Sequence record: NZ_CP027230.1
Length of the DNA stretch: 28,678 nucleotides
Strand: one strand, 5' to 3'
From: a plasmid
In this document: piece after piece, positions 1 to 28,678 of the stretch
Numbering within the stretch: position 1 is the first letter of the stretch
Layout: the number at the start of each line of letters is the position of its first letter
Translations under genes and position numbers: made by a program
Notes under the pieces: generated by a model
Told to the model about the DNA's origin: nothing
The model's input: only the letters and a program-made list of their open reading frames with translations
Database searches by the model: none

Positions 1-582
1 CTAAAAGGCTTGCAAATTGGTACCAAAGGAACTCGCCCTGGCATACTTGATACACTTATTCAAAAAAGGCAGTTTATCACCTTACAGAAAAACAAGTATC
101 TGCCCACAGACTTAGGCCTGCAATTTTACAATGCTATCAAGAATTTAGAAGTAGTGAATGTAGCCCAAACCGCCCGTCTTGAATATCAGCTAAAGCAGAT
201 AACAGAGGGTAAGCTACTTGTTACAGAGTATTATAATAATTTGTTGGAGTATGTTAAAAATATAGTGCAAAATATTTTTAACATTGAAGCAGCTGTTAAA
301 GTGGAACGTGAAACATTAGGCACTTGCCCTAAGTGCAAACAAGGAAAAATTGTGGAGGGTAAAAAGGCTTTTGGTTGTACGAACTATAAAAGCGGTTGCG
401 ACTTTACTATTTGGAAAGAGGTAGCACATAAAAACATTACGGCCAAACAAGTGGCCGACTTAATAGGTAAAGGCAAAACAAGTCTTTTAAAAGGGTTTAA
501 GAGTAAAGCGGGTAAAGACTTTGATGCGTATCTAGTACTTAAAAATCTTAAAGTAGAATTTGAATTTAAAAATAATAAATAA
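1..582 (+). CDS. topB: DNA topoisomerase III (type IA), C-terminal 193 aa including a Cys4 zinc ribbon; continues in frame from the window end (gene spans the circular junction)
   Basis: Translation LKGLQIGTKGTRPGILDTLIQKRQFI...CPKCKQGKIVEG...FGCTNYKSGCDF has a type IA topo GIGTPATRA-like helix and a C-terminal Cx2C..Cx4C zinc ribbon. The frame is open from nt 1. Stop at 580-582. Confidence 0.75.
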   Translation, partial: LKGLQIGTKGTRPGILDTLIQKRQFITLQKNKYLPTDLGLQFYNAIKNLEVVNVAQTARLEYQLKQITEGKLLVTEYYNNLLEYVKNIVQNIFNIEAAVKVERETLGTCPKCKQGKIVEGKKAFGCTNYKSGCDFTIWKEVAHKNITAKQVADLIGKGKTSLLKGFKSKAGKDFDAYLVLKNLKVEFEFKNNK

Positions 583-616
583 TTAGTCAATTTAATTTTT
601 TTCAACACTAAACATT

Positions 617-1177
617 ATGAAGAAATTTTTACTTTTTACATTAGTAATTGCTTCTTTCTCTCTTTACGGACAACGTAAAGAAAACGGTTGGGCATTGCAA
701 GCCCGATATGGTATTATGGAGGGTAAAGGAGAAATGAACGGCATAGCTTCCGAACTTAATTTTGGTACAGGTGTTACCATAGGAAAGCACGGAGCTTTAG
801 CCGAAGCAAATTTATTTTTACAAGATTATTACGTAGATAAGGACAATCTAAATTTGCCTTATAAACTCTATGGCCTAAATGCTCTTGGGGGGTGGTCTTA
901 TGAGGGACTTCGTAATTTCTATTTTAATATTAAAGTAGGCGGTTTTGTGGGCGTTGAAAATATTAATAATGGGAATGCTACTGAAAGTCAGTTTGGGACA
1001 CCTTTAACACACCCTGTGAACGGTTTTACTTATGGAGTTTTAGCAGCTCCTGAAGTGGAAATTAAAATTTGGCATAGACTGACTTTTCTTATTAACTTTA
1101 ATCAATATTGGAATAAAGGAAGTAAATATGCTGATTGGAAATACAGCGCAAATGCTGGTATAAAATACTATTTATAA
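617..1177 (+). CDS. Small outer-membrane beta-barrel protein (OMP_b-brl-like), secreted
   Basis: N-terminal signal peptide MKKFLLFTLVIASFSLYGQ. Alternating amphipathic strands. C-terminal aromatic residues (GIKYYL) typical of OM beta-barrels. 186 aa. Confidence 0.5.
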   Translation: MKKFLLFTLVIASFSLYGQRKENGWALQARYGIMEGKGEMNGIASELNFGTGVTIGKHGALAEANLFLQDYYVDKDNLNLPYKLYGLNALGGWSYEGLRNFYFNIKVGGFVGVENINNGNATESQFGTPLTHPVNGFTYGVLAAPEVEIKIWHRLTFLINFNQYWNKGSKYADWKYSANAGIKYYL

Positions 1178-1195
1178 ACTTAAAATATTACGACT

Positions 1196-3517
1196 ATGAA
1201 AAGATTATTACTTTTTGCAATTATTGCTATTGTAGCTGTTTCTCTTAGTATAGTGGGGTGCAGTAAAGACAAAGAACAAGACCCTATACAATGGAAGTTT
1301 GAGGTAAAAGCTGATAAAGACACTATTTCAAATTTAGCGCTTAATGATATTGTTCCTGTAACATACGTTGTAAACAGAAAATACAACGAAGGGGCTACTA
1401 TGCAATACAGGGTAAACCTTGATAAATCACAAGGTTTTACTATCTATGATAATAACGACAACGAAGTTAAAGATTTTGGTTTTCAAAATCTAACTTCTGA
1501 TACTTTAAAATTAAAGTATAAAGGTACCTTTCAAGGTATTCATTCTTTAAGTGTTACGTTTAAAAACTCAAAAGATGAAAGAGTGGATAAAAGGGTGACG
1601 TTTGATTACAATATAAAAAATAAAAATAAGACATTTTCTATTGAACAAAAAGCAATTACAAACCTTGATAATATAGTGCAAGGGCAAGATGTTGAATTGT
1701 CTTTTGAAATAAAGGAAGAGGCGCAGACGCAGGAAAATTTTCAAATACAGTTTCTAAGTTTTGATGCAGCTGATGAAAGATTACAAAAATCAAAGATATA
1801 CCTAAATAACAATGAAGTACAAACAAATAAGTGGTATTCTATAAGCAAAGATTTTATTAATAAAATACAATTAAATTCATTTAATGCAGGAACAAAAAAA
1901 TTGGTATATGAACTTAAAAATTCTGTTTATACTGAAAGAAAAGAACTTGATATAAATGTAAAAAACGCTGTGATATCACTTAAAAACATAACTCTAAAAG
2001 CAGATGATATTTATATAAACGAACCTTTCAAAATTGAGTGTGAAGTAGAAAAAACACATCCTAATAATAAAAAAATAGAATATAAAACTTGGTTATCATC
2101 AGGAAATCCAGCTAATTTTAATTTTCTTACAATTACATATAAAAGTTTGGAAATTAATGATGGTAACTTGTTTCCATTAGAATTTAAAGCAAATAGTGCT
2201 ATAGAATATGTTTTAAACATTCAGGTAAAAGACGAATATGGCAATGAGAGTGAAGTAAAAAGAATCTCAATAATAGTAAAGAACAACGATTTTACCATTG
2301 AGCAAATACTAAATACTAACTTGGAAAATGTAGAACAAGGACAAGAAGTTAAGATAATTCTTAAAGCTAAAGAAGATCGTCTTAGTAATGAATTGTTTGA
2401 AATACAATTTTTAGGGTTTGATACAACCGATTCAAACTTACAGAATTCAAAAATTATTTTCAATAATGAGGAAATACAACTTAAAAAGTGGTATACATTT
2501 AATAAAAACTCAGATAATCAATTAAGTATTAAAAGTTTTAAATCAGGTAGTAAAAAGTTAATTTATCAAATAAAAAATTCATCTATTACCAAGAGTAAAG
2601 AAGTAGATATTAATATCTTGCCTGAGCAATTTAATGTAAAAGCGGAAACTCCTTTTAAAAAAATTGTTCCTGAAAAGCCTTTTAACTTTAAACTGATTAT
2701 TGAGACAAAAAATCATAATAAAGAAGTAAGATATTTTATTCATTCTAATATGAAAAAACTAATATATGATAACAAAGTTTATTTAAAAGGAGAAAATATC
2801 CATATTCAATTTGATAATGAAAAAGAAAAAAAAGAAATTGAACTTCAAGGAATTATTGATATGAATACAAAAAATTCTGATATAATAGTTAACAATTCTG
2901 ATAACATATCTAAATCTACAACTCCTAATGCAGTCATATTAACACCTTTAACAATTAATAAAATAAGTTTGTTAGGTAAATCTTATTTTAATATTAACGA
3001 TCATTATGTTCCAACTGGTTTAATCCGAAGTGTTTTTTATATAGGGAAGAAAACTTCACTTAAAAAAGATGAAGATATTCAAAAGGAAAATATTATGTAT
3101 AAAATAATATTTCAAAAAGAAGAAAAAAATGGGAAAGGGAAAATAGAAAAAATTGAAAAAGAATTATCTCATATAGATATATTTGAAACCCCTAGTCCTA
3201 ATTTCACTTCTGAAGAAGAAAAACATGATTTGGAGCCTGATTATGAACGTAATAATTATGAAAATGTGAAAATTTTATATGAAAGTGAATGGAGAAACGA
3301 TGGACTTGCATATAAAGATAATGTATCTATTGAAATATATTATAAGAATAAAAAAGTATATGAAGCTAAAGATATAAAAGGATTTTATAAAAACTTATTA
3401 TCTATTAATCCTTCAACTAATAAAACTTATAGCAAAAATTTTTGGAATATATTACAATCAGTAAAAGTAGCGGAAGACAGGATTTTCTATGAAAACTACG
3501 ACCATATTTCCAAGTAG
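1196..3517 (+). CDS. Large surface lipoprotein with two tandem ~115-aa repeat domains
   Basis: Signal peptide plus lipobox (LSIVGCS). Two homologous blocks: ...IEQKAITNLDNIVQGQDVEL...FQIQFLSFDAADERLQKSKIYLNNNEVQTNKWY... versus ...IEQILNTNLENVEQGQEVKI...FEIQFLGFDTTDSNLQNSKIIFNNEEIQLKKWY... K/N/E-rich, 773 aa. Confidence 0.6.
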   Translation: MKRLLLFAIIAIVAVSLSIVGCSKDKEQDPIQWKFEVKADKDTISNLALNDIVPVTYVVNRKYNEGATMQYRVNLDKSQGFTIYDNNDNEVKDFGFQNLTSDTLKLKYKGTFQGIHSLSVTFKNSKDERVDKRVTFDYNIKNKNKTFSIEQKAITNLDNIVQGQDVELSFEIKEEAQTQENFQIQFLSFDAADERLQKSKIYLNNNEVQTNKWYSISKDFINKIQLNSFNAGTKKLVYELKNSVYTERKELDINVKNAVISLKNITLKADDIYINEPFKIECEVEKTHPNNKKIEYKTWLSSGNPANFNFLTITYKSLEINDGNLFPLEFKANSAIEYVLNIQVKDEYGNESEVKRISIIVKNNDFTIEQILNTNLENVEQGQEVKIILKAKEDRLSNELFEIQFLGFDTTDSNLQNSKIIFNNEEIQLKKWYTFNKNSDNQLSIKSFKSGSKKLIYQIKNSSITKSKEVDINILPEQFNVKAETPFKKIVPEKPFNFKLIIETKNHNKEVRYFIHSNMKKLIYDNKVYLKGENIHIQFDNEKEKKEIELQGIIDMNTKNSDIIVNNSDNISKSTTPNAVILTPLTINKISLLGKSYFNINDHYVPTGLIRSVFYIGKKTSLKKDEDIQKENIMYKIIFQKEEKNGKGKIEKIEKELSHIDIFETPSPNFTSEEEKHDLEPDYERNNYENVKILYESEWRNDGLAYKDNVSIEIYYKNKKVYEAKDIKGFYKNLLSINPSTNKTYSKNFWNILQSVKVAEDRIFYENYDHISK

Positions 3518-3550
3518 TTTTACCTTATTTCTACTCTATTCCTACCGAAC

Positions 3551-3580
3551 AAAAACCACCCCATAAAGGGGTGGTTTTTT
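3551..3580 (+). terminator. Rho-independent terminator after the lipoprotein gene
   Basis: AAAAACCACCCC-ATAA-AGGGGTGGTTTTTT: GC stem followed by a T-run, 34 nt after the stop codon. Confidence 0.7.
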
Positions 3581-3807
3581 AATTTTGAAAGCAATTCACA
3601 ACCAAAATATAAGGGAGAAGGTGTATGTTATAATTTTTAATACTTCCCTTATATTTATTTTGTTGTAAAATTAGGTTTTTGTAATAATAACTTAATAAAG
3701 TTAGCTATGATGATGAACTTAACTTTAAAAGTTGGTGCAAAGTTACAAAAATATTTTTACTTACACAAACATTCATACTTTATTTTTTTTCACAATTTTT
3801 TTCTTCA

Positions 3808-4934
3808 CTTCCTGCCCCTTAAAATAGGAGTAAAACATTTGTGGTGAGCCAGCCCCAAACTTTTGGACGCTGACATCACTGATCACAAATGTTTTACAAC
3901 CTTAATAGTGGTGTTGCTCACCAAAAATAAGCAACCTCGTACACAAGGTACAGAGGTAGCTTTTTTTTGGCTTCACAACAACCAAAAGCGGTGTAAAGAG
4001 GGGTGAAAAGACCTTGCCCCCACTCGTGGACGGCAAGACCTTTTTTCACCCCTCTTTACAGTGTAGTTTCTAAGCCCACCCACCGCCCTTTTGCCCCTCC
4101 CCTAACCCCTCCCCACAGGGGAGGGGAACAGACCCGAATAAGAATAAGGTGACTCATTTTTACATCGTTTTTGATTAACAGAAAAGTGTAAGTTATTATT
4201 TATCAACTAATTAAGTATTTTCTTTAACCTGGCATCAAGTAGCCTATTTATAAGCTCTTTTTTTTATTTTGGGCGTTACCACAAGGGTCGGGCTATACTC
4301 TGCAATAAAGCTCTGAGAAGTCAAGAAAATTAAGCGTTTTAGAAGTCTTCCACTAAAGTGGCAAGCCTTCTCCTCCGCTGATTTTCTAAAGCCTTCTCAT
4401 TTACTTTATTTCCGTTCCTATCCCTAACGCGGGGGGACAGTTACCAAGTCCCTATTTTGTTCTTTTTTTTCCTTAATTTTTTCTCACTTCAAATCATCTT
4501 CTTTAGCTCTCATTTTTCTACTGCAAAGGTATGGCGGGGGGAAAACACAGCAAAAAAAATGAGGCTTTCATTAATTTTTTTGTCCTCGCCAGAGGCTGCG
4601 GAAAAAAATTAACGAACCTTCCTAATTTTTTTATGCTTTAGTTTTACGAGAACCCCCCGCCCTGATAGAGCAGTAGAAAAAGAGGCAAAAGAAGATTTAG
4701 GGTTTGAGGCTTTGGGGGAAAAAATATTGTTTGCTTTTTATTTTCTCTTCTCTTTTTTGTCCGAGCCGGACGCGCTTGAAAAACTTTGTTTTTCTGTATA
4801 TATCAAACCGAAAATGATGAAAGAAAAAATATATGGCAAATGTTATATATGTAACAAAATATTTATGAAAAATATACATAATAATTTGTGTATATTATTT
4901 ATTTGTCGTATATTTGCAGTGTAATAATAATTTA
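3808..4934 (+). repeat. Copy 1 of a duplicated structured GC-rich noncoding module. Part A is 3808-4154. A unique 315-bp insertion lies at 4155-4470. Part B, about 4472-4934, ends in a sigma-A promoter
   Basis: Near-identical to 7321-8166 (parts A and B), with an extra AATAAG and the 315-bp insertion. Contains a 14-bp perfect inverted repeat (3830-3843 / 3884-3897), a hairpin plus T8 (about 3935-3968), an interrupted inverted repeat of about 26 bp (3992-4061), a C4TC4-ACA-G4AG4 hairpin (4106-4126), and a long-range helix CTACTGC..GGCGGGGGG / CCCCCCGCC..GCAGTAG (4518-4676). Confidence 0.85.
4875..4922 (+). promoter_or_regulatory. Bacteroidetes sigma-A-type promoter (-33 TTTG, 20-nt spacer, -7 TATATTTG) plus conserved leader GTGTAATAATAATTTA; drives the J-domain gene
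   Basis: TACATAATAATTTG-N20-TATATTTGCAG matches the Bacteroides consensus TTTG-N19-21-TAnnTTTG. It is one of five near-identical copies in the window. Confidence 0.6.
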
Positions 4935-4948
4935 ATAATGAATGCTTT

Positions 4949-5428
4949 ATGAAGTACTTTAACGATTGCAAGACAACAGAAGAAGCAAAAAAATTATTTA
5001 AAAAACTTGCTTTTGAGAACCACCCAGACAGGGGAGGAGATAATACGATAATGCAAGCAATAAATGCAGAATATCAGTTTTTTATTGCTAAATATGCCAC
5101 AGGTACAGCGGAAGAAATTAATGAACAATTTAACGAGCAATTGCGTTATATGGACATCATTGGTAAACTTGCAAACCTTGTGGGTATAGAGGTGGAGCAG
5201 GTGGGGGAATGGCTTTGGATAAGTGGCAACACTTATGCACATCGAGAGCAATTGAAGTCTATAGGCTGCTTGTTTGCGCCTGTTAAGAAATTGTGGTACT
5301 ATAGAGATGAAGAGCATAAGAAGAGCAGCGGAGGAACCTCCCAGAGTATGGAAGACCTTAGAACCAAGTATGGCAGCTTACATATTAATTTAAACAAAGT
5401 ACGCAGCACCTATATAGACCATAAGTAA
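4949..5428 (+). CDS. J-domain (DnaJ-like) protein, 159 aa
   Basis: N-terminus TTEEAKKLFKKLAFENHPDRGGD...MQAINAEYQF: J-domain helix II/III with the invariant HPD tripeptide. The C-terminal ~90 aa has no recognisable similarity. Confidence 0.7.
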   Translation: MKYFNDCKTTEEAKKLFKKLAFENHPDRGGDNTIMQAINAEYQFFIAKYATGTAEEINEQFNEQLRYMDIIGKLANLVGIEVEQVGEWLWISGNTYAHREQLKSIGCLFAPVKKLWYYRDEEHKKSSGGTSQSMEDLRTKYGSLHINLNKVRSTYIDHK

Positions 5429-5476
5429 AAACAATCACACACAACATTCTTTATAAGAAAAAAGTATCGAAATTTA

Positions 5477-5524
5477 TACATAATAATTTGCATATATTAT
5501 TTATTTGTCGTATCTTTGTCCTAT
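5477..5524 (+). promoter_or_regulatory. Second copy of the conserved sigma-A promoter (TTTG-N20-TATCTTTG), upstream of ssb
   Basis: TACATAATAATTTGCATATATTATTTATTTGTCGTATCTTTG, nearly identical to 4875-4916. Confidence 0.55.
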
Positions 5525-5601
5525 CAAAATGAGATAATAAAGTAAGTACTTTGACATACTGGGATAGCTTAAAAGCTTATACAAAACACACACTAAAAAG
5601 T

Positions 5602-5615
5602 GTTCCACGTGGAAC
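5602..5615. promoter_or_regulatory. Perfect 14-bp palindrome GTTCCACGTGGAAC in the ssb leader (candidate operator)
   Basis: Exact dyad symmetry read directly from the sequence. It lies 40 bp upstream of the ssb ATG and downstream of the promoter. Confidence 0.4.
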
Positions 5616-5654
5616 GTAAACAACTGATTATTAATAATTTAAATATTTTTTATT

Positions 5655-6263
5655 ATGTTTTCAATTACATTTATCGGACGCGTTACAAAGGACGCAACAG
5701 CAAAGCAGTTTGAGAAATCAAATGTGCTTAATTTTACAGTAGCCGTTAATTTTCCTACACAAGGAAAAGACGAGAACGGCGATACCATTTATGACACAAT
5801 TTATTTGCCGTGTTCAAAATGGAACTTACAAGGCGACCTTAATAAGGTTTGTGAACGCTTGAAAAAAGGTGCGCGGATAGCGGTACAAGGGTCTAAGTTG
5901 GAGGTTACAGTTCAGCAAGACCAGAATACAGGGAGGGAATACACAAATTTAAATGTAGTTGTGCAATCCTTTGAAGTGTTAGATTATCCAAAACAACCGC
6001 AAGCCGTTACACAGGGGTACGTACAACAGCAAGGGCAGCAGCTGCCACAGGGAGCTCCTCAACAAGCGTTTTACCCACCGCAAGGACAACAACAAGCACC
6101 ACAAGGACAACAACAAGCACCACAGGGGCAGGGGTTTTTTGCTAGAATGAGCGAAGAACAGGTAGCAATGCAAGCCCAAGCATTTGAGCAAGTACCGCCT
6201 GAAGTACGACACACTTACCAACAAGTACCGCAGGGACTTGAAGACGTAGATTTATCCTACTAA
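5655..6263 (+). CDS. ssb: Single-stranded DNA-binding protein, 202 aa
   Basis: OB-fold pattern hhhGRVTKDA...NFTVAVN...W......L.KG..IAVQG.L conserved against bacterial SSBs. Gln/Pro-rich flexible C-terminus with tandem PQGQQQA repeats and an acidic tip (EDVDLSY). Confidence 0.75.
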   Translation: MFSITFIGRVTKDATAKQFEKSNVLNFTVAVNFPTQGKDENGDTIYDTIYLPCSKWNLQGDLNKVCERLKKGARIAVQGSKLEVTVQQDQNTGREYTNLNVVVQSFEVLDYPKQPQAVTQGYVQQQGQQLPQGAPQQAFYPPQGQQQAPQGQQQAPQGQGFFARMSEEQVAMQAQAFEQVPPEVRHTYQQVPQGLEDVDLSY

Positions 6264-6269
6264 ACAAAC

Positions 6270-6295
6270 GACCCGAGCAAGTCGCTAAACTGCTC
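6270..6295. promoter_or_regulatory. 26-bp conserved motif GACCCGAGCAAGTCGCTAAACTGCTC, copy 1 of 3 (others at 6630-6655 and 8214-8239)
   Basis: Copies 1 and 2 are identical 26-mers, each followed by CTTTTTT. Copy 3 has 2 mismatches. All three lie immediately upstream of a gene or operon start. The motif contains the inverted repeat GAGCA-N11-TGCTC. Confidence 0.5.
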
Positions 6296-6327
6296 TTTTT
6301 TGTAATAATAATTTATTTTTTAAAGCT

Positions 6328-6618
6328 ATGACAACGAAAGAAAAAATAAAAGCAATTCGAGAACAATTTAAGCTGCTAGGGTATAATAATAGAAAAATAT
6401 CCGTTACAGATGGGGGCGGAACTCTTGAAAGTAGTATAAGGGTGCGCGTTAAATTCGTTCCTATTCTTGAACAAATCCAAGAAATTAAAGAGGTTGCGGA
6501 AAAGTTTAGGCAAGTTCTTTATGATGAAGCAACAGGTGAGATATTAGCGGGAGGTAATACTTTTGTAAATGTTTCTTATCCAAGCAACGAAGACGAGAGA
6601 AAAAGGTATTTTGTTTAA
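6328..6618 (+). CDS. Hypothetical protein, 96 aa (leading-region cassette)
   Basis: ORF preceded by the 26-bp motif and the GTAATAATAATTTA leader. No recognisable domain. Confidence 0.45.
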   Translation: MTTKEKIKAIREQFKLLGYNNRKISVTDGGGTLESSIRVRVKFVPILEQIQEIKEVAEKFRQVLYDEATGEILAGGNTFVNVSYPSNEDERKRYFV

Positions 6619-6661
6619 CCATAAGCCCCGACCCGAGCAAGTCGCTAAACTGCTCTTTTTT

Positions 6662-7279
6662 ATGAAATCAAAGAAAAAAATCATTTTCCATACAGGGCGC
6701 GGGGGGCGCTTTCACAATGGCGGTTATATAACTGCTAAAAAAATTATAGCTAATGACTTTGATGCAGGTGAGGCAGATAAGTTGGGGTATAATGTTTATT
6801 ACAACTATCAAGGCGAACCTTTCGATTTGCCCGCTACCCCAGAGGGGTGGGAAGGTATAGACCCACAAGAAATTAAAGTGCTCGATGGGGGAGGCGACGA
6901 GGTTTGTGACTATTCCGATATTTTAGCGGATTATGGCACAATGAATTTTGATAACGAATATGACGGTATTACGTGGAAGACTTTCGACTTATTAGAGGAA
7001 AGCGATTTGTTTGTAATGCTTCGCGACCTTACAACCTATGAATGTTATACTTTGTTTATAGAAAGCGATAAGTATAATTTCTACTTGTTAAAGTTACTTT
7101 TTTTAGATGGCAAACGGCTGAATTTGTCAGTGAGAGAAACCGCCGAGATATTAGCCGATGATTACCCTACCGACTTTGACGAACTTGTAAATTGTGGTCT
7201 TATTGAAGAATATGACCCAGAGGGGGGAGAATATTCGGTAGTTAAGGACGGTAAACGTTATCAACTTAATTGGATATAA
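6662..7279 (+). CDS. Strongly acidic hypothetical protein, about 205 aa (start adjusted to the ATG at 6662; the ORF track began at 6569)
   Basis: The 6569 start would force the conserved intergenic 26-bp motif (6630-6655) to be coding and would overlap the upstream ORF. The ATG at 6662 follows the motif directly. The protein carries about 45 Asp/Glu and about 12 Lys/Arg in its C-terminal 175 aa. Confidence 0.5.
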   Translation: MKSKKKIIFHTGRGGRFHNGGYITAKKIIANDFDAGEADKLGYNVYYNYQGEPFDLPATPEGWEGIDPQEIKVLDGGGDEVCDYSDILADYGTMNFDNEYDGITWKTFDLLEESDLFVMLRDLTTYECYTLFIESDKYNFYLLKLLFLDGKRLNLSVRETAEILADDYPTDFDELVNCGLIEEYDPEGGEYSVVKDGKRYQLNWI

Positions 7280-7320
7280 CACCCGCACAGGGTACAAGGG
7301 CAAGGGCTTGTAAAATAGCC

Positions 7321-8166
7321 CTTCCTGCCCCTTAAAATAGGAGTAAAACATTTGTGGTGAGCCAGCCCCAAACTTTTGGACGCTGACATCACTGATCACA
7401 AATGTTTTACAACCTTAATAGTGGTGTTGCTCACCAAAAATAAGCAACCTCGTACACAAGGTACAGAGGTAGCTTTTTTTTGGCTTCACAACAACCAAAA
7501 GCGGTGTAAAGAGGGGTGAAAAGACCTTGCCCCCACTCGTGGACGGCAAGACCTTTTTTCACCCCTCTTTACAGTGTAGTTTCTAAGCCCACCCACCGCC
7601 CTTTTGCCCCTCCCCTAACCCCTCCCCACAGGGGAGGGGAACAGACCCGAATAAGGTGACTAAAATTAAAATACTTATAATTGCCAATTTATTTTTGTTT
7701 TCTCTTAATTTTTTCTCACTTCAAATCATCTTCTTTAGCTCTCATTTTTCTACTGCAAAGGTATGGCGGGGGGAAAACACAGCAAAAAAAATGAGGCTTT
7801 CATTAATTTTTTTGTCCTCGCCAGAGGCTGCGGAAAAAAATTAACGAACCTTCCTAATTTTTTTATGCTTTAGTTTTACGAGAACCCCCCGCCCTGATAG
7901 AGCAGTAGAAAAAGAGGCAAAAGAAGATTTAGGGTTTGAGGCTTTGGGGGAAAAAATATTGTTTGCTTTTTATTTTCTCTTCTCTTTTTTGTCCGAGCCG
8001 GACGCGCTTGAAAAACTTTGTTTTTCTGTATATATCAAACCGAAAATGATGAAAGAAAAAATATATGGCAAATGTTATATATGTAACAAAATATTTATGA
8101 AAAATATACATAATAATTTGTGTATATTATTTATTTGTCGTATATTTGCAGTGTAATAATAATTAT
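7321..8166 (+). repeat. Copy 2 of the duplicated structured GC-rich noncoding module (part A 7321-7661; part B about 7704-8166), ending in a sigma-A promoter upstream of the parA/traA operon
   Basis: Direct sequence identity with 3808-4154 and 4472-4934. Local GC is about 50%, against about 30% for the surrounding DNA. Confidence 0.85.
8107..8156 (+). promoter_or_regulatory. Third copy of the conserved sigma-A promoter (identical to 4875-4922) at the 3' end of repeat copy 2, upstream of parA/traA
   Basis: Identical sequence TACATAATAATTTGTGTATATTATTTATTTGTCGTATATTTGCAGTGTAATAATAATT. Confidence 0.55.
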
Positions 8167-8281
8167 TAATAAAACAGAGCATTGTAAACACGCCTGTAAT
8201 GTAATTGAAGACTGACCCGAGTAAGTCACTAAACTGCTCATTTATATAGTATTTGTAATAACTTCTTAATAATTAAACACT

Positions 8282-9031
8282 ATGAATGTATTAGTAAATT
8301 TAAACCACAAAGGAGGGGTAGGAAAAACTACCAATACTATTCATATAGGCGCAGAGCTTATGAATAGGGGCTATAAAGTTTTATTGATTGATGCAGACAA
8401 TCAATGTGATTTAACAGTAGGCATAGGGGTAAAAGAAAGCCGGTATACAATACAAAATTTTTTGAATTGTGAACAAGGTTATAGGGTAGCTACAGTGTCT
8501 GAAAATTTTCATGTTCTTGCTGGACATCCTAATTTTCATGCAAACAGGTATAACCGATTAGCTTTGGGTAAGGCTATAAATCATTATAACCTTGCAGGTT
8601 TTTATGATTTTATTCTTGTTGATGTACCGCCTACAGGTATTAATCCTGAAGCTACATCGCCCGCAGAGCTGGCTTTGTGCGCTTGTAATTACTTTTTTGT
8701 ACCTTTGCAGGCCGATATGTTTTCAATTAAAAATATAAACGCTTTTTTAGGTAGGGTGCTTGAAATGAGAAAATACAATCCTAACATGAAGTTTTTAGGT
8801 ATGTATTTTAGTAATGTACTTACTACCACAAGCGTGTTTAAAGAATATTACCAAATGTTACAAGAACAGGCTCCTGATAATCTTTTTACTACTTATATTC
8901 GTAGAGATACTGAAGTGGTAAAAGCTGCTATTTTAGGACAAACTATCTTTGAATATAACGAGAAGTGTCGAGCGAGTGATGATTTTAAAAGTTTGGTAAG
9001 TGAAATTTTAAGTAGAATTGAAAAAATATAA
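8282..9031 (+). CDS. ParA/MinD-family ATPase (conjugative-transposon TraA-like partition ATPase)
   Basis: Deviant Walker A KGGVGKTT at the N-terminus, ...LLIDADNQCDLT..., ...ILVDVPPTG... 249 aa. Typical first gene of a Bacteroidetes tra operon. Confidence 0.8.
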   Translation: MNVLVNLNHKGGVGKTTNTIHIGAELMNRGYKVLLIDADNQCDLTVGIGVKESRYTIQNFLNCEQGYRVATVSENFHVLAGHPNFHANRYNRLALGKAINHYNLAGFYDFILVDVPPTGINPEATSPAELALCACNYFFVPLQADMFSIKNINAFLGRVLEMRKYNPNMKFLGMYFSNVLTTTSVFKEYYQMLQEQAPDNLFTTYIRRDTEVVKAAILGQTIFEYNEKCRASDDFKSLVSEILSRIEKI

Positions 9032-9329
9032 AAAAATGGAAATATCAAAAATTTTTGATGCTATTTCATTGTTAATAGCTGTTTTGTGTTTATCTTTCTT
9101 AATTGTACAAATAAGACAAGTTTTTTTTGTAAGAAGTTCAACAAACGTTAAATCTCTCTTTTTTCCTATTGTAATATTGGTAACTTCTATGACTTATTTT
9201 TCGTTCAAAGAATCGAAATCAGACTATTTTTACAATGATAAAGGGGAAAGATATTACAAATTGAAATTAGACAATGATAATATTATTCGTGATAGTTTAC
9301 AAAAAAATGAAAACACTAAAAAAGATTAA
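9018..9329 (+). CDS. Small membrane protein (2 predicted TM helices), 103 aa
   Basis: Overlaps the parA stop by 14 nt. Hydrophobic segments ISLLIAVLCLSFLIV and FFPIVILVTSMTYF. Confidence 0.35.
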   Translation: MKKYKKMEISKIFDAISLLIAVLCLSFLIVQIRQVFFVRSSTNVKSLFFPIVILVTSMTYFSFKESKSDYFYNDKGERYYKLKLDNDNIIRDSLQKNENTKKD

Positions 9330-9331
9330 TA

Positions 9332-9913
9332 ATGGCAAAGAAAACAACAACAATTTTTGAACGTGGAGCGTTTAATTTAGATAACCTCCAAGCAATTAAT
9401 AAAGCGCAGGAGGAGGAACCTGTACCTAATATCCATATCCAAGGTAAAGAGGATAAAGGTATGAAAAGATACATAATACAGTCGTATCTTACGGCTGACT
9501 ACATAAAGAAGTATGAAAAGATATATACGAAATTTATACTTTCAATAAGTAAAAGGGTGCTAAAGAAAAATTTTCTTTTCATAATGGTAAAAGCTTATGC
9601 AATCCATTTAGAAGAAAAAGGGCAGTTAAAAACGCCTCCTGATAGGGACTTTGTTCCTAATTTATTAAGAAGACTGGGGAGGAGAAAAAACGACGGTGAG
9701 AAAAAAGAAATATACGTCTTTTGCCACTGTAGAAGAATAGAAGAATACAACTTGTTAGACGACGTGCTGTATTCTTTAGCCCAAACCATTGACGACCCTG
9801 TTAATGTATTAAATCAAACATATTACTATGTTACTATGATTGATTACTTTGAAGCTCATATCAAAGAAATTATAACTGATTATAACAATTACCCAGAAAA
9901 ATATACAGTATAA
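9332..9913 (+). CDS. Hypothetical protein, 193 aa. Because it follows parA, it is a candidate partition-adaptor or TraC-like protein
   Basis: ORF tightly packed after the previous gene (2-nt gap). Basic, no recognisable motif. Confidence 0.4.
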   Translation: MAKKTTTIFERGAFNLDNLQAINKAQEEEPVPNIHIQGKEDKGMKRYIIQSYLTADYIKKYEKIYTKFILSISKRVLKKNFLFIMVKAYAIHLEEKGQLKTPPDRDFVPNLLRRLGRRKNDGEKKEIYVFCHCRRIEEYNLLDDVLYSLAQTIDDPVNVLNQTYYYVTMIDYFEAHIKEIITDYNNYPEKYTV

Positions 9914-9944
9914 TTTTTTTCTTTCAACATTAAATTTTGCAGTT

Positions 9945-10163
9945 ATGAATAATTGTACTTACTTTGTCATATTGTTATTGCTATTCTTAGGGATAGCAGT
10001 ACACAATATGTATAGGCTCAATAGAGCGCGTAAAGACGCGCTAAACCGCCTGCACCACCTCGTAACAAGGAACCTTGCAGGCGAGCTGCTAACATCGGAA
10101 GAACTCACCGAGCTGACAGATTTAAGTAAAACTTTTGAACAAATTAAAAATAAATTCATATGA
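9945..10163 (+). CDS. Small protein with an N-terminal TM helix, 72 aa
   Basis: ORF preceded by a TTTTTTTCTTTCAAC motif. Hydrophobic N-terminus FVILLLLFLGIAV. Its end overlaps the next ORF's start (ATGA). Confidence 0.3.
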   Translation: MNNCTYFVILLLLFLGIAVHNMYRLNRARKDALNRLHHLVTRNLAGELLTSEELTELTDLSKTFEQIKNKFI

Positions 10164-11293
10164 AAGAAGAAGATAACAAAATGCCCGAAAACGTCATTGT
10201 AAGAGAAAAGTTTAATACGGACTATATAGATAGGGACGTTATTAGACTTAGCAATGATTTTATTGAAGACTTTTTTTTATCAGAAGAAACGTCTTTAGAA
10301 TTATCTATTAACTGTTATAAAATCATTTTTGAGATTATGAAAATAATCCACAATGAACAGTTTAAACTTGAAGAAAATAAGCGTAAGGGACAATTAAGGT
10401 TGTTTGAAGATGATTTTTTAACTGAAAACAACACTTATTTGTTAATTAAAATTAGAAACTCTAAGATAACAAGAGATACTAAGTTATTGGAAGAAGCGTA
10501 CGAAAAATTAGTTAAATACAAACAGAAATGGTACAAAGCAACTAATTCTAAAGGAAAAAAAATAAAGACCTTTGGGGGGCTCATTTCAAATGTTAATTAT
10601 GAAGACTTTGAAAGAGGTTATACGAGATTTTTAGTTAGTTCTTACTGGCTTCAAAAAATGTTAGATTTAGCAAACAAAGGTTATAACAATTTTCTTGCTG
10701 GAATTATTAATCAAACTAATAGTTCAAAGAATATTTTTACTGCAATATGGTTAACTCATAGGGCAGTAGACAGCGAACGTTTAACGGTTCGGTATCTTAA
10801 TGAAACTTTTGGTGTAAATTGTAAAACAGCGAGAGACTTTTGTAATAAGTTTTTAAAACTGCGAAAAAGTTTTTTAGACAAAAATGCGCTAACATCTTTT
10901 AATTATAAAGCGGACGGAGCGGGGCACGTTATCATTGAAAGGTATAAAAATAAGACTCTAAACCAAGAAGGTCTAATAACGCCTGAAAGTACAAATGAAC
11001 AGCAAATAAAAACATACATAGCAAGTTACTATAAGAAAAGGCATAAGCTAACAAATGAACAACACGCTTTTATTAAGAGAGAATTAAAGAATAGTCCTAA
11101 GAACAAGAAACTTTTAACAGAAGCGTATAATAGGCTTGTAGTTTTCACAAAGTTAGGCTGCAATGGTGAATATAAAGTAATGACCGATTATGTAGGAATT
11201 AAGTTTATTTTACACTTCCAACAATTCATCAATACTCTTTGCCAAGAAGAAGGTATACCAAAGGAATTGTGGCCAAATTTTGGTAAAAAATAG
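10160..11293 (+). CDS. Hypothetical 377-aa protein; candidate replication initiator (Rep), inferred from the adjacent iterons
   Basis: No diagnostic motif recognised. It lies immediately upstream of the terminator, the 6x iteron array, the AT-rich tract and the primase gene. Confidence 0.3.
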   Translation: MKEEDNKMPENVIVREKFNTDYIDRDVIRLSNDFIEDFFLSEETSLELSINCYKIIFEIMKIIHNEQFKLEENKRKGQLRLFEDDFLTENNTYLLIKIRNSKITRDTKLLEEAYEKLVKYKQKWYKATNSKGKKIKTFGGLISNVNYEDFERGYTRFLVSSYWLQKMLDLANKGYNNFLAGIINQTNSSKNIFTAIWLTHRAVDSERLTVRYLNETFGVNCKTARDFCNKFLKLRKSFLDKNALTSFNYKADGAGHVIIERYKNKTLNQEGLITPESTNEQQIKTYIASYYKKRHKLTNEQHAFIKRELKNSPKNKKLLTEAYNRLVVFTKLGCNGEYKVMTDYVGIKFILHFQQFINTLCQEEGIPKELWPNFGKK

Positions 11294-11336
11294 TCGCTAA
11301 AACAATAATTATACCAAATATATTGTTAAAGAGAAA

Positions 11337-11366
11337 AGAGGCTAAAAAATAGCCTCTTTTTTAATT
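11337..11366 (+). terminator. Rho-independent terminator
   Basis: AGAGGCT-AAAAAAT-AGCCTCT followed by TTTTTTAATTTT. Confidence 0.65.
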
Positions 11367-11380
11367 TTCTATGTTTGAAT

Positions 11381-11580
11381 AATTGCAAGATACCACGTAC
11401 AATAAAAATTAATATGCTTATTTTCAACACAATAGAAAACCAATAAAAAGTTATCAACAAATTTCAATTGCAAGATACCACGTACAAATTTCAATTGCAA
11501 GATACCACGTACGGAATTGCAAGATACCACGTACGGAATTGCAAGATACCACGTACAGGCAATTGCAAGATACCACGTAC
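11381..11580 (+). repeat. Iteron array: 6 direct copies of the 20-mer AATTGCAAGATACCACGTAC (candidate oriV or Rep/partition binding sites)
   Basis: Exact copies at 11381, 11466, 11493, 11515, 11537 and 11561. The last five are spaced 22-27 bp apart, about two helical turns. Confidence 0.8.
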
Positions 11581-11940
11581 GGAAAAATTATTATAAAATA
11601 TTGATTAACATTGTTTTAAAGCGTATTTTTTCACTCGCCAAAATTATAGTTATTATATATAAAAAGTAATTACTAAAATTTTTAGTGACTTTTTATATTT
11701 CATCATTAAAAACAAAAAAATTTAAAAAAAATCAAAACGCGATTTTCAAAAAAGGAGCAAAAAAATTTTGCAAAAAGCCAAAACTAAAAAAATGATATTA
11801 CCACCAAAATAGTCAAAACTTAAAATAAAGCCATTAAACGGCAAAATTTATTTGCAAGTATCTTTTATCGCCAGAGGCGATAAAGCACACTAAAAAAGGC
11901 TATTTTTAAGTAAAAACAAAGTTTATACTTAAAAAAGTCC
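11581..11940. other. AT-rich tract (A/T runs, about 80% AT) adjacent to the iterons; candidate DNA-unwinding element
   Basis: Composition and position between the iterons and the primase promoter. Contains the small hairpin TATCGCC-AGA-GGCGATA at about 11868-11884. Confidence 0.4.
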
Positions 11941-11978
11941 TTACATTAATGATGAAAGAAAAAAGAAAAAGAATTTTA

Positions 11979-12030
11979 TACATAATAATTTGCGTATATT
12001 ATTTATTTGTTGTATCTTTGCCGTGTAATA
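11979..12030 (+). promoter_or_regulatory. Fourth copy of the conserved sigma-A promoter/leader, upstream of the primase gene
   Basis: TACATAATAATTTGCGTATATTATTTATTTGTTGTATCTTTGCCGTGTAATAATAATTTA (TTTG-N20-TATCTTTG). The upstream ATGATGAAAGAAAAAA element is also shared with the copy at 4813-4830. Confidence 0.55.
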
Positions 12031-12051
12031 ATAATTTAAAAAGCTATAGCT

Positions 12052-13008
12052 ATGAAAAAACAAACAAAAGGGGGGTCGCCCCATTATTTAACAGAAGAGC
12101 AGCGCGAGGCTATTTTGAACTGCGTAGATTTACGCGATTATTTTATGTATTTAGCCTCTAAGGGTATTTTTCAATGCAATAAAAAGCGTGGTAAGTGGTT
12201 TTACTTTTCTGATTCTAATAGTAAAATAGCTGTCTGTGAAGACAAGTGGCACGACTTTAAATTAGGCGAGGGAGGAAGAACCTTAAACGCAGTAATGAAG
12301 TTTGAATGTCTGAATTGGTTGGAAGCTCATTACTTTTTAGCTAATTTTACAAATACTTGTGCGCAGGTATTTGTGGAGGAACGCCAACGTTCGCAGAGCG
12401 ACACAAGGCGTACAGATACAGCAGAATTTTATATAAACCAAGTTATAAAGCCTAACCACCCCGATTTAATTAGCTACTTTGAACAGGAGAGGGGTATACC
12501 CAGAGAAATATTTATGAAATATACCAGACAGATACATTTTCAGTTGAAAACAGAAAATGGCAATTGGGTGAGAGGTTTCGGTTTAGGGTGGAAGAACAGG
12601 GCAGGAGGCTATGAGATTAAAAGTAGCTACAGACCTACCAAGTTAGGAACTACAGATTACACCGATCTGGGGAACCTAAGAGCAAAAGGTATTTTTGTAT
12701 TTGAAGGTATGTGTGATATGCTTTCAATGGCAACAATGTTACATCTAAAGGGTAAAAATTTAGAAGATTATCGCTTTATTTGTTTAAATTCTGTAAGTAA
12801 TTCTAACAGCTTCATTAAACATTTTCAAATCGAGGACGGTTTAAAAATTTATCTTTGTCTTGATGGTGATAAAGAGGGAGAAAAACACACTCAAAAACTC
12901 TTACAAGCGTACCCTAATGCGCGTGATATTAGGGCAGATTTTTCAATAGGGAAAGAGGGTATAAAAGACCTTAATGATTTTTGGAAATCAATCAATCATA
13001 CAGTCTAA
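12052..13008 (+). CDS. Toprim-domain DNA primase-like protein (TraP-like), 318 aa
   Basis: Degenerate zinc-finger-like N-terminal block (..KWFYFSDSNSKIAVCEDKWHDFKLGEGGRTLNAVMKFE..). Toprim motifs FEGMCD and LCLDGDKEGE (E...DxD). Confidence 0.55.
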   Translation: MKKQTKGGSPHYLTEEQREAILNCVDLRDYFMYLASKGIFQCNKKRGKWFYFSDSNSKIAVCEDKWHDFKLGEGGRTLNAVMKFECLNWLEAHYFLANFTNTCAQVFVEERQRSQSDTRRTDTAEFYINQVIKPNHPDLISYFEQERGIPREIFMKYTRQIHFQLKTENGNWVRGFGLGWKNRAGGYEIKSSYRPTKLGTTDYTDLGNLRAKGIFVFEGMCDMLSMATMLHLKGKNLEDYRFICLNSVSNSNSFIKHFQIEDGLKIYLCLDGDKEGEKHTQKLLQAYPNARDIRADFSIGKEGIKDLNDFWKSINHTV

Positions 13009-13205
13009 AAAATAGGCTGTATTTTTTTTCTTTCACCATTTAATTTTTTTGTTATACCTTTGCCTAAAATATTACGGTAAAAATATGCAAAGTAAGCTCA
13101 AAAAAAAGTCTTTTTTTAAGCAGTTTTACACTGGATACTACTCCTTATTATTCAATTTTATTTATGATATTATTAACATAATAAAAGAAAATATTAAAAA
13201 TAAAG

Positions 13206-13424
13206 ATGCTAAGAGAATTAAGGAAGAAGTACATTAAGGACGCTAAAAAATTAGATGAAATTTTGGACAACGTTCGTTGTTCAAAATACTACATTGAGAA
13301 TAATTTTACAGATATAAAATTATTTAAGTATCTTCGTTATCTAAGAGAGAACGGAGCGGACTTGAATACTTTTTTTGATGGTGATATTAAGGTGATAGAC
13401 AGGAGTAGGAAAAAGAATGTTTAG
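13206..13424 (+). CDS. Hypothetical small protein, 72 aa
   Basis: ORF only; overlaps a weaker 62-aa ORF (13049-13237) in another frame. Confidence 0.3.
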   Translation: MLRELRKKYIKDAKKLDEILDNVRCSKYYIENNFTDIKLFKYLRYLRENGADLNTFFDGDIKVIDRSRKKNV

Positions 13425-13429
13425 CAGTC

Positions 13430-13890
13430 ATAATAAATAAATTTGTACCCTTAAAATTTTGTAGAGCTCAATGCTAAGAAGAGTGCCATTTTTTTTAAAT
13501 GGTGCTCTTTTTTCTTTCACTACTTACGGTTATTACAGGGCTGTTTTTTATCTATAAGGTCTCTTACTTTTTACTTGCCATTTTTCTTCTCGTCACAACT
13601 TTTATTCTGTGCTAATCTTCTTTTTTACTGGTGCCCTTATAGGGGCTTTTTTAAAAGTGTATTAGCCTTTTTTTTGTAGTGTCTCGGTCGTGACAGTAGG
13701 GAGCAAGAGGGAACGGCGGAATAAAATTCCGCAGTTCGTTAGTTGTTTGGTAATGAATGGTTTAATGATTTTATGAATATTATAGAAAGTTCAAATAAAG
13801 TTTTTAAAAGTTTTTTTCTTTCACTATTTTCTCTAAATTATTGTTTTTCAAAATTTATTTTGTAACTTTGCAAAGTTAAAATAAAGTTTT
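13430..13890. other. Candidate oriT region upstream of the mob genes
   Basis: A 460-bp noncoding stretch immediately 5' of the Mob accessory/relaxase operon. Contains several inverted repeats (AGAGTGCCATTTTTTTTAAATGGTGCTCT near 13470-13500; GCGGAAT-AAA-ATTCCGC at 13716-13732). Position only; no nic site identified. Confidence 0.3.
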
Positions 13891-13892
13891 TT

Positions 13893-14552
13893 ATGAATAA
13901 AGTAATTAAACCAACATTAAATGTATATCCTCAAACAAAGGAATTGGTTAATAAGGTTAAAGATGTATATAAATATAAAACAATAGATGATTGTATTAGT
14001 GAAGTCTTTACTTTTATTGATAAAAATAATATCAATCCTACAGAACCATTTAAGGAAGAAACTCCTACAGAAGTCTATAGGAATGATATACGTATGTACT
14101 TTGATGATTTGCGAAAATTTCAACGTGACGACAGTCAGAGTTTGCGCAAATTTTTGGGGGCATTAGAGAAGACTTATTTAAAACCACTCATTAATAAATT
14201 AGAAAATAAAGATGTATTACAGGCGGTTGATTTAGCTAAGCCGACCCCTCCAGAGCCCACTACTTCTTTGAGTGATTTAATAGCTAAAAATAACGCTAAT
14301 CCTACTGCTGATAGCGCTTTCACTTCTGTAGAAAATTCGTCTGAAGTGGAAAAATTGAAATCTAAAATTGAAGCCTTGAAGAAGGCAAATAAAGAGGCTT
14401 TGGAACACATTGATATTTGTAAAAATGTGTTAAAAGAAATTTCTAATAATATGTCTTACATAAAGTCATTTACAGGTTCAGGTATGCTATGTAAAATTGA
14501 TATGAAGAGAGATGTTTTTTTAGAATTAATGAACCGCACAGGAGTTATATAA
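13893..14552 (+). CDS. Putative relaxosome accessory (Mob) protein, 219 aa
   Basis: Its stop overlaps the relaxase start (ATAATG). C-terminal coiled-coil heptads (EVEKLKSKIEALKKANKEALEH). Confidence 0.35.
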   Translation: MNKVIKPTLNVYPQTKELVNKVKDVYKYKTIDDCISEVFTFIDKNNINPTEPFKEETPTEVYRNDIRMYFDDLRKFQRDDSQSLRKFLGALEKTYLKPLINKLENKDVLQAVDLAKPTPPEPTTSLSDLIAKNNANPTADSAFTSVENSSEVEKLKSKIEALKKANKEALEHIDICKNVLKEISNNMSYIKSFTGSGMLCKIDMKRDVFLELMNRTGVI

Positions 14553-17500
14553 TGTACGTTAAATTTACAGCTCATAAACCTGCTCAAAGTGGTATGTCTT
14601 CGCGTGCCATTTTTGACTATTTGGATAAAGAGAACCAAGCTCAAAGAGATAGGGATATACAGGAGTGGCGCAATGGTGATGTATCAGAAGAACGTAGGGA
14701 AGAGTTACTACAGAATTTTTACAATTATGATAACTTATTTAATCAAGATTTTGACTTAAATAATTTAGATGATAAGAAAAATCATATATCAGTTGAAACC
14801 GCTTTTAGAATGATTGATGAAAACAAAGGAACTCGAAACTCTAAGGAAGCCAATTTTTATATGCTCAATGTTAGTCCTTCTGCTAAAGAATTGCAACATT
14901 TAGAAAAACAGGCGGAAGAAATTTTAGCCGAAAGAGGGCTTAATAAGGACGAGGTAATTAACAATGGCAATAAGGACATGCTGGATTATTACCAAGACCA
15001 AAAGCAACAGATTTTAAATGCGCAACTCAAATCTTATGCGCAGGATATAATGAATGAATATGCCCACCAAATGGATAGGGAGATATACGCCAACCAAGAT
15101 AAATTGCCTTCTGATAAAGAAAGGCGCGAAATGCTTCCAGAGGTAGAACGTAGATATAATGAATATTTACAAGAAGCAGGGGTGAAAATATCAACCCAAG
15201 AAAATGAAGCACCCTTATATCATAACTTAGAATATAGAAAAGTCACCGAATTAGATAAAGGGGCTGTTTTTTCTATTTATGATAGCAGCAGAGATGCTAA
15301 TTATAATCTTTATGTACCTAAAGAGAAGTACGAATTAGAAGCAGGAACGCAGCGTGTTAGTGTACTGGAAGAATATTTTTCAGACAAATATTCTGATATA
15401 GTTAAAGGGGCTGAATACAATAATCAAATTATTAGCGTTAGTGATAATGCTACAGTTGATTATAGTAAAGAACGATTTAAAGATTATAGTTGCGATGATA
15501 AGGTGGTAATTAATTACAATTACAAGGAGTTTGACAAGGAACTAAAGTTATATTTTTCTAAGAACGAGTGTGATTTTGTAAATGGTAATTACCAAGTTAA
15601 AGAAAAGGTTTTTAATGATAAGGTATATCAAGCAAAAACCACTTTTCTTAACAAACAATTTTCCGACGAGCGCCAAAGAATCTTTGATGAAAAAGCCAAA
15701 GAATTAGGCTATAATTTTACAAAGGTTACTGATGAGAATGGGAAGCAAACCTACCTTGATCCTGATAAGGTGCCTAAAGGGGCGGAACTTAAAAAGTTTA
15801 ATACGGAAATATCCATCGAATTTAATAAATACTTAGTGGAAAAAAAGTATTTGCCCGCCCGCGAAAAGTTTCAAATTACTGATTGGAATACCCAACAGTA
15901 CAATGTAACTTTTCTAATGCAGACGGAAAAAGCGGTGCTTACAAGAATTGAGGATAACAGGTTAAATGAACCACTACAGGTGTGGATGCCTAAATTTGCT
16001 ATTAAAAGCGATATAGATGTTTCAGACCCTCCAAAGGAGAGCCAAGCAAACATCATCGGCCAGCTGTATGAAAATAAGATTAACGAGCGGTTAGAACTGC
16101 AAAACAGTAAGGTTTTAGAGTTTGATAATTACAGTGAAATCACTTCTGTTAAGGAACGTTCGGTAAACAAAGAAAGTGTTATTTTTAATTACCAAATTGA
16201 AGGACTTGAAAAGCCCTTGTCCTTTCATATTGAAAGGGAAAAATTAGACTTTTCAGAAGGTCAATATACAATGAGTCGTATCGAGTTTGAAACCCGGTAC
16301 AAAGCTCATTTGTTTGATCACTGCAAAGAGGAATTTAAATCTGATTACGACAGAATACAGGCGAGTGTAGCCGAAAGACTTTCAGGCGAGCAACAAAGCA
16401 AAATTGAGCGTGAAGCTGATAAGGAATTTAAGAACTTCCTTATTGAAAAAAATATATATCCTCCTGATGAGAGAGACGATCGTTTTAAAGTGCAGGGTGA
16501 AATAGATAAAGCAAACGAAAATTCGTCTTTGCTAACTATCAAACCAGAAGGTTATAATGAAGAGTTTAAACTATGGGTGAATAATCGTGATTTTTCTAAA
16601 GGTGAAAAAGGTGAAATATTTTTTAAAGATAAAGAACAAGCACAAAATCTTATTGATAAGGCGATAGAGCGAGATAAAGAACAAAAGCAGCAGGTTCATA
16701 TTAAATATGATAGTTTTACAGTTGAGGAAATACAACTTAAAGAGGGAGAGCCTTATGATAGAATGTGTGTTTTTGAAAGAAGGGAGGAAGGTTTGAAAGA
16801 CCCTATTAAATTTACTTTCAAAGAAAGTGAATTACAAAGGAATGGAAACGAAGTAACGGTACCTAAATACAAATTGGATTATAGGGTTCAGGGAGCGAAA
16901 GAAAAAGCTATATTAGCAGAACATGGAGAGGTTAAAAATAAAATTAAAGAACAGGTTTGGCAAGAACACGGCTTTGATACTACCAAGCGCAAGTTAGAGG
17001 GTAAGGATCTTATGTGGTTTGGAAAGATAGAAACAGAACGCTCTTATAGTTATAAAGATAAACAAGTGTTAGAAAATAGGGAGACGATGAAGCAAATTAA
17101 CGAGTTAAAGGCGCAGCCTAAACCCGATACTAATAAAATTAAGGAATTAGAAAGTCAATTGCATAGGGATAAGTATAGCGGTGAAATTATTAAGGAGGGG
17201 CTAAAAAAACAAGGTAATCAGACTCATATTCACATTGTAGTATCTCGCCACGACAAAACAAGCGTGAACCCTAAAGATAAGGTTTCTATGAGTCCGATGT
17301 CCAACCAAAAGGACAGTCAAATGAATAATGGTGCTAAAGTAGGTTTTAATAGGGATTCTTATTTTCAAAGGACGGAAGAAATTTTTGATAAAAAATTTTC
17401 TTATGATCGCCCTTTGGAGCAAACATATCAGTATCATAAAGGACAAGTTAAGGAGCAGTCTTTGGGCGACCAAGTACAGGGATATGCTAAAGGTAGAGCC

Positions 17501-17710
17501 CAGAGCGAGGTTAAACAATTCCTTGAAAAGCATACAGGAATAGCAGAAGCCAAGCGAGAACTTGATCCTATTAAGGAATTTAAAAAAGAATTTAGTAATA
17601 TTCCTCTACCAACTTCTATACCTAAGACCAAATTTGAGGCAGTTAAATCTATGGTTAATACTGTTAAAAAGATTATGGGACAAACTTCAGAGCAAGGAAT
17701 GGGGTATTAA
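14552..17710 (+). CDS. MobA/MobL-family (MOBQ-like) relaxase, 1052 aa, with a very large internal region
   Basis: N-terminus MYVKFTAHKPAQSGMSSRAIFDYLDKEN parallels RSF1010 MobA MAIYHLTAKTGSRSGGQSARAKADYIQRE (catalytic-Tyr motif I). FYMLNVSPS resembles motif II. The HUH triad THIHIVVSRHD is at aa 891-901 (nt 17222-17254). Confidence 0.65.
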   Translation: MYVKFTAHKPAQSGMSSRAIFDYLDKENQAQRDRDIQEWRNGDVSEERREELLQNFYNYDNLFNQDFDLNNLDDKKNHISVETAFRMIDENKGTRNSKEANFYMLNVSPSAKELQHLEKQAEEILAERGLNKDEVINNGNKDMLDYYQDQKQQILNAQLKSYAQDIMNEYAHQMDREIYANQDKLPSDKERREMLPEVERRYNEYLQEAGVKISTQENEAPLYHNLEYRKVTELDKGAVFSIYDSSRDANYNLYVPKEKYELEAGTQRVSVLEEYFSDKYSDIVKGAEYNNQIISVSDNATVDYSKERFKDYSCDDKVVINYNYKEFDKELKLYFSKNECDFVNGNYQVKEKVFNDKVYQAKTTFLNKQFSDERQRIFDEKAKELGYNFTKVTDENGKQTYLDPDKVPKGAELKKFNTEISIEFNKYLVEKKYLPAREKFQITDWNTQQYNVTFLMQTEKAVLTRIEDNRLNEPLQVWMPKFAIKSDIDVSDPPKESQANIIGQLYENKINERLELQNSKVLEFDNYSEITSVKERSVNKESVIFNYQIEGLEKPLSFHIEREKLDFSEGQYTMSRIEFETRYKAHLFDHCKEEFKSDYDRIQASVAERLSGEQQSKIEREADKEFKNFLIEKNIYPPDERDDRFKVQGEIDKANENSSLLTIKPEGYNEEFKLWVNNRDFSKGEKGEIFFKDKEQAQNLIDKAIERDKEQKQQVHIKYDSFTVEEIQLKEGEPYDRMCVFERREEGLKDPIKFTFKESELQRNGNEVTVPKYKLDYRVQGAKEKAILAEHGEVKNKIKEQVWQEHGFDTTKRKLEGKDLMWFGKIETERSYSYKDKQVLENRETMKQINELKAQPKPDTNKIKELESQLHRDKYSGEIIKEGLKKQGNQTHIHIVVSRHDKTSVNPKDKVSMSPMSNQKDSQMNNGAKVGFNRDSYFQRTEEIFDKKFSYDRPLEQTYQYHKGQVKEQSLGDQVQGYAKGRAQSEVKQFLEKHTGIAEAKRELDPIKEFKKEFSNIPLPTSIPKTKFEAVKSMVNTVKKIMGQTSEQGMGY

Positions 17711-17753
17711 CCAAATTTAAAATATTTAGAATAATCAAAATAATTTAAATAAA

Positions 17754-19397
17754 ATGAATAATTTGTACATTGTATTAGGAATCTTTTTTTTACTGTTATT
17801 ATTTGCTACGCTTGCAGTCATTAAAGGAAAAGGAATAGTAATTAAACTGATAAGTCTTGCAGTTTATTTAGGTGTAGTAGGTTTTATGTATGTAAAAATG
17901 CCAAATGCATTTTATCCTACCTTGATATTATATGTAGTTGGCCCTGCTACTTTAGCAGGCGTACTGTGGCACTTAATTGCAACAGGTGATGAAGATACGT
18001 CTAAGTTAAACCCTACTAATGATTTAAGATTGGTAGCTACAAATGGTAGTATTGTTATAAGGGGTGTTAATTCAGGAGTACATATTTTAGCGGGATCAGG
18101 AGCAGGTAAAACTTCCTGTATAGTCTATCCTATACTAAAGTTTTTTGCCGAGACAAAAAGGACAGGTTTTATTTACGACTACAAGGACGGTGAACTTACT
18201 GAAATTGCCATACCTTTGTTTAAGGATAGGTTAAAAATTGTGTCTATCCATCGCCCTGACATTAGCACAAGGGTAAACCCAATTGATCCCAAGTATTTAA
18301 CAGATGAAAAAAGTATTAACTCTATTGTAAAGGTACTGTTAAATAACTTAAACGGAGTGGACGCCTCCAAAGGAGGTGATAATAACTTTTTCTACGATGG
18401 GGCAGAGTCTCTTTTTTCGGCCACTGTACTTGCTTTTAAAATGACACACCCCGAATATTGTACTATTCCCCACGTGATAGCTTTTCTGTTAGCAGTGGAC
18501 TTTATTAGTAAAAGTGAAGAAGATTTAGCAGAAAACGAAAGACAGGCAATGCCCAAGCTAAACCGTTTTCTAACAATGAACAAACGTGTACAAATCCAAG
18601 CTTCACCTTTCCTATTAGGTTTAGGATCGGAGCGACAAAGTGCTGCCGTACTTTCCACACTGGCCAACGCCCTTAGAAAAGTCGCTTATCCTGATTCATT
18701 TTGGGCTTTATCTAAAAATGAACTTGATTTAAATGTAAACAGCCCTGATGTAAATATGGTGATTAGTTTCTTAAATGAACCTAAAAACGCCCCTGCTATC
18801 ACGCCACTACTGGCGTGCCTTATTGAAAGCACAATGAAGCAAATGATGGTGCGTAATTGTTTGCCGAGCTTTATAGTAGAAGACGAAGCAGCTACTATGA
18901 AGCAGTTAAGTTTGGCGGAAACAGTCGCTACTATGAGAAGTTTCGGAACTTCCACTATTTATTGTACACAGGATATTTCACAGGGAAATGTACAGTACGG
19001 AGCAGACGGCTATAGAAAGATTACCGCTAACCTTTCAACTCAAATTTTCGGGAAAGCTAACGACCCTAAATCAGCTGAATTTTACGAAGGATATTCAGAA
19101 CTCAAAAAAGATAAAACTTTTTCGAAAACTAATTCGGGAAATGCTCTTTTTGGGGACGGCCGACAAAGTACTACACAAAGCGAAAAAGAGGTAGCTACCA
19201 TTAGAAAACACGAGTTTATGAAATTCAAAACAGGTACTTTTGCTATATTCTCAGCAGGGAAGCAAAAAATAATGCATTTTCCACGCCCTAATATAGAAGT
19301 ATCTCCCCTACCAAACACTGATAATATGAGGGCTAACATAGAACTCAACTACAACGATATCATTGAAGAAATGTTAGCTTATGCAGAAAATTTGTAA
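17754..19397 (+). CDS. Type IV coupling protein (VirD4/TraG/MobC family), 547 aa
   Basis: Two to three N-terminal TM helices, then Walker A AGSGAGKTS and Walker B FIVEDEAAT. Confidence 0.7.
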   Translation: MNNLYIVLGIFFLLLLFATLAVIKGKGIVIKLISLAVYLGVVGFMYVKMPNAFYPTLILYVVGPATLAGVLWHLIATGDEDTSKLNPTNDLRLVATNGSIVIRGVNSGVHILAGSGAGKTSCIVYPILKFFAETKRTGFIYDYKDGELTEIAIPLFKDRLKIVSIHRPDISTRVNPIDPKYLTDEKSINSIVKVLLNNLNGVDASKGGDNNFFYDGAESLFSATVLAFKMTHPEYCTIPHVIAFLLAVDFISKSEEDLAENERQAMPKLNRFLTMNKRVQIQASPFLLGLGSERQSAAVLSTLANALRKVAYPDSFWALSKNELDLNVNSPDVNMVISFLNEPKNAPAITPLLACLIESTMKQMMVRNCLPSFIVEDEAATMKQLSLAETVATMRSFGTSTIYCTQDISQGNVQYGADGYRKITANLSTQIFGKANDPKSAEFYEGYSELKKDKTFSKTNSGNALFGDGRQSTTQSEKEVATIRKHEFMKFKTGTFAIFSAGKQKIMHFPRPNIEVSPLPNTDNMRANIELNYNDIIEEMLAYAENL

Positions 19398-19493
19398 AAA
19401 TAAAAGTCTAATATATGCAACAAATCAAAAATTATTTGTACCTTTGCACCAAATAAATTAATTACTAATTTTTCAATCTAAACATTAACGAAA

Positions 19494-19790
19494 ATGAAAA
19501 AAAACATCTTATTAGCAACAGCTTTTACATTGTTATTCTTTTCAGAAGCAATGGCCGTAGATTTAGGAATTAAAAAATTCTTTTCCGAAATCTATAACGA
19601 AATTAAAGGGGCTTATCCTTATGCTGCAGCCACAGGTCTGGTGTTAGCCGCTATTTGGAATAAAGGAAACTTTATAGGGCAAAATGCCGATACTTCCAAA
19701 GGTTTTAAAAACTTAGGTATATATGTAGCTTTTGTAGCTATTATTGCTGGTTTTGCAAAGGCAGTAGAAGCTTATGCAAAAAACTTCTAA
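19494..19790 (+). CDS. traE: TraE-like (VirB2-like) conjugative pilin-type protein, 98 aa
   Basis: Signal peptide plus two hydrophobic helices. ...NKGNFIGQNADTSKGF... parallels CTnDOT TraE ...NKWSSGDQDTSKTA... (as recalled from memory). Confidence 0.55.
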   Translation: MKKNILLATAFTLLFFSEAMAVDLGIKKFFSEIYNEIKGAYPYAAATGLVLAAIWNKGNFIGQNADTSKGFKNLGIYVAFVAIIAGFAKAVEAYAKNF

Positions 19791-19809
19791 TAATATCTAA
19801 TAATAAAGT

Positions 19810-20088
19810 ATGAAGAAGATAGACAACTATAAAGATATTAGGAGAAAAGCCGTAATTTGGGGACTTTCAACAATGAAGTTTGCTTTATGGTTTTCTCTCT
19901 CGGTTATATTTGTCTTAACACTGGTATATAGCTTTTCCTTAGTAAAATTAATTGTAGTACTTCTTTGTATAGGAATAGCATATTTAGGTTGTGAGTATGC
20001 CGATAAAAACGACATCACACAGTTTTTCATTAACAATAAGTTTCCTAAAGAAATATCCAGTTTAACAGAGGACGAAGAGGAAGATTAA
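19810..20088 (+). CDS. traF: TraF-like (VirB3-like) small membrane protein, 92 aa
   Basis: Size, position between TraE and the VirB4 ATPase, and two TM helices (AVIWGLSTMKFALWFSLSVIFVLTLVY). Confidence 0.5.
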   Translation: MKKIDNYKDIRRKAVIWGLSTMKFALWFSLSVIFVLTLVYSFSLVKLIVVLLCIGIAYLGCEYADKNDITQFFINNKFPKEISSLTEDEEED

Positions 20089-20094
20089 TTAGGT

Positions 20095-22506
20095 ATGAAC
20101 AACGACAACAAAAAAATAGAAAATGTACTTTTTGGTAGGGAAGGCACTTTTACCATTGGTTACCGTGTGCAGCTGCCTGAAAAATATTCATTAGGAGAAA
20201 AAGACTACGATAATATTAACGAAGTTTGGGCAAGAGCTTTACGCGACTTGCCTCCCTATTCTATATTTTGTAAACACGATATTTTCGAGGTAAAGGAATA
20301 TGATACTTCTGACTTTCCTGAAAGGAATTACTTAGAAGTAGCTACTAAAAAGTATTTTAATGGCAAAGAGTATATGAAACACACTTGTAATATATTCTTT
20401 TCTTTGCCTAACAAGTTGCTAAATGTAACCTATCTTAAAAATCCTTTACGCCCCCCTCATAAAAGGCATTTTACAGAGTTTGACGAAAGAATAGAAGAAT
20501 TTACCCAACAAGTAGAACAAACTGTGCTTTATCTCAATAAGGCACAGTTGGCCAGTGGTAACAAAATAGTTGTAACTCCCTTAGATGAAAAGTATATGCA
20601 AAATTACTATAGTTACTTTTCAAGGGGGTTAGATGATTCAACTCGTGATATTATCAAGAACGACAAGTATTTGTTAGTAGGGGATAAATATGTAGGAGTG
20701 CTTAGCTTTCCTACAGAAGAAAAGTTTCCTGAGACGATAGAAACTTGTAAAATAGAAACTTCAAGCAAAAATGCTAAATACAGTTTCTTTCAAAATTACG
20801 GCGAATTTTTTTCTTTCAATATTCCTTGCACTCACATTTATTGCCAAGTGGCATTTATGGACGATCTTAAAAAGCACTATAATGATGCTCTTAGGAATAA
20901 CGCAGAACTTCATAAATCAAGAATGTTTGATCAGCAGAACAAACATTTTGCAGAGGTAACAGGTAAGATGTTAGAAAATATGGCATTAAAAGGTGATACC
21001 GAACGAATTATAAGAGGGCATAACAATGTTATATTATTTGCAGATAGTGAAGAAAAACTAAAGTCTGTAAAGAAAGATGTAAGGGCTATTTTTATAGGGC
21101 TTGATATTAAACCTAATGAACCATCAGGCGACAACCAATTAGCTATATACGAGTATTCTTTTCCACTAAATAACCATAAATTTGTAAAGAGCCATTTGTA
21201 TATAGCCAGCTTACAAATGTTTGCGGCCTTTATGAATGTTACAGGAAGCTATACAAGCGACCCTAAAGGGGTGCGCTTTAACAGCAGATTAGACAACACG
21301 CCTGTAACCATAGATATATGGGACGAGAAAAAGAAGTATATAAACGCCCGAAACTTCTTTATATTAGCAAGTACAGGGGGCGGTAAAAGTTTCTTGGCTA
21401 ACCACATCTTAACTTATGCTTATGGTGATAACACCAAATCGGTAGTGGTAGATTTAGGAGGCTCATTTAAAAAACTCACTACTTTGTTTCCACAAAGTGA
21501 AACTTCTTATATTACCTATAAGGAGGGGGAAGGACTTGGTATAAATCCTTTTTATGTAGAGGATCATAGCAAGGTAAGTGTGGAGAAATTAGAAACCTTA
21601 GCAGACTTTATAGGGGTACATTATAGGCGTGAACGCGAGATAAACCAAGAGGAGCGAAGTACCATTGTAAATATGTTAAAGCTGTATTACAATGCTGTAA
21701 CAGAAGGCCATTCTTTGCCTCAATTTATTGATACAGTGGATATGTACCGTACTGATTTTGAAAGGGAATTATCTATTAATAAGGACTTTTTCGACATTGA
21801 GGAATTTTTATTAATTATGCGTGACTTCACGCAAGGAGGTGTTTACAGTTTTTTGTACGAAAAAGTAGATAACTCTTTTTCTGCTCACATCAAAGATAAA
21901 AAACTAATAGTTTTTGAACTTGATAAGATAAAGGGTAACAAACTACTTTTGTCAGTAATGTTACAGCTTATATCTACTACTATTGAACAGGTAATTTGGA
22001 ATGACCGAAGCACAAAAGGTTATATCTTTTTTGACGAGGTGGCCGAACAGTTTCAGTGGGAAGGTATGTTAAGGCGTATAGCTTACTTCTACCAAGCTAT
22101 TAGAAAGCATTCAGGGTCTATAGGTATCGTACTACAGTCCGAAAGTCAGTTACCTGAAAGCCCTTTATCAAATGCTATTATTGAGAATACTCAAATTCTT
22201 TATGTACTCAATTCAAATGACCTAAAGGCGTTGGCCAATAGGTTTAATATGAGCGAACACGCTTATTATCAAATGACCTCTTTAAATTCAGACACAAGCG
22301 AAGAAAACCCGCGCCCTTATACTGAAATTTTCATAAAAAGGGGTAATCACCACCAAGTTTATAGGTTGGAGGTGCCCAAAAAAATATTTTGGGCATATCA
22401 AACTGAAGGTATAGAAAATGAGCAATTAATGCGTTACTATGAAGAGTTAGGAGATATGGAACAGGCTATAGACAGAATGATGAAAGAAAAAGGTCAGAAA
22501 GATTAA
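20095..22506 (+). CDS. traG: TraG, VirB4-family type IV secretion ATPase, 803 aa
   Basis: Walker A ASTGGGKSF with a downstream Walker B-like block. Size and position match Bacteroidetes TraG. Confidence 0.85.
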   Translation: MNNDNKKIENVLFGREGTFTIGYRVQLPEKYSLGEKDYDNINEVWARALRDLPPYSIFCKHDIFEVKEYDTSDFPERNYLEVATKKYFNGKEYMKHTCNIFFSLPNKLLNVTYLKNPLRPPHKRHFTEFDERIEEFTQQVEQTVLYLNKAQLASGNKIVVTPLDEKYMQNYYSYFSRGLDDSTRDIIKNDKYLLVGDKYVGVLSFPTEEKFPETIETCKIETSSKNAKYSFFQNYGEFFSFNIPCTHIYCQVAFMDDLKKHYNDALRNNAELHKSRMFDQQNKHFAEVTGKMLENMALKGDTERIIRGHNNVILFADSEEKLKSVKKDVRAIFIGLDIKPNEPSGDNQLAIYEYSFPLNNHKFVKSHLYIASLQMFAAFMNVTGSYTSDPKGVRFNSRLDNTPVTIDIWDEKKKYINARNFFILASTGGGKSFLANHILTYAYGDNTKSVVVDLGGSFKKLTTLFPQSETSYITYKEGEGLGINPFYVEDHSKVSVEKLETLADFIGVHYRREREINQEERSTIVNMLKLYYNAVTEGHSLPQFIDTVDMYRTDFERELSINKDFFDIEEFLLIMRDFTQGGVYSFLYEKVDNSFSAHIKDKKLIVFELDKIKGNKLLLSVMLQLISTTIEQVIWNDRSTKGYIFFDEVAEQFQWEGMLRRIAYFYQAIRKHSGSIGIVLQSESQLPESPLSNAIIENTQILYVLNSNDLKALANRFNMSEHAYYQMTSLNSDTSEENPRPYTEIFIKRGNHHQVYRLEVPKKIFWAYQTEGIENEQLMRYYEELGDMEQAIDRMMKEKGQKD

Positions 22507-22530
22507 TCTTTAAACAAACTATAATACACA

Positions 22531-23034
22531 ATGAAAAAACTTAGTACAATTATTCTTTTGTTAGCCTCTTATATAGGCTATAGTCAAGTGGGGGCAATGG
22601 CTACCTTTGACTTTACACAAGCCCTTAATATGACCGAGTCTATTAATGCGGGGCTCGAACAGTTAGACCAAATTGATAAAATGTTAGACTACTACGAAAA
22701 AGTAGAAGAGAAAATCCAAAAGGTAAACAAAGTTATCCTAAAACTAGAGAGAGTTAAGGATATAGTAACAGGGCAAAGAAAAATCTTAAACGGTGTAGAA
22801 AAAGCTAAGAAATTTATCACTTCTTTGAGTTCTACAGAACTTAAAAAAGCCTACACTTCAAACCTTTCAGACATACTAAAAGAATCTCAAAGAGTTTCTA
22901 ATGAGTTATCCAATATCACAAGGGATAATTACCTCAATCTTACTGATAAAGAACGTATCGAAATGATTGAGAAATATGAGAAGAAAATAAAAATATTAAA
23001 GGCTCGTCTTAGAGTAGGTTACGGTGTTAATTAA
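22531..23034 (+). CDS. Secreted coiled-coil protein, 167 aa (TraH/TraI-position protein of the T4SS)
   Basis: Signal peptide MKKLSTIILLLASYIGYSQ. Charged helical C-terminus. Confidence 0.35.
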   Translation: MKKLSTIILLLASYIGYSQVGAMATFDFTQALNMTESINAGLEQLDQIDKMLDYYEKVEEKIQKVNKVILKLERVKDIVTGQRKILNGVEKAKKFITSLSSTELKKAYTSNLSDILKESQRVSNELSNITRDNYLNLTDKERIEMIEKYEKKIKILKARLRVGYGVN

Positions 23035-23045
23035 AAATACAAACG

Positions 23046-23864
23046 ATGGACTTTGATTTTATCAATGAACTGCGTAAAATGCTGCAAAGCGAAGAAGTCT
23101 TTGAATATTCAATTGACGGTTTGCAATATGCAGCAATGGCATTTTTTATTTTCAAGATGATTCAGCTTGTATTTAAAAAATCAACAGACCCTAAAATAGG
23201 GTATTCTGATTTTGCTCGCTTAGGTGGCTATATCATATTGGTAGGAAGCTCAAGTAAAATTATAGACGGTTTGGAAGATGTTTTTGCAACAATAGACAAT
23301 GCGTTTATGAACAATCCAAACGACTTCTATCTAAGAATACACGAACATATTGCAGCCCAATATATGATTACTTATGACAATATGGACTTTTTCGATATGA
23401 TTTTTGGTACCTTAGATTTGGTAGGAAGTGCGTTGTATTATGTAATTTTTTTGCTTATATCAGCTTGCTGTAAGATAGCGGACTTAAGTATTACAGCGGC
23501 CTATTTAGTGCAGCGTGTTTTTATTATAGAGTTGTTGAAATTCTTGCTGCCTCTAGTAACTGTATTGTCTATCTTTGAAAAATTTGAAAATTTGCTTATC
23601 TCTTGGGTAAAGAGATATGCAGGAATGATAATTTTAGGGGTAGCCTACATAGCTATTATAAAATTTATGTACTTTGTTCAAGATTCAATAATGTTACAGT
23701 TTCATTCAGAAGAATTTACTCCTAATCTAAAACAAGAAGAAACGAGTTTTACACCACTTACAAATCTTATATATGGTGCTTGTATAGCAAGCGTACTTTG
23801 TTTTACTATAAAAGTAAAATTAATGTCTATTGTAACCAATTACATTCAAAGTTATTTTAGTTAA
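23046..23864 (+). CDS. traJ: TraJ-like (VirB6-like) polytopic membrane protein, 272 aa
   Basis: Five to six predicted TM helices. Position after VirB4. Confidence 0.5.
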   Translation: MDFDFINELRKMLQSEEVFEYSIDGLQYAAMAFFIFKMIQLVFKKSTDPKIGYSDFARLGGYIILVGSSSKIIDGLEDVFATIDNAFMNNPNDFYLRIHEHIAAQYMITYDNMDFFDMIFGTLDLVGSALYYVIFLLISACCKIADLSITAAYLVQRVFIIELLKFLLPLVTVLSIFEKFENLLISWVKRYAGMIILGVAYIAIIKFMYFVQDSIMLQFHSEEFTPNLKQEETSFTPLTNLIYGACIASVLCFTIKVKLMSIVTNYIQSYFS

Positions 23865-23867
23865 TCT

Positions 23868-24602
23868 ATGTCAGAAGAAAAAAAAAGAAAATCAATAGGG
23901 AATAAGGCTGTTACCTTGGGAGCAGACTTTTATACGACCTTAAAACGCAATAATATTGCTGTTTTAGGGGTGTGCGCTGTAGCTATTGTAGTTATTATAG
24001 GTTCTTTTATGTTGGTGGCCTCTATAGCTTCTAATTACCAACAAAATGTATATGCAGTAGACAGTAAGGGCGACGTAATACCTTTGCGTCTACTTCATAT
24101 AGAAGAAGACAGAGAAATAGAAATCAAAGCTAACTTGGATAGATTTGTAGATTTGTATTTTGACTTAGACGGTTTTACAATAAAAAAGAAGTTAGAAAAA
24201 TTGTTGTGGGTGTTAGATGATAAGCCTTCAACCACCGTTAAACAACAAATGAACTCTGGCTATTTTAATGATTTTACCAATATAGCAGGTCTTCAACAAA
24301 AAGCTTATATATTGGGTAACACAATTAAGGTAACTAAAAAAGAGCCTTATAAAGCTCAATTTAGGGTAAGAATACAACGTATCAACGGCAGCGCTATAAA
24401 CTACTATAATGCTGATGTAGATTGCGAAATGATAGAAGTAAGTCGCAATTATCCTTTGAATCCTTATGGTCTTCTTATTACTGACTTTAACGTAATTATC
24501 AAAGGTATTAAAGATATAAACGAAGATGAGTATACCAAAGAAGATGAGGAAAACGACAAAATGTTAAACCAAAATGTAATAGAAGATGGACGCACAGACT
24601 AA
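23868..24602 (+). CDS. traK: TraK-like (VirB8-like) bitopic protein, 244 aa
   Basis: Single N-terminal TM helix (IAVLGVCAVAIVVIIGSFMLVASI) followed by a globular domain. Gene order J-K-M-N. Confidence 0.5.
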   Translation: MSEEKKRKSIGNKAVTLGADFYTTLKRNNIAVLGVCAVAIVVIIGSFMLVASIASNYQQNVYAVDSKGDVIPLRLLHIEEDREIEIKANLDRFVDLYFDLDGFTIKKKLEKLLWVLDDKPSTTVKQQMNSGYFNDFTNIAGLQQKAYILGNTIKVTKKEPYKAQFRVRIQRINGSAINYYNADVDCEMIEVSRNYPLNPYGLLITDFNVIIKGIKDINEDEYTKEDEENDKMLNQNVIEDGRTD

Positions 24603-25770
24603 AAAAACATATATCTTTTATGGGTCTATAGGGGGATTTGTTATATTAGCTTTGTTAGGTTGGAGTATGATGAGTTCAGACAAAAAACCAGAGTCTGAAA
24701 AAATTGAAACACCTGAGAAAAAGAGGGAAGCCTACGACAGCCGACTACAAGCCTACAATACAGATAAACAAGAGGCTAACATGGGAGATTTGAACAAGTC
24801 TTTTGGCAATACTGATAAAAAGGAAGCTGACAACTCAAAAAATAGCGATAATAGCTTATTTGCTGATATAGATAGACAAATAGCTAATATGGCAGGGAAT
24901 CGCCAAGAGCCTCAAGAGCCTGAGAACGCCCCACCTCCTGCAGCCCCTGAACCCCAACGCCAATCCGTTAGTACAAGTTTAGGAACTGCCACAGGCGGGG
25001 GCGGTAGTGGTGGGAGTGTTTCCTCTACGCCCGCCAAAAAGTCTCGTAAGGAATTGCGAAACGAACGACTACAAGAAGAAGCGAAACAAGCTATTGCCAA
25101 TGGAGATTATAATAATCCTGTTATAGTGTCTGCTAAAGCAAGTCAGCAAACAATTCAAAAAGAAACAGGCAATAATACAGATTTTTCAGAGGTAGACAAA
25201 TATATTCCTACAGCTTCTGCAAGCGCTCCCCCTACTCGTATCGATGTAAAAAGTGGTAAGCCTCAAAAATTTTCTGATTTGCCCGCTACCGAGCAGCGTA
25301 GAATACTACTGCAAACTGGGCAAGCACAATACAAAGAAAGCGAATACATACAGGCTAAAATAGTTTCCACTGGTAAAATCAAACCAGGGCAAACTATTTA
25401 CTTAATGCTACAGGAAGACGCAGTACTATCTTTTAGAAAAGTGCCAAGAGGGACTCGTGTTGCGGGTATTGTTCGTATGAATGACAACCGTCTTACCGTT
25501 GTTTTTTCTTCAATCAATATTAAGGGAGAGATTTTAGATGTAACATTAGATTTATATGGGACAGACGGAATATTAGGTCTTCCAGTGAGCGGAGAAGATG
25601 TTACAAGAGAAGCAAAAGATGAAGGTATAAATGAAGCTATATCACGCACAGGGCGTGTGGGAAGAGTTATTGGAACTATAGGGCAAAGTCTTAAAAAAAC
25701 AAAAGACAACTCGGTAGACTTAGGTAATAATATCTCGTGTATTTTACGAAATAGACATAAAAAAGAATAA
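24586..25770 (+). CDS. traM: TraM-like (VirB10-like) protein, 394 aa
   Basis: N-terminal TM helix, a long disordered Pro/Glu/Gly-rich linker (PQEPENAPPPAAPEPQ...GGGGSGGS), and a C-terminal beta-rich domain. This is the typical VirB10 architecture. Confidence 0.55.
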   Translation: MDAQTKKTYIFYGSIGGFVILALLGWSMMSSDKKPESEKIETPEKKREAYDSRLQAYNTDKQEANMGDLNKSFGNTDKKEADNSKNSDNSLFADIDRQIANMAGNRQEPQEPENAPPPAAPEPQRQSVSTSLGTATGGGGSGGSVSSTPAKKSRKELRNERLQEEAKQAIANGDYNNPVIVSAKASQQTIQKETGNNTDFSEVDKYIPTASASAPPTRIDVKSGKPQKFSDLPATEQRRILLQTGQAQYKESEYIQAKIVSTGKIKPGQTIYLMLQEDAVLSFRKVPRGTRVAGIVRMNDNRLTVVFSSINIKGEILDVTLDLYGTDGILGLPVSGEDVTREAKDEGINEAISRTGRVGRVIGTIGQSLKKTKDNSVDLGNNISCILRNRHKKE

Positions 25771-25839
25771 AAAATGAGTTACAGCAATAAATATGTAAAA
25801 AAATAAATTCTTATTTCTTTCACCAATAAATATAAAACA

Positions 25840-26673
25840 ATGAAAAAAATATTATTTTTAACCATAGCTTTGTTTGCTATGGCAATACAAGCCCAAGAGA
25901 GTAAGAACGAAAAAACGGTAACTATAGATGTTAATACAGATATGTTTGTTCAGATTGTTTTTAAGACTCCTGTACAATCATTAAGGGTGGGAATGCCTAA
26001 TGTAGTAGAAGCTCAATATACTGAAAATGTAATAACAGTGCAGGCTTTGGCTGAAGAGCTCAAAACAAATCTTACTGTTAAAACTTCTGACGGACTTTAT
26101 TATTCTTTCATTTTGAAAGGGACAGCGGAAGTCCCAATTCTTTTTTATGAAATAAATCCATTGCAAGCAGTTAATGCAGAGGTTACTACAATTAATACAA
26201 GTAAAGAAAGTAATGGCAAGAAACAAGAGTATAAAACCTCAAAAAGTGTAGAAGAAAAAGTATTAGATAAATCAGGATATCTATCTAATAGAAATATAGC
26301 TGAATACAGAAAAATAGAACTTGGTATAAATGGTATTTATACCAATAATGGAAAGTTATATTTTCTTATGGAGGTGAGAAATAGAAGTAATATACATTAT
26401 AATGTAAGCAAACTTTCTTTTGTTACAGCTTCGATAAAAAAGGCTAAAAAACAAATAGACGCAGAGGAACAAGAATTTGAACCATTGTATTTTTATCCAG
26501 AGTTTACCGAGATAAAGCCCAAAGGGAAGGTTAAATTTGTCGCAGTATTTAATAAGTTTACACTTAACAACGACAAAGAAATGGAAATTACTTTAACAGA
26601 ACAAGACGGCGAGCGCGTTGTTAGGCTGCTTATCGATACGGAAACGATTAGTAATGCAGAAAATATAAAATAA
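25840..26673 (+). CDS. traN: TraN-like (VirB9-like) secreted protein, 277 aa
   Basis: Signal peptide MKKILFLTIALFAMAIQAQ. Position after TraM. Confidence 0.5.
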   Translation: MKKILFLTIALFAMAIQAQESKNEKTVTIDVNTDMFVQIVFKTPVQSLRVGMPNVVEAQYTENVITVQALAEELKTNLTVKTSDGLYYSFILKGTAEVPILFYEINPLQAVNAEVTTINTSKESNGKKQEYKTSKSVEEKVLDKSGYLSNRNIAEYRKIELGINGIYTNNGKLYFLMEVRNRSNIHYNVSKLSFVTASIKKAKKQIDAEEQEFEPLYFYPEFTEIKPKGKVKFVAVFNKFTLNNDKEMEITLTEQDGERVVRLLIDTETISNAENIK

Positions 26674-26682
26674 ATAATATAT

Positions 26683-26722
26683 ACATAATAATTTGTGTAA
26701 ATTATTTGTTGTATCTTTTGTG
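26683..26722 (+). promoter_or_regulatory. Fifth, more degenerate copy of the conserved promoter/leader
   Basis: TACATAATAATTTGTGTAAATTATTTGTTGTATCTTTTGTGCCATAATAATAATT. Spacer is shortened to about 16 nt. Confidence 0.4.
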
Positions 26723-26752
26723 CCATAATAATAATTCGAAAAATGAATAAAA

Positions 26753-27127
26753 ATGCAGTATTATTGTAAAAAAATCGAACTGAATAATGAGTATGAACAA
26801 ATTTATATTTGCTCATCTAATTTTGACCAAGAAGGCTATATTATAGCAGACAAAGCTTTTGGAGTAGTATTTACAGCAAAAGATGAAATAAAAGATATTT
26901 TTAATATTAACTTCCCTGTAAAATTAAAAGAAGAAGAGTTTGAACTAATTGATAAAGATACTTTTGAAAAAATATATGAATTTTCTTGGGATGTGAAAGG
27001 ATTAGATAAAGGCTACATACAACATTTAAACCATTATAATAAAAAACTTTTAAAGCAGATTGAAGAATTAAAAGGAGAAATAGAATCTATCAAATCCGCA
27101 CTAAAAAAAAATGCTAAAAAAACATAG
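26753..27127 (+). CDS. Hypothetical 124-aa protein with a C-terminal coiled coil
   Basis: ORF driven by the promoter copy above. KKLLKQIEELKGEIESIKSALKK heptads. Confidence 0.4.
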   Translation: MQYYCKKIELNNEYEQIYICSSNFDQEGYIIADKAFGVVFTAKDEIKDIFNINFPVKLKEEEFELIDKDTFEKIYEFSWDVKGLDKGYIQHLNHYNKKLLKQIEELKGEIESIKSALKKNAKKT

Positions 27128-27133
27128 TAAATA

Positions 27134-28678
27134 ATGCCTAAAACCTTAATAATAGCCGAAAAATCAACCCAAATGCGTGAGTATGCCCGCGCATTAGGTT
27201 TTACCCTCAAAGGAGACCGTTACGAGAAAGGCGATACTATCCTTTCCTGTGCAGATGGGCACCTGTTAGAACTTGCTGAAGATACCGCCTATCGAGGGGA
27301 AGGAAAATGGGATAAATCCTATTTGCCACTGCTTCTGCAGATAAAAGATTATAAGTACGAACCTAAGAAAGAAGATAGAAGAAAAGCCCAATTGAAGAAA
27401 TTAGGCGACTTATTAAATAATCCTGAAATCGGTAATATCATTGTTGCCACCGACCCCGACCGTGAGGGGGAACTCATTTTTAGATACATCTATAACTATT
27501 TTAAATGTAAAAAGCCTTTCATTCGTGTGTGGAACTCGGCTTTAGTTGATGAGGGCATTCGCAAAGCTTTTGCACACCCTACCTACAAGCAGGGTGACCC
27601 ATTTTTGGAAAACCTTTGTAAAAGTGGCTATGCTCGTGCTTTTACCGATTGGCTCATTGGCGTAAACGCCACCCAAGCAGCCACCCTACAATTAGGACAA
27701 GGTAAATTGCTATCGATAGGACGCGTACAAAGTACTATTTTAAAGATTATTTGCGATAGGTACATCAAGAATAAGGGGCACGAAAAAACCTATACTTACA
27801 AAATTATCACTAATCATTCTTACAATGGTACTACCTATATGACCGAGAGCCCCATATATGAGAGCAAAGAGCAAGCCCAAGCCGTTTTTAACGGACTTTT
27901 GCCCGCTCATAGCTTTGTATCTCACGAGGTGAAAAAAGTGTCTAAAAACCCGCCTCTATTGCATACGTTGGACAGTTTAACGATTGTAGCTAACAAACTC
28001 TATAAGTACACGCCCGACCAAGTGTTGGCGTCTGCTCAAAAGCTGTATGAAGGTAAATTTTTGTCCTACCCACGTACTGAAGACCCTTATATCACTGAAG
28101 AAGGATATTACAACCTCCAAAAGTTCTTTGTCGGTTTGTGTAGAGATTTTTTGGGTGTTACTGACTTTTCTTTTATGGGAAAACCAAAATCGGTAGATGA
28201 TAGCAAAATTACAGGTTCACACGATGCTTTAATACCTACAGGTTACACTAATGGTTTAGAGAGCTTAGCCGAGCAGGAACGCCGTGTATTTGAACTTATC
28301 CTATATCGCTGTTTAGAAAGCTTTTCCGACAGCTCTCAATATGAAAAAGGCATATATCTTTTTGACAATCAAGGAACGCCTTTTAAAACCAACACTAACA
28401 AACTGTTATATGCAGGTTGGGAGCGTTACACGCCTAAAAACAAAACAGCAGCTACTGATGAAGAGGGTGAAGCAGACGATGAAAAAATTACTGTTTTGGA
28501 TCTCCCTTACAGGCAGGGCGACGCGGTCGCTATCGAGGCGAAAAACGTTCGTGAAATTGAGAGCAGACCTCCCGCTATATACACACCTGCAACCCTTACC
28601 GATGATTTATGTAACTTGGACAAGTTCCTACAAGAACAATCGCCCGAAGTACACAAGGAATTATCATCTCAGTTTGAG
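27134..28678 (+). CDS. topB: DNA topoisomerase III (type IA), N-terminal 515 codons (Toprim and catalytic core); the ORF runs off the window end with no stop
   Basis: MPKTLIIAEKSTQMREYARAL... Toprim (IAEK...TDPDREGE), ...LSYPRTE..Y... catalytic tyrosine region. In frame with the ORF at 1-582 across the window junction. Confidence 0.8.
   Translation, partial: MPKTLIIAEKSTQMREYARALGFTLKGDRYEKGDTILSCADGHLLELAEDTAYRGEGKWDKSYLPLLLQIKDYKYEPKKEDRRKAQLKKLGDLLNNPEIGNIIVATDPDREGELIFRYIYNYFKCKKPFIRVWNSALVDEGIRKAFAHPTYKQGDPFLENLCKSGYARAFTDWLIGVNATQAATLQLGQGKLLSIGRVQSTILKIICDRYIKNKGHEKTYTYKIITNHSYNGTTYMTESPIYESKEQAQAVFNGLLPAHSFVSHEVKKVSKNPPLLHTLDSLTIVANKLYKYTPDQVLASAQKLYEGKFLSYPRTEDPYITEEGYYNLQKFFVGLCRDFLGVTDFSFMGKPKSVDDSKITGSHDALIPTGYTNGLESLAEQERRVFELILYRCLESFSDSSQYEKGIYLFDNQGTPFKTNTNKLLYAGWERYTPKNKTAATDEEGEADDEKITVLDLPYRQGDAVAIEAKNVREIESRPPAIYTPATLTDDLCNLDKFLQEQSPEVHKELSSQFE

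Follow-up and report, generated by a model that had tools for sequence, protein, structure and literature searches.

The stretch of DNA analyzed here (NZ_CP027230.1; 28,678 nucleotides, hereinafter the window) very probably represents a complete circular plasmid (28,678 bp) from Capnocytophaga sp. oral taxon 878, an element predicted to be conjugative, iteron-replicated, and ParA-partitioned. The host is an oral Capnocytophaga, a member of the Flavobacteriaceae from the human mouth. We found the two ends of the window to be contiguous in vivo and the topoisomerase gene lying across them to be intact; the gene appears split because the public record was opened mid-gene, which is no biological oddity and, reflecting only how a circular record was opened, is not to be counted as a discovery. 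The plasmid record had already been made public, together with the full-length topoisomerase protein and all the other window proteins that we tested (present at NCBI for the same taxon), and in this respect the result is ordinary. Our searches of the literature on the taxon, on conjugative plasmids of Capnocytophaga, and on DUF5712 recovered no description of this replicon and no paper on this plasmid class for Capnocytophaga. With hardly any cargo, the plasmid is a clean representative of a class that has been little described, namely the predicted self-transmissible plasmids of Flavobacteriales with Bacteroidota-type transfer.

Linearization point and topoisomerase gene

The sequence-only reading had held that the window is a complete circular plasmid opened inside topB, a proposal now supported by two junction-spanning contigs, a deposited 708-aa protein, and collinear relatives. 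The terminal open reading frame (27134..28678, plus strand) runs for 515 codons from its ATG without a stop (1545 nt, divisible by 3), while frame 1 of the window start (1..582, plus strand) supplies codons 516–708, i.e., the remaining 193 residues, followed by a stop; the codon phase across the linearization point is therefore exact, as had been claimed. Pfam profiles match the joined protein as Toprim (residues 4–135), Topoisom_bac (159–589; 4–406 of 411), and Toprim_Crpt (647–704), with the Topoisom_bac match extending in one stretch across the junction residue 515/516, so that the proposed comparison of the joined protein with topoisomerase profiles came out in favor of the join. Its alignment with Escherichia coli topoisomerase III (1d6m and others) is likewise one stretch (5–595 against 3–594), in which LSY(312)PRT aligns with ITYPRS, IIAEK with FIAEK, and ATDPDREGE with AGDPDREGQ; the tyrosine of ITYPRS is Y328, the catalytic residue of the E. 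coli enzyme. The junction block had been described as gapless: this held against a relative's 709-aa gene, which is uninterrupted (91% identity, 0 gaps, with the junction residues QFE and LKG identical), but not against E. coli topoisomerase III, where short indels (about 3, 2, and 1 residues) lie beside the junction. Since the uninterrupted relative gene aligns without gaps, these indels are a property of the lineage. The predicted length of about 708 aa was exact. The protein scores below the NCBIfam cut-offs for both TIGR01056 topB (329.1 bits versus 515.75) and NF005829 (350.4 bits versus 597). Given the topB score, ‘topo III-like type IA topoisomerase’ is a better name than TopB; NCBI calls the protein only ‘type IA DNA topoisomerase’. 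Judged by these matches, the enzyme is topo III-like but divergent. Just upstream of it lies a 124-aa gene to which we assigned no function (26753..27127, plus strand).

Contigs overlapping the junction from 28678 to 1, the other check suggested earlier, were recovered from two other sequencing runs, which are independent assemblies: a Logan contig from SRR958156 covers window positions 25042..28678+1..3837 and one from SRR935000 covers 27949..28678+1..3837, both with 100% identity and 0 gaps. The full 708-aa topoisomerase is deposited at NCBI as AVM51529.1 on a 28,678-bp sequence, the same length as the window, and hence the annotation must join the gene across the origin. Circularity is supported by these independent contigs together with the deposited origin-spanning protein. 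Close relatives (70–94% nucleotide identity) are collinear with the circularized window and carry topB mid-contig; their contigs of 28.2–29.8 kb are opened at about 4.9 kb, 11.5 kb, and 13.5 kb in window-equivalent coordinates. Backbone proteins at or above ~87–90% identity always occur on contigs of at most 34 kb without chromosomal flanks. Contigs of 30–42 kb that fall in the same ≥90% topoisomerase cluster were considered as integrated copies and rejected, as their conjugative backbone is a different one and what they share with the window is confined to the 3′ portion of the topoisomerase gene. A megablast search of PLSDB with the window gave no match, relatives surfacing at the protein level only, and scans for Rfam families (E≤0.1) and for tRNA genes returned no hits in it. 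The GC skew is positive round the whole circle; with all genes on one strand this is to be expected everywhere, and the skew is accordingly uninformative on the origin.

Replication and partition module

The earlier prediction of iterons, a Rep candidate, and a primase on this plasmid is borne out by the gene content. The putative replication initiator Rep (377 aa; 10160..11293, plus strand) belongs to no Pfam or NCBIfam family, with searches against both libraries, including Rep_3, returning no match at E≤0.01. Its predicted structure (pLDDT 72.5, moderate confidence) resembles the winged-helix fold of pi, RctB, and RepE, while its sequence has no detectable similarity to R6K pi, F RepE, pPS10 RepA, or Vibrio RctB; unlike these iteron-plasmid initiators, it has ~100 extra C-terminal residues and a conserved Toprim partner gene. 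Downstream of rep lies an array of six iterons of the form AATTGCAAGATACCACGTAC(GG), of which four form a 22-nt tandem (11381..11587, plus strand), adjoined by an A+T-rich stretch (11588..11760) that may be the unwinding region of oriV, and then by the gene for the primase-like partner, which shows a Toprim_2 match (12052..13008, plus strand). On the other side, a ParA-family partition ATPase (8282..9031, plus strand; Pfam AAA_31, CbiA, and ParA, with ParA_partition as the best NCBIfam match, below its cut-off) is followed by three small genes (103, 193, and 72 aa) that precede rep (9018..10163, plus strand), whose order is the same in relatives. By homology, Rep would bind the six 22-nt repeats that follow its gene, beside the A+T-rich stretch, in the manner of an iteron origin; the Toprim protein would help replication from this origin, and the ParA system would partition the plasmid.

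In 68 of 80 GTDB loci the Rep homologue is followed by the Toprim gene, and iteron arrays with spacings of ~22–23 nt occur in 57 of the 80, the iterons of the homologous loci having the core CGGAATTGCA in common. Within Weeksellaceae this Rep-iteron-Toprim module is broadly distributed and occurs on plasmids as well as on integrated elements. For instance, in the Riemerella anatipestifer plasmid pRCAD0416RA-1 (NZ_CP073240.1) we found a Rep 36% identical over 96% of its length beside a ParA gene; unlike the window, this resistance plasmid lacks the MPF-B transfer genes. Many further carriers of the module are chromosomal integrated elements with integrases. The uncurated Rep family, shared iteron core, and Toprim partner together define a replication module across Weeksellaceae and Capnocytophaga, which bears on typing tools that at present either classify replicons of this kind as ‘non-mobilizable’ or assign them no type.

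Transfer genes, related plasmids, and alternative readings

The plasmid had also been called conjugative, and we recovered a relaxase, a coupling protein, TraG/VirB4, TraK, TraM, TraN, and TraO, a gene content from which self-transmissibility may be inferred. The relaxase (1052 aa; 14552..17710, plus strand) is a probable member of the MobB/DUF5712 family and contains an insertion of ~700 aa that splits the conserved domain: Pfam DUF5712 is matched in two stretches with 150 bits (cut-off 25), and NCBIfam MobB_relaxase, with the domain thus split, at 169 bits against a cut-off of 200. Upstream of the relaxase gene and overlapping it is a 219-aa gene (13893..14552, plus strand) whose position suggests a relaxosome accessory protein; a putative oriT would fall in 13425–13892. 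Downstream come a type IV coupling protein of the VirD4/TraG-D family (17754..19397, plus strand), two small membrane proteins at the TraE and TraF positions (19494..20088, plus strand; by synteny, the second with a weak VirB3 match), and the VirB4-type conjugation ATPase TraG (20095..22506, plus strand; Pfam P-loop_TraG), which scores above the cut-off for TIGR03783 of the Bac_Flav_CT_G family (276.1 bits versus 261.55). These are followed by 167-aa and 272-aa proteins without a family match at the TraI and TraJ positions (22531..23864, plus strand; by synteny with an Elizabethkingia plasmid), a TraK-like protein (23868..24602, plus strand; TIGR03781 E=7e-14), TraM (24586..25770, plus strand; Pfam Transposon_TraM 73.1 bits), and the VirB9-like DUF4138 protein TraN (25840..26673, plus strand; 118.9 bits in Pfam, 125.6 bits for TIGR03780). 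Beyond the topoisomerase gene are a TraO-like outer-membrane protein (617..1177, plus strand; Pfam TraO 27.2 bits against a cut-off of 25) and a 773-aa lipoprotein at the TraQ position (1196..3517, plus strand), which has no family match of its own. TraM, TraN, and TraO thus exceed the Pfam gathering scores, whereas the NCBIfam TraK, TraM, and TraN models are the best matches yet fall below their cut-offs; TraE, TraF, TraI, TraJ, and TraQ were assigned by size and position only, their profile matches being non-significant, and relatives show faint TraQ_transposon and weak TrbL_3 matches. The plasmid would transfer itself with the help of its putative MobB-family relaxase, its coupling protein, and a type IV secretion system of the Bacteroidota type (MPF-B).

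The remaining genes include a single-strand DNA-binding protein (SSB; 5655..6263, plus strand; Pfam SSB 51.8 bits), a 159-aa protein with a weak J-domain-like N-terminus (4949..5428, plus strand; DnaJ E=0.0094, below cut-off), and two genes of 96 aa (weak LPD29 match) and 236 aa to which no function was assigned (6328..7279, plus strand). The SSB, the topo III-like enzyme, and the primase-like protein would provide accessory DNA processing of a kind common on conjugative elements.

The same backbone order is seen in the unnamed circular plasmid of Elizabethkingia anophelis F3201 (NZ_CP016375.1, 35,268 bp) and in Chryseobacterium shandongense plasmids (NZ_CP033916.1 and NZ_CP033913.1): Rep, small genes, ParA, SSB, TraQ/TraO/TraN/TraM, VirB4, coupling protein, long DUF5712/MobB relaxase, and accessory gene. 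The 1052-aa relaxase aligns over its full length with those of these plasmids at 38–41% identity, while at the nucleotide level they have no similarity to the window. Unlike the window, the E. anophelis plasmid has no annotated topoisomerase and carries toxin-antitoxin and grasp-with-spasm genes as cargo, of which the window has essentially none. BLASTP detected no relationship between the window Rep and the annotated E. anophelis plasmid Rep; hence the two plasmids share a transfer backbone and not a replicon.

Transfer genes of the MPF-B type are characteristic of conjugative transposons in Bacteroidota, and the TraG/VirB4, TraK, TraM, TraN, and TraO families of the window also occur in the CTnDOT-type elements of Bacteroides. 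CTnDOT further encodes the topo III-like Exc and the ParA-like TraA. The window could on these grounds be the excised circular intermediate of a chromosomal CTn-type ICE rather than a stably maintained plasmid, and homologues of the Rep-iteron-Toprim module are indeed found within complete chromosomes and within contigs of Mb size, so that the module alone is no proof of an extrachromosomal state. In Daejeonia sp. YH14, a tyrosine integrase of 422 aa is encoded ~3 kb from the module, and resistance genes are close by. CTnDOT, however, integrates through IntDOT, whereas the window has a Rep-iteron origin and no integrase: scanning every ORF of at least 140 aa in the circularized window uncovered no tyrosine or serine recombinase and no DDE transposase, and none of three recombinase queries in tblastn (two tyrosine integrases, one serine recombinase) gave a match better than E=2.9. 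With Rep, iterons, and ParA present, no tRNA gene, the element present as a separate 28,678-bp contig in its source assembly, and the backbone relatives at 87–97% identity all on contigs of at most 34 kb without chromosomal flanks, we consider an excised ICE very unlikely.

Continuity from end to start might instead reflect tandem head-to-tail copies (a multimer or chromosomal array), from which junction-spanning contigs alone do not separate a circle, or an assembly artifact to which the internal direct repeat of ~820 nt (99–100% identical) could give rise. A monomeric circle is favored by the record being exactly one unit whose ends share no duplicated sequence of ≥10 nt, by the contigs of about one unit, with differing opening points, that five or more independent metagenome assemblies yielded for relatives, by the identical arrangement of the internal repeat in the single scaffold of the relative L009, and by the lack of flanking non-plasmid DNA in any contig examined; arrays or misassembly are very improbable given these points. 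A phage-plasmid or other viral replicon, which a small circular genome with an SSB, a primase-like gene, and a topoisomerase might bring to mind, is to be regarded as extremely improbable: a full conjugation module is present, capsid, terminase, tail, and lysis genes were absent from all profile searches, and megablast found no nucleotide match among 50,697 phage records. The circular conjugative plasmid accordingly remains our preferred reading.

Structured non-coding blocks and repeated promoter elements

The ~820-nt direct repeat comprises blocks of ~337 nt and ~480 nt that recur 3.2–3.5 kb apart. In copy 1 (3806..4932), block A (3806–4142) and block B (4453–4932) are separated by a unique spacer (4143–4452), and in copy 2 (7319..8164) block A (7319–7655) is 100% identical and block B (7685–8164) ~99% identical to their counterparts. 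The duplicated blocks lie upstream of the ssb and parA operons, are extremely structured, and have a geometry like that of single-strand (Frpo-like) promoters. Their fold z-scores range from −6.7 to −10.3, and they are the sole fold-energy outliers in the plasmid, as judged by raw energies in a whole-plasmid scan whose z-scores, from fewer shuffles, are noisy. Copy 1 contains a ~215-nt hairpin (4489–4705) with a minus-strand promoter-like motif (4524–4554), in which TTTG-N19-TACCTTTG lies in the correct hairpin arm and the −7 element in an 8×8 loop.

Single-strand promoters of the Frpo/ssi type occur in the leading regions of F-like and IncI plasmids (Masai and Arai, 1997; PMC11541004), and in the literature that we searched such elements are described only with −35/−10 sequences of the sigma-70 type, mainly from proteobacterial plasmids. 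As in Frpo/ssi, the window has large imperfect hairpins immediately upstream of ssb, equivalents of the promoter hexamers within the stem, and genes oriented such that one strand can serve as template throughout; unlike Frpo/ssi, to which they have no sequence similarity, the predicted promoter elements here are of the Bacteroidota type (−33 TTTG and −7 TAnnTTTG). On this comparison we tentatively advance 3806–4932 and 7319–8164 as candidate Bacteroidota counterparts of these promoters, a possibility that we regard as rather less than even. When the presumed transferred (minus) strand enters, the ~215-nt hairpin would restore a double-stranded promoter (−33 TTTG/−7 TAnnTTTG) whose −7 bubble is already open and might thereby drive early transcription of the ssb and parA-rep operons before complementary-strand synthesis. 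If true, this would extend the leading-region model of early expression to Bacteroidota.

The minus-strand promoter-like motif is 100% conserved in the relatives L009 and L007, the only diverged lineage alignable to the structured blocks. The E. anophelis plasmid shows the same hairpin geometry without sequence similarity, and its SSB and ParA operons are likewise preceded by large structured non-coding gaps. Finally, we detected a repeated promoter element on the plus strand, in which a palindrome TATACA..TGTATA over the −33 TTTG is followed by the −7 TAnnTTTG (4870..4916). With further copies at 5472–5518, 8102–8148, 11974–12020, and 26677–26720, which precede ssb, parA, the primase-like gene, and the 124-aa gene/topB, respectively, one promoter-operator element is repeated before five operons.

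A topoisomerase gene across the ends of the record

The 3'-most ORF of the window (27134-28678, plus strand) translates as 515 codons from its ATG without a stop, and the window opens in frame 1 (1-582) with 193 more codons followed by a stop; as the 1545 nt of the first part are divisible by 3, the codon phase across the junction from 28678 to 1 is exact, just as the sequence-only reading had reported when it proposed a circle linearised inside topB. In Pfam searches, the joined 708-aa protein displays Toprim (residues 4-135), Topoisom_bac (159-589) and Toprim_Crpt (647-704) domains, and the Topoisom_bac match runs in one stretch over 4-406 of the 411 profile positions, spanning junction residue 515/516. 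Structures of E. coli topoisomerase III likewise match the joined protein in one stretch (5-595 against 3-594), with the context of the catalytic tyrosine (LSYPRT vs E. coli ITYPRS) and the Toprim acidic motifs aligned. The same reading had also claimed a junction free of gaps. This holds against the uninterrupted 709-aa topoisomerase gene of a relative (91% identity, zero gaps, junction residues identical) but not against E. coli topoisomerase III, where small indels lie beside the junction; because the 709-aa relative aligns gap-free, we regard these indels as a trait of the lineage and not as a break. The NCBIfam topoisomerase III models rank first for the joined protein yet score below their curated cut-offs, for which reason it is best called, judging from its sequence, a topo III-like type IA topoisomerase. 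The gene is split in the record because the circle was opened within it.

Contigs carrying window genes were found by exact-protein look-up in the Logan assemblies of other sequencing runs and were aligned to the doubled window, i.e., the window concatenated to itself. Two of these bear out the predicted joining of the ends: L002 (SRR958156, 7,474 bp) corresponds to 25042-28678 followed by 1-3837 at 100% identity with no gap, and L003 (SRR935000) to 27949-28678 followed by 1-3837, again at 100% identity. The break of both at 3837 is explained by a non-coding repeat (99-100% identity) beginning at 3808, and the start of a third contig, L001, at 11531 by the iteron array, which spans 11381-11587. 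All six window proteins that we looked up are present in NCBI under Capnocytophaga sp. oral taxon 878, on a contig whose 28,678 bp equal the length of the window, and the full 708-aa topoisomerase is already deposited (AVM51529.1 / WP_106099506.1). That a record of this size encodes the protein in full implies that the depositors' annotation already treats the record as circular and joins the gene across its origin.

The relatives of the window also appear to be circular. Human-associated metagenome contigs that encode proteins with 87-97% identity to the window proteins are about one unit long and opened elsewhere: scaffold_1156 (28,185 bp) at the non-coding repeat (window-equivalent ~4.9 kb), scaffold_632 (29,637 bp) just 5' of the primase-like gene (~11.5 kb), scaffold_758 (29,545 bp) just past that gene (~13.5 kb), and scaffold_893 (29,773 bp) and NODE_567 (29,357 bp) at other points, with the topoisomerase gene mid-contig between TraN and TraO. 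The topoisomerase gene of the related-plasmid locus L015 matches the doubled window over 27134-29265 in one 2,138-nt HSP.

The Rep-iteron-Toprim module

The rep gene (10160-11293), which codes for a 377-aa Rep of a family with neither a Pfam nor an NCBIfam model, has immediately on its 3' side a hairpin resembling a terminator, an array of six AATTGCAAGATACCACGTAC(GG) repeats, of which four stand in tandem at 22 nt, and a stretch rich in A+T. When GTDB was scanned with the Rep alignment, 80 loci were recovered, and 68 of these have a homologue of the window Toprim protein 450-750 nt past the Rep gene. In 57 of the 80, the DNA between the two genes contains a 14-mer in three or more exact copies, at spacings of ~22-23 nt and longer; the repeat core in the GTDB loci is TTCGGAATTGCACT, which shares CGGAATTGCA with the window iteron. 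As the protein, the iterons and the Toprim gene are conserved together, this comparison lends strong support to a predicted Rep-iteron origin.

The three-part module (10160-13008 in the window) is conserved across Weeksellaceae and Capnocytophaga, both on plasmids and within complete chromosomes. Iteron positions and spacings are equal within 1 nt among L032-L041, L044, L046, L047, L056 and L065, which are GTDB loci from Cloacibacterium, Chryseobacterium, Kaistella, Daejeonia and one Capnocytophaga MAG; such an identical layout across genera suggests a recent spread of one mobile element.

The predicted conjugative backbone and the nature of the element

The sizeable genes all lie on the plus strand (26/26), and the GC skew is positive around the whole circle. 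Profile searches recovered TraO, TraG/VirB4 (TIGR03783, 276 bits, above the cut-off of 261.55), TraK, TraM and TraN/DUF4138 of the transfer apparatus, a VirD4-type coupling protein and a probable MobB/DUF5712 relaxase for the processing of transfer DNA, and an SSB, a ParA ATPase and a Toprim_2 primase-like protein for maintenance and replication; the TraE, TraF, TraI, TraJ and TraQ genes, which gave no significant profile matches, were placed by position only. The relaxase (14552-17710) is 1052 aa long, with a ~700-aa insert (approximately residues 115-810) splitting its conserved domain. This long form, common to Elizabethkingia and Chryseobacterium shandongense plasmids, differs from most homologues, which are 370-690 aa; the relaxases of the Elizabethkingia and Chryseobacterium plasmids are 38-41% identical to that of the window. 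By eye, the insert looks internally repetitive. Recognizable cargo is essentially absent, with no resistance, toxin-antitoxin or defence genes detected in the window.

We conclude with high confidence that the window is a plasmid, because it contains no recombinase, the contigs of its close relatives do not exceed 34 kb, and its backbone order matches that of the circular 35-kb plasmid of Elizabethkingia anophelis F3201 (NZ_CP016375.1). The alternative that it is an excised integrative conjugative element (ICE) draws on the genomic settings of Rep, which pose the main challenge to the plasmid reading: many of the homologues from the GTDB scan are located in complete chromosomes or Mb-scale contigs, and Daejeonia sp. 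YH14 (L036) has a 422-aa tyrosine integrase ~3 kb from the module and resistance genes in the vicinity. Not only plasmids but also integrated elements thus make use of the module. However, a scan of every window ORF of at least 140 aa produced no match to an integrase, resolvase or transposase family, tblastn searches of the doubled window with three queries (two tyrosine integrases, one serine recombinase) reached a best E of only 2.9, the window has no tRNA gene, and the size limit on contigs holds for all close relatives of its backbone, making an ICE very unlikely. We give still less credence to a tandem array or an artefact as the source of the end joining, and a phage-like element is hardly credible.

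Contigs of 30-42 kb with proteins in the ≥90% cluster of the topoisomerase were set aside, as they carry a different conjugative backbone with a CTnDOT-type TraJ, a YWFCY-type coupling protein and a giant helicase-methylase; all that this backbone has in common with the window is the 3' portion of its topoisomerase gene. Loci L100-L103 show a Capnocytophaga-type conjugative backbone, unlike that of the window, with a CTnDOT-type TraJ, a YWFCY coupling protein, an M23 peptidase and a 2023-aa Toprim-methylase-helicase. Their topoisomerase coding sequence is divided between ORFs of 154 and 572 aa, and the 572-aa product belongs to the ≥90% identity cluster of the window enzyme, which suggests module exchange between elements.

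Iteron plasmids equipped with MPF-B/MobB conjugation genes, the kind of element to which the window belongs, are already known, and both the sequence of the window and its origin-spanning topoisomerase are public. As the literature we searched offers no description of this plasmid (or of DUF5712) and PLSDB 2024_05_31 no nucleotide match to the window, the replicon is poorly described, but not new. The MOB-suite typing quoted by PLSDB lists NZ_CP016375.1, the closest syntenic relative of the window, as 'non-mobilizable' despite its full MPF-B set and MobB relaxase; the class of plasmids with this system appears to be missed by current typing schemes.

Structured non-coding blocks and a repeated promoter-operator element

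About 820 nt of non-coding DNA are duplicated as two blocks, one of 337 nt at 100% and the other of ~480 nt at ~99% identity, with one copy (within 3806-4932) directly 5' of the dnaJ-like/ssb genes and the other (within 7319-8164) directly 5' of the parA-rep operon. Nowhere else on the plasmid are fold energies so extreme (-40 to -52 kcal/mol per 200 nt in the blocks vs -29 or weaker), and the minus strand of the blocks is always the more stable by 2-5 kcal/mol. Block B is predicted to fold as a single ~215-nt hairpin, whose minus strand bears a perfect Bacteroidota promoter consensus in the arm running from the loop towards the base of the stem; its -33 element is paired, and its -7 element falls within an 8x8 internal loop. 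In duplex DNA this motif is not directed at any gene; once the minus strand is folded, transcription from it would pass the base of the stem and enter the operon downstream. The predicted fold has the same geometry as the Frpo single-strand promoters, which typically lie just upstream of ssb in leading regions (PMC11541004). In the lineage of the related plasmids L007 and L009, this 31-nt promoter motif is 100% conserved although the block overall is 77-78% identical, and a more distant lineage has duplicated hairpins, unalignable but equally stable, at the same two positions. The Elizabethkingia plasmid also has structured gaps at these positions, though without sequence similarity to the window blocks: a ~165-nt hairpin (4901-5064) carries TTTG-N21-TACCTTTG opposite the gene strand, on the correct arm and its -7 element again falling in an internal loop, and a ~480-nt hairpin (8409-8890) lies upstream of its ssb operon. 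We tentatively put forward the blocks as candidate single-strand (Frpo-like) promoters, a possibility that we rate as somewhat doubtful; in a rival reading, the motif would be a conventional promoter from which a structured non-coding RNA is transcribed leftward as far as a terminator-like site.

We counted 11 matches to the Bacteroidota consensus TTTG-N18-22-TAnnTTTG in the window vs 2.06 expected, a number that none of 100 shuffles reached. Further, a ~47-nt element, in which a palindrome TATACA..TGTATA overlies the -33 TTTG and is followed by the -7 TAnnTTTG, precedes five genes or operons, namely the dnaJ-like gene (4870-4916), ssb (5472-5518), parA (8102-8148), the primase-like gene (11974-12020), and p124/topB (26677-26720), p124 being a 124-aa gene (26753-27127) just 5' of topB. 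These five copies suggest that one regulator, a putative repressor, may govern a plasmid-wide regulon of backbone operons.

Follow-up and report, generated by a model that had tools for sequence, protein, structure and literature searches.

A duplicated, highly structured noncoding module of a Capnocytophaga plasmid and its candidate single-stranded DNA promoter

Two near-identical GC-rich segments precede two operons of a 28.7-kb conjugative plasmid of Capnocytophaga. What could such segments do, if they encode no protein? A preliminary description of the window (the whole stretch of DNA that was analysed, 28,678 nt) had proposed that they might be promoters active on single-stranded DNA (ssDNA). 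Here, we compare the segments with their counterparts in related plasmids and weigh this proposal against its alternatives.

Architecture and conservation of the module

Copy 1 of the module (positions 3808–4934), delimited by the repeat family D1/D2 and by alignment, is complete and located upstream of the J-domain/ssb operon. Copy 2 (7321–8166), which precedes the parA operon, is shorter by about 320 bp, missing an AT spacer and an element referred to here as E2; both copies are assigned to the minus strand. The duplication reported earlier is genuine: positions 3808–4107 and 7321–7620 are 100% identical, positions 4456–4755 and 7688–7987 are 98% identical, and BLAST aligns the two copies at 100% identity over 335 nt and at 98.6% over 485 nt. 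The copies are spaced 3.2–3.5 kb apart and are 98.6–100% identical in the repeat segments. Their difference in length, previously described as an extra 315-bp insertion in copy 1, in fact reflects the loss of about 320 bp from copy 2, because related plasmids keep this segment, including the conserved E2, in both copies. The GC fraction of the module is 0.40–0.50, compared to ~0.23–0.30 in the flanks. A coding function was rejected, in line with the earlier view that no ORF is credible: all ORFs are at most 70 aa long and of low complexity, and indels break the frame in the relatives.

The module occupies the same two positions in three further plasmid lineages (L003, L004/L006 and L014), and wherever it occurs, one copy precedes the J-domain/ssb operon and the other the parA operon. 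It is a patchwork of conserved islands with rapidly evolving spacers between them. Three hairpins form one island, the H1-T-C unit; the others are E2, which resembles the Rfam motif Flavo-1, the long core hairpin, and a box with an ordinary promoter and operator. The predicted secondary structure is far beyond chance (copy 2, z = −16.8 for the plus strand and −19.2 for the minus strand). Every dyad listed in the preliminary description was found where it had been placed, and the dyads are conserved in the homologous plasmids.

Beyond these lineages, searches were largely negative. Blastn in distant mode with positions 3760–4960 gave no match in PLSDB, which holds plasmid F (NC_002483). The pattern of the hairpin unit had no match in 185,579 reference genomes or IMG/VR, and the core pattern had none in IMG/VR; a metagenome scan yielded one true match (the L014 lineage) and one chance match in a GC-rich genome (L015). 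Neither a homologous block nor an equivalent hairpin with a promoter in a bubble was found in distant J-domain and ParA relatives or in a ParA-anchored genome scan. The module is therefore not essential, as these more distant relatives carry the same genes without it, and we make no claim that its design is widespread. At the gathering score, no Rfam 15 family matched the window or 10 related loci. Permissive Rfam scans of the window and its relatives returned, the Flavo-1 look-alike aside, sub-threshold eukaryotic snoRNA/miRNA noise, and a search for tRNA and tmRNA found none.

The core hairpin and its inverted sigma-A promoter

The most conserved part of the module is a hairpin of 160–185 nt on the minus strand (4500–4692; conserved core 4518–4676, in copy 2 7750–7908), which fold and conservation mark as the candidate ssDNA promoter. 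The core is 93–94% identical between lineages, compared to 44–74% for the flanking spacers and 61–78% for the third (silent) codon positions of the adjacent gene. It contains a bipartite helix, CTACTGC..GGCGGGGGG / CCCCCCGCC..GCAGTAG, spanning 4518–4676, and the minus strand of 4500–4700, folded as ssDNA, has a predicted energy of −50.7 kcal/mol (z = −9.8). Helices 2–5 are 100% paired in all four lineages with no pair-breaking substitution, and one pair appears as AU, UG, CG and UA across the four. In the alignment, 97.5% of the cells are paired, versus 54–62% after the partners were slid. Formal covariation is weak, as 58 of the 69 pairs never vary and 30–64 of 500 shuffles reach the observed measures. 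An intrinsic terminator was ruled out as an explanation of the core, there being no T run on either strand, and integron attC-like sites and a rolling-circle single-strand origin (sso) were rejected on sequence grounds.

By consensus search, the minus strand of the core was found to contain a sigma-A promoter, TTTG-N19-TACCTTTG, at 4554–4524 (copy 2: 7756–7786). The sigma-A consensus of Flavobacteria includes TAnnTTTG at −12 to −5 (PMC9723704), and the core promoter, which is invariant in all lineages, matches the Bacteroidota consensus perfectly even as linear sequence. The −7 box lies exactly in the only 8×8 internal loop of the hairpin, with the −33 element and the spacer paired. Both boxes are on the 3′ arm of the minus-strand hairpin, and the other arm has none; the box-bearing arm would send the polymerase out at the hairpin base, copying the minus strand toward 4949 or 8282. 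This inverted promoter is a reason for the ssDNA-promoter reading that the preliminary description had not seen.

The promoter consensus occurs 11 times in the window versus 2.06 times expected, and the plus-strand matches head operons. Because counting the paired promoter bases gave no discrimination in AT-rich DNA, we used a test of flank pairing instead. Of the 730 TAnnTTTG boxes that we examined in 340 kb of related DNA, only those of the core had 16/16 flank pairing together with a −33 element and an 8×8 bubble. We assign a probability of roughly one half to the reading that the core hairpin is an ssDNA promoter of the Frpo type, built for the sigma-A factor of Bacteroidota. The Frpo promoters of plasmid F are active on incoming ssDNA only.

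Flanking hairpins, strand preference and alternative readings

To the left of the core, hairpin H1 (minus strand, 3829–3901; copy 2: 7342–7414) consists of a 14-bp outer stem, a perfect inverted repeat at 3830–3843/3884–3897 around a 40-nt loop, and a conserved apical hairpin that reads GCC-G-UCC..GGG-GGC on the minus strand. The H1 stem sequences are wholly different between lineages with the pairing kept, and the covariation thus agrees with the structure, 9 of 27 pairs being compensatory. Hairpin T (minus strand, 3920–3970; copy 2: 7433–7483) has a stem between A and T runs, the T8 run being at 3961–3968, and a conserved GUAGCCUGUGCGGA-like loop on the minus strand. Its six copies, folded one by one as the MAFFT alignment was out of structural register, have energies of −18 to −29 kcal/mol despite different stem sequences. 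Hairpin C (minus strand, 3992–4060; copy 2: 7505–7573) is an interrupted hairpin of about 26 bp with the same apical motif as H1; it is 90–97% conserved, and three invariant wobbles among its 27 pairs are G.U on the minus strand.

The adjoining sequence (minus strand, 4074–4126; copy 2: 7587–7639) contains a G-run linker, GGGCGGTGGGTGGG.., and a C4TC4/G4AG4 hairpin, CCCCTCCCC-aca-GGGGAGGGG, at 4106–4126. The linker is conserved in all lineages carrying the module and, judging from its G-quadruplex-type motif, may form a quadruplex. As no promoter is present in the hairpins of 3830–4126, the Frpo analogy leaves their role unexplained. The ssDNA-promoter proposal is thus supported for the helix at 4518–4676, with its minus-strand sigma-A promoter and the −7 box in an 8×8 bubble, but not for the four other structures for which it had been listed.

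E2, which is present in copy 1 only (minus strand, 4275–4425), is a long branched hairpin closed by GCGTTA/TAACGC. It is 87–98% conserved, and in L003 and L004 it contains a 37-nt self-pairing stem insert. Its minus strand resembles Flavo-1 (RF01705) in conserved nucleotides and helices, namely UAGCC, GAU.G.A.CGGAAAU and AUUG.AG.G.A.AGC..GA, and, like Flavo-1, it occurs in a member of Flavobacteriaceae. The match is below threshold, with 23.0 bits in L006 and 15.9 bits in the window against a gathering score of 42. Over positions 1–76 of the model, most conserved letters match, with large insertions; the E-value is 0.01 in a search of 301 nt only and 0.4 in 11.7 kb. The two also differ in the terminal stem, which is about 100 nt in E2 and 24 in Flavo-1, and in 14 extra nucleotides of E2 after UAGCC.

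In each of the four elements, the minus strand has the lower consensus energy, the plus strand being worse by 5–6.5 kcal/mol; a consensus fold of E2 gave −47.5 kcal/mol for the minus strand and −38.8 kcal/mol for the plus strand. Helices predicted on the minus strand contain 14 G.U columns and one A×C column, an asymmetry (14:1) that is partly biased by the prediction of these helices on that strand, and helices predicted on the plus strand contain nine and six, a reciprocal count of 9:6. The one-sided changes in the E2 helices are G.U on the minus strand; read on the plus strand, one-sided changes in both the E2 and the core helices break pairs as A×C. We withdrew, as evidence of strandedness, the 23–45 kcal/mol minus-over-plus folding advantage of the units and their excess of G.U pairs because a shuffle control (z about 0) indicated that base composition explains this bulk asymmetry.

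These strand differences bear on whether the module could instead be a plus-sense leader or 3′-UTR RNA, produced by read-through or from an unseen plus-strand promoter and regulating the downstream operons. The module does lie directly upstream of two plus-strand operons, copy 2 starts 42 nt past the preceding gene's stop codon, an interval free of strong terminators, and the plus strand also folds well, as seen from its z-score for copy 2. However, a strong terminator at 3551–3579 precedes copy 1, no plus-strand promoter consensus is found from there to the module, and both the A×C breaks and the poorer consensus energies fall on the plus strand. We consider this explanation very improbable.

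The main rival of the ssDNA promoter follows from the perfect linear consensus of the core promoter, which could, unlike Frpo2 of F, simply be a duplex promoter firing leftward. The product would be a minus-sense structured noncoding RNA running over E2 and the units and ending at the hairpin-plus-T-run structures. Such an RNA would be about 0.3 kb long in copy 2 and up to about 0.9 kb in copy 1, and the conserved hairpins would be RNA structure; the two functions could also coexist. On the minus strand, E2 and the units come directly after the core promoter and have a wobble pattern in favour of this sense, and hairpin T scores as terminator-like there, with such sites at 3949–3934 and 7462–7447. 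Furthermore, Rfam files Flavo-1, which E2 resembles, as an sRNA, and variable stem lengths are typical of structured RNAs.

On the other hand, a minus-sense RNA leaves unexplained the upstream arm of the core, its near-invariance, the compensated pair and the exact coincidence of −7 box and bubble. The first 60–85 nt of such an RNA would be the least conserved stretch (44–47%). In the relatives, iteron-like DNA repeats are inserted between E2 and the units. The units are present in one or two tandem copies and E2 is deleted from copy 2, which argues for independent DNA modules rather than one RNA. Flavo-1 matches in F. psychrophilum are often untranscribed or antisense, and no Rfam family was matched at the gathering score. 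On balance, we regard the RNA explanation as doubtful, but, if it is right, the plasmid would carry a new structured RNA akin to Flavo-1, a motif that is itself unexplained and may not be an RNA.

The remaining alternative assigns the module no single-stranded role. It would act as duplex DNA, through palindromes that extrude cruciforms or bind proteins (for example, those of partition, regulation or recombination), or be largely selfish, a captured REP/MITE-like repeat kept identical by gene conversion. The copies indeed evolve in concert, being 97–100% identical within a plasmid and ~77% between plasmids, so the recombination-prone repeat suggested earlier is borne out in this respect, but this does not explain the conservation. 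The hairpin units were duplicated or recombined between lineages, E2 resembles a repeat widespread in Flavobacteriaceae, the relatives' modules contain the iteron-like repeats, and the distant relatives dispense with the module. Conversely, the module is confined to two syntenic positions, terminal repeats and target duplications are absent, and there is no occurrence in the reference genomes, IMG/VR or PLSDB. The replacement of the H1 stems with retained pairing points to selection on intramolecular pairing, not on a duplex recognition sequence. The wobble asymmetry, which favours one strand, and the conservation of the islands beyond that of silent sites in the neighbouring gene likewise argue against this explanation, and we deem it improbable.

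Conjugative transfer, a possible mechanism and related systems

The ssDNA-promoter reading presupposes that the minus strand is the one transferred. An inverted repeat (minus strand, 13711–13737) upstream of mobA-mobB(relaxase)-mobC is a candidate oriT; it shows a compensatory change in L019, and a different repeat occupies the same site in C. canimorsus. The MobB relaxase and a coupling protein were identified on the plasmid. Every gene is encoded on the plus strand, and the candidate oriT separates primase, parA and ssb from the relaxase. In F, the leading genes are also on the plus strand and point toward oriT, as we checked. The better-conserved flank of the candidate oriT repeat is its 3′ side on the minus strand. 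The gene layout and the candidate oriT, together with the weak argument from flank conservation, suggest that the minus strand is transferred, as in F. The oriT position and transfer polarity assumed in the preliminary description are plausible given the repeat at 13711–13737 and the F-like layout; the accessible literature on Bacteroides elements yielded no nick polarity.

We hypothesize that conjugation delivers the minus strand to the recipient in the 5′ to 3′ direction, starting from an oriT near 13.7 kb, so that the genes would arrive ahead of their promoter. The core would then fold on the incoming strand into a hairpin of ~185 nt. In its 3′ arm, the −33 element TTTG would be double-stranded, the spacer would be a 9-bp G/C stem, and the −7 box TACCTTTG would lie open in the 8×8 bubble, an arrangement that could mimic an open complex. 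Host RNA polymerase would start near the hairpin base, at about 4674 (copy 2: 7906), and copy the minus strand toward higher coordinates, yielding sense RNA before the complementary strand exists. The start in copy 1 would serve the J-domain/ssb operon and that in copy 2 the parA operon, and the same RNA could also prime complementary-strand synthesis. The bubble arm opposite the −7 box is TCTATCAG; making it complementary to the box would be expected to close the bubble and reduce transcription, and changing TACCTTTG to TACCGGGG to abolish the start from the folded minus strand. On the same strand, 3′ of the core, E2, the G-run linker and the H1-T-C units would serve as accessory elements, possibly protein-binding hairpins or roadblocks that delay complementary-strand synthesis.

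The closest known systems are the ssDNA promoters of IncF and IncI1 plasmids, namely Frpo1 and Frpo2 of F and the ssi elements of ColIb-P9, with which we compared the module using published properties (PMC9849209, PMC11541004). Like these, it has a predicted long imperfect hairpin on the template strand of putative leading-region genes, with promoter boxes on the arm that directs polymerase to those genes, is located upstream of ssb, is followed by conventional duplex promoters, and exists as two near-identical copies a few kb apart. In F, a long T-strand hairpin lies upstream of ssb, the fold of Frpo2 has z = −6.4, and the two copies are ~5 kb apart and 92% identical (PMC9849209). An ssDNA-promoter hairpin of F also acts as a roadblock to complementary-strand synthesis (preprint 10.64898/2026.01.09.698686).

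The differences are equally clear. Sequence similarity was not detected in the blastn search of PLSDB; the module has the Bacteroidota −33 TTTG and −7 TAnnTTTG, whereas Frpo has −35 TTGACA and −10 TATAAT. Its hairpin is about half as long (~160–185 nt versus ~330 nt), its −7 box lies in a clean 8×8 bubble, and its host is an MPF-B/MobB plasmid of Flavobacteriia. In addition, a linear scan of Frpo2 finds no promoter, whereas that of the module is a perfect linear consensus, and the module element should therefore also be able to fire, in the opposite direction, when duplex.

This raises a more speculative and improbable scheme, in which one sigma-A promoter switches direction. Folded as ssDNA, it would fire rightward into the ssb, J-domain and parA operons; as duplex, it would fire leftward, facing away from the genes, into the hairpins, G-runs and E2. 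The array might end the leftward transcript and, in the single-stranded phase, block complementary-strand synthesis, thus prolonging early expression. If so, the module would be the first ssDNA promoter defined for a consensus that is not of the sigma-70 type, and this would hint at a function of Flavo-1-like motifs in DNA form, not as RNA.

Other elements share single features with the module. The single-strand origins ssoA and ssoU of rolling-circle plasmids and the complementary-strand origins of M13 and G4 are ssDNA hairpins recognised by host RNA polymerase or primase, resulting in a primer RNA, and RNA started at the core could likewise prime the complementary strand toward oriT. Those elements, however, make short primers without driving operon expression, and the plasmid has an iteron array (11465–11584) and no rolling-circle Rep. 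In STAXI (RF01728; Weinberg et al. 2010), which was proposed to be possibly ssDNA, two or three structured units stand in tandem near ssb, topoisomerase and antirestriction genes of mobile elements (PMC2864571). Similarly, one or two tandem H1-T-C units lie between the topoisomerase/tra block and the ssb operon. Unlike the STAXI pseudoknot, these units are three hairpins with conserved linkers, the phylum differs, and STAXI gave no match at E-values up to 5 in 3500–8400 or in the relatives.

Through ssDNA promoters, conjugative plasmids can express protective and establishment genes at a stage when the second strand has yet to be made. They have so far been defined for enterobacterial plasmids only, and large surveys for them used the E. 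coli −35/−10 consensus (PMC11541004); we found no paper tying ssDNA promoters to Bacteroidota in the literature searched. Bacteroidota, which have a different promoter grammar, are major carriers of conjugative elements in gut and mouth. The core of the module is a compact, sequence-defined candidate that can be tested as a construct of ~200 nt. For other phyla, it suggests searching for conserved hairpins in which one arm contains an inverted host promoter whose melting box falls in a bubble, and it offers a natural case for asking whether such hairpins double as replication roadblocks.

Once the plasmid is duplex, the hairpin would be lost and an ordinary promoter/operator box 210 nt downstream would take over. 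The preliminary claim that each module ends in a promoter was confirmed by consensus search, with Bacteroidota −33/−7 elements at 4885–4916 and 8117–8148. They belong to plus-strand operon promoters with a palindromic operator-like box (4855–4934; copy 2: 8087–8166), one of a five-copy box family with further members at 5457, 11959 and 26662. Between core and box is a small leader hairpin, GTCCG-AGC-CGGAC (4759–4771; copy 2: 7991–8003), which reads GTGCG-AGC-CGCAC in the relatives, a compensatory swap of C:G to G:C in the alignment.

Plasmid layout and distribution of the module

The 28,678-bp contig, from Capnocytophaga sp. oral taxon 878, is complete and is a conjugative plasmid of the Bacteroidota type, with every gene on the plus strand. 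Genes for a topoisomerase fragment, TraO and a 773-aa protein, whose counterparts in relatives give weak or faint TraQ_transposon matches, precede module copy 1 (3808–4934). Those for a J-domain protein, SSB, an LPD29-like protein and a 236-aa protein lie between the copies. Copy 2 (7321–8166) is followed by ParA, four small ORFs and a 377-aa protein, then by a 22-bp iteron array, a Toprim primase and a gap holding an inverted repeat, and finally by a MobA-like protein, the MobB relaxase, the coupling protein, TraG and the remaining tra genes. The iterons (AATTGCAAGATACCACGTACGG; about five in tandem at 11465–11584 and a lone copy at 11382–11401) are located directly after the 377-aa ORF (10160–11293), for which a family search returned no match, and before the primase promoter; array and ORF together form a probable replication origin with its initiator. 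The MobB-family relaxase (14552–17710; 1052 aa) aligns to its model over two segments, of which that at residues 807–957 is the best, and residues 1–416 found no match in a PDB search. Its C. canimorsus homologue has just 363 aa; the window protein seems to be enlarged by a long insertion or by an added N-terminal region.

Five sites in the window (4855–4903, 5457–5505, 8087–8135, 11959–12007 and 26662–26710) share a promoter box in which an internal palindrome (TATACAtaataatttgTGTATA) overlaps the -33 element. The box looks like a plasmid-wide operator through which one repressor would control the operons of ssb, parA, the primase and the late tra genes. At 3650–3770, a degenerate sixth box and 5'-UTR (tttgtaataataacttaataaagttagctATG) are followed by a non-conserved 46-aa ORF, and the same region contains a minus-strand promoter consensus (3769–3738). 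Because the counterpart of the latter heads divergently oriented tra genes in distant relatives (L007–L011), both look like relics of rearrangement.

Exact copies of the flanking proteins were found only on short assemblies ending at repeat edges. Homologues of the J-domain protein (84–89% identity) led to three more lineages (loci L003/L005, L004/L006 and L014/L016/L018), all syntenic with the window, and the module occupies both positions in the two lineages for which both gaps were recovered. Module copies are 97–100% identical within a plasmid versus ~77% between plasmids, from which it follows that the duplication is old and that the copies undergo concerted evolution. The module is absent from more distant relatives (61–67% identity) and from ParA-anchored loci, including that of C. 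canimorsus, and nothing similar was found in PLSDB, IMG/VR, 185,579 reference genomes or Rfam. The element is so far limited to a single small clade of Capnocytophaga-type plasmids, oral and animal.

L014 shares the AT spacer and a branched hairpin, E2, with the window (90–98%), and the spacer and post-core region with L003/L004 (88–92%). Such divided sequence similarity indicates that the plasmid lineages are mosaics that have recombined with one another inside the module. At the start of the L014 contig (1–420), a reading frame that by eye we take to be thiM-like (hydroxyethylthiazole kinase) continues without a break into the C-terminal region of the large pre-module protein; this contig start is probably a chimeric assembly.

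Conserved islands and repeat units

The preliminary description of a duplicated, structured module was confirmed, with one correction. The duplication and every dyad it listed lie where they had been placed, the module has no coding capacity, and a consensus search finds a Bacteroidota promoter at the end of both copies. Folding greatly exceeds chance expectation: copy 2 folds with z = -16.8 and -19.2 on the two strands, and the core hairpin (4518–4676; 7750–7908 in copy 2) as ssDNA with z = -9.8. The supposed insertion in copy 1 is really a deletion in copy 2, since relatives keep the segment in both copies.

Comparison with relatives resolves the module into conserved islands with fast-evolving spacers between them. 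Identity to the window is 90–97% for hairpin C, 87–98% for E2, 93–94% for the core, 77–95% for the promoter/operator box and 44–74% for the spacers, and 81–88% for the J-domain gene (61–78% at third codon positions). The left part is built of a unit, present once in the window versus twice in tandem in relatives, that comprises H1 (3829–3901), a linker, hairpin T (3920–3970), a linker, hairpin C (3992–4060), and a G-run linker and C4TC4 hairpin (4074–4126). Linkers and apical loops are kept, and stems are swapped in sequence with pairing retained; in H1, 9 of the 27 pairs show compensatory changes. On the minus strand, 4074–4114 (GGGGAGGGGTTAGGGGAGGGGCAAAAGGGCGGTGGGTGGGC) is a candidate G-quadruplex that fits the canonical motif, and its GGGCGGTGGGTGGG part is kept in all units of all lineages.

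In the second module copy of the L004/L006 lineage (L006 8160–8245; L004 12600–12690), the identical apical loops of H1 and hairpin C (ccccctcattcttcggacggc) form the junction at which the 5' half of the former meets the 3' half of the latter, with everything between the halves deleted, evidence of recombination between hairpins of one unit. Two lineages also contain iteron-like repeats of ~31 bp (AAAATGGCAACTTTTGTnnAGCGTCAAAAC) between the units and E2 (L003 8905–8990 and 9127–9185; L006 4440–4525 and 4663–4720), which are found neither in the window nor in L014. E2 (4275–4425), which carries a 37-nt self-pairing insert in two lineages, is a look-alike of the Flavo-1 motif with a sub-threshold score; no function has been assigned to Flavo-1, many genomic copies of which are untranscribed.

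The core hairpin and the strand that folds

The core is nearly invariant apart from the hairpin tip. Its minus strand reads TTTG-N19-TACCTTTG, the sigma-A consensus of Flavobacteria (PMC9723704). Folded as ssDNA, the core has its -33 box and spacer in duplex, with a 9-bp G/C stem within the spacer; the -7 box forms one side of the sole 8x8 internal loop, and a stem of at least 10 bp comes after this loop. The box is present on one arm and absent from the opposite one. In the minus-strand hairpin, the box-bearing arm is the 3' one. Polymerase bound to it would leave via the base of the hairpin, transcribing the minus strand in the direction of higher coordinates, and its RNA would be sense for the downstream operons. 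When 730 TAnnTTTG boxes in 340 kb of related DNA were screened, no other site showed this geometry.

All wobbles in the core and the main E2 helix are G·U on the minus strand and A×C on the plus strand, and consensus energy is lower for the minus strand in all four elements. The G·U to A×C column count is 14:1 in minus-predicted helices versus 9:6 in plus-predicted ones. As this count depends on the prediction strand and the bulk strand asymmetry of the units is accounted for by composition, the evidence for the minus strand as the folding strand is moderate. Because so few core positions vary, formal covariation there is weak.

Upstream of the mob operon, at a distance of ~160 bp, is a conserved inverted repeat (13711–13737) in which locus L019 carries a compensatory change; C. 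canimorsus has a different inverted repeat at the equivalent site. The better-conserved flank of the 13711–13737 repeat is the 3' side on the minus strand; characterised oriTs have their nick region 3' of the inverted repeat, as read along the strand that is transferred. The genes for primase, ParA and SSB occupy the non-relaxase side, the layout of the F leading region. We infer that the minus strand is transferred; it would enter first, from 13.7 kb downward, reaching copy 2 after ~5.8 kb and copy 1 after ~9 kb.

Comparison with single-stranded promoters

In F, Frpo1 and Frpo2 are each a long hairpin of the T strand in which sigma-70 boxes are reconstituted. The two share 92% identity and are separated by ~5 kb; Frpo2 lies at the head of ssb, and neither is dispensable for early downstream expression (PMC9849209). 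Folding the F region here confirmed the Frpo2 hairpin, and a linear scan of the Frpo2 region found no promoter. The core appears Frpo-like in every feature open to sequence analysis, although the two are not homologous and the core uses Bacteroidota promoter grammar instead of sigma-70 boxes. Unlike Frpo2, it is a perfect promoter even when linear. For this reason it should also be able to fire leftward as duplex, and a minus-sense noncoding RNA is accordingly the chief rival explanation, or a second function. The earlier interpretation, which had offered a single-stranded promoter, a primase ssi signal or a noncoding RNA, finds partial support. What explains the observations best is a Frpo-like ssDNA promoter that uses Bacteroidota boxes, plus accessory structured elements, and we give this reading roughly even odds (about 0.5). 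The core could be tested directly on a 200-nt template.

The tandem units have a conceptual parallel in STAXI, a tandem structured repeat found near ssb, topoisomerase and antirestriction genes that may be ssDNA (PMC2864571); the STAXI model does not match them. According to a 2026 preprint (10.64898/2026.01.09.698686), one such ssDNA-promoter hairpin of F also stalls complementary-strand synthesis. The very stable units and G-runs sit just ahead of the core in the direction of synthesis on a minus-strand template and, by analogy with F, we speculate that they may play a similar role.

What the first reader, a model, noticed from the sequence alone, without database searches (positions are those of the whole stretch)
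4094..4126. Canonical G-quadruplex / i-motif sequence inside both repeat copies (also 7607-7639)
The + strand reads CCCCTCCCCTAACCCCTCCCC-ACA-GGGGAGGGG. The minus strand therefore carries GGGGAGGGGTTAGGGGAGGGG, four G4 tracts with loops of 1/3/1 nt. That is a textbook intramolecular G4 motif and is extremely unexpected by chance in a 30%-GC replicon. On the + strand the same C-tracts can either form an i-motif or pair with the adjacent GGGGAGGGG as a 9-bp GC hairpin. The two C-tracts are alternative partners, giving a potential switch. If the minus strand is the transferred strand, the G4 would form in the entering ssDNA.
Basis: seen in the sequence. Interest (0 to 1): 0.55.

Follow-up and report, generated by a model that had tools for sequence, protein, structure and literature searches.

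The report
G-quadruplex-prone cap of plasmid hairpin element
Four G-tracts that could fold into a four-stranded DNA structure are real, duplicated and conserved at one end of a hairpin-rich non-coding element in the probable first-transferred region of a Flavobacteria-type conjugative plasmid, but nothing yet shows that the structure forms or what it does.

Summary
Window 4094-4126 and 7607-7639 read CCCCTCCCCTAACCCCTCCCCACAGGGGAGGGG. The minus strand carries four G4 tracts with 1/3/1 loops, far above chance for this ~33% GC sequence.

The motif is not free-standing. It is the G-rich end of a ~338-nt, ORF-free, three-hairpin element ("A") present twice, upstream of the J-domain/SSB operon and the ParA operon of a Flavobacteriales-type (MOBB/MPF-B) conjugative element.

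All five related lineages I could recover keep the complementary C-arm, both G-arms and a further GG(T/C)GGTGGGTGGG tract. The finding therefore survives its own refutation test.

Wobble-pair asymmetry, a minus-only apical motif and one compensatory series say the G-rich minus strand is the strand that folds. It is also the template strand of all genes, and so the inferred transferred strand.

Next to each copy lies a 157-nt hairpin carrying a perfect Bacteroidetes -33/-7 promoter with a pre-melted -7 box. This is a likely Frpo-like single-strand promoter.

My best reading is a very stable hairpin/G4 cap on an sso/ssi-like element of the entering strand. A minus-strand ncRNA, or a plain GC clamp with no G4 role, remain live rivals. 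G4 formation is untested.

The parts
4094..4126 (-). G-module, copy 1. Minus strand 5'-CCCCTCCCC (4126-4118) TGT GGGGAGGGG (4114-4106) TTA GGGGAGGGG (4102-4094). It is a 9-bp GC hairpin plus a second identical G-arm, giving four G4 tracts with 1/3/1 loops. It is also a perfect homopurine mirror repeat.
   Evidence: Sequence. G4Hunter 2.56. Energies.
7607..7639 (-). G-module, copy 2, identical to copy 1.
4075..4088 (-). Further G-rich tract GGGCGGTGGGTGGG (+ strand CCCACCCACCGCCC). Copy 2 is at 7588-7601. It is present after every sub-unit in all lineages. Part of it (GCGGTG) pairs with CACCGC 3' of hairpin H3, closing that hairpin.
   Evidence: GGTGGGTGGG invariant in 5 lineages. Minus-strand folds.
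3808..4145 (-). Element A, copy 1: a ~338-nt ORF-free multi-hairpin element. The G-module is its 5' end in minus-strand sense.
   Evidence: Repeat D1. Fold z-scores of -8.7 to -12.8. No plausible ORFs. No Rfam match.
7321..7658 (-). Element A, copy 2, 100% identical to copy 1 over the 300 nt reported.
3830..3897 (-). Hairpin H1 (copy 2 is +3513). Its tip carries the motif GCGTCC..GGGGC on the minus strand.
   Evidence: Compensatory differences against L011.
3910..3983 (-). Hairpin H2, closed by the conserved GGTGTTG/CAACAACC stem. The inner hairpin sequence differs between lineages but always pairs.
3993..4059 (-). Hairpin H3. It has a conserved tandem wobble (minus GGTC/GGTC, which is A.C/C.A mismatches on the plus strand) and the apical motif GCCGTCC..GGGGGC.
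4519..4675 (-). Context: D2, a 157-nt imperfect hairpin next to A. Copy 2 is at 7751-7907. I read it as a candidate single-strand (Frpo-like) promoter.
   Evidence: DNA fold -47.3 kcal/mol, z -8.7 on the minus strand, against -44.5, z -6.9 on the plus strand. Compensatory series A-T / G.T / G-C on the minus strand.
4524..4554 (-). Perfect Bacteroidetes promoter boxes on the minus strand, TTTG-N19-TACCTTTG, in the 3' arm of D2. Copy 2 is at 7756-7786. The -7 box sits in an 8x8 internal loop.
   Evidence: (31/31 identical in L011, L122, L123).
4885..4916 (+). Conventional double-strand promoter (TTTG-N20-TATATTTG) of the J-domain/SSB operon. The equivalent at 8117-8148 serves the ParA operon.

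Best explanation
**What it is.** The motif is the conserved G-rich 5' cap, in minus-strand sense, of a strand-specific three-hairpin non-coding element (A). A sits in the leading-type region of a Flavobacteriales-like conjugative plasmid or ICE. There is one copy before the J-domain/SSB operon and one before the ParA operon.

**Which strand folds.** The folding strand is the G-rich minus strand. It is the template strand of all genes and, by inference, the strand transferred into the recipient.

**What it folds into.** When that strand is single-stranded, the cap folds into a very stable structure. This is either the 9-bp GC hairpin with a spare G-arm, or a four-tetrad G-quadruplex. In the second case the C-arm can pair with the downstream GGGCGGTGGG.

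**What it most likely does.** I think it acts as a fixed structural boundary or roadblock. It lies between A, which I read as an sso/ssi-like site for starting complementary-strand synthesis, and the neighbouring D2 hairpin, which I read as a Frpo-like single-strand promoter driving the downstream operon. On this reading it would stop or pause polymerases and keep the two folded units independent.

**Shown:** the sequence, the duplication, the conservation, the hairpin architecture and the strand asymmetry.

**Inferred:** the identity of the transferred strand, the priming role of A, the promoter role of D2, G4 formation and the roadblock role.
For: **Motif and chance.**

**Setting.** The motif sits at the end of an ORF-free element with strongly non-random folding: RNA z -9.2 and -8.7, DNA z -12.8 and -9.9.

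**Conservation.** Five lineages (window; L011; L122/L125; L123/L124/L126/L127; L012) keep the C-arm, both G-arms and the GGTGGGTGGG tract. Meanwhile the hairpin sequences and flanks diverge to 71-80% identity. Changes inside the module fall only in loops or lengthen the G-runs.

**Folding strand.**
- Whole-element folds have 14/35/15/32/22 G.U pairs on the minus strand against 4/9/5/8/10 on the plus strand.
- The H2 and H3 hairpins alone give 46 against 19, with the minus-strand energy lower in 16 of 19 hairpins.
- The apical motif GC(C)GTC..GGGGC occurs 2 to 4 times per locus (twice per complete A element), only on the minus strand and nowhere else in up to 28 kb.
- One D2 stem position runs A-T, G.T, G-C on the minus strand across lineages.

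**Transferred strand.**
- All genes are on the + strand, with the DUF5712 (MOBB-typed) relaxase, T4CP and tra genes downstream.
- SSB and other leading genes are reported to be oriented so that the T-strand is their template (PMC11541004).
- The J-domain gene has homologues in 2690 plasmids, 2214 of them conjugative. In an IncX4 plasmid it heads a co-oriented cluster upstream of taxA-taxC.

**D2.** It carries a perfect -33/-7 promoter on the minus strand in the 3' arm of a 157-nt hairpin, with the -7 box in an 8x8 loop. It is oriented so that the folded strand is transcribed into the operon.

**Energetics.** ViennaRNA gives the G4 -40.8 kcal/mol, against -18.9 (RNA) or -10.0 (DNA) for the hairpin.

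**Precedents.**
- F carries two 92%-identical Frpo copies about 5 kb apart, one of them before ssb (PMC9849209).
- ICEBs1 has an orientation-specific sso predicted to form three stem-loops (PMC4595007).
Against: - There is no experiment, and oriT was not located. The transferred strand is inferred from general rules and from D2.
- A has no promoter boxes and no CS-6 motif. It has no similarity to any sso or Frpo in PLSDB. 'Priming site' therefore rests on analogy of architecture alone.
- In double-stranded form the D2 promoter points leftward into A. The same G-rich sequence would then also be made as RNA. G.U pairs are better tolerated in RNA than G.T pairs in DNA.
- The conserved complementary C-arm competes with the G4.
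- The G4 energy model is approximate.
- The family is small. It comes only from metagenome contigs, and copies within an element are homogenised, so the effective number of independent observations is about five.
- Related MOBB plasmids (Chryseobacterium) and the L128-L137 relatives lack the element. It is therefore not essential to this backbone.
Confidence: 0.38

Rival explanations
1. Element A is a minus-strand non-coding RNA. It would be transcribed from the conserved D2 promoter in the double-stranded plasmid, starting near 4517 or 7749. The G-module would be its 5' structural domain, either an RNA G-quadruplex or a GC hairpin. The RNA would regulate or protect the plasmid, for example as an anti-defence RNA.
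For: - The minus-strand promoter is perfect and 31/31 conserved, and it points into A.
- The wobble-pair excess on the minus strand is typical of RNA.
- The last hairpin (H1) is followed on the minus strand by a short U-rich tail in four lineages: TCCTATTTT, TCCGATTTT, ACCTTTTTTT and TCCGCTTTT.
- Another minus-strand RNA gene candidate lies just beside A at 3545-3770, with its own promoter and terminator.
Against: - This reading does not explain why the promoter sits in a 157-nt hairpin with a mismatched -7 bubble.
- The scan finds no terminator-like site for A.
- There is no Rfam match.
- The distance and content between promoter and A differ between copies: element B is inserted in copy 1 only, and lies on the other side of A in L012.
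Confidence: 0.3
2. The module is simply a strong GC hairpin clamp whose 3' arm was duplicated by slippage (12-nt period). The G4 potential is incidental and has no role.
For: - The C-arm is as conserved as the G-arms.
- In L012 the stem changes completely, to CCCCCCCTTAC/GTAAGGGGGGG, yet still pairs. The T and both A's are lost together.
- The two C-tracts form a 12-nt direct repeat.
Against: - The second G-arm is kept intact in all five lineages, although the hairpin does not need it.
- In three lineages the C-arm shrinks to 8 nt while the G-arms grow to 10-11 nt.
- About 50 nt of G-tracts are conserved in total.
- An independent repeat family in Pannonibacter keeps a third G-arm that is not complementary to its C-arm, GGGGTGGGGGG, in 15 of 16 hairpins.
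Confidence: 0.2
3. The C-rich + strand is the functional one, as RNA or DNA. It would act as an i-motif, as a C-rich Rho-utilisation site, or as a hairpin switch in read-through transcripts of the upstream gene.
For: - The + strand has about 55 nt of C-rich, G-poor sequence in the same sense as the genes.
- The + strand also folds well.
Against: - The wobble asymmetry, the apical motif and the D2 compensatory series all point to the minus strand.
- A canonical terminator already ends the upstream gene at 3551-3579.
- There is no + strand promoter upstream of A.
- By established knowledge, i-motifs need acidic pH.
Confidence: 0.05
4. The module is a REP-like mobile or repetitive palindrome that happened to insert at the edge of A. 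Alternatively, it folds as an intramolecular purine triplex rather than a G4.
For: - Nearly the same module (C-arm, 3-4-nt loop, GGGGAGGGG, TT(A), GGGG(A/T)GGGG) is a dispersed intergenic repeat in Rhizobiales and Pannonibacter replicons: 116 records and 350 places, with inverted doublets.
- It also occurs in high-GC viral contigs, where it follows ORF ends (stop codons).
- GGGGAGGGG-TTA-GGGGAGGGG is a perfect homopurine mirror repeat next to its pyrimidine complement. This is the Y-R-R layout of a 'paperclip' triplex (sequence).
Against: - In this family the module is always at the same position in A, once per element. It is never in doublets and never elsewhere in 28 kb.
- The host chromosome could not be examined.
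- Triplex formation is untestable here, and K+ favours the G4 over a purine triplex (established knowledge).
Confidence: 0.07

Closest known systems
Frpo/ssi single-strand promoters of F and ColIb-P9 leading regions
   Same: - Non-coding, GC-rich relative to the replicon, and strongly folded.
- Two near-identical copies a few kb apart, one directly before ssb, co-oriented with leading genes.
- Function tied to the transferred single strand.
- Sources: PMC9849209, PMC11541004, PMC13478746.
   Different: - No sequence similarity: there is no hit in PLSDB.
- The promoter boxes are the Bacteroidetes -33/-7 type, and they lie in the neighbouring D2 hairpin. They are not in element A or the G-module.
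- No G4-type tract is described for Frpo.
Single-strand origins (sso) of rolling-circle plasmids and ICEBs1 sso1
   Same: - An orientation-specific non-coding element with three stem-loops.
- A supports second-strand synthesis after transfer (PMC4595007).
   Different: - No CS-6 or RS_B-type consensus and no homology.
- Two copies.
- A G-rich cap has not been reported for sso elements, to my knowledge.
- Priming activity is untested.
Functional bacterial and organellar G4 elements coupled to a nearby promoter (Neisseria pilE G4, mitochondrial CSB II). Cited from my own knowledge, not from a tool.
   Same: - A short-loop G-tract array downstream of a promoter, with the G-rich strand as the non-template strand. 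Transcription would therefore free it to fold.
- The tract GGGCGGTGGGTGGG resembles the pilE G4 sequence.
   Different: - Here a perfectly complementary C-arm is adjacent.
- The setting is a conjugative element's leading region.
- No recombination or primer-formation role is shown.
REP/REPIN-like G-rich palindromes of Rhizobiales and Pannonibacter replicons
   Same: Almost the same three-part module and the same G-tract spacing.
   Different: - Those are dispersed intergenic repeats, and in Pannonibacter they lie in inverted doublets about 150 nt apart.
- Here there is a single module fixed at the end of a larger element in a Bacteroidota plasmid.
- Homology is unlikely. The resemblance is probably convergent.

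Membership tests
Canonical intramolecular G-quadruplex motif | Four runs of at least 3 G separated by loops of 1-7 nt on one strand. | tested here: met
   Minus strand reads G4-A-G4-TTA-G4-A-G4. G4Hunter score is 2.56.
Canonical intramolecular G-quadruplex motif | G-tracts retained in homologous elements. | tested here: met
   All five lineages keep at least 4 tracts, with G4Hunter 2.76-2.92.
Canonical intramolecular G-quadruplex motif | K+-dependent folding shown by CD, polymerase stop or chemical probing. | not testable with these tools
   Only a thermodynamic model is available: G4 -40.8 kcal/mol against hairpin -10 to -19.
i-motif or hairpin switch on the + strand | The C-rich strand is the strand that exists and folds as a single strand. 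| tested here: not met
   Wobble pairs, the apical motif and the compensatory series all mark the minus strand.
Frpo/ssi single-strand promoter | Sequence similarity to known Frpo/ssi. | tested here: not met
   blastn of 3780-4180 against PLSDB, which I expect to contain F-like and IncI plasmids, found no match.
Frpo/ssi single-strand promoter | A long stem-loop that rebuilds both promoter boxes, oriented into the downstream genes. | tested here: not met
   Neither the G-module nor A has boxes. The neighbouring D2 hairpin does meet this feature.
Frpo/ssi single-strand promoter | Located before ssb or other leading genes that are co-oriented so the T-strand is their template. | tested here: met
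   SSB is at 5655-6263 and all genes are on the + strand. The rule is from PMC11541004. The transferred strand itself is inferred.
Single-strand origin (sso) | A strand-specific, non-coding array of stem-loops. | tested here: met
Single-strand origin (sso) | Conserved CS-6 (TAGCGW) or RS_B sequences. | tested here: not met
   No TAGCGW lies inside either A copy.
Single-strand origin (sso) | Orientation-dependent priming of second-strand synthesis. | not testable with these tools
   This needs an M13 or rolling-circle plasmid rescue assay.
Intrinsic terminator | A GC hairpin followed by a T-run. | tested here: not met
   There is no terminator-like site at the module on either strand. The tails are AACAGACC on the + strand and TTAGGGG on the minus strand.
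REP/REPIN repeats | Many dispersed copies, often as inverted doublets. | tested here: not met
   There are only two copies, both inside A. The host chromosome is unknown, so the test is partial.
H-DNA or intramolecular triplex | A homopurine-homopyrimidine mirror repeat. | tested here: met
   GGGGAGGGG-TTA-GGGGAGGGG is a perfect mirror repeat. Formation itself is not testable here.
Any Rfam RNA family | A covariance-model match at or near the gathering score. | tested here: not met
   There are no matches at gathering score, and only far-below-threshold hits to unrelated families (mostly eukaryotic miRNA/snoRNA models) in E-value mode.

The most novel reading that the evidence does not exclude
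On this reading, a conserved G-quadruplex, or a hairpin/G4 switch, is a working part of a previously undescribed Bacteroidota 'establishment cassette' on the transferred strand. The cassette would comprise an sso-like hairpin array capped by the G4, next to a single-strand promoter with a pre-melted -7 box. The G4 would act as a polymerase roadblock. It would time the conversion from single to double strand and keep the promoter single-stranded while the ssb and parA operons are first expressed.
Probability: 0.15. Interest if true: 0.8.

Novelty: new variant of a known kind. Interest (0 to 1): 0.57.

Why it matters
Single-strand promoters and single-strand origins are how conjugative elements establish themselves in a new host. 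To my knowledge they have been characterised experimentally mainly in Proteobacteria and Firmicutes (my own reading of the field, not a tool result).

If this reading holds, three things follow:
- It gives Bacteroidota a first concrete candidate cassette with testable coordinates.
- It provides a rare case of a G4-competent tract under purifying selection in an AT-rich bacterial replicon, on the very strand that is exposed as single-stranded DNA.
- It makes the question 'do bacterial G4s do anything during conjugation?' directly testable, using a 33-nt target and clean mutants.

If the G4 is incidental, the finding still marks a new structured non-coding element family.

Tried and rejected
- **Rfam.** Gathering and E-value modes gave nothing credible.
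- **BLAST.** blastn of the element against PLSDB and phage records found no match.
- **Genome-contig scan with ParA.** It returned one distant, uninformative locus.
- **Metagenome-contig scan.** The conserved linker AACAACCAAAAGCGGTG gave 102 hits. None showed similarity to the element, so I treat them all as chance matches. The same pattern in viral contigs was also chance.
- **Viral scans.**
  - The D2 core gave zero hits.
  - CCCACCCACCNCCC..CCCCNCCCC gave mainly long homopolymer-like poly-C runs, many at locus or contig ends, which I take to be low-complexity or assembly artefacts.
- **Exact-protein look-up of ParA.** The contigs break at the repeat.
- **Protein-coding reading of the repeats.** Only short, unconserved ORFs were found.
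- **Terminator reading.** No T-run follows the module.
- **sso CS-6 motif.** It is absent from A.
- **Further single-strand promoters.** Looking before the Toprim gene and the relaxase found iterons but no D2-like hairpin.
- **Analogue in a related Chryseobacterium MOBB plasmid.** Only a weak C-rich stretch was found, with no structure (z -0.1).
- **Full-text searches for the sequence strings.** Nothing relevant to bacteria turned up. Searches on RIME and on G4-plus-conjugation gave no direct precedent.
- **Promoter boxes inside A's own hairpins.** The arms are too short, and only one imperfect -7-like box is present, without a -33 partner.
Full report
**1. The observation**

The stated strings are at the stated coordinates in both places. 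The + strand reads CCCCTCCCC (4094-4102), TAA, CCCCTCCCC (4106-4114), ACA, GGGGAGGGG (4118-4126), and the same again at 7607-7639. On the minus strand this is CCCCTCCCC-TGT-GGGGAGGGG-TTA-GGGGAGGGG. It runs on into CAAAA-GGGCGGTGGGTGGG, so the G-rich tract is about 50 nt long.

G4Hunter peaks at 2.56 here, the highest value in the window. In 300 Markov-1 simulations the maximum never exceeded 2.08, and only 8 of 300 contained any canonical G4 motif. The two copies lie in a 100% identical duplicated segment, so they count as one event.

**2. What the window is**

Pfam scans show a Bacteroidota-type conjugative element, read from the ORF list:
- topoisomerase III C-terminus and a TraO-like protein;
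- a J-domain protein (4949) and SSB (5655);
- ParA (8282) and a Toprim protein (12052);
- a 1052-aa DUF5712 protein (14552), then T4CP, TraG/VirB4, TraM and DUF4138/TraN.

All genes are on the + strand. The closest isolate plasmids are from Chryseobacterium and Elizabethkingia, with TraG at 45-50% identity. In one of them MOB-suite types the DUF5712 relaxase as MOBB.

Six iterons at 11381-11580 suggest a plasmid-like replicon or partition site.

**3. Where the motif sits**

It is the end of a ~338-nt element, which I call A (3808-4145 and 7321-7658).
- A has no credible ORF and no Rfam match.
- It folds far better than shuffles: RNA z -9.2 and -8.7, DNA z -12.8 and -9.9.
- It has three long hairpins, H1 (3830-3897), H2 (3910-3983) and H3 (3993-4059), joined by conserved linkers.

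Copy 1 precedes the J-domain/SSB operon. Copy 2 precedes the ParA operon. Each operon also has its own conventional Bacteroidetes promoter, TTTG-N20-TAnnTTTG.

**4. Homologues**

Protein-anchored look-ups recovered related elements with the same gene order. These are L011, L012/L013 and L122-L127. A-type elements are present in L011, L012 and L122-L127, again in duplicate wherever the contig is long enough.

The hairpins differ widely in sequence between lineages and between tandem sub-units, yet they always pair. The linkers are kept.

On the minus strand the cap reads:

| Lineage | C-arm | Loop | G-arm 1 | Spacer | G-arm 2 |
|---|---|---|---|---|---|
| window | CCCCTCCCC | TGT | GGGGAGGGG | TTA | GGGGAGGGG |
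| L011 | CCCCTCCC | TGT | GGGGAGGGGG | TA | GGGGAGGGGG |
| L122 | CCCCTCCC | TGT | GGGGAGGGG | TT | GGGGGAGGGGG |
| L123 | CCCCTCCC | TGT | GGGGAGGGG | TTA | GGGGAGGGGG |
| L012 | CCCCCCC | TTACGGGCAGTAA | GGGGGGG | C | GGGGGGGG |

- Each cap is followed by GG(T/C)GGTGGGTGGG or, in L012, GGTGGGTGGG.
- G4Hunter is 2.76-2.92 in every lineage, and this is the top peak of every locus.
- Flanks are 71-80% identical. Inside the module, changes fall only in loops or lengthen G-runs.
- Internal sub-units carry the GGTGGGTGGG tract but not the cap. The cap occurs once per composite element, always at the same end.
- Relatives with a different layout (L128-L137, L140) and a Chryseobacterium MOBB plasmid lack the element.
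- Within each lineage the two copies are identical, which points to concerted evolution.

**5. Which strand folds**

A transition in a hairpin arm makes G.T on one strand and A.C on the other. Without strand selection the two should be equally common.
- Whole-element folds give 14/35/15/32/22 wobble pairs on the minus strand, against 4/9/5/8/10 on the plus strand.
- Restricted to the H2 and H3 hairpins, the counts are 46 against 19, with lower energy on the minus strand in 16 of 19 hairpins.
- H3 carries a conserved tandem wobble: minus GGTC/GGTC, which is A.C and C.A on the plus strand.
- A tip motif, GC(C)GTC(C/T/G)..GGGG(G)C, occurs 2 to 4 times per locus (twice per complete A element), only on the minus strand and nowhere else in up to 28 kb.

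G-richness of the minus strand inflates the raw counts, so I rate this as moderate to good evidence rather than proof. Taken together, it says the G-rich strand is the one selected to fold.

**6. Which strand is transferred, and the neighbouring hairpin**

By the usual rule the relaxase gene enters last. The published finding is that SSB and other leading genes are oriented so that the T-strand is their template (PMC11541004). On both counts the transferred strand here should be the minus strand.

The J-domain gene supports the 'leading region' label. It has homologues in 2690 PLSDB plasmids, 2214 of them conjugative. In an IncX4 plasmid it heads a co-oriented cluster just upstream of taxA-taxC.

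Independent support comes from D2 (4519-4675 and 7751-7907).
- It is a 157-nt imperfect hairpin: minus-strand DNA fold -47.3 kcal/mol, z -8.7.
- Its 3' arm, in minus sense, carries a perfect promoter, TTTGCTGTGTTTTCCCCCCGCCATACCTTTG. This is 31/31 identical in four lineages.
- The -33 box is paired. Seven of the eight -7 box nucleotides lie in an 8x8 internal loop.
- The opposite side of that loop varies between lineages (CTGATAGA, CTGGTAGG, CTGATAGG), while the box side does not.
- One stem position runs A-T (window), G.T (L011, L122), G-C (L123) on the minus strand.

In the folded minus strand this promoter would use the 5' arm as template. It would produce + sense RNA starting near 4670-4676 or 7902-7908, heading into the operon. 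This is the geometry of Frpo, and F likewise has two 92%-identical copies about 5 kb apart, one of them before ssb (PMC9849209). In double-stranded form the same boxes point leftward into A.

**7. What the cap can fold into**

- **Hairpin.** The 9-bp GC hairpin has -18.9 kcal/mol as RNA and -10.0 as DNA.
- **Alternative hairpin.** The same C-arm can pair with the second G-arm.
- **G-quadruplex.** A four-tetrad G4 with 1/3/1 loops has -40.8 kcal/mol in ViennaRNA's model. In that case the freed C-arm pairs with GGGCGGTGGG and encloses the G4.
- **Triplex.** The two G-arms form a perfect homopurine mirror repeat next to their complement, so a Y-R-R intramolecular triplex is also possible.

Comparative data do not separate these.
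- The co-loss of T and both A's in L012 favours pairing between the C-arm and both G-arms.
- The lengthening of G-runs while the C-arm shrinks, and the conservation of about 50 nt of G-tracts, favour something beyond a hairpin.

**8. The same module elsewhere**

The exact 21-mer occurs in eight unrelated viral contigs, with GC 0.37-0.69. Most carry the complementary C-arm just upstream, and in a 69% GC contig the module follows ORF ends (stop codons) four times.

A 52-nt query hits 350 places in 116 plasmid or chromid records, mainly Sinorhizobium, Rhizobium and Pannonibacter.

In 50 kb of a Pannonibacter replicon there are 16 such hairpins. Fifteen of them are followed by T(T/A/G)A-GGGGTGGGGGG, and they sit in inverted doublets about 150 nt apart. 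So 'GC hairpin plus spare G-arm' is a recurrent repeat architecture there.

In the present family it is a single, fixed part of a larger element. I regard the resemblance as convergent.

**9. Mechanism**

My best-supported reading (confidence about 0.4) is this. The cap is a very stable fold on the entering single strand. It bounds an sso/ssi-like hairpin array (A) on the side facing the single-strand promoter (D2). It acts as a boundary or roadblock for polymerases.

ICEs are known to need sso elements: orientation-specific non-coding sites, predicted in ICEBs1 to form three stem-loops (PMC4595007). Known single-strand promoter regions are GC-rich islands (PMC13478746).

The main rival (about 0.3) is that A is a minus-strand ncRNA made from the D2 promoter in the double-stranded state. 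The two readings are not exclusive. A plain GC clamp with an incidental G4 motif gets about 0.2. The + strand readings and the REP or triplex readings are minor.

**10. Verdict**

The element is not a member of Frpo, of known sso types, of terminators or of any Rfam family, by the features I tested. It works most like an sso/ssi-plus-Frpo cassette, with a G-rich cap that those families are not known to have.

Noticed in passing
window 4519-4675 and 7751-7907 (boxes 4554-4524 and 7786-7756, minus strand): This is a 157-nt imperfect hairpin with a perfect Bacteroidetes -33/-7 promoter in one arm. The -7 box sits in an 8x8 internal loop. The hairpin is oriented so that the folded minus strand would be transcribed into the SSB and ParA operons. 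I read it as a candidate Frpo-like single-strand promoter for Bacteroidota. The boxes are 31/31 conserved in four lineages, and one stem position shows the compensatory series A-T / G.T / G-C.
   Followed up: partly
window 3545-3770, minus strand (half-repeat at 3581-3602; promoter 3769-3738; terminator 3551-3579): A 22-nt exact match to one end of the 46-nt Flavobacterium psychrophilum type II CRISPR repeat (PMC5395568, PMC4814470). On the minus strand it reads GTTGTGAATTGCTTTCAAAATT. It has its own upstream promoter and runs straight into a terminator. Variants are conserved in L011, L012, L122 and L123. It looks like a solitary repeat unit, that is, a crRNA mimic and a possible RNA anti-CRISPR.
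   Followed up: partly
window 4240-4440 (element B); also L011 1808-2003, L122 5287-5440, L012 7331-7497 and 15062-15217: A second conserved non-coding block, 87-89% identical between lineages. It is present in only one of the two window copies and lies on the other side of A in L012. A variable hairpin is inserted into GGGCGTTACC[..]GGGTCGGGC in L122 and L123. Its function is unknown.
   Followed up: no
window 11381-11580, minus strand: Six exact copies of GTACGTGGTATCTTGCAATT (iterons), lying between the 377-aa ORF and the Toprim gene. This is probably a replication origin or a partition site.
   Followed up: no
L122 4900-5190 and L123 4895-5180: About six iterons of AAAATGGCAACTTTTGT(G/A)(A/C)AGCGTCAAAAC lie between elements A and B. 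They are absent from the window.
   Followed up: no
L156 (Pannonibacter phragmitetus plasmid NZ_CP013069, 30000-79999); also L138 and L139: There are sixteen GC hairpins in 50 kb. Fifteen are followed by T(T/A/G)A-GGGGTGGGGGG, and they are arranged as inverted doublets about 150 nt apart. This is a REPIN-like repeat family with the same hairpin-plus-four-G-tract layout as the finding.
   Followed up: partly
window 4949-5428 (J-domain protein): Homologues occur in 2690 PLSDB plasmids, 2214 of them conjugative. In an IncX4 plasmid the gene heads a co-oriented cluster upstream of taxA-taxC. It looks like a widespread leading-region gene of unknown role.
   Followed up: partly
window 3808-4145 vs 7321-7658; L011 1087-1651 vs 4504-5066; L012 7497-8020 vs 10600-11125; L122 4288-4828 vs 8441-8794: The two A copies are identical within every lineage, while the lineages differ by 20-28%. 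This points to concerted evolution (gene conversion) between the copies, as noted for Frpo1 and Frpo2 of F.
   Followed up: partly
window 6269-6301, 6629-6661, 8213-8245: Three copies of CGACCCGAGCAAGTCGCTAAACTGCTCTTTTTT-like sequence lie after the SSB gene, after the LPD29-like gene and before parA. They may be repeated terminator or operator modules.
   Followed up: no

Follow-up and report, generated by a model that had tools for sequence, protein, structure and literature searches.

The Capnocytophaga conjugative plasmid analyzed here (~28.7 kb) possesses a Bacteroidota-type T4SS and a MobB relaxase, and carries a cassette of four conserved plus-strand genes, ORF159, SSB, ORF96 and ORF205. 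The window, i.e., the whole stretch of DNA under analysis, comprises 28,678 nucleotides. The question raised by this locus is what such a compact block does for the plasmid: whether it serves establishment in a new recipient, vegetative replication or direct inhibition of recipient defenses, or has no special role in transfer. The reading that we put first, giving it roughly an even chance, is that of a conserved early-establishment module. What is known of leading regions comes almost entirely from proteobacterial plasmids; the cassette provides a concrete, conserved leading-region candidate on a Bacteroidota plasmid from the oral flora of humans.

Organization of the Cassette and Its Flanks

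The four open reading frames lie where the sequence-only reading had placed them and encode proteins of 159, 202, 96 and 205 amino acids, respectively (Table 1). Homologous proteins indicate the ATG at 6662 as the start of ORF205, versus a longer open reading frame beginning at 6569.

Table 1. Features of the cassette and of the flanking modules (positions in the window).
Feature	Position	Strand	Description
Module copy A, segment 1	3806–4142	.	100% identical to 7319–7655
Extra segment	4143–4469	.	In this plasmid, specific to module copy A and missing from copy B
Module copy A, segment 2	4470–4932	.	100% identical to 7702–8164; ends in the ORF159 promoter
Minus-strand promoter consensus match	4524–4554	-	TTTG-N19-TAccTTTG, inside the hairpin
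ORF159 promoter	4885–4916	+	TTTG-N20-TATATTTG; one of four near-identical promoters
ORF159	4949–5428	+	J domain (~8–53), C-terminal domain (~80–118)
Promoter of the SSB-ORF96-ORF205 unit	5487–5518	+	TTTG-N20-TATCTTTG
Perfect 14-bp palindrome	5602–5615	.	GTTCCACGTGGAAC; ssb leader; candidate Rep operator
SSB	5655–6263	+	OB-fold domain, Q/P-rich linker, conserved acidic tip EDVDLSY
Pseudoknot copy 1 and T6 run	6269–6301	+	Between ssb stop and ORF96 start; 49.1 bits
ORF96	6328–6618	+	Small basic protein, weakly LPD29-like
Pseudoknot copy 2 and T6 run	6629–6661	+	Directly abuts the ORF205 ATG; 49.0 bits
ORF205	6662–7279	+	Acidic; conserved N-terminal FHTGRGGRFxN motif; swappable slot
Module copy B, segment 1	7319–7655	.	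Identical to 3806–4142
Module copy B, segment 2	7702–8164	.	Ends in the ParA promoter (8117–8148)
Pseudoknot copy 3	8213–8239	+	ParA leader; 47.0 bits

Each gene had been credited with its own promoter accompanied by a 26-bp motif, and here the sequence-only reading has to be corrected. With the Bacteroidota promoter consensus TTTG-N20-TAnnTTTG (-33/-7 type), promoters were found only before ORF159 and SSB and none before ORF96 or ORF205, while the 26-nt motif, within the cassette, stands before ORF96 and ORF205 and no other gene, without a promoter there. The complementary distribution of promoters and motifs suggests two transcription units: a promoter followed by ORF159, and a promoter followed by SSB, motif, ORF96, motif and ORF205. 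The second would comprise a promoter, a 136-nt leader, SSB, a pseudoknot (see below), ORF96, a further pseudoknot and ORF205. The same promoter family is also present outside the cassette, before ParA (8117–8148) and the primase gene (11989–12020).

As first proposed, the cassette is bracketed by two copies of a two-part structured noncoding module, both segment pairs being 100% identical. Segment 1 is a stack of hairpins, several of them followed by T-runs, with fold z-scores against shuffles of -8.8 (RNA, plus strand) and -10.3 (DNA, minus strand). Segment 2 (z from -7.7 to -8.7 against shuffles) contains a long imperfect hairpin of 243 nt (~4480–4722), whose core is invariant in six copies from the window and three sister-plasmid loci. 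The cassette and module DNA had no match in PLSDB in either near or distant mode.

Three further loci (L001, L002 and L004) possess the order J-SSB-LPD29-X between two module copies; L003 has the same gene order and begins inside the upstream module copy. Each of these sister loci comes from a different metagenome sample. The locus L005 has the same layout without the J gene, which counts against the early-establishment reading. The core of the extra segment is 87–89% conserved in both module copies of L001 and L005. In L001 and L003, an unrelated ORF takes the place of gene 4 at the corresponding pseudoknot–ATG junction (that of pseudoknot copy 2), as expected of an accessory or counter-defence slot.

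ORF159 and Its J-Domain Family

ORF159 encodes a protein with the helical-hairpin J fold, its HPD motif (residues 25–27) being invariant in 48 of 48 aligned family members. The Pfam profile PF00226 scores it at 16.5 bits, below the gathering cutoff of 27.8, and the DnaJ profile is matched by all 48 relatives at E ≤ 1 (best 3.7e-8). Its C-terminal domain has a DUF5710-like beta-beta-alpha-beta-beta arrangement. Polyomavirus T antigens are among the PDB matches of ORF159; like the protein Rki of phage RB43, they use a J domain with HPD to commandeer host Hsp70, and Rki, as a phage J-domain protein that binds DnaK, provides a precedent (PMC3486835). However, Rki and the T antigens share no similarity with ORF159 outside the J domain, whereas ORF159 has the DUF5710-like domain. 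A literature search found no functional study of this J-domain family. We hypothesize that the product of the first unit acts as a J-domain adaptor, the HPD motif recruiting and activating DnaK (Hsp70) of the recipient and the C-terminal domain supplying the target.

Relatives of ORF159 were found in 2,690 PLSDB plasmids, 2,214 of these conjugative. This set of ~2,700 sequenced plasmids includes the 33-kb IncX4 mcr-1 and 46-kb IncX3 NDM-5 plasmids that we examined. In the IncX3/IncX4 plasmids (e.g., pEC5-NDM-5 and p14EC033b) the homologous J protein is 35–37% identical over 75–85% of ORF159, and its gene opens a block of co-oriented small unknown genes, transcribed toward the relaxase side and ending at taxA/taxC. 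Unlike the cassette, these blocks lack ssb, LPD29 and the pseudoknot motif, and their other small genes have no Pfam match. A pheromone-type plasmid of E. faecalis carries a co-oriented block in the order J gene, ssb, thermonuclease gene, with an annotated AcrIIA9-family anti-CRISPR gene 3.3 kb further on; host phylum, T4SS type and downstream genes differ from those of the Capnocytophaga plasmid, and a search of it for the pseudoknot motif was negative. Among ICEs and phages, the J gene lies close to where small-gene blocks begin, its neighbors in the block including orphan methyltransferases, LPD29 and SSB, and in P0065–67 the J domain is directly fused to LPD29. From its position, the J gene is predicted to act in the first minutes that follow transfer.

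SSB and Its Leader

[quoted passage not shown] Its acidic tip ends in an aromatic residue and reads EDVD(L/M)SY in three sister plasmids, departing from canonical DDDIPF. In an establishment module, the task of this protein would be to coat the single strand on entry.

Within the ssb leader, the 14-bp palindrome has the core CCACGT in common with six iterons at 11381–11587 and is kept in all sister plasmids; iterons or palindrome hold 8 of the 12 CCACGT/ACGTGG sites in the window. The palindrome is as compatible with regulation by the replication initiator as with zygotic induction.

This element gives weight to a possible, if rather unlikely, alternative: the cassette may be a helper module for vegetative replication and maintenance, in which ORF159 brings DnaK to the iteron-binding initiator, SSB serves replication and Rep represses the unit through the palindrome. 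Host DnaJ, DnaK and GrpE act on P1 RepA and F RepE. Besides the conserved palindrome with its iteron core, the position of the cassette next to the par-rep-iteron-primase region is consistent with such a role, as is the replication initiator gene directly adjoining the J gene in both IncX3 and IncX4. However, the J family also occurs in ICEs/IMEs and phages with no iteron replicon nearby, L005 keeps the rest of the cassette without the J gene, and a replication helper would not be expected to be found together with orphan methyltransferases, LPD29 and an Acr gene.

A Pseudoknot Between the Cistrons

The 26-nt motif occurs exactly three times, at 6270–6295 (before ORF96), 6630–6655 (abutting the ORF205 start) and 8214–8239 (ParA leader), versus 0 expected in shuffles. 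It belongs to a 28-nt H-type pseudoknot in the mRNA sense, with covariation in both stems. In copy 1 the stems are cGAC/GTCg (S1) and GAGCA/TGCTC (S2); in copy 3 the closing C-G pair of S1 is changed to T-A and S2 contains a G.U pair. Across the family, G.T wobbles (75 of them at pair 9/23) and almost no A.C pairs were counted, which points to a single folded strand in the mRNA sense and argues against a protein-binding site at the DNA level.

The pseudoknot was detected at no fewer than 240 loci in many phyla, from Cyanobacteria to CPR bacteria, in phages, plasmids and ICE-like regions. In some loci phage scaffold genes follow it, in others it comes after ArdA or DUF932 genes, and in Calothrix it punctuates an ArdA operon. 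The motif is similar in topology and size to the autoregulatory T4 gene 32 pseudoknot and the preQ1-I aptamer, shares the geometry of small H-type leader pseudoknots (S1 of 4 bp, L1 of 2 nt, S2 of 5 bp, A-rich L3) and, like them, stands just upstream of a cistron; many copies precede GP20/scaffold genes, as GP20-a and GP20-b do. Its sequence, in contrast, differs from that of T4 gene 32, preQ1-I and GP20-a/GP20-b, and it is confined neither to a single gene family nor to a single phylum. None of the Rfam 15 models, including PreQ1, GP20-a and GP20-b, reached the gathering threshold at the motif, and short windows produced no Rfam 15 match at E ≤ 10. Identity with DUF805b was rejected, the match in locus L086 being a different element, and a literature search with the literal motif sequence returned only primers. 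Absent from Rfam, the pseudoknot offers a directly testable new cis-regulatory RNA.

Several functions can be set aside. A plain intrinsic terminator is contradicted by an S2 of only 5 bp with an 11-nt loop, and by copies in front of ORF96, ORF205 and phage scaffold genes, all of which have to be expressed and lack a promoter between motif and gene. With stop-codon readthrough or frameshifting, ssb would gain a meaningless 13 amino acids, and many copies are not close behind a stop codon. A centromere (parS) function of the three copies is disfavored by the wide distribution upstream of unrelated genes. We suggest that the two intercistronic copies in the mRNA of the second unit set the expression of the next cistron, possibly through processing or stabilization, or through ribosome loading. 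The sequence AAGUCGU possibly resembles positions 1492–1498 of 16S rRNA.

Relation to Leading Regions

The cassette lies upstream of the operon of the mobA-like gene, the MobB relaxase and the T4CP and is co-oriented with it, at a distance of 5.7–8.9 kb occupied by the primase gene, iterons, a Rep-like gene and par genes. By convention, the relaxase side is the lagging side (Samuel et al. 2024, PMC11541004). Applied to the position of the mob operon, this convention would assign the cassette to the leading side and make the T-strand its template. The orientation of the genes agrees with use of the transferred strand as template, but this is weak evidence, since all plasmid genes are on the plus strand and orientation barely discriminates. 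The initial proposal of a leading region holds in part: position upstream of mob, co-orientation, the recurrence of the J family on the leading side, its neighbors in E. faecalis and in other elements and the exchange of gene 4 speak for it, whereas the intervening rep and par genes, the lack of an anti-defence match and the corrected layout of promoters and motifs speak against it.

In the leading regions of F-like and IncI plasmids, ssb, psiB and ardA are under Frpo/ssi single-strand promoters. These regions also have a plasmid ssb amid small accessory genes, as well as repeated structured noncoding elements upstream of genes, as here; their genes are likewise read in the direction of oriT and the relaxase, which allows the transferred strand to act as template (PMC11541004). 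The cassette differs from them in having rep and par genes between it and mob, and in missing homologs of psiB, ardA, klcA and acr genes, none of which was detected by Pfam, NCBIfam or PHROGs. The modules show no Frpo similarity or Rfam match, and the promoters are of the Bacteroidota -33/-7 type. The 243-nt hairpin holds a minus-strand -33/-7 match in the right geometry: on the folded minus strand, the -7 box is located in an 8x8 internal loop of the 3′ arm, pointing from the loop to the base. The minus-strand consensus is repeated at 7756–7786. The match at 4524–4554 could be a promoter that works on single-stranded DNA, or else an ordinary promoter directed leftward.

A bolder version of the early-establishment reading, which we regard as unlikely, is that the block represents a Bacteroidota equivalent of the leading region of F, assembled from three undescribed parts. 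At the conserved hairpin, the folded transferred strand would recreate a -33/-7 promoter with a pre-melted -7 box, an analog of Frpo for a different sigma-factor consensus, reading into ORF159 and ParA. The J protein would be a DnaK hijacker and the first-expressed establishment factor, of a family common to IncX3/IncX4 resistance plasmids. The pseudoknot would be a cis-acting RNA of a new class that punctuates operons of phages and plasmids; its role could be that of a ribozyme or processing site, of an element for ribosome loading or of a ligand sensor.

ORF96, ORF205 and Possible Counter-Defence

ORF96 has the same sequence as a protein from Capnocytophaga sp. oral taxon 878 that NCBI lists as hypothetical. 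Its match to LPD29 (PF18847) is weak (17.2 bits vs a cutoff of 27, E 0.0085) and covers the N-terminal two thirds of the profile, with homologs at 58–94% identity carrying a precomputed PF18847 match. The C-terminal motif DEATGEILxGGNTFV is specific to the ORF96 subfamily. LPD29 is a polyvalent-protein domain with a proposed early role in invasion (PMC5512222); solo LPDs are reported beside T4SS and phage genes, and LPD29 genes are also found in aca4 (Aca-regulated) operons.

The 205-residue protein, noted as acidic from the outset, indeed has a pI of 4.30 and a net charge of -21. Members of its family are scarce (18 clusters in a set of 1.84 billion representatives), and one distant relative is encoded on a viral contig, adjoining an HTH gene. 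Pfam, NCBIfam, PHROGs, PDB-profile and PLSDB tblastn searches gave no credible match to ORF205, including no Pfam match to ArdA; a hit to CBM65_1 (E 0.0024) was dismissed as a sub-threshold chance match in Pfam. The AF2 model, built from a three-sequence alignment, has a pLDDT of 34 and is unusable. Within an early-establishment module, LPD29-like ORF96 and the swappable ORF205 may be accessory factors, possibly counter-defence ones.

A dedicated anti-defence island, with ORF159, ORF96 and ORF205 each directly inhibiting recipient defense, appears improbable. ORF205 could act as an acidic DNA mimic against restriction enzymes, and ORF159 could titrate DnaK/DnaJ from a defense sensor; bNACHT25 sensing reportedly needs host DnaJ (PMC12169576). 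The low pI and swappable position of ORF205, the presence of LPD29 genes in Aca-regulated operons, the AcrIIA9-family gene in the Enterococcus J-ssb block and the occurrence of the same pseudoknot beside ArdA in other elements are in line with such an island. However, the anti-defence character suggested by the sequence-only reading found no counterpart in known families: neither ORF159, ORF96 nor ORF205 matches a known anti-defence protein by sequence or fold in Pfam, NCBIfam, PHROGs or PDB. Acidity by itself is weak evidence, the ORF205 family is rare, and the J family is far too widespread and uniform for a specific inhibitor of one defense system.

Lastly, it is highly improbable that the cassette is passenger DNA between direct repeats, duplicated or deleted by homologous recombination and with no special transfer role, for although the flanking modules (0.8–1.1 kb) are 100% identical and the content varies (J gene missing in L005, gene 4 swapped in L001 and L003), the sister plasmids keep the two-module architecture and gene order despite module identities of only 72–85%, and ssb repeatedly accompanies the J gene in elements unrelated to this plasmid.

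Cassette Genes and Transcription Units

[quoted passage not shown] That observation is largely real, with the exception of the regulatory layout, which was misread as one promoter and one 26-nt motif per gene. Scanning with the Bacteroidota-type consensus TTTG-N17–23-TAnnTTTG reveals four near-identical promoter copies in the window, and only the first two genes of the cassette have one; the scan gave none for ORF96 and ORF205. The window contains exactly three copies of the motif GACCCGAGCAAGTCGCTAAACTGCTC (at 6270, 6630 and 8214; 0 copies in 100 shuffles), and a covariance-model search of the window found no further copy. Taken together, the promoter and motif positions divide the cassette into two units, promoter–ORF159 and promoter–leader–SSB–motif–ORF96–motif–ORF205. 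A degenerate fifth promoter copy, with an extra T in the −7 box, is located 5′ of a 124-aa ORF.

The ssb leader contains a perfect 14-bp palindrome, GTTCCACGTGGAAC, which is kept in all sister plasmids (metagenomic, 27–30 kb) and has a CCACGT core in common with six iterons of ~22–27 bp each, which separate the 377-aa ORF from the primase gene. The palindrome is a possible operator for the replication initiator (Rep).

The window most likely represents the whole plasmid. All its convincing genes lie on the plus strand, and topB is truncated at the contig start, retaining C-terminal domains only (regions 1–582 and 27.2–28.678 kb); the cut topoisomerase and the one-strand gene arrangement are consistent with a circular plasmid opened within topB. 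Searches of the window for tRNA genes and for Rfam families at the gathering threshold gave no hits. Copies and variants of a 20-nt repeat, AATTTTTTTCTTTCAACATT, follow a 193-aa ORF and the primase gene, precede the mobA-like gene and, in one case, fall within traG.

Coordinates of the features discussed (window positions unless another record or locus is named)
Feature	Coordinates	Strand	Remark
Topoisomerase C-terminus	10–582	+	first in gene order
TraO-like gene, then 773-aa lipoprotein		+	between topoisomerase C-terminus and module A
Module A, four-gene cassette, module B			in that order, 3′ of lipoprotein gene
243-nt hairpin	4480–4722; 7712–7954		segment 2 of modules A and B
Promoter	4885–4916		precedes ORF159
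Promoter	5487–5518		precedes SSB
Palindrome	5602–5615		ssb leader
Pseudoknot copies	6269–6301; 6629–6661; 8213–8247	+	
ORF205	6662–7279	+	gene 4
Replacement gene 4	L001 11688–12173		also in L003
Promoter	8117–8148		precedes ParA
ParA and two small ORFs		+	3′ of module B
377-aa ORF (Rep-like), then six iterons	iterons 11381–11587	+	
Promoter	11989–12020		precedes primase
Toprim primase		+	3′ of iterons; then 880-bp gap
219-aa ORF, MobB-family relaxase, T4 coupling protein		+	beyond 880-bp gap
Bacteroidota-type tra genes (P-loop TraG, TraM, DUF4138/TraN-like)		+	3′ of T4 coupling protein
20-nt repeat and variants	9912–9931; 13021–13040; 13809–13828; 20804–20823		
Degenerate promoter	26662–26710		124-aa ORF at 26753–27127
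ORF159 homologues	NZ_CP024149.1 26752–27267; NZ_CP060972.1 10622–11137		PLSDB examples
Second hairpin	L063 4903–4925		also L081, L094, L106, L133, L080, L115

Cassette Proteins and Their Conservation

ORF159 gives a weak direct match to Pfam DnaJ (E = 0.009) and a strong one to the PHROG family phrog_15863 (E = 8e-47), and its H25-P26-D27 residues are invariant across 48 homologues. The C-terminal domain (beta-beta-alpha-beta-beta, motif W-x-W-x-x-G...L-K...G...K-K-x-W-Y) matches DUF5710 in 9 of the 48 family members and has no relative with a solved structure. The second gene encodes a bona fide SSB whose linker is rich in Q and P and whose tip is conserved as EDVD(L/M)SY. Capnocytophaga sp. 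oral taxon 878 encodes a hypothetical protein 100% identical to ORF96, which is weakly LPD29-like, the Pfam match being carried by closer homologues. Three proteins (P0065–67) possess a J domain of the ORF159 type fused directly to LPD29, which links cassette genes 1 and 3. The start of ORF205 was placed at 6662 rather than at 6569, where a longer ORF begins, because its homologues begin at the former position. This protein (net charge −21, pI 4.3) belongs to a small family, 18 clusters in a set of 1.84 billion representatives, sharing the motif FHTGRGGRFNN; it has no match in Pfam, PDB or PLSDB, and structure prediction yielded no usable model.

Sister plasmids share an order that runs from TraO and the lipoprotein across ~2 kb of noncoding DNA to J, SSB, LPD29 and a gene X, and then across ~1.9 kb of noncoding DNA to ParA. 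In two of them (L001 and L003) the place of gene 4 is taken by a 161-aa ORF unrelated to ORF205 (24% identity in a forced alignment), which begins at exactly the same motif–TTTTTT–ATG junction; a third (L005) lacks the J gene. The cassette is thus conserved as a unit yet modular at both ends, and the pseudoknot motif and the noncoding module may act as recombination boundaries.

Distribution of the J Family

A tblastn search with ORF159 against PLSDB retrieved 2,690 plasmids, 2,214 of them conjugative, including those of Escherichia (1,026), Klebsiella (529), Enterococcus (303) and Acinetobacter (266). Homologues occur in IncX4 (mcr-1) and IncX3 (NDM-5) plasmids. In p14EC033b (IncX4) and pEC5-NDM-5 (IncX3) the J gene adjoins a divergent rep gene and opens a co-oriented run of small uncharacterised genes that leads as far as taxA/ddp1, the relaxase taxC and the T4SS. 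An E. faecalis plasmid has the order J, ssb, thermonuclease and RelB/YafQ, followed later by DpnD/PcfM, an AcrIIA9-family gene and PcfJ. In an ICE-like element of Bacteroidota, a series of ten small ORFs 5′ of NikA, the relaxase and T4CP has the J gene at its head. In Firmicutes elements and phages it is accompanied by orphan methyltransferases, LPD29, Rad52 and SSB. A literature search found no functional study of the family; Samuel et al. (PMC11541004) give no more than a five-member DnaJ family, in a supplementary table.

Noncoding Modules

The structured modules said to bracket the cassette were borne out: copies A and B share two segments, of 337 and 463 nt, at 100% identity, copy A having an extra 327 nt. 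On either strand both segments fold far better than shuffled sequences do (z −7.7 to −10.3). Modules of the sister plasmids are 72–85% identical to these. The stretch 4143–4469 (core 4242–4435), present in this plasmid in copy A only, contains no ORF and has no Rfam match; its core is 87–89% conserved in both module copies of the sister plasmids, above the rest of the module.

Segment 2 contains a hairpin of ~243 nt with a covarying outer stem and a core invariant in six copies, namely those of the window and of three sister-plasmid loci. The minus-strand 3′ arm bears TTTG-N19-TAccTTTG, oriented from loop to base, with a duplexed −33 box and a −7 box situated in an 8 × 8 internal loop. If the minus strand is the T-strand, a hairpin folded as predicted would drive plus-sense transcription towards ORF159 from copy A and towards ParA from copy B. 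Frpo has this geometry, which makes the hairpin a candidate Frpo analogue. Alternatively, the match may be an ordinary leftward promoter in duplex DNA, reading into 4143–4469.

Position Relative to oriT and Role of the Cassette

Mob operons of the CTnDOT type carry oriT in the gap upstream of the mobA-like gene. By analogy, an oriT in the corresponding gap here (13.0–13.9 kb) would imply transfer of the minus strand, with the primase entering first, then iterons and rep, then par, and after them the cassette from ORF205 through ORF96 and SSB to ORF159. Counted on the leading side, the cassette would make up ORFs 6–9, every gene being correctly oriented. By the definition of Samuel et al. (PMC11541004), the leading side extends from oriT in the direction opposite to the relaxase; anti-defence genes are enriched there over ~30 ORFs, each of them arranged for T-strand-templated transcription. 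As all genes of this plasmid lie on one strand, their orientation is uninformative on the leading side.

The best explanation, to which we give an even chance, is that the cassette is an early-establishment module, in which a DnaK-recruiting J protein and SSB would be joined by accessory or variable genes. Its main rival, a replication helper, we consider rather improbable. An operator at the leader palindrome would fit shut-off after establishment, and plain replication-linked control as well. A pure anti-defence island, without any direct homology support, is unlikely. The cassette appears as a new variant on the leading-region theme, in a phylum where that theme has not been studied, and its most valuable leads are the J family and the pseudoknot.

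A Widespread Intercistronic Pseudoknot

The 26-nt motif lies within a 28-nt H-type RNA pseudoknot (S1 nGAC/GUCn′, L1 CY, S2 RAGYA/UGCUY′, L2 1 nt, L3 NUAAAC), both stems of which covary. Across 236 distinct copies, pair −1/15 is Watson–Crick in 145, with every one of the four types present, and G·U in 33, against 68 Watson–Crick expected; pair 6/26 is Watson–Crick in 166 and G·U in 28, against 101 expected; pair 9/23 is C–G in 161 and U·G in 75. The covariation observed in a 120-sequence alignment was reached in 0 of 500 shuffles and collapses in slid registers. Among covariance-model matches, diverged copies L177 and L210 carry a compensatory change of G1–C14 to C–G (CAC...GTG), and in L204 loop 3 is enlarged by a 24-nt hairpin insertion. 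The motif matches no model of Rfam 15. RNA motifs reported 5′ of GP20 genes (PMC10690425) are GP20-a, GP20-b and six candidates without names; the pseudoknot may overlap with some of the unnamed six.

The search pattern GACCNNAGNANGTCNNTAAACTGCT, with 19 fixed bases, matches at least 120 loci in one-genome-per-species contigs and at least 120 in IMG/VR, against a chance expectation of ~4 matches in 596 Gb, calculated assuming uniform base composition. The pseudoknot is thus found in at least 240 loci of phages, plasmids and genomes from many phyla. Hosts among the matches listed include Nostoc, Calothrix, Patescibacteria, Saccharibacteria, Lactobacillales, Streptococcus, Staphylococcus, Lachnospiraceae, Flavobacteriia, Planctomycetes, Rickettsiales and one DPANN archaeon MAG. 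Sister plasmids carry the motif at the same three positions, and it also precedes an LPD29 homologue in a prophage-like element.

The motif is intercistronic and mRNA-sense: an ORF of 60 aa or longer is present on each side of it in the sense orientation in 66 of 199 cases, versus 4 in antisense. Often it begins no more than 20 nt from a stop codon and lies 20–40 nt ahead of a start codon, and its flanks are unconserved except for a T-rich tail. Among the matches listed, the genes 3′ of it include phage scaffold/GP20 (48 of 179), Zn-ribbon, SNase and Bro-N, and those 5′ of it HSP20, Mu-F head morphogenesis, ArdA and DUF932. The Calothrix arrangement (ArdA, motif, 161-aa ORF, motif, 116-aa ORF) mirrors the layout of this cassette. 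A terminator function fits poorly, since the genes behind the motif have to be expressed and lack promoters of their own. The most economical reading is that the pseudoknot serves as a processing or stabilising element, or as a ribosome-loading element for the downstream cistron.

Two pattern matches lie within CRISPR spacers flanked by CRISPR repeats, in Veillonella (L089, ~2447–2472) and Saprospirales (L036, ~4587–4611); hosts therefore possess spacers against motif-bearing elements. In the Firmicutes phage copies, a second conserved hairpin (CGUGG...CCACG) and an A-run separate the pseudoknot from the Shine–Dalgarno sequence of the scaffold gene; this hairpin has a weak PreQ1-like match (E = 1.5). 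At one locus (L086, 5149–5185, minus strand), a different small motif, DUF805b RNA (RF02914, 45 bits), shares a small-gene array with three pseudoknot copies and occupies an equivalent position.
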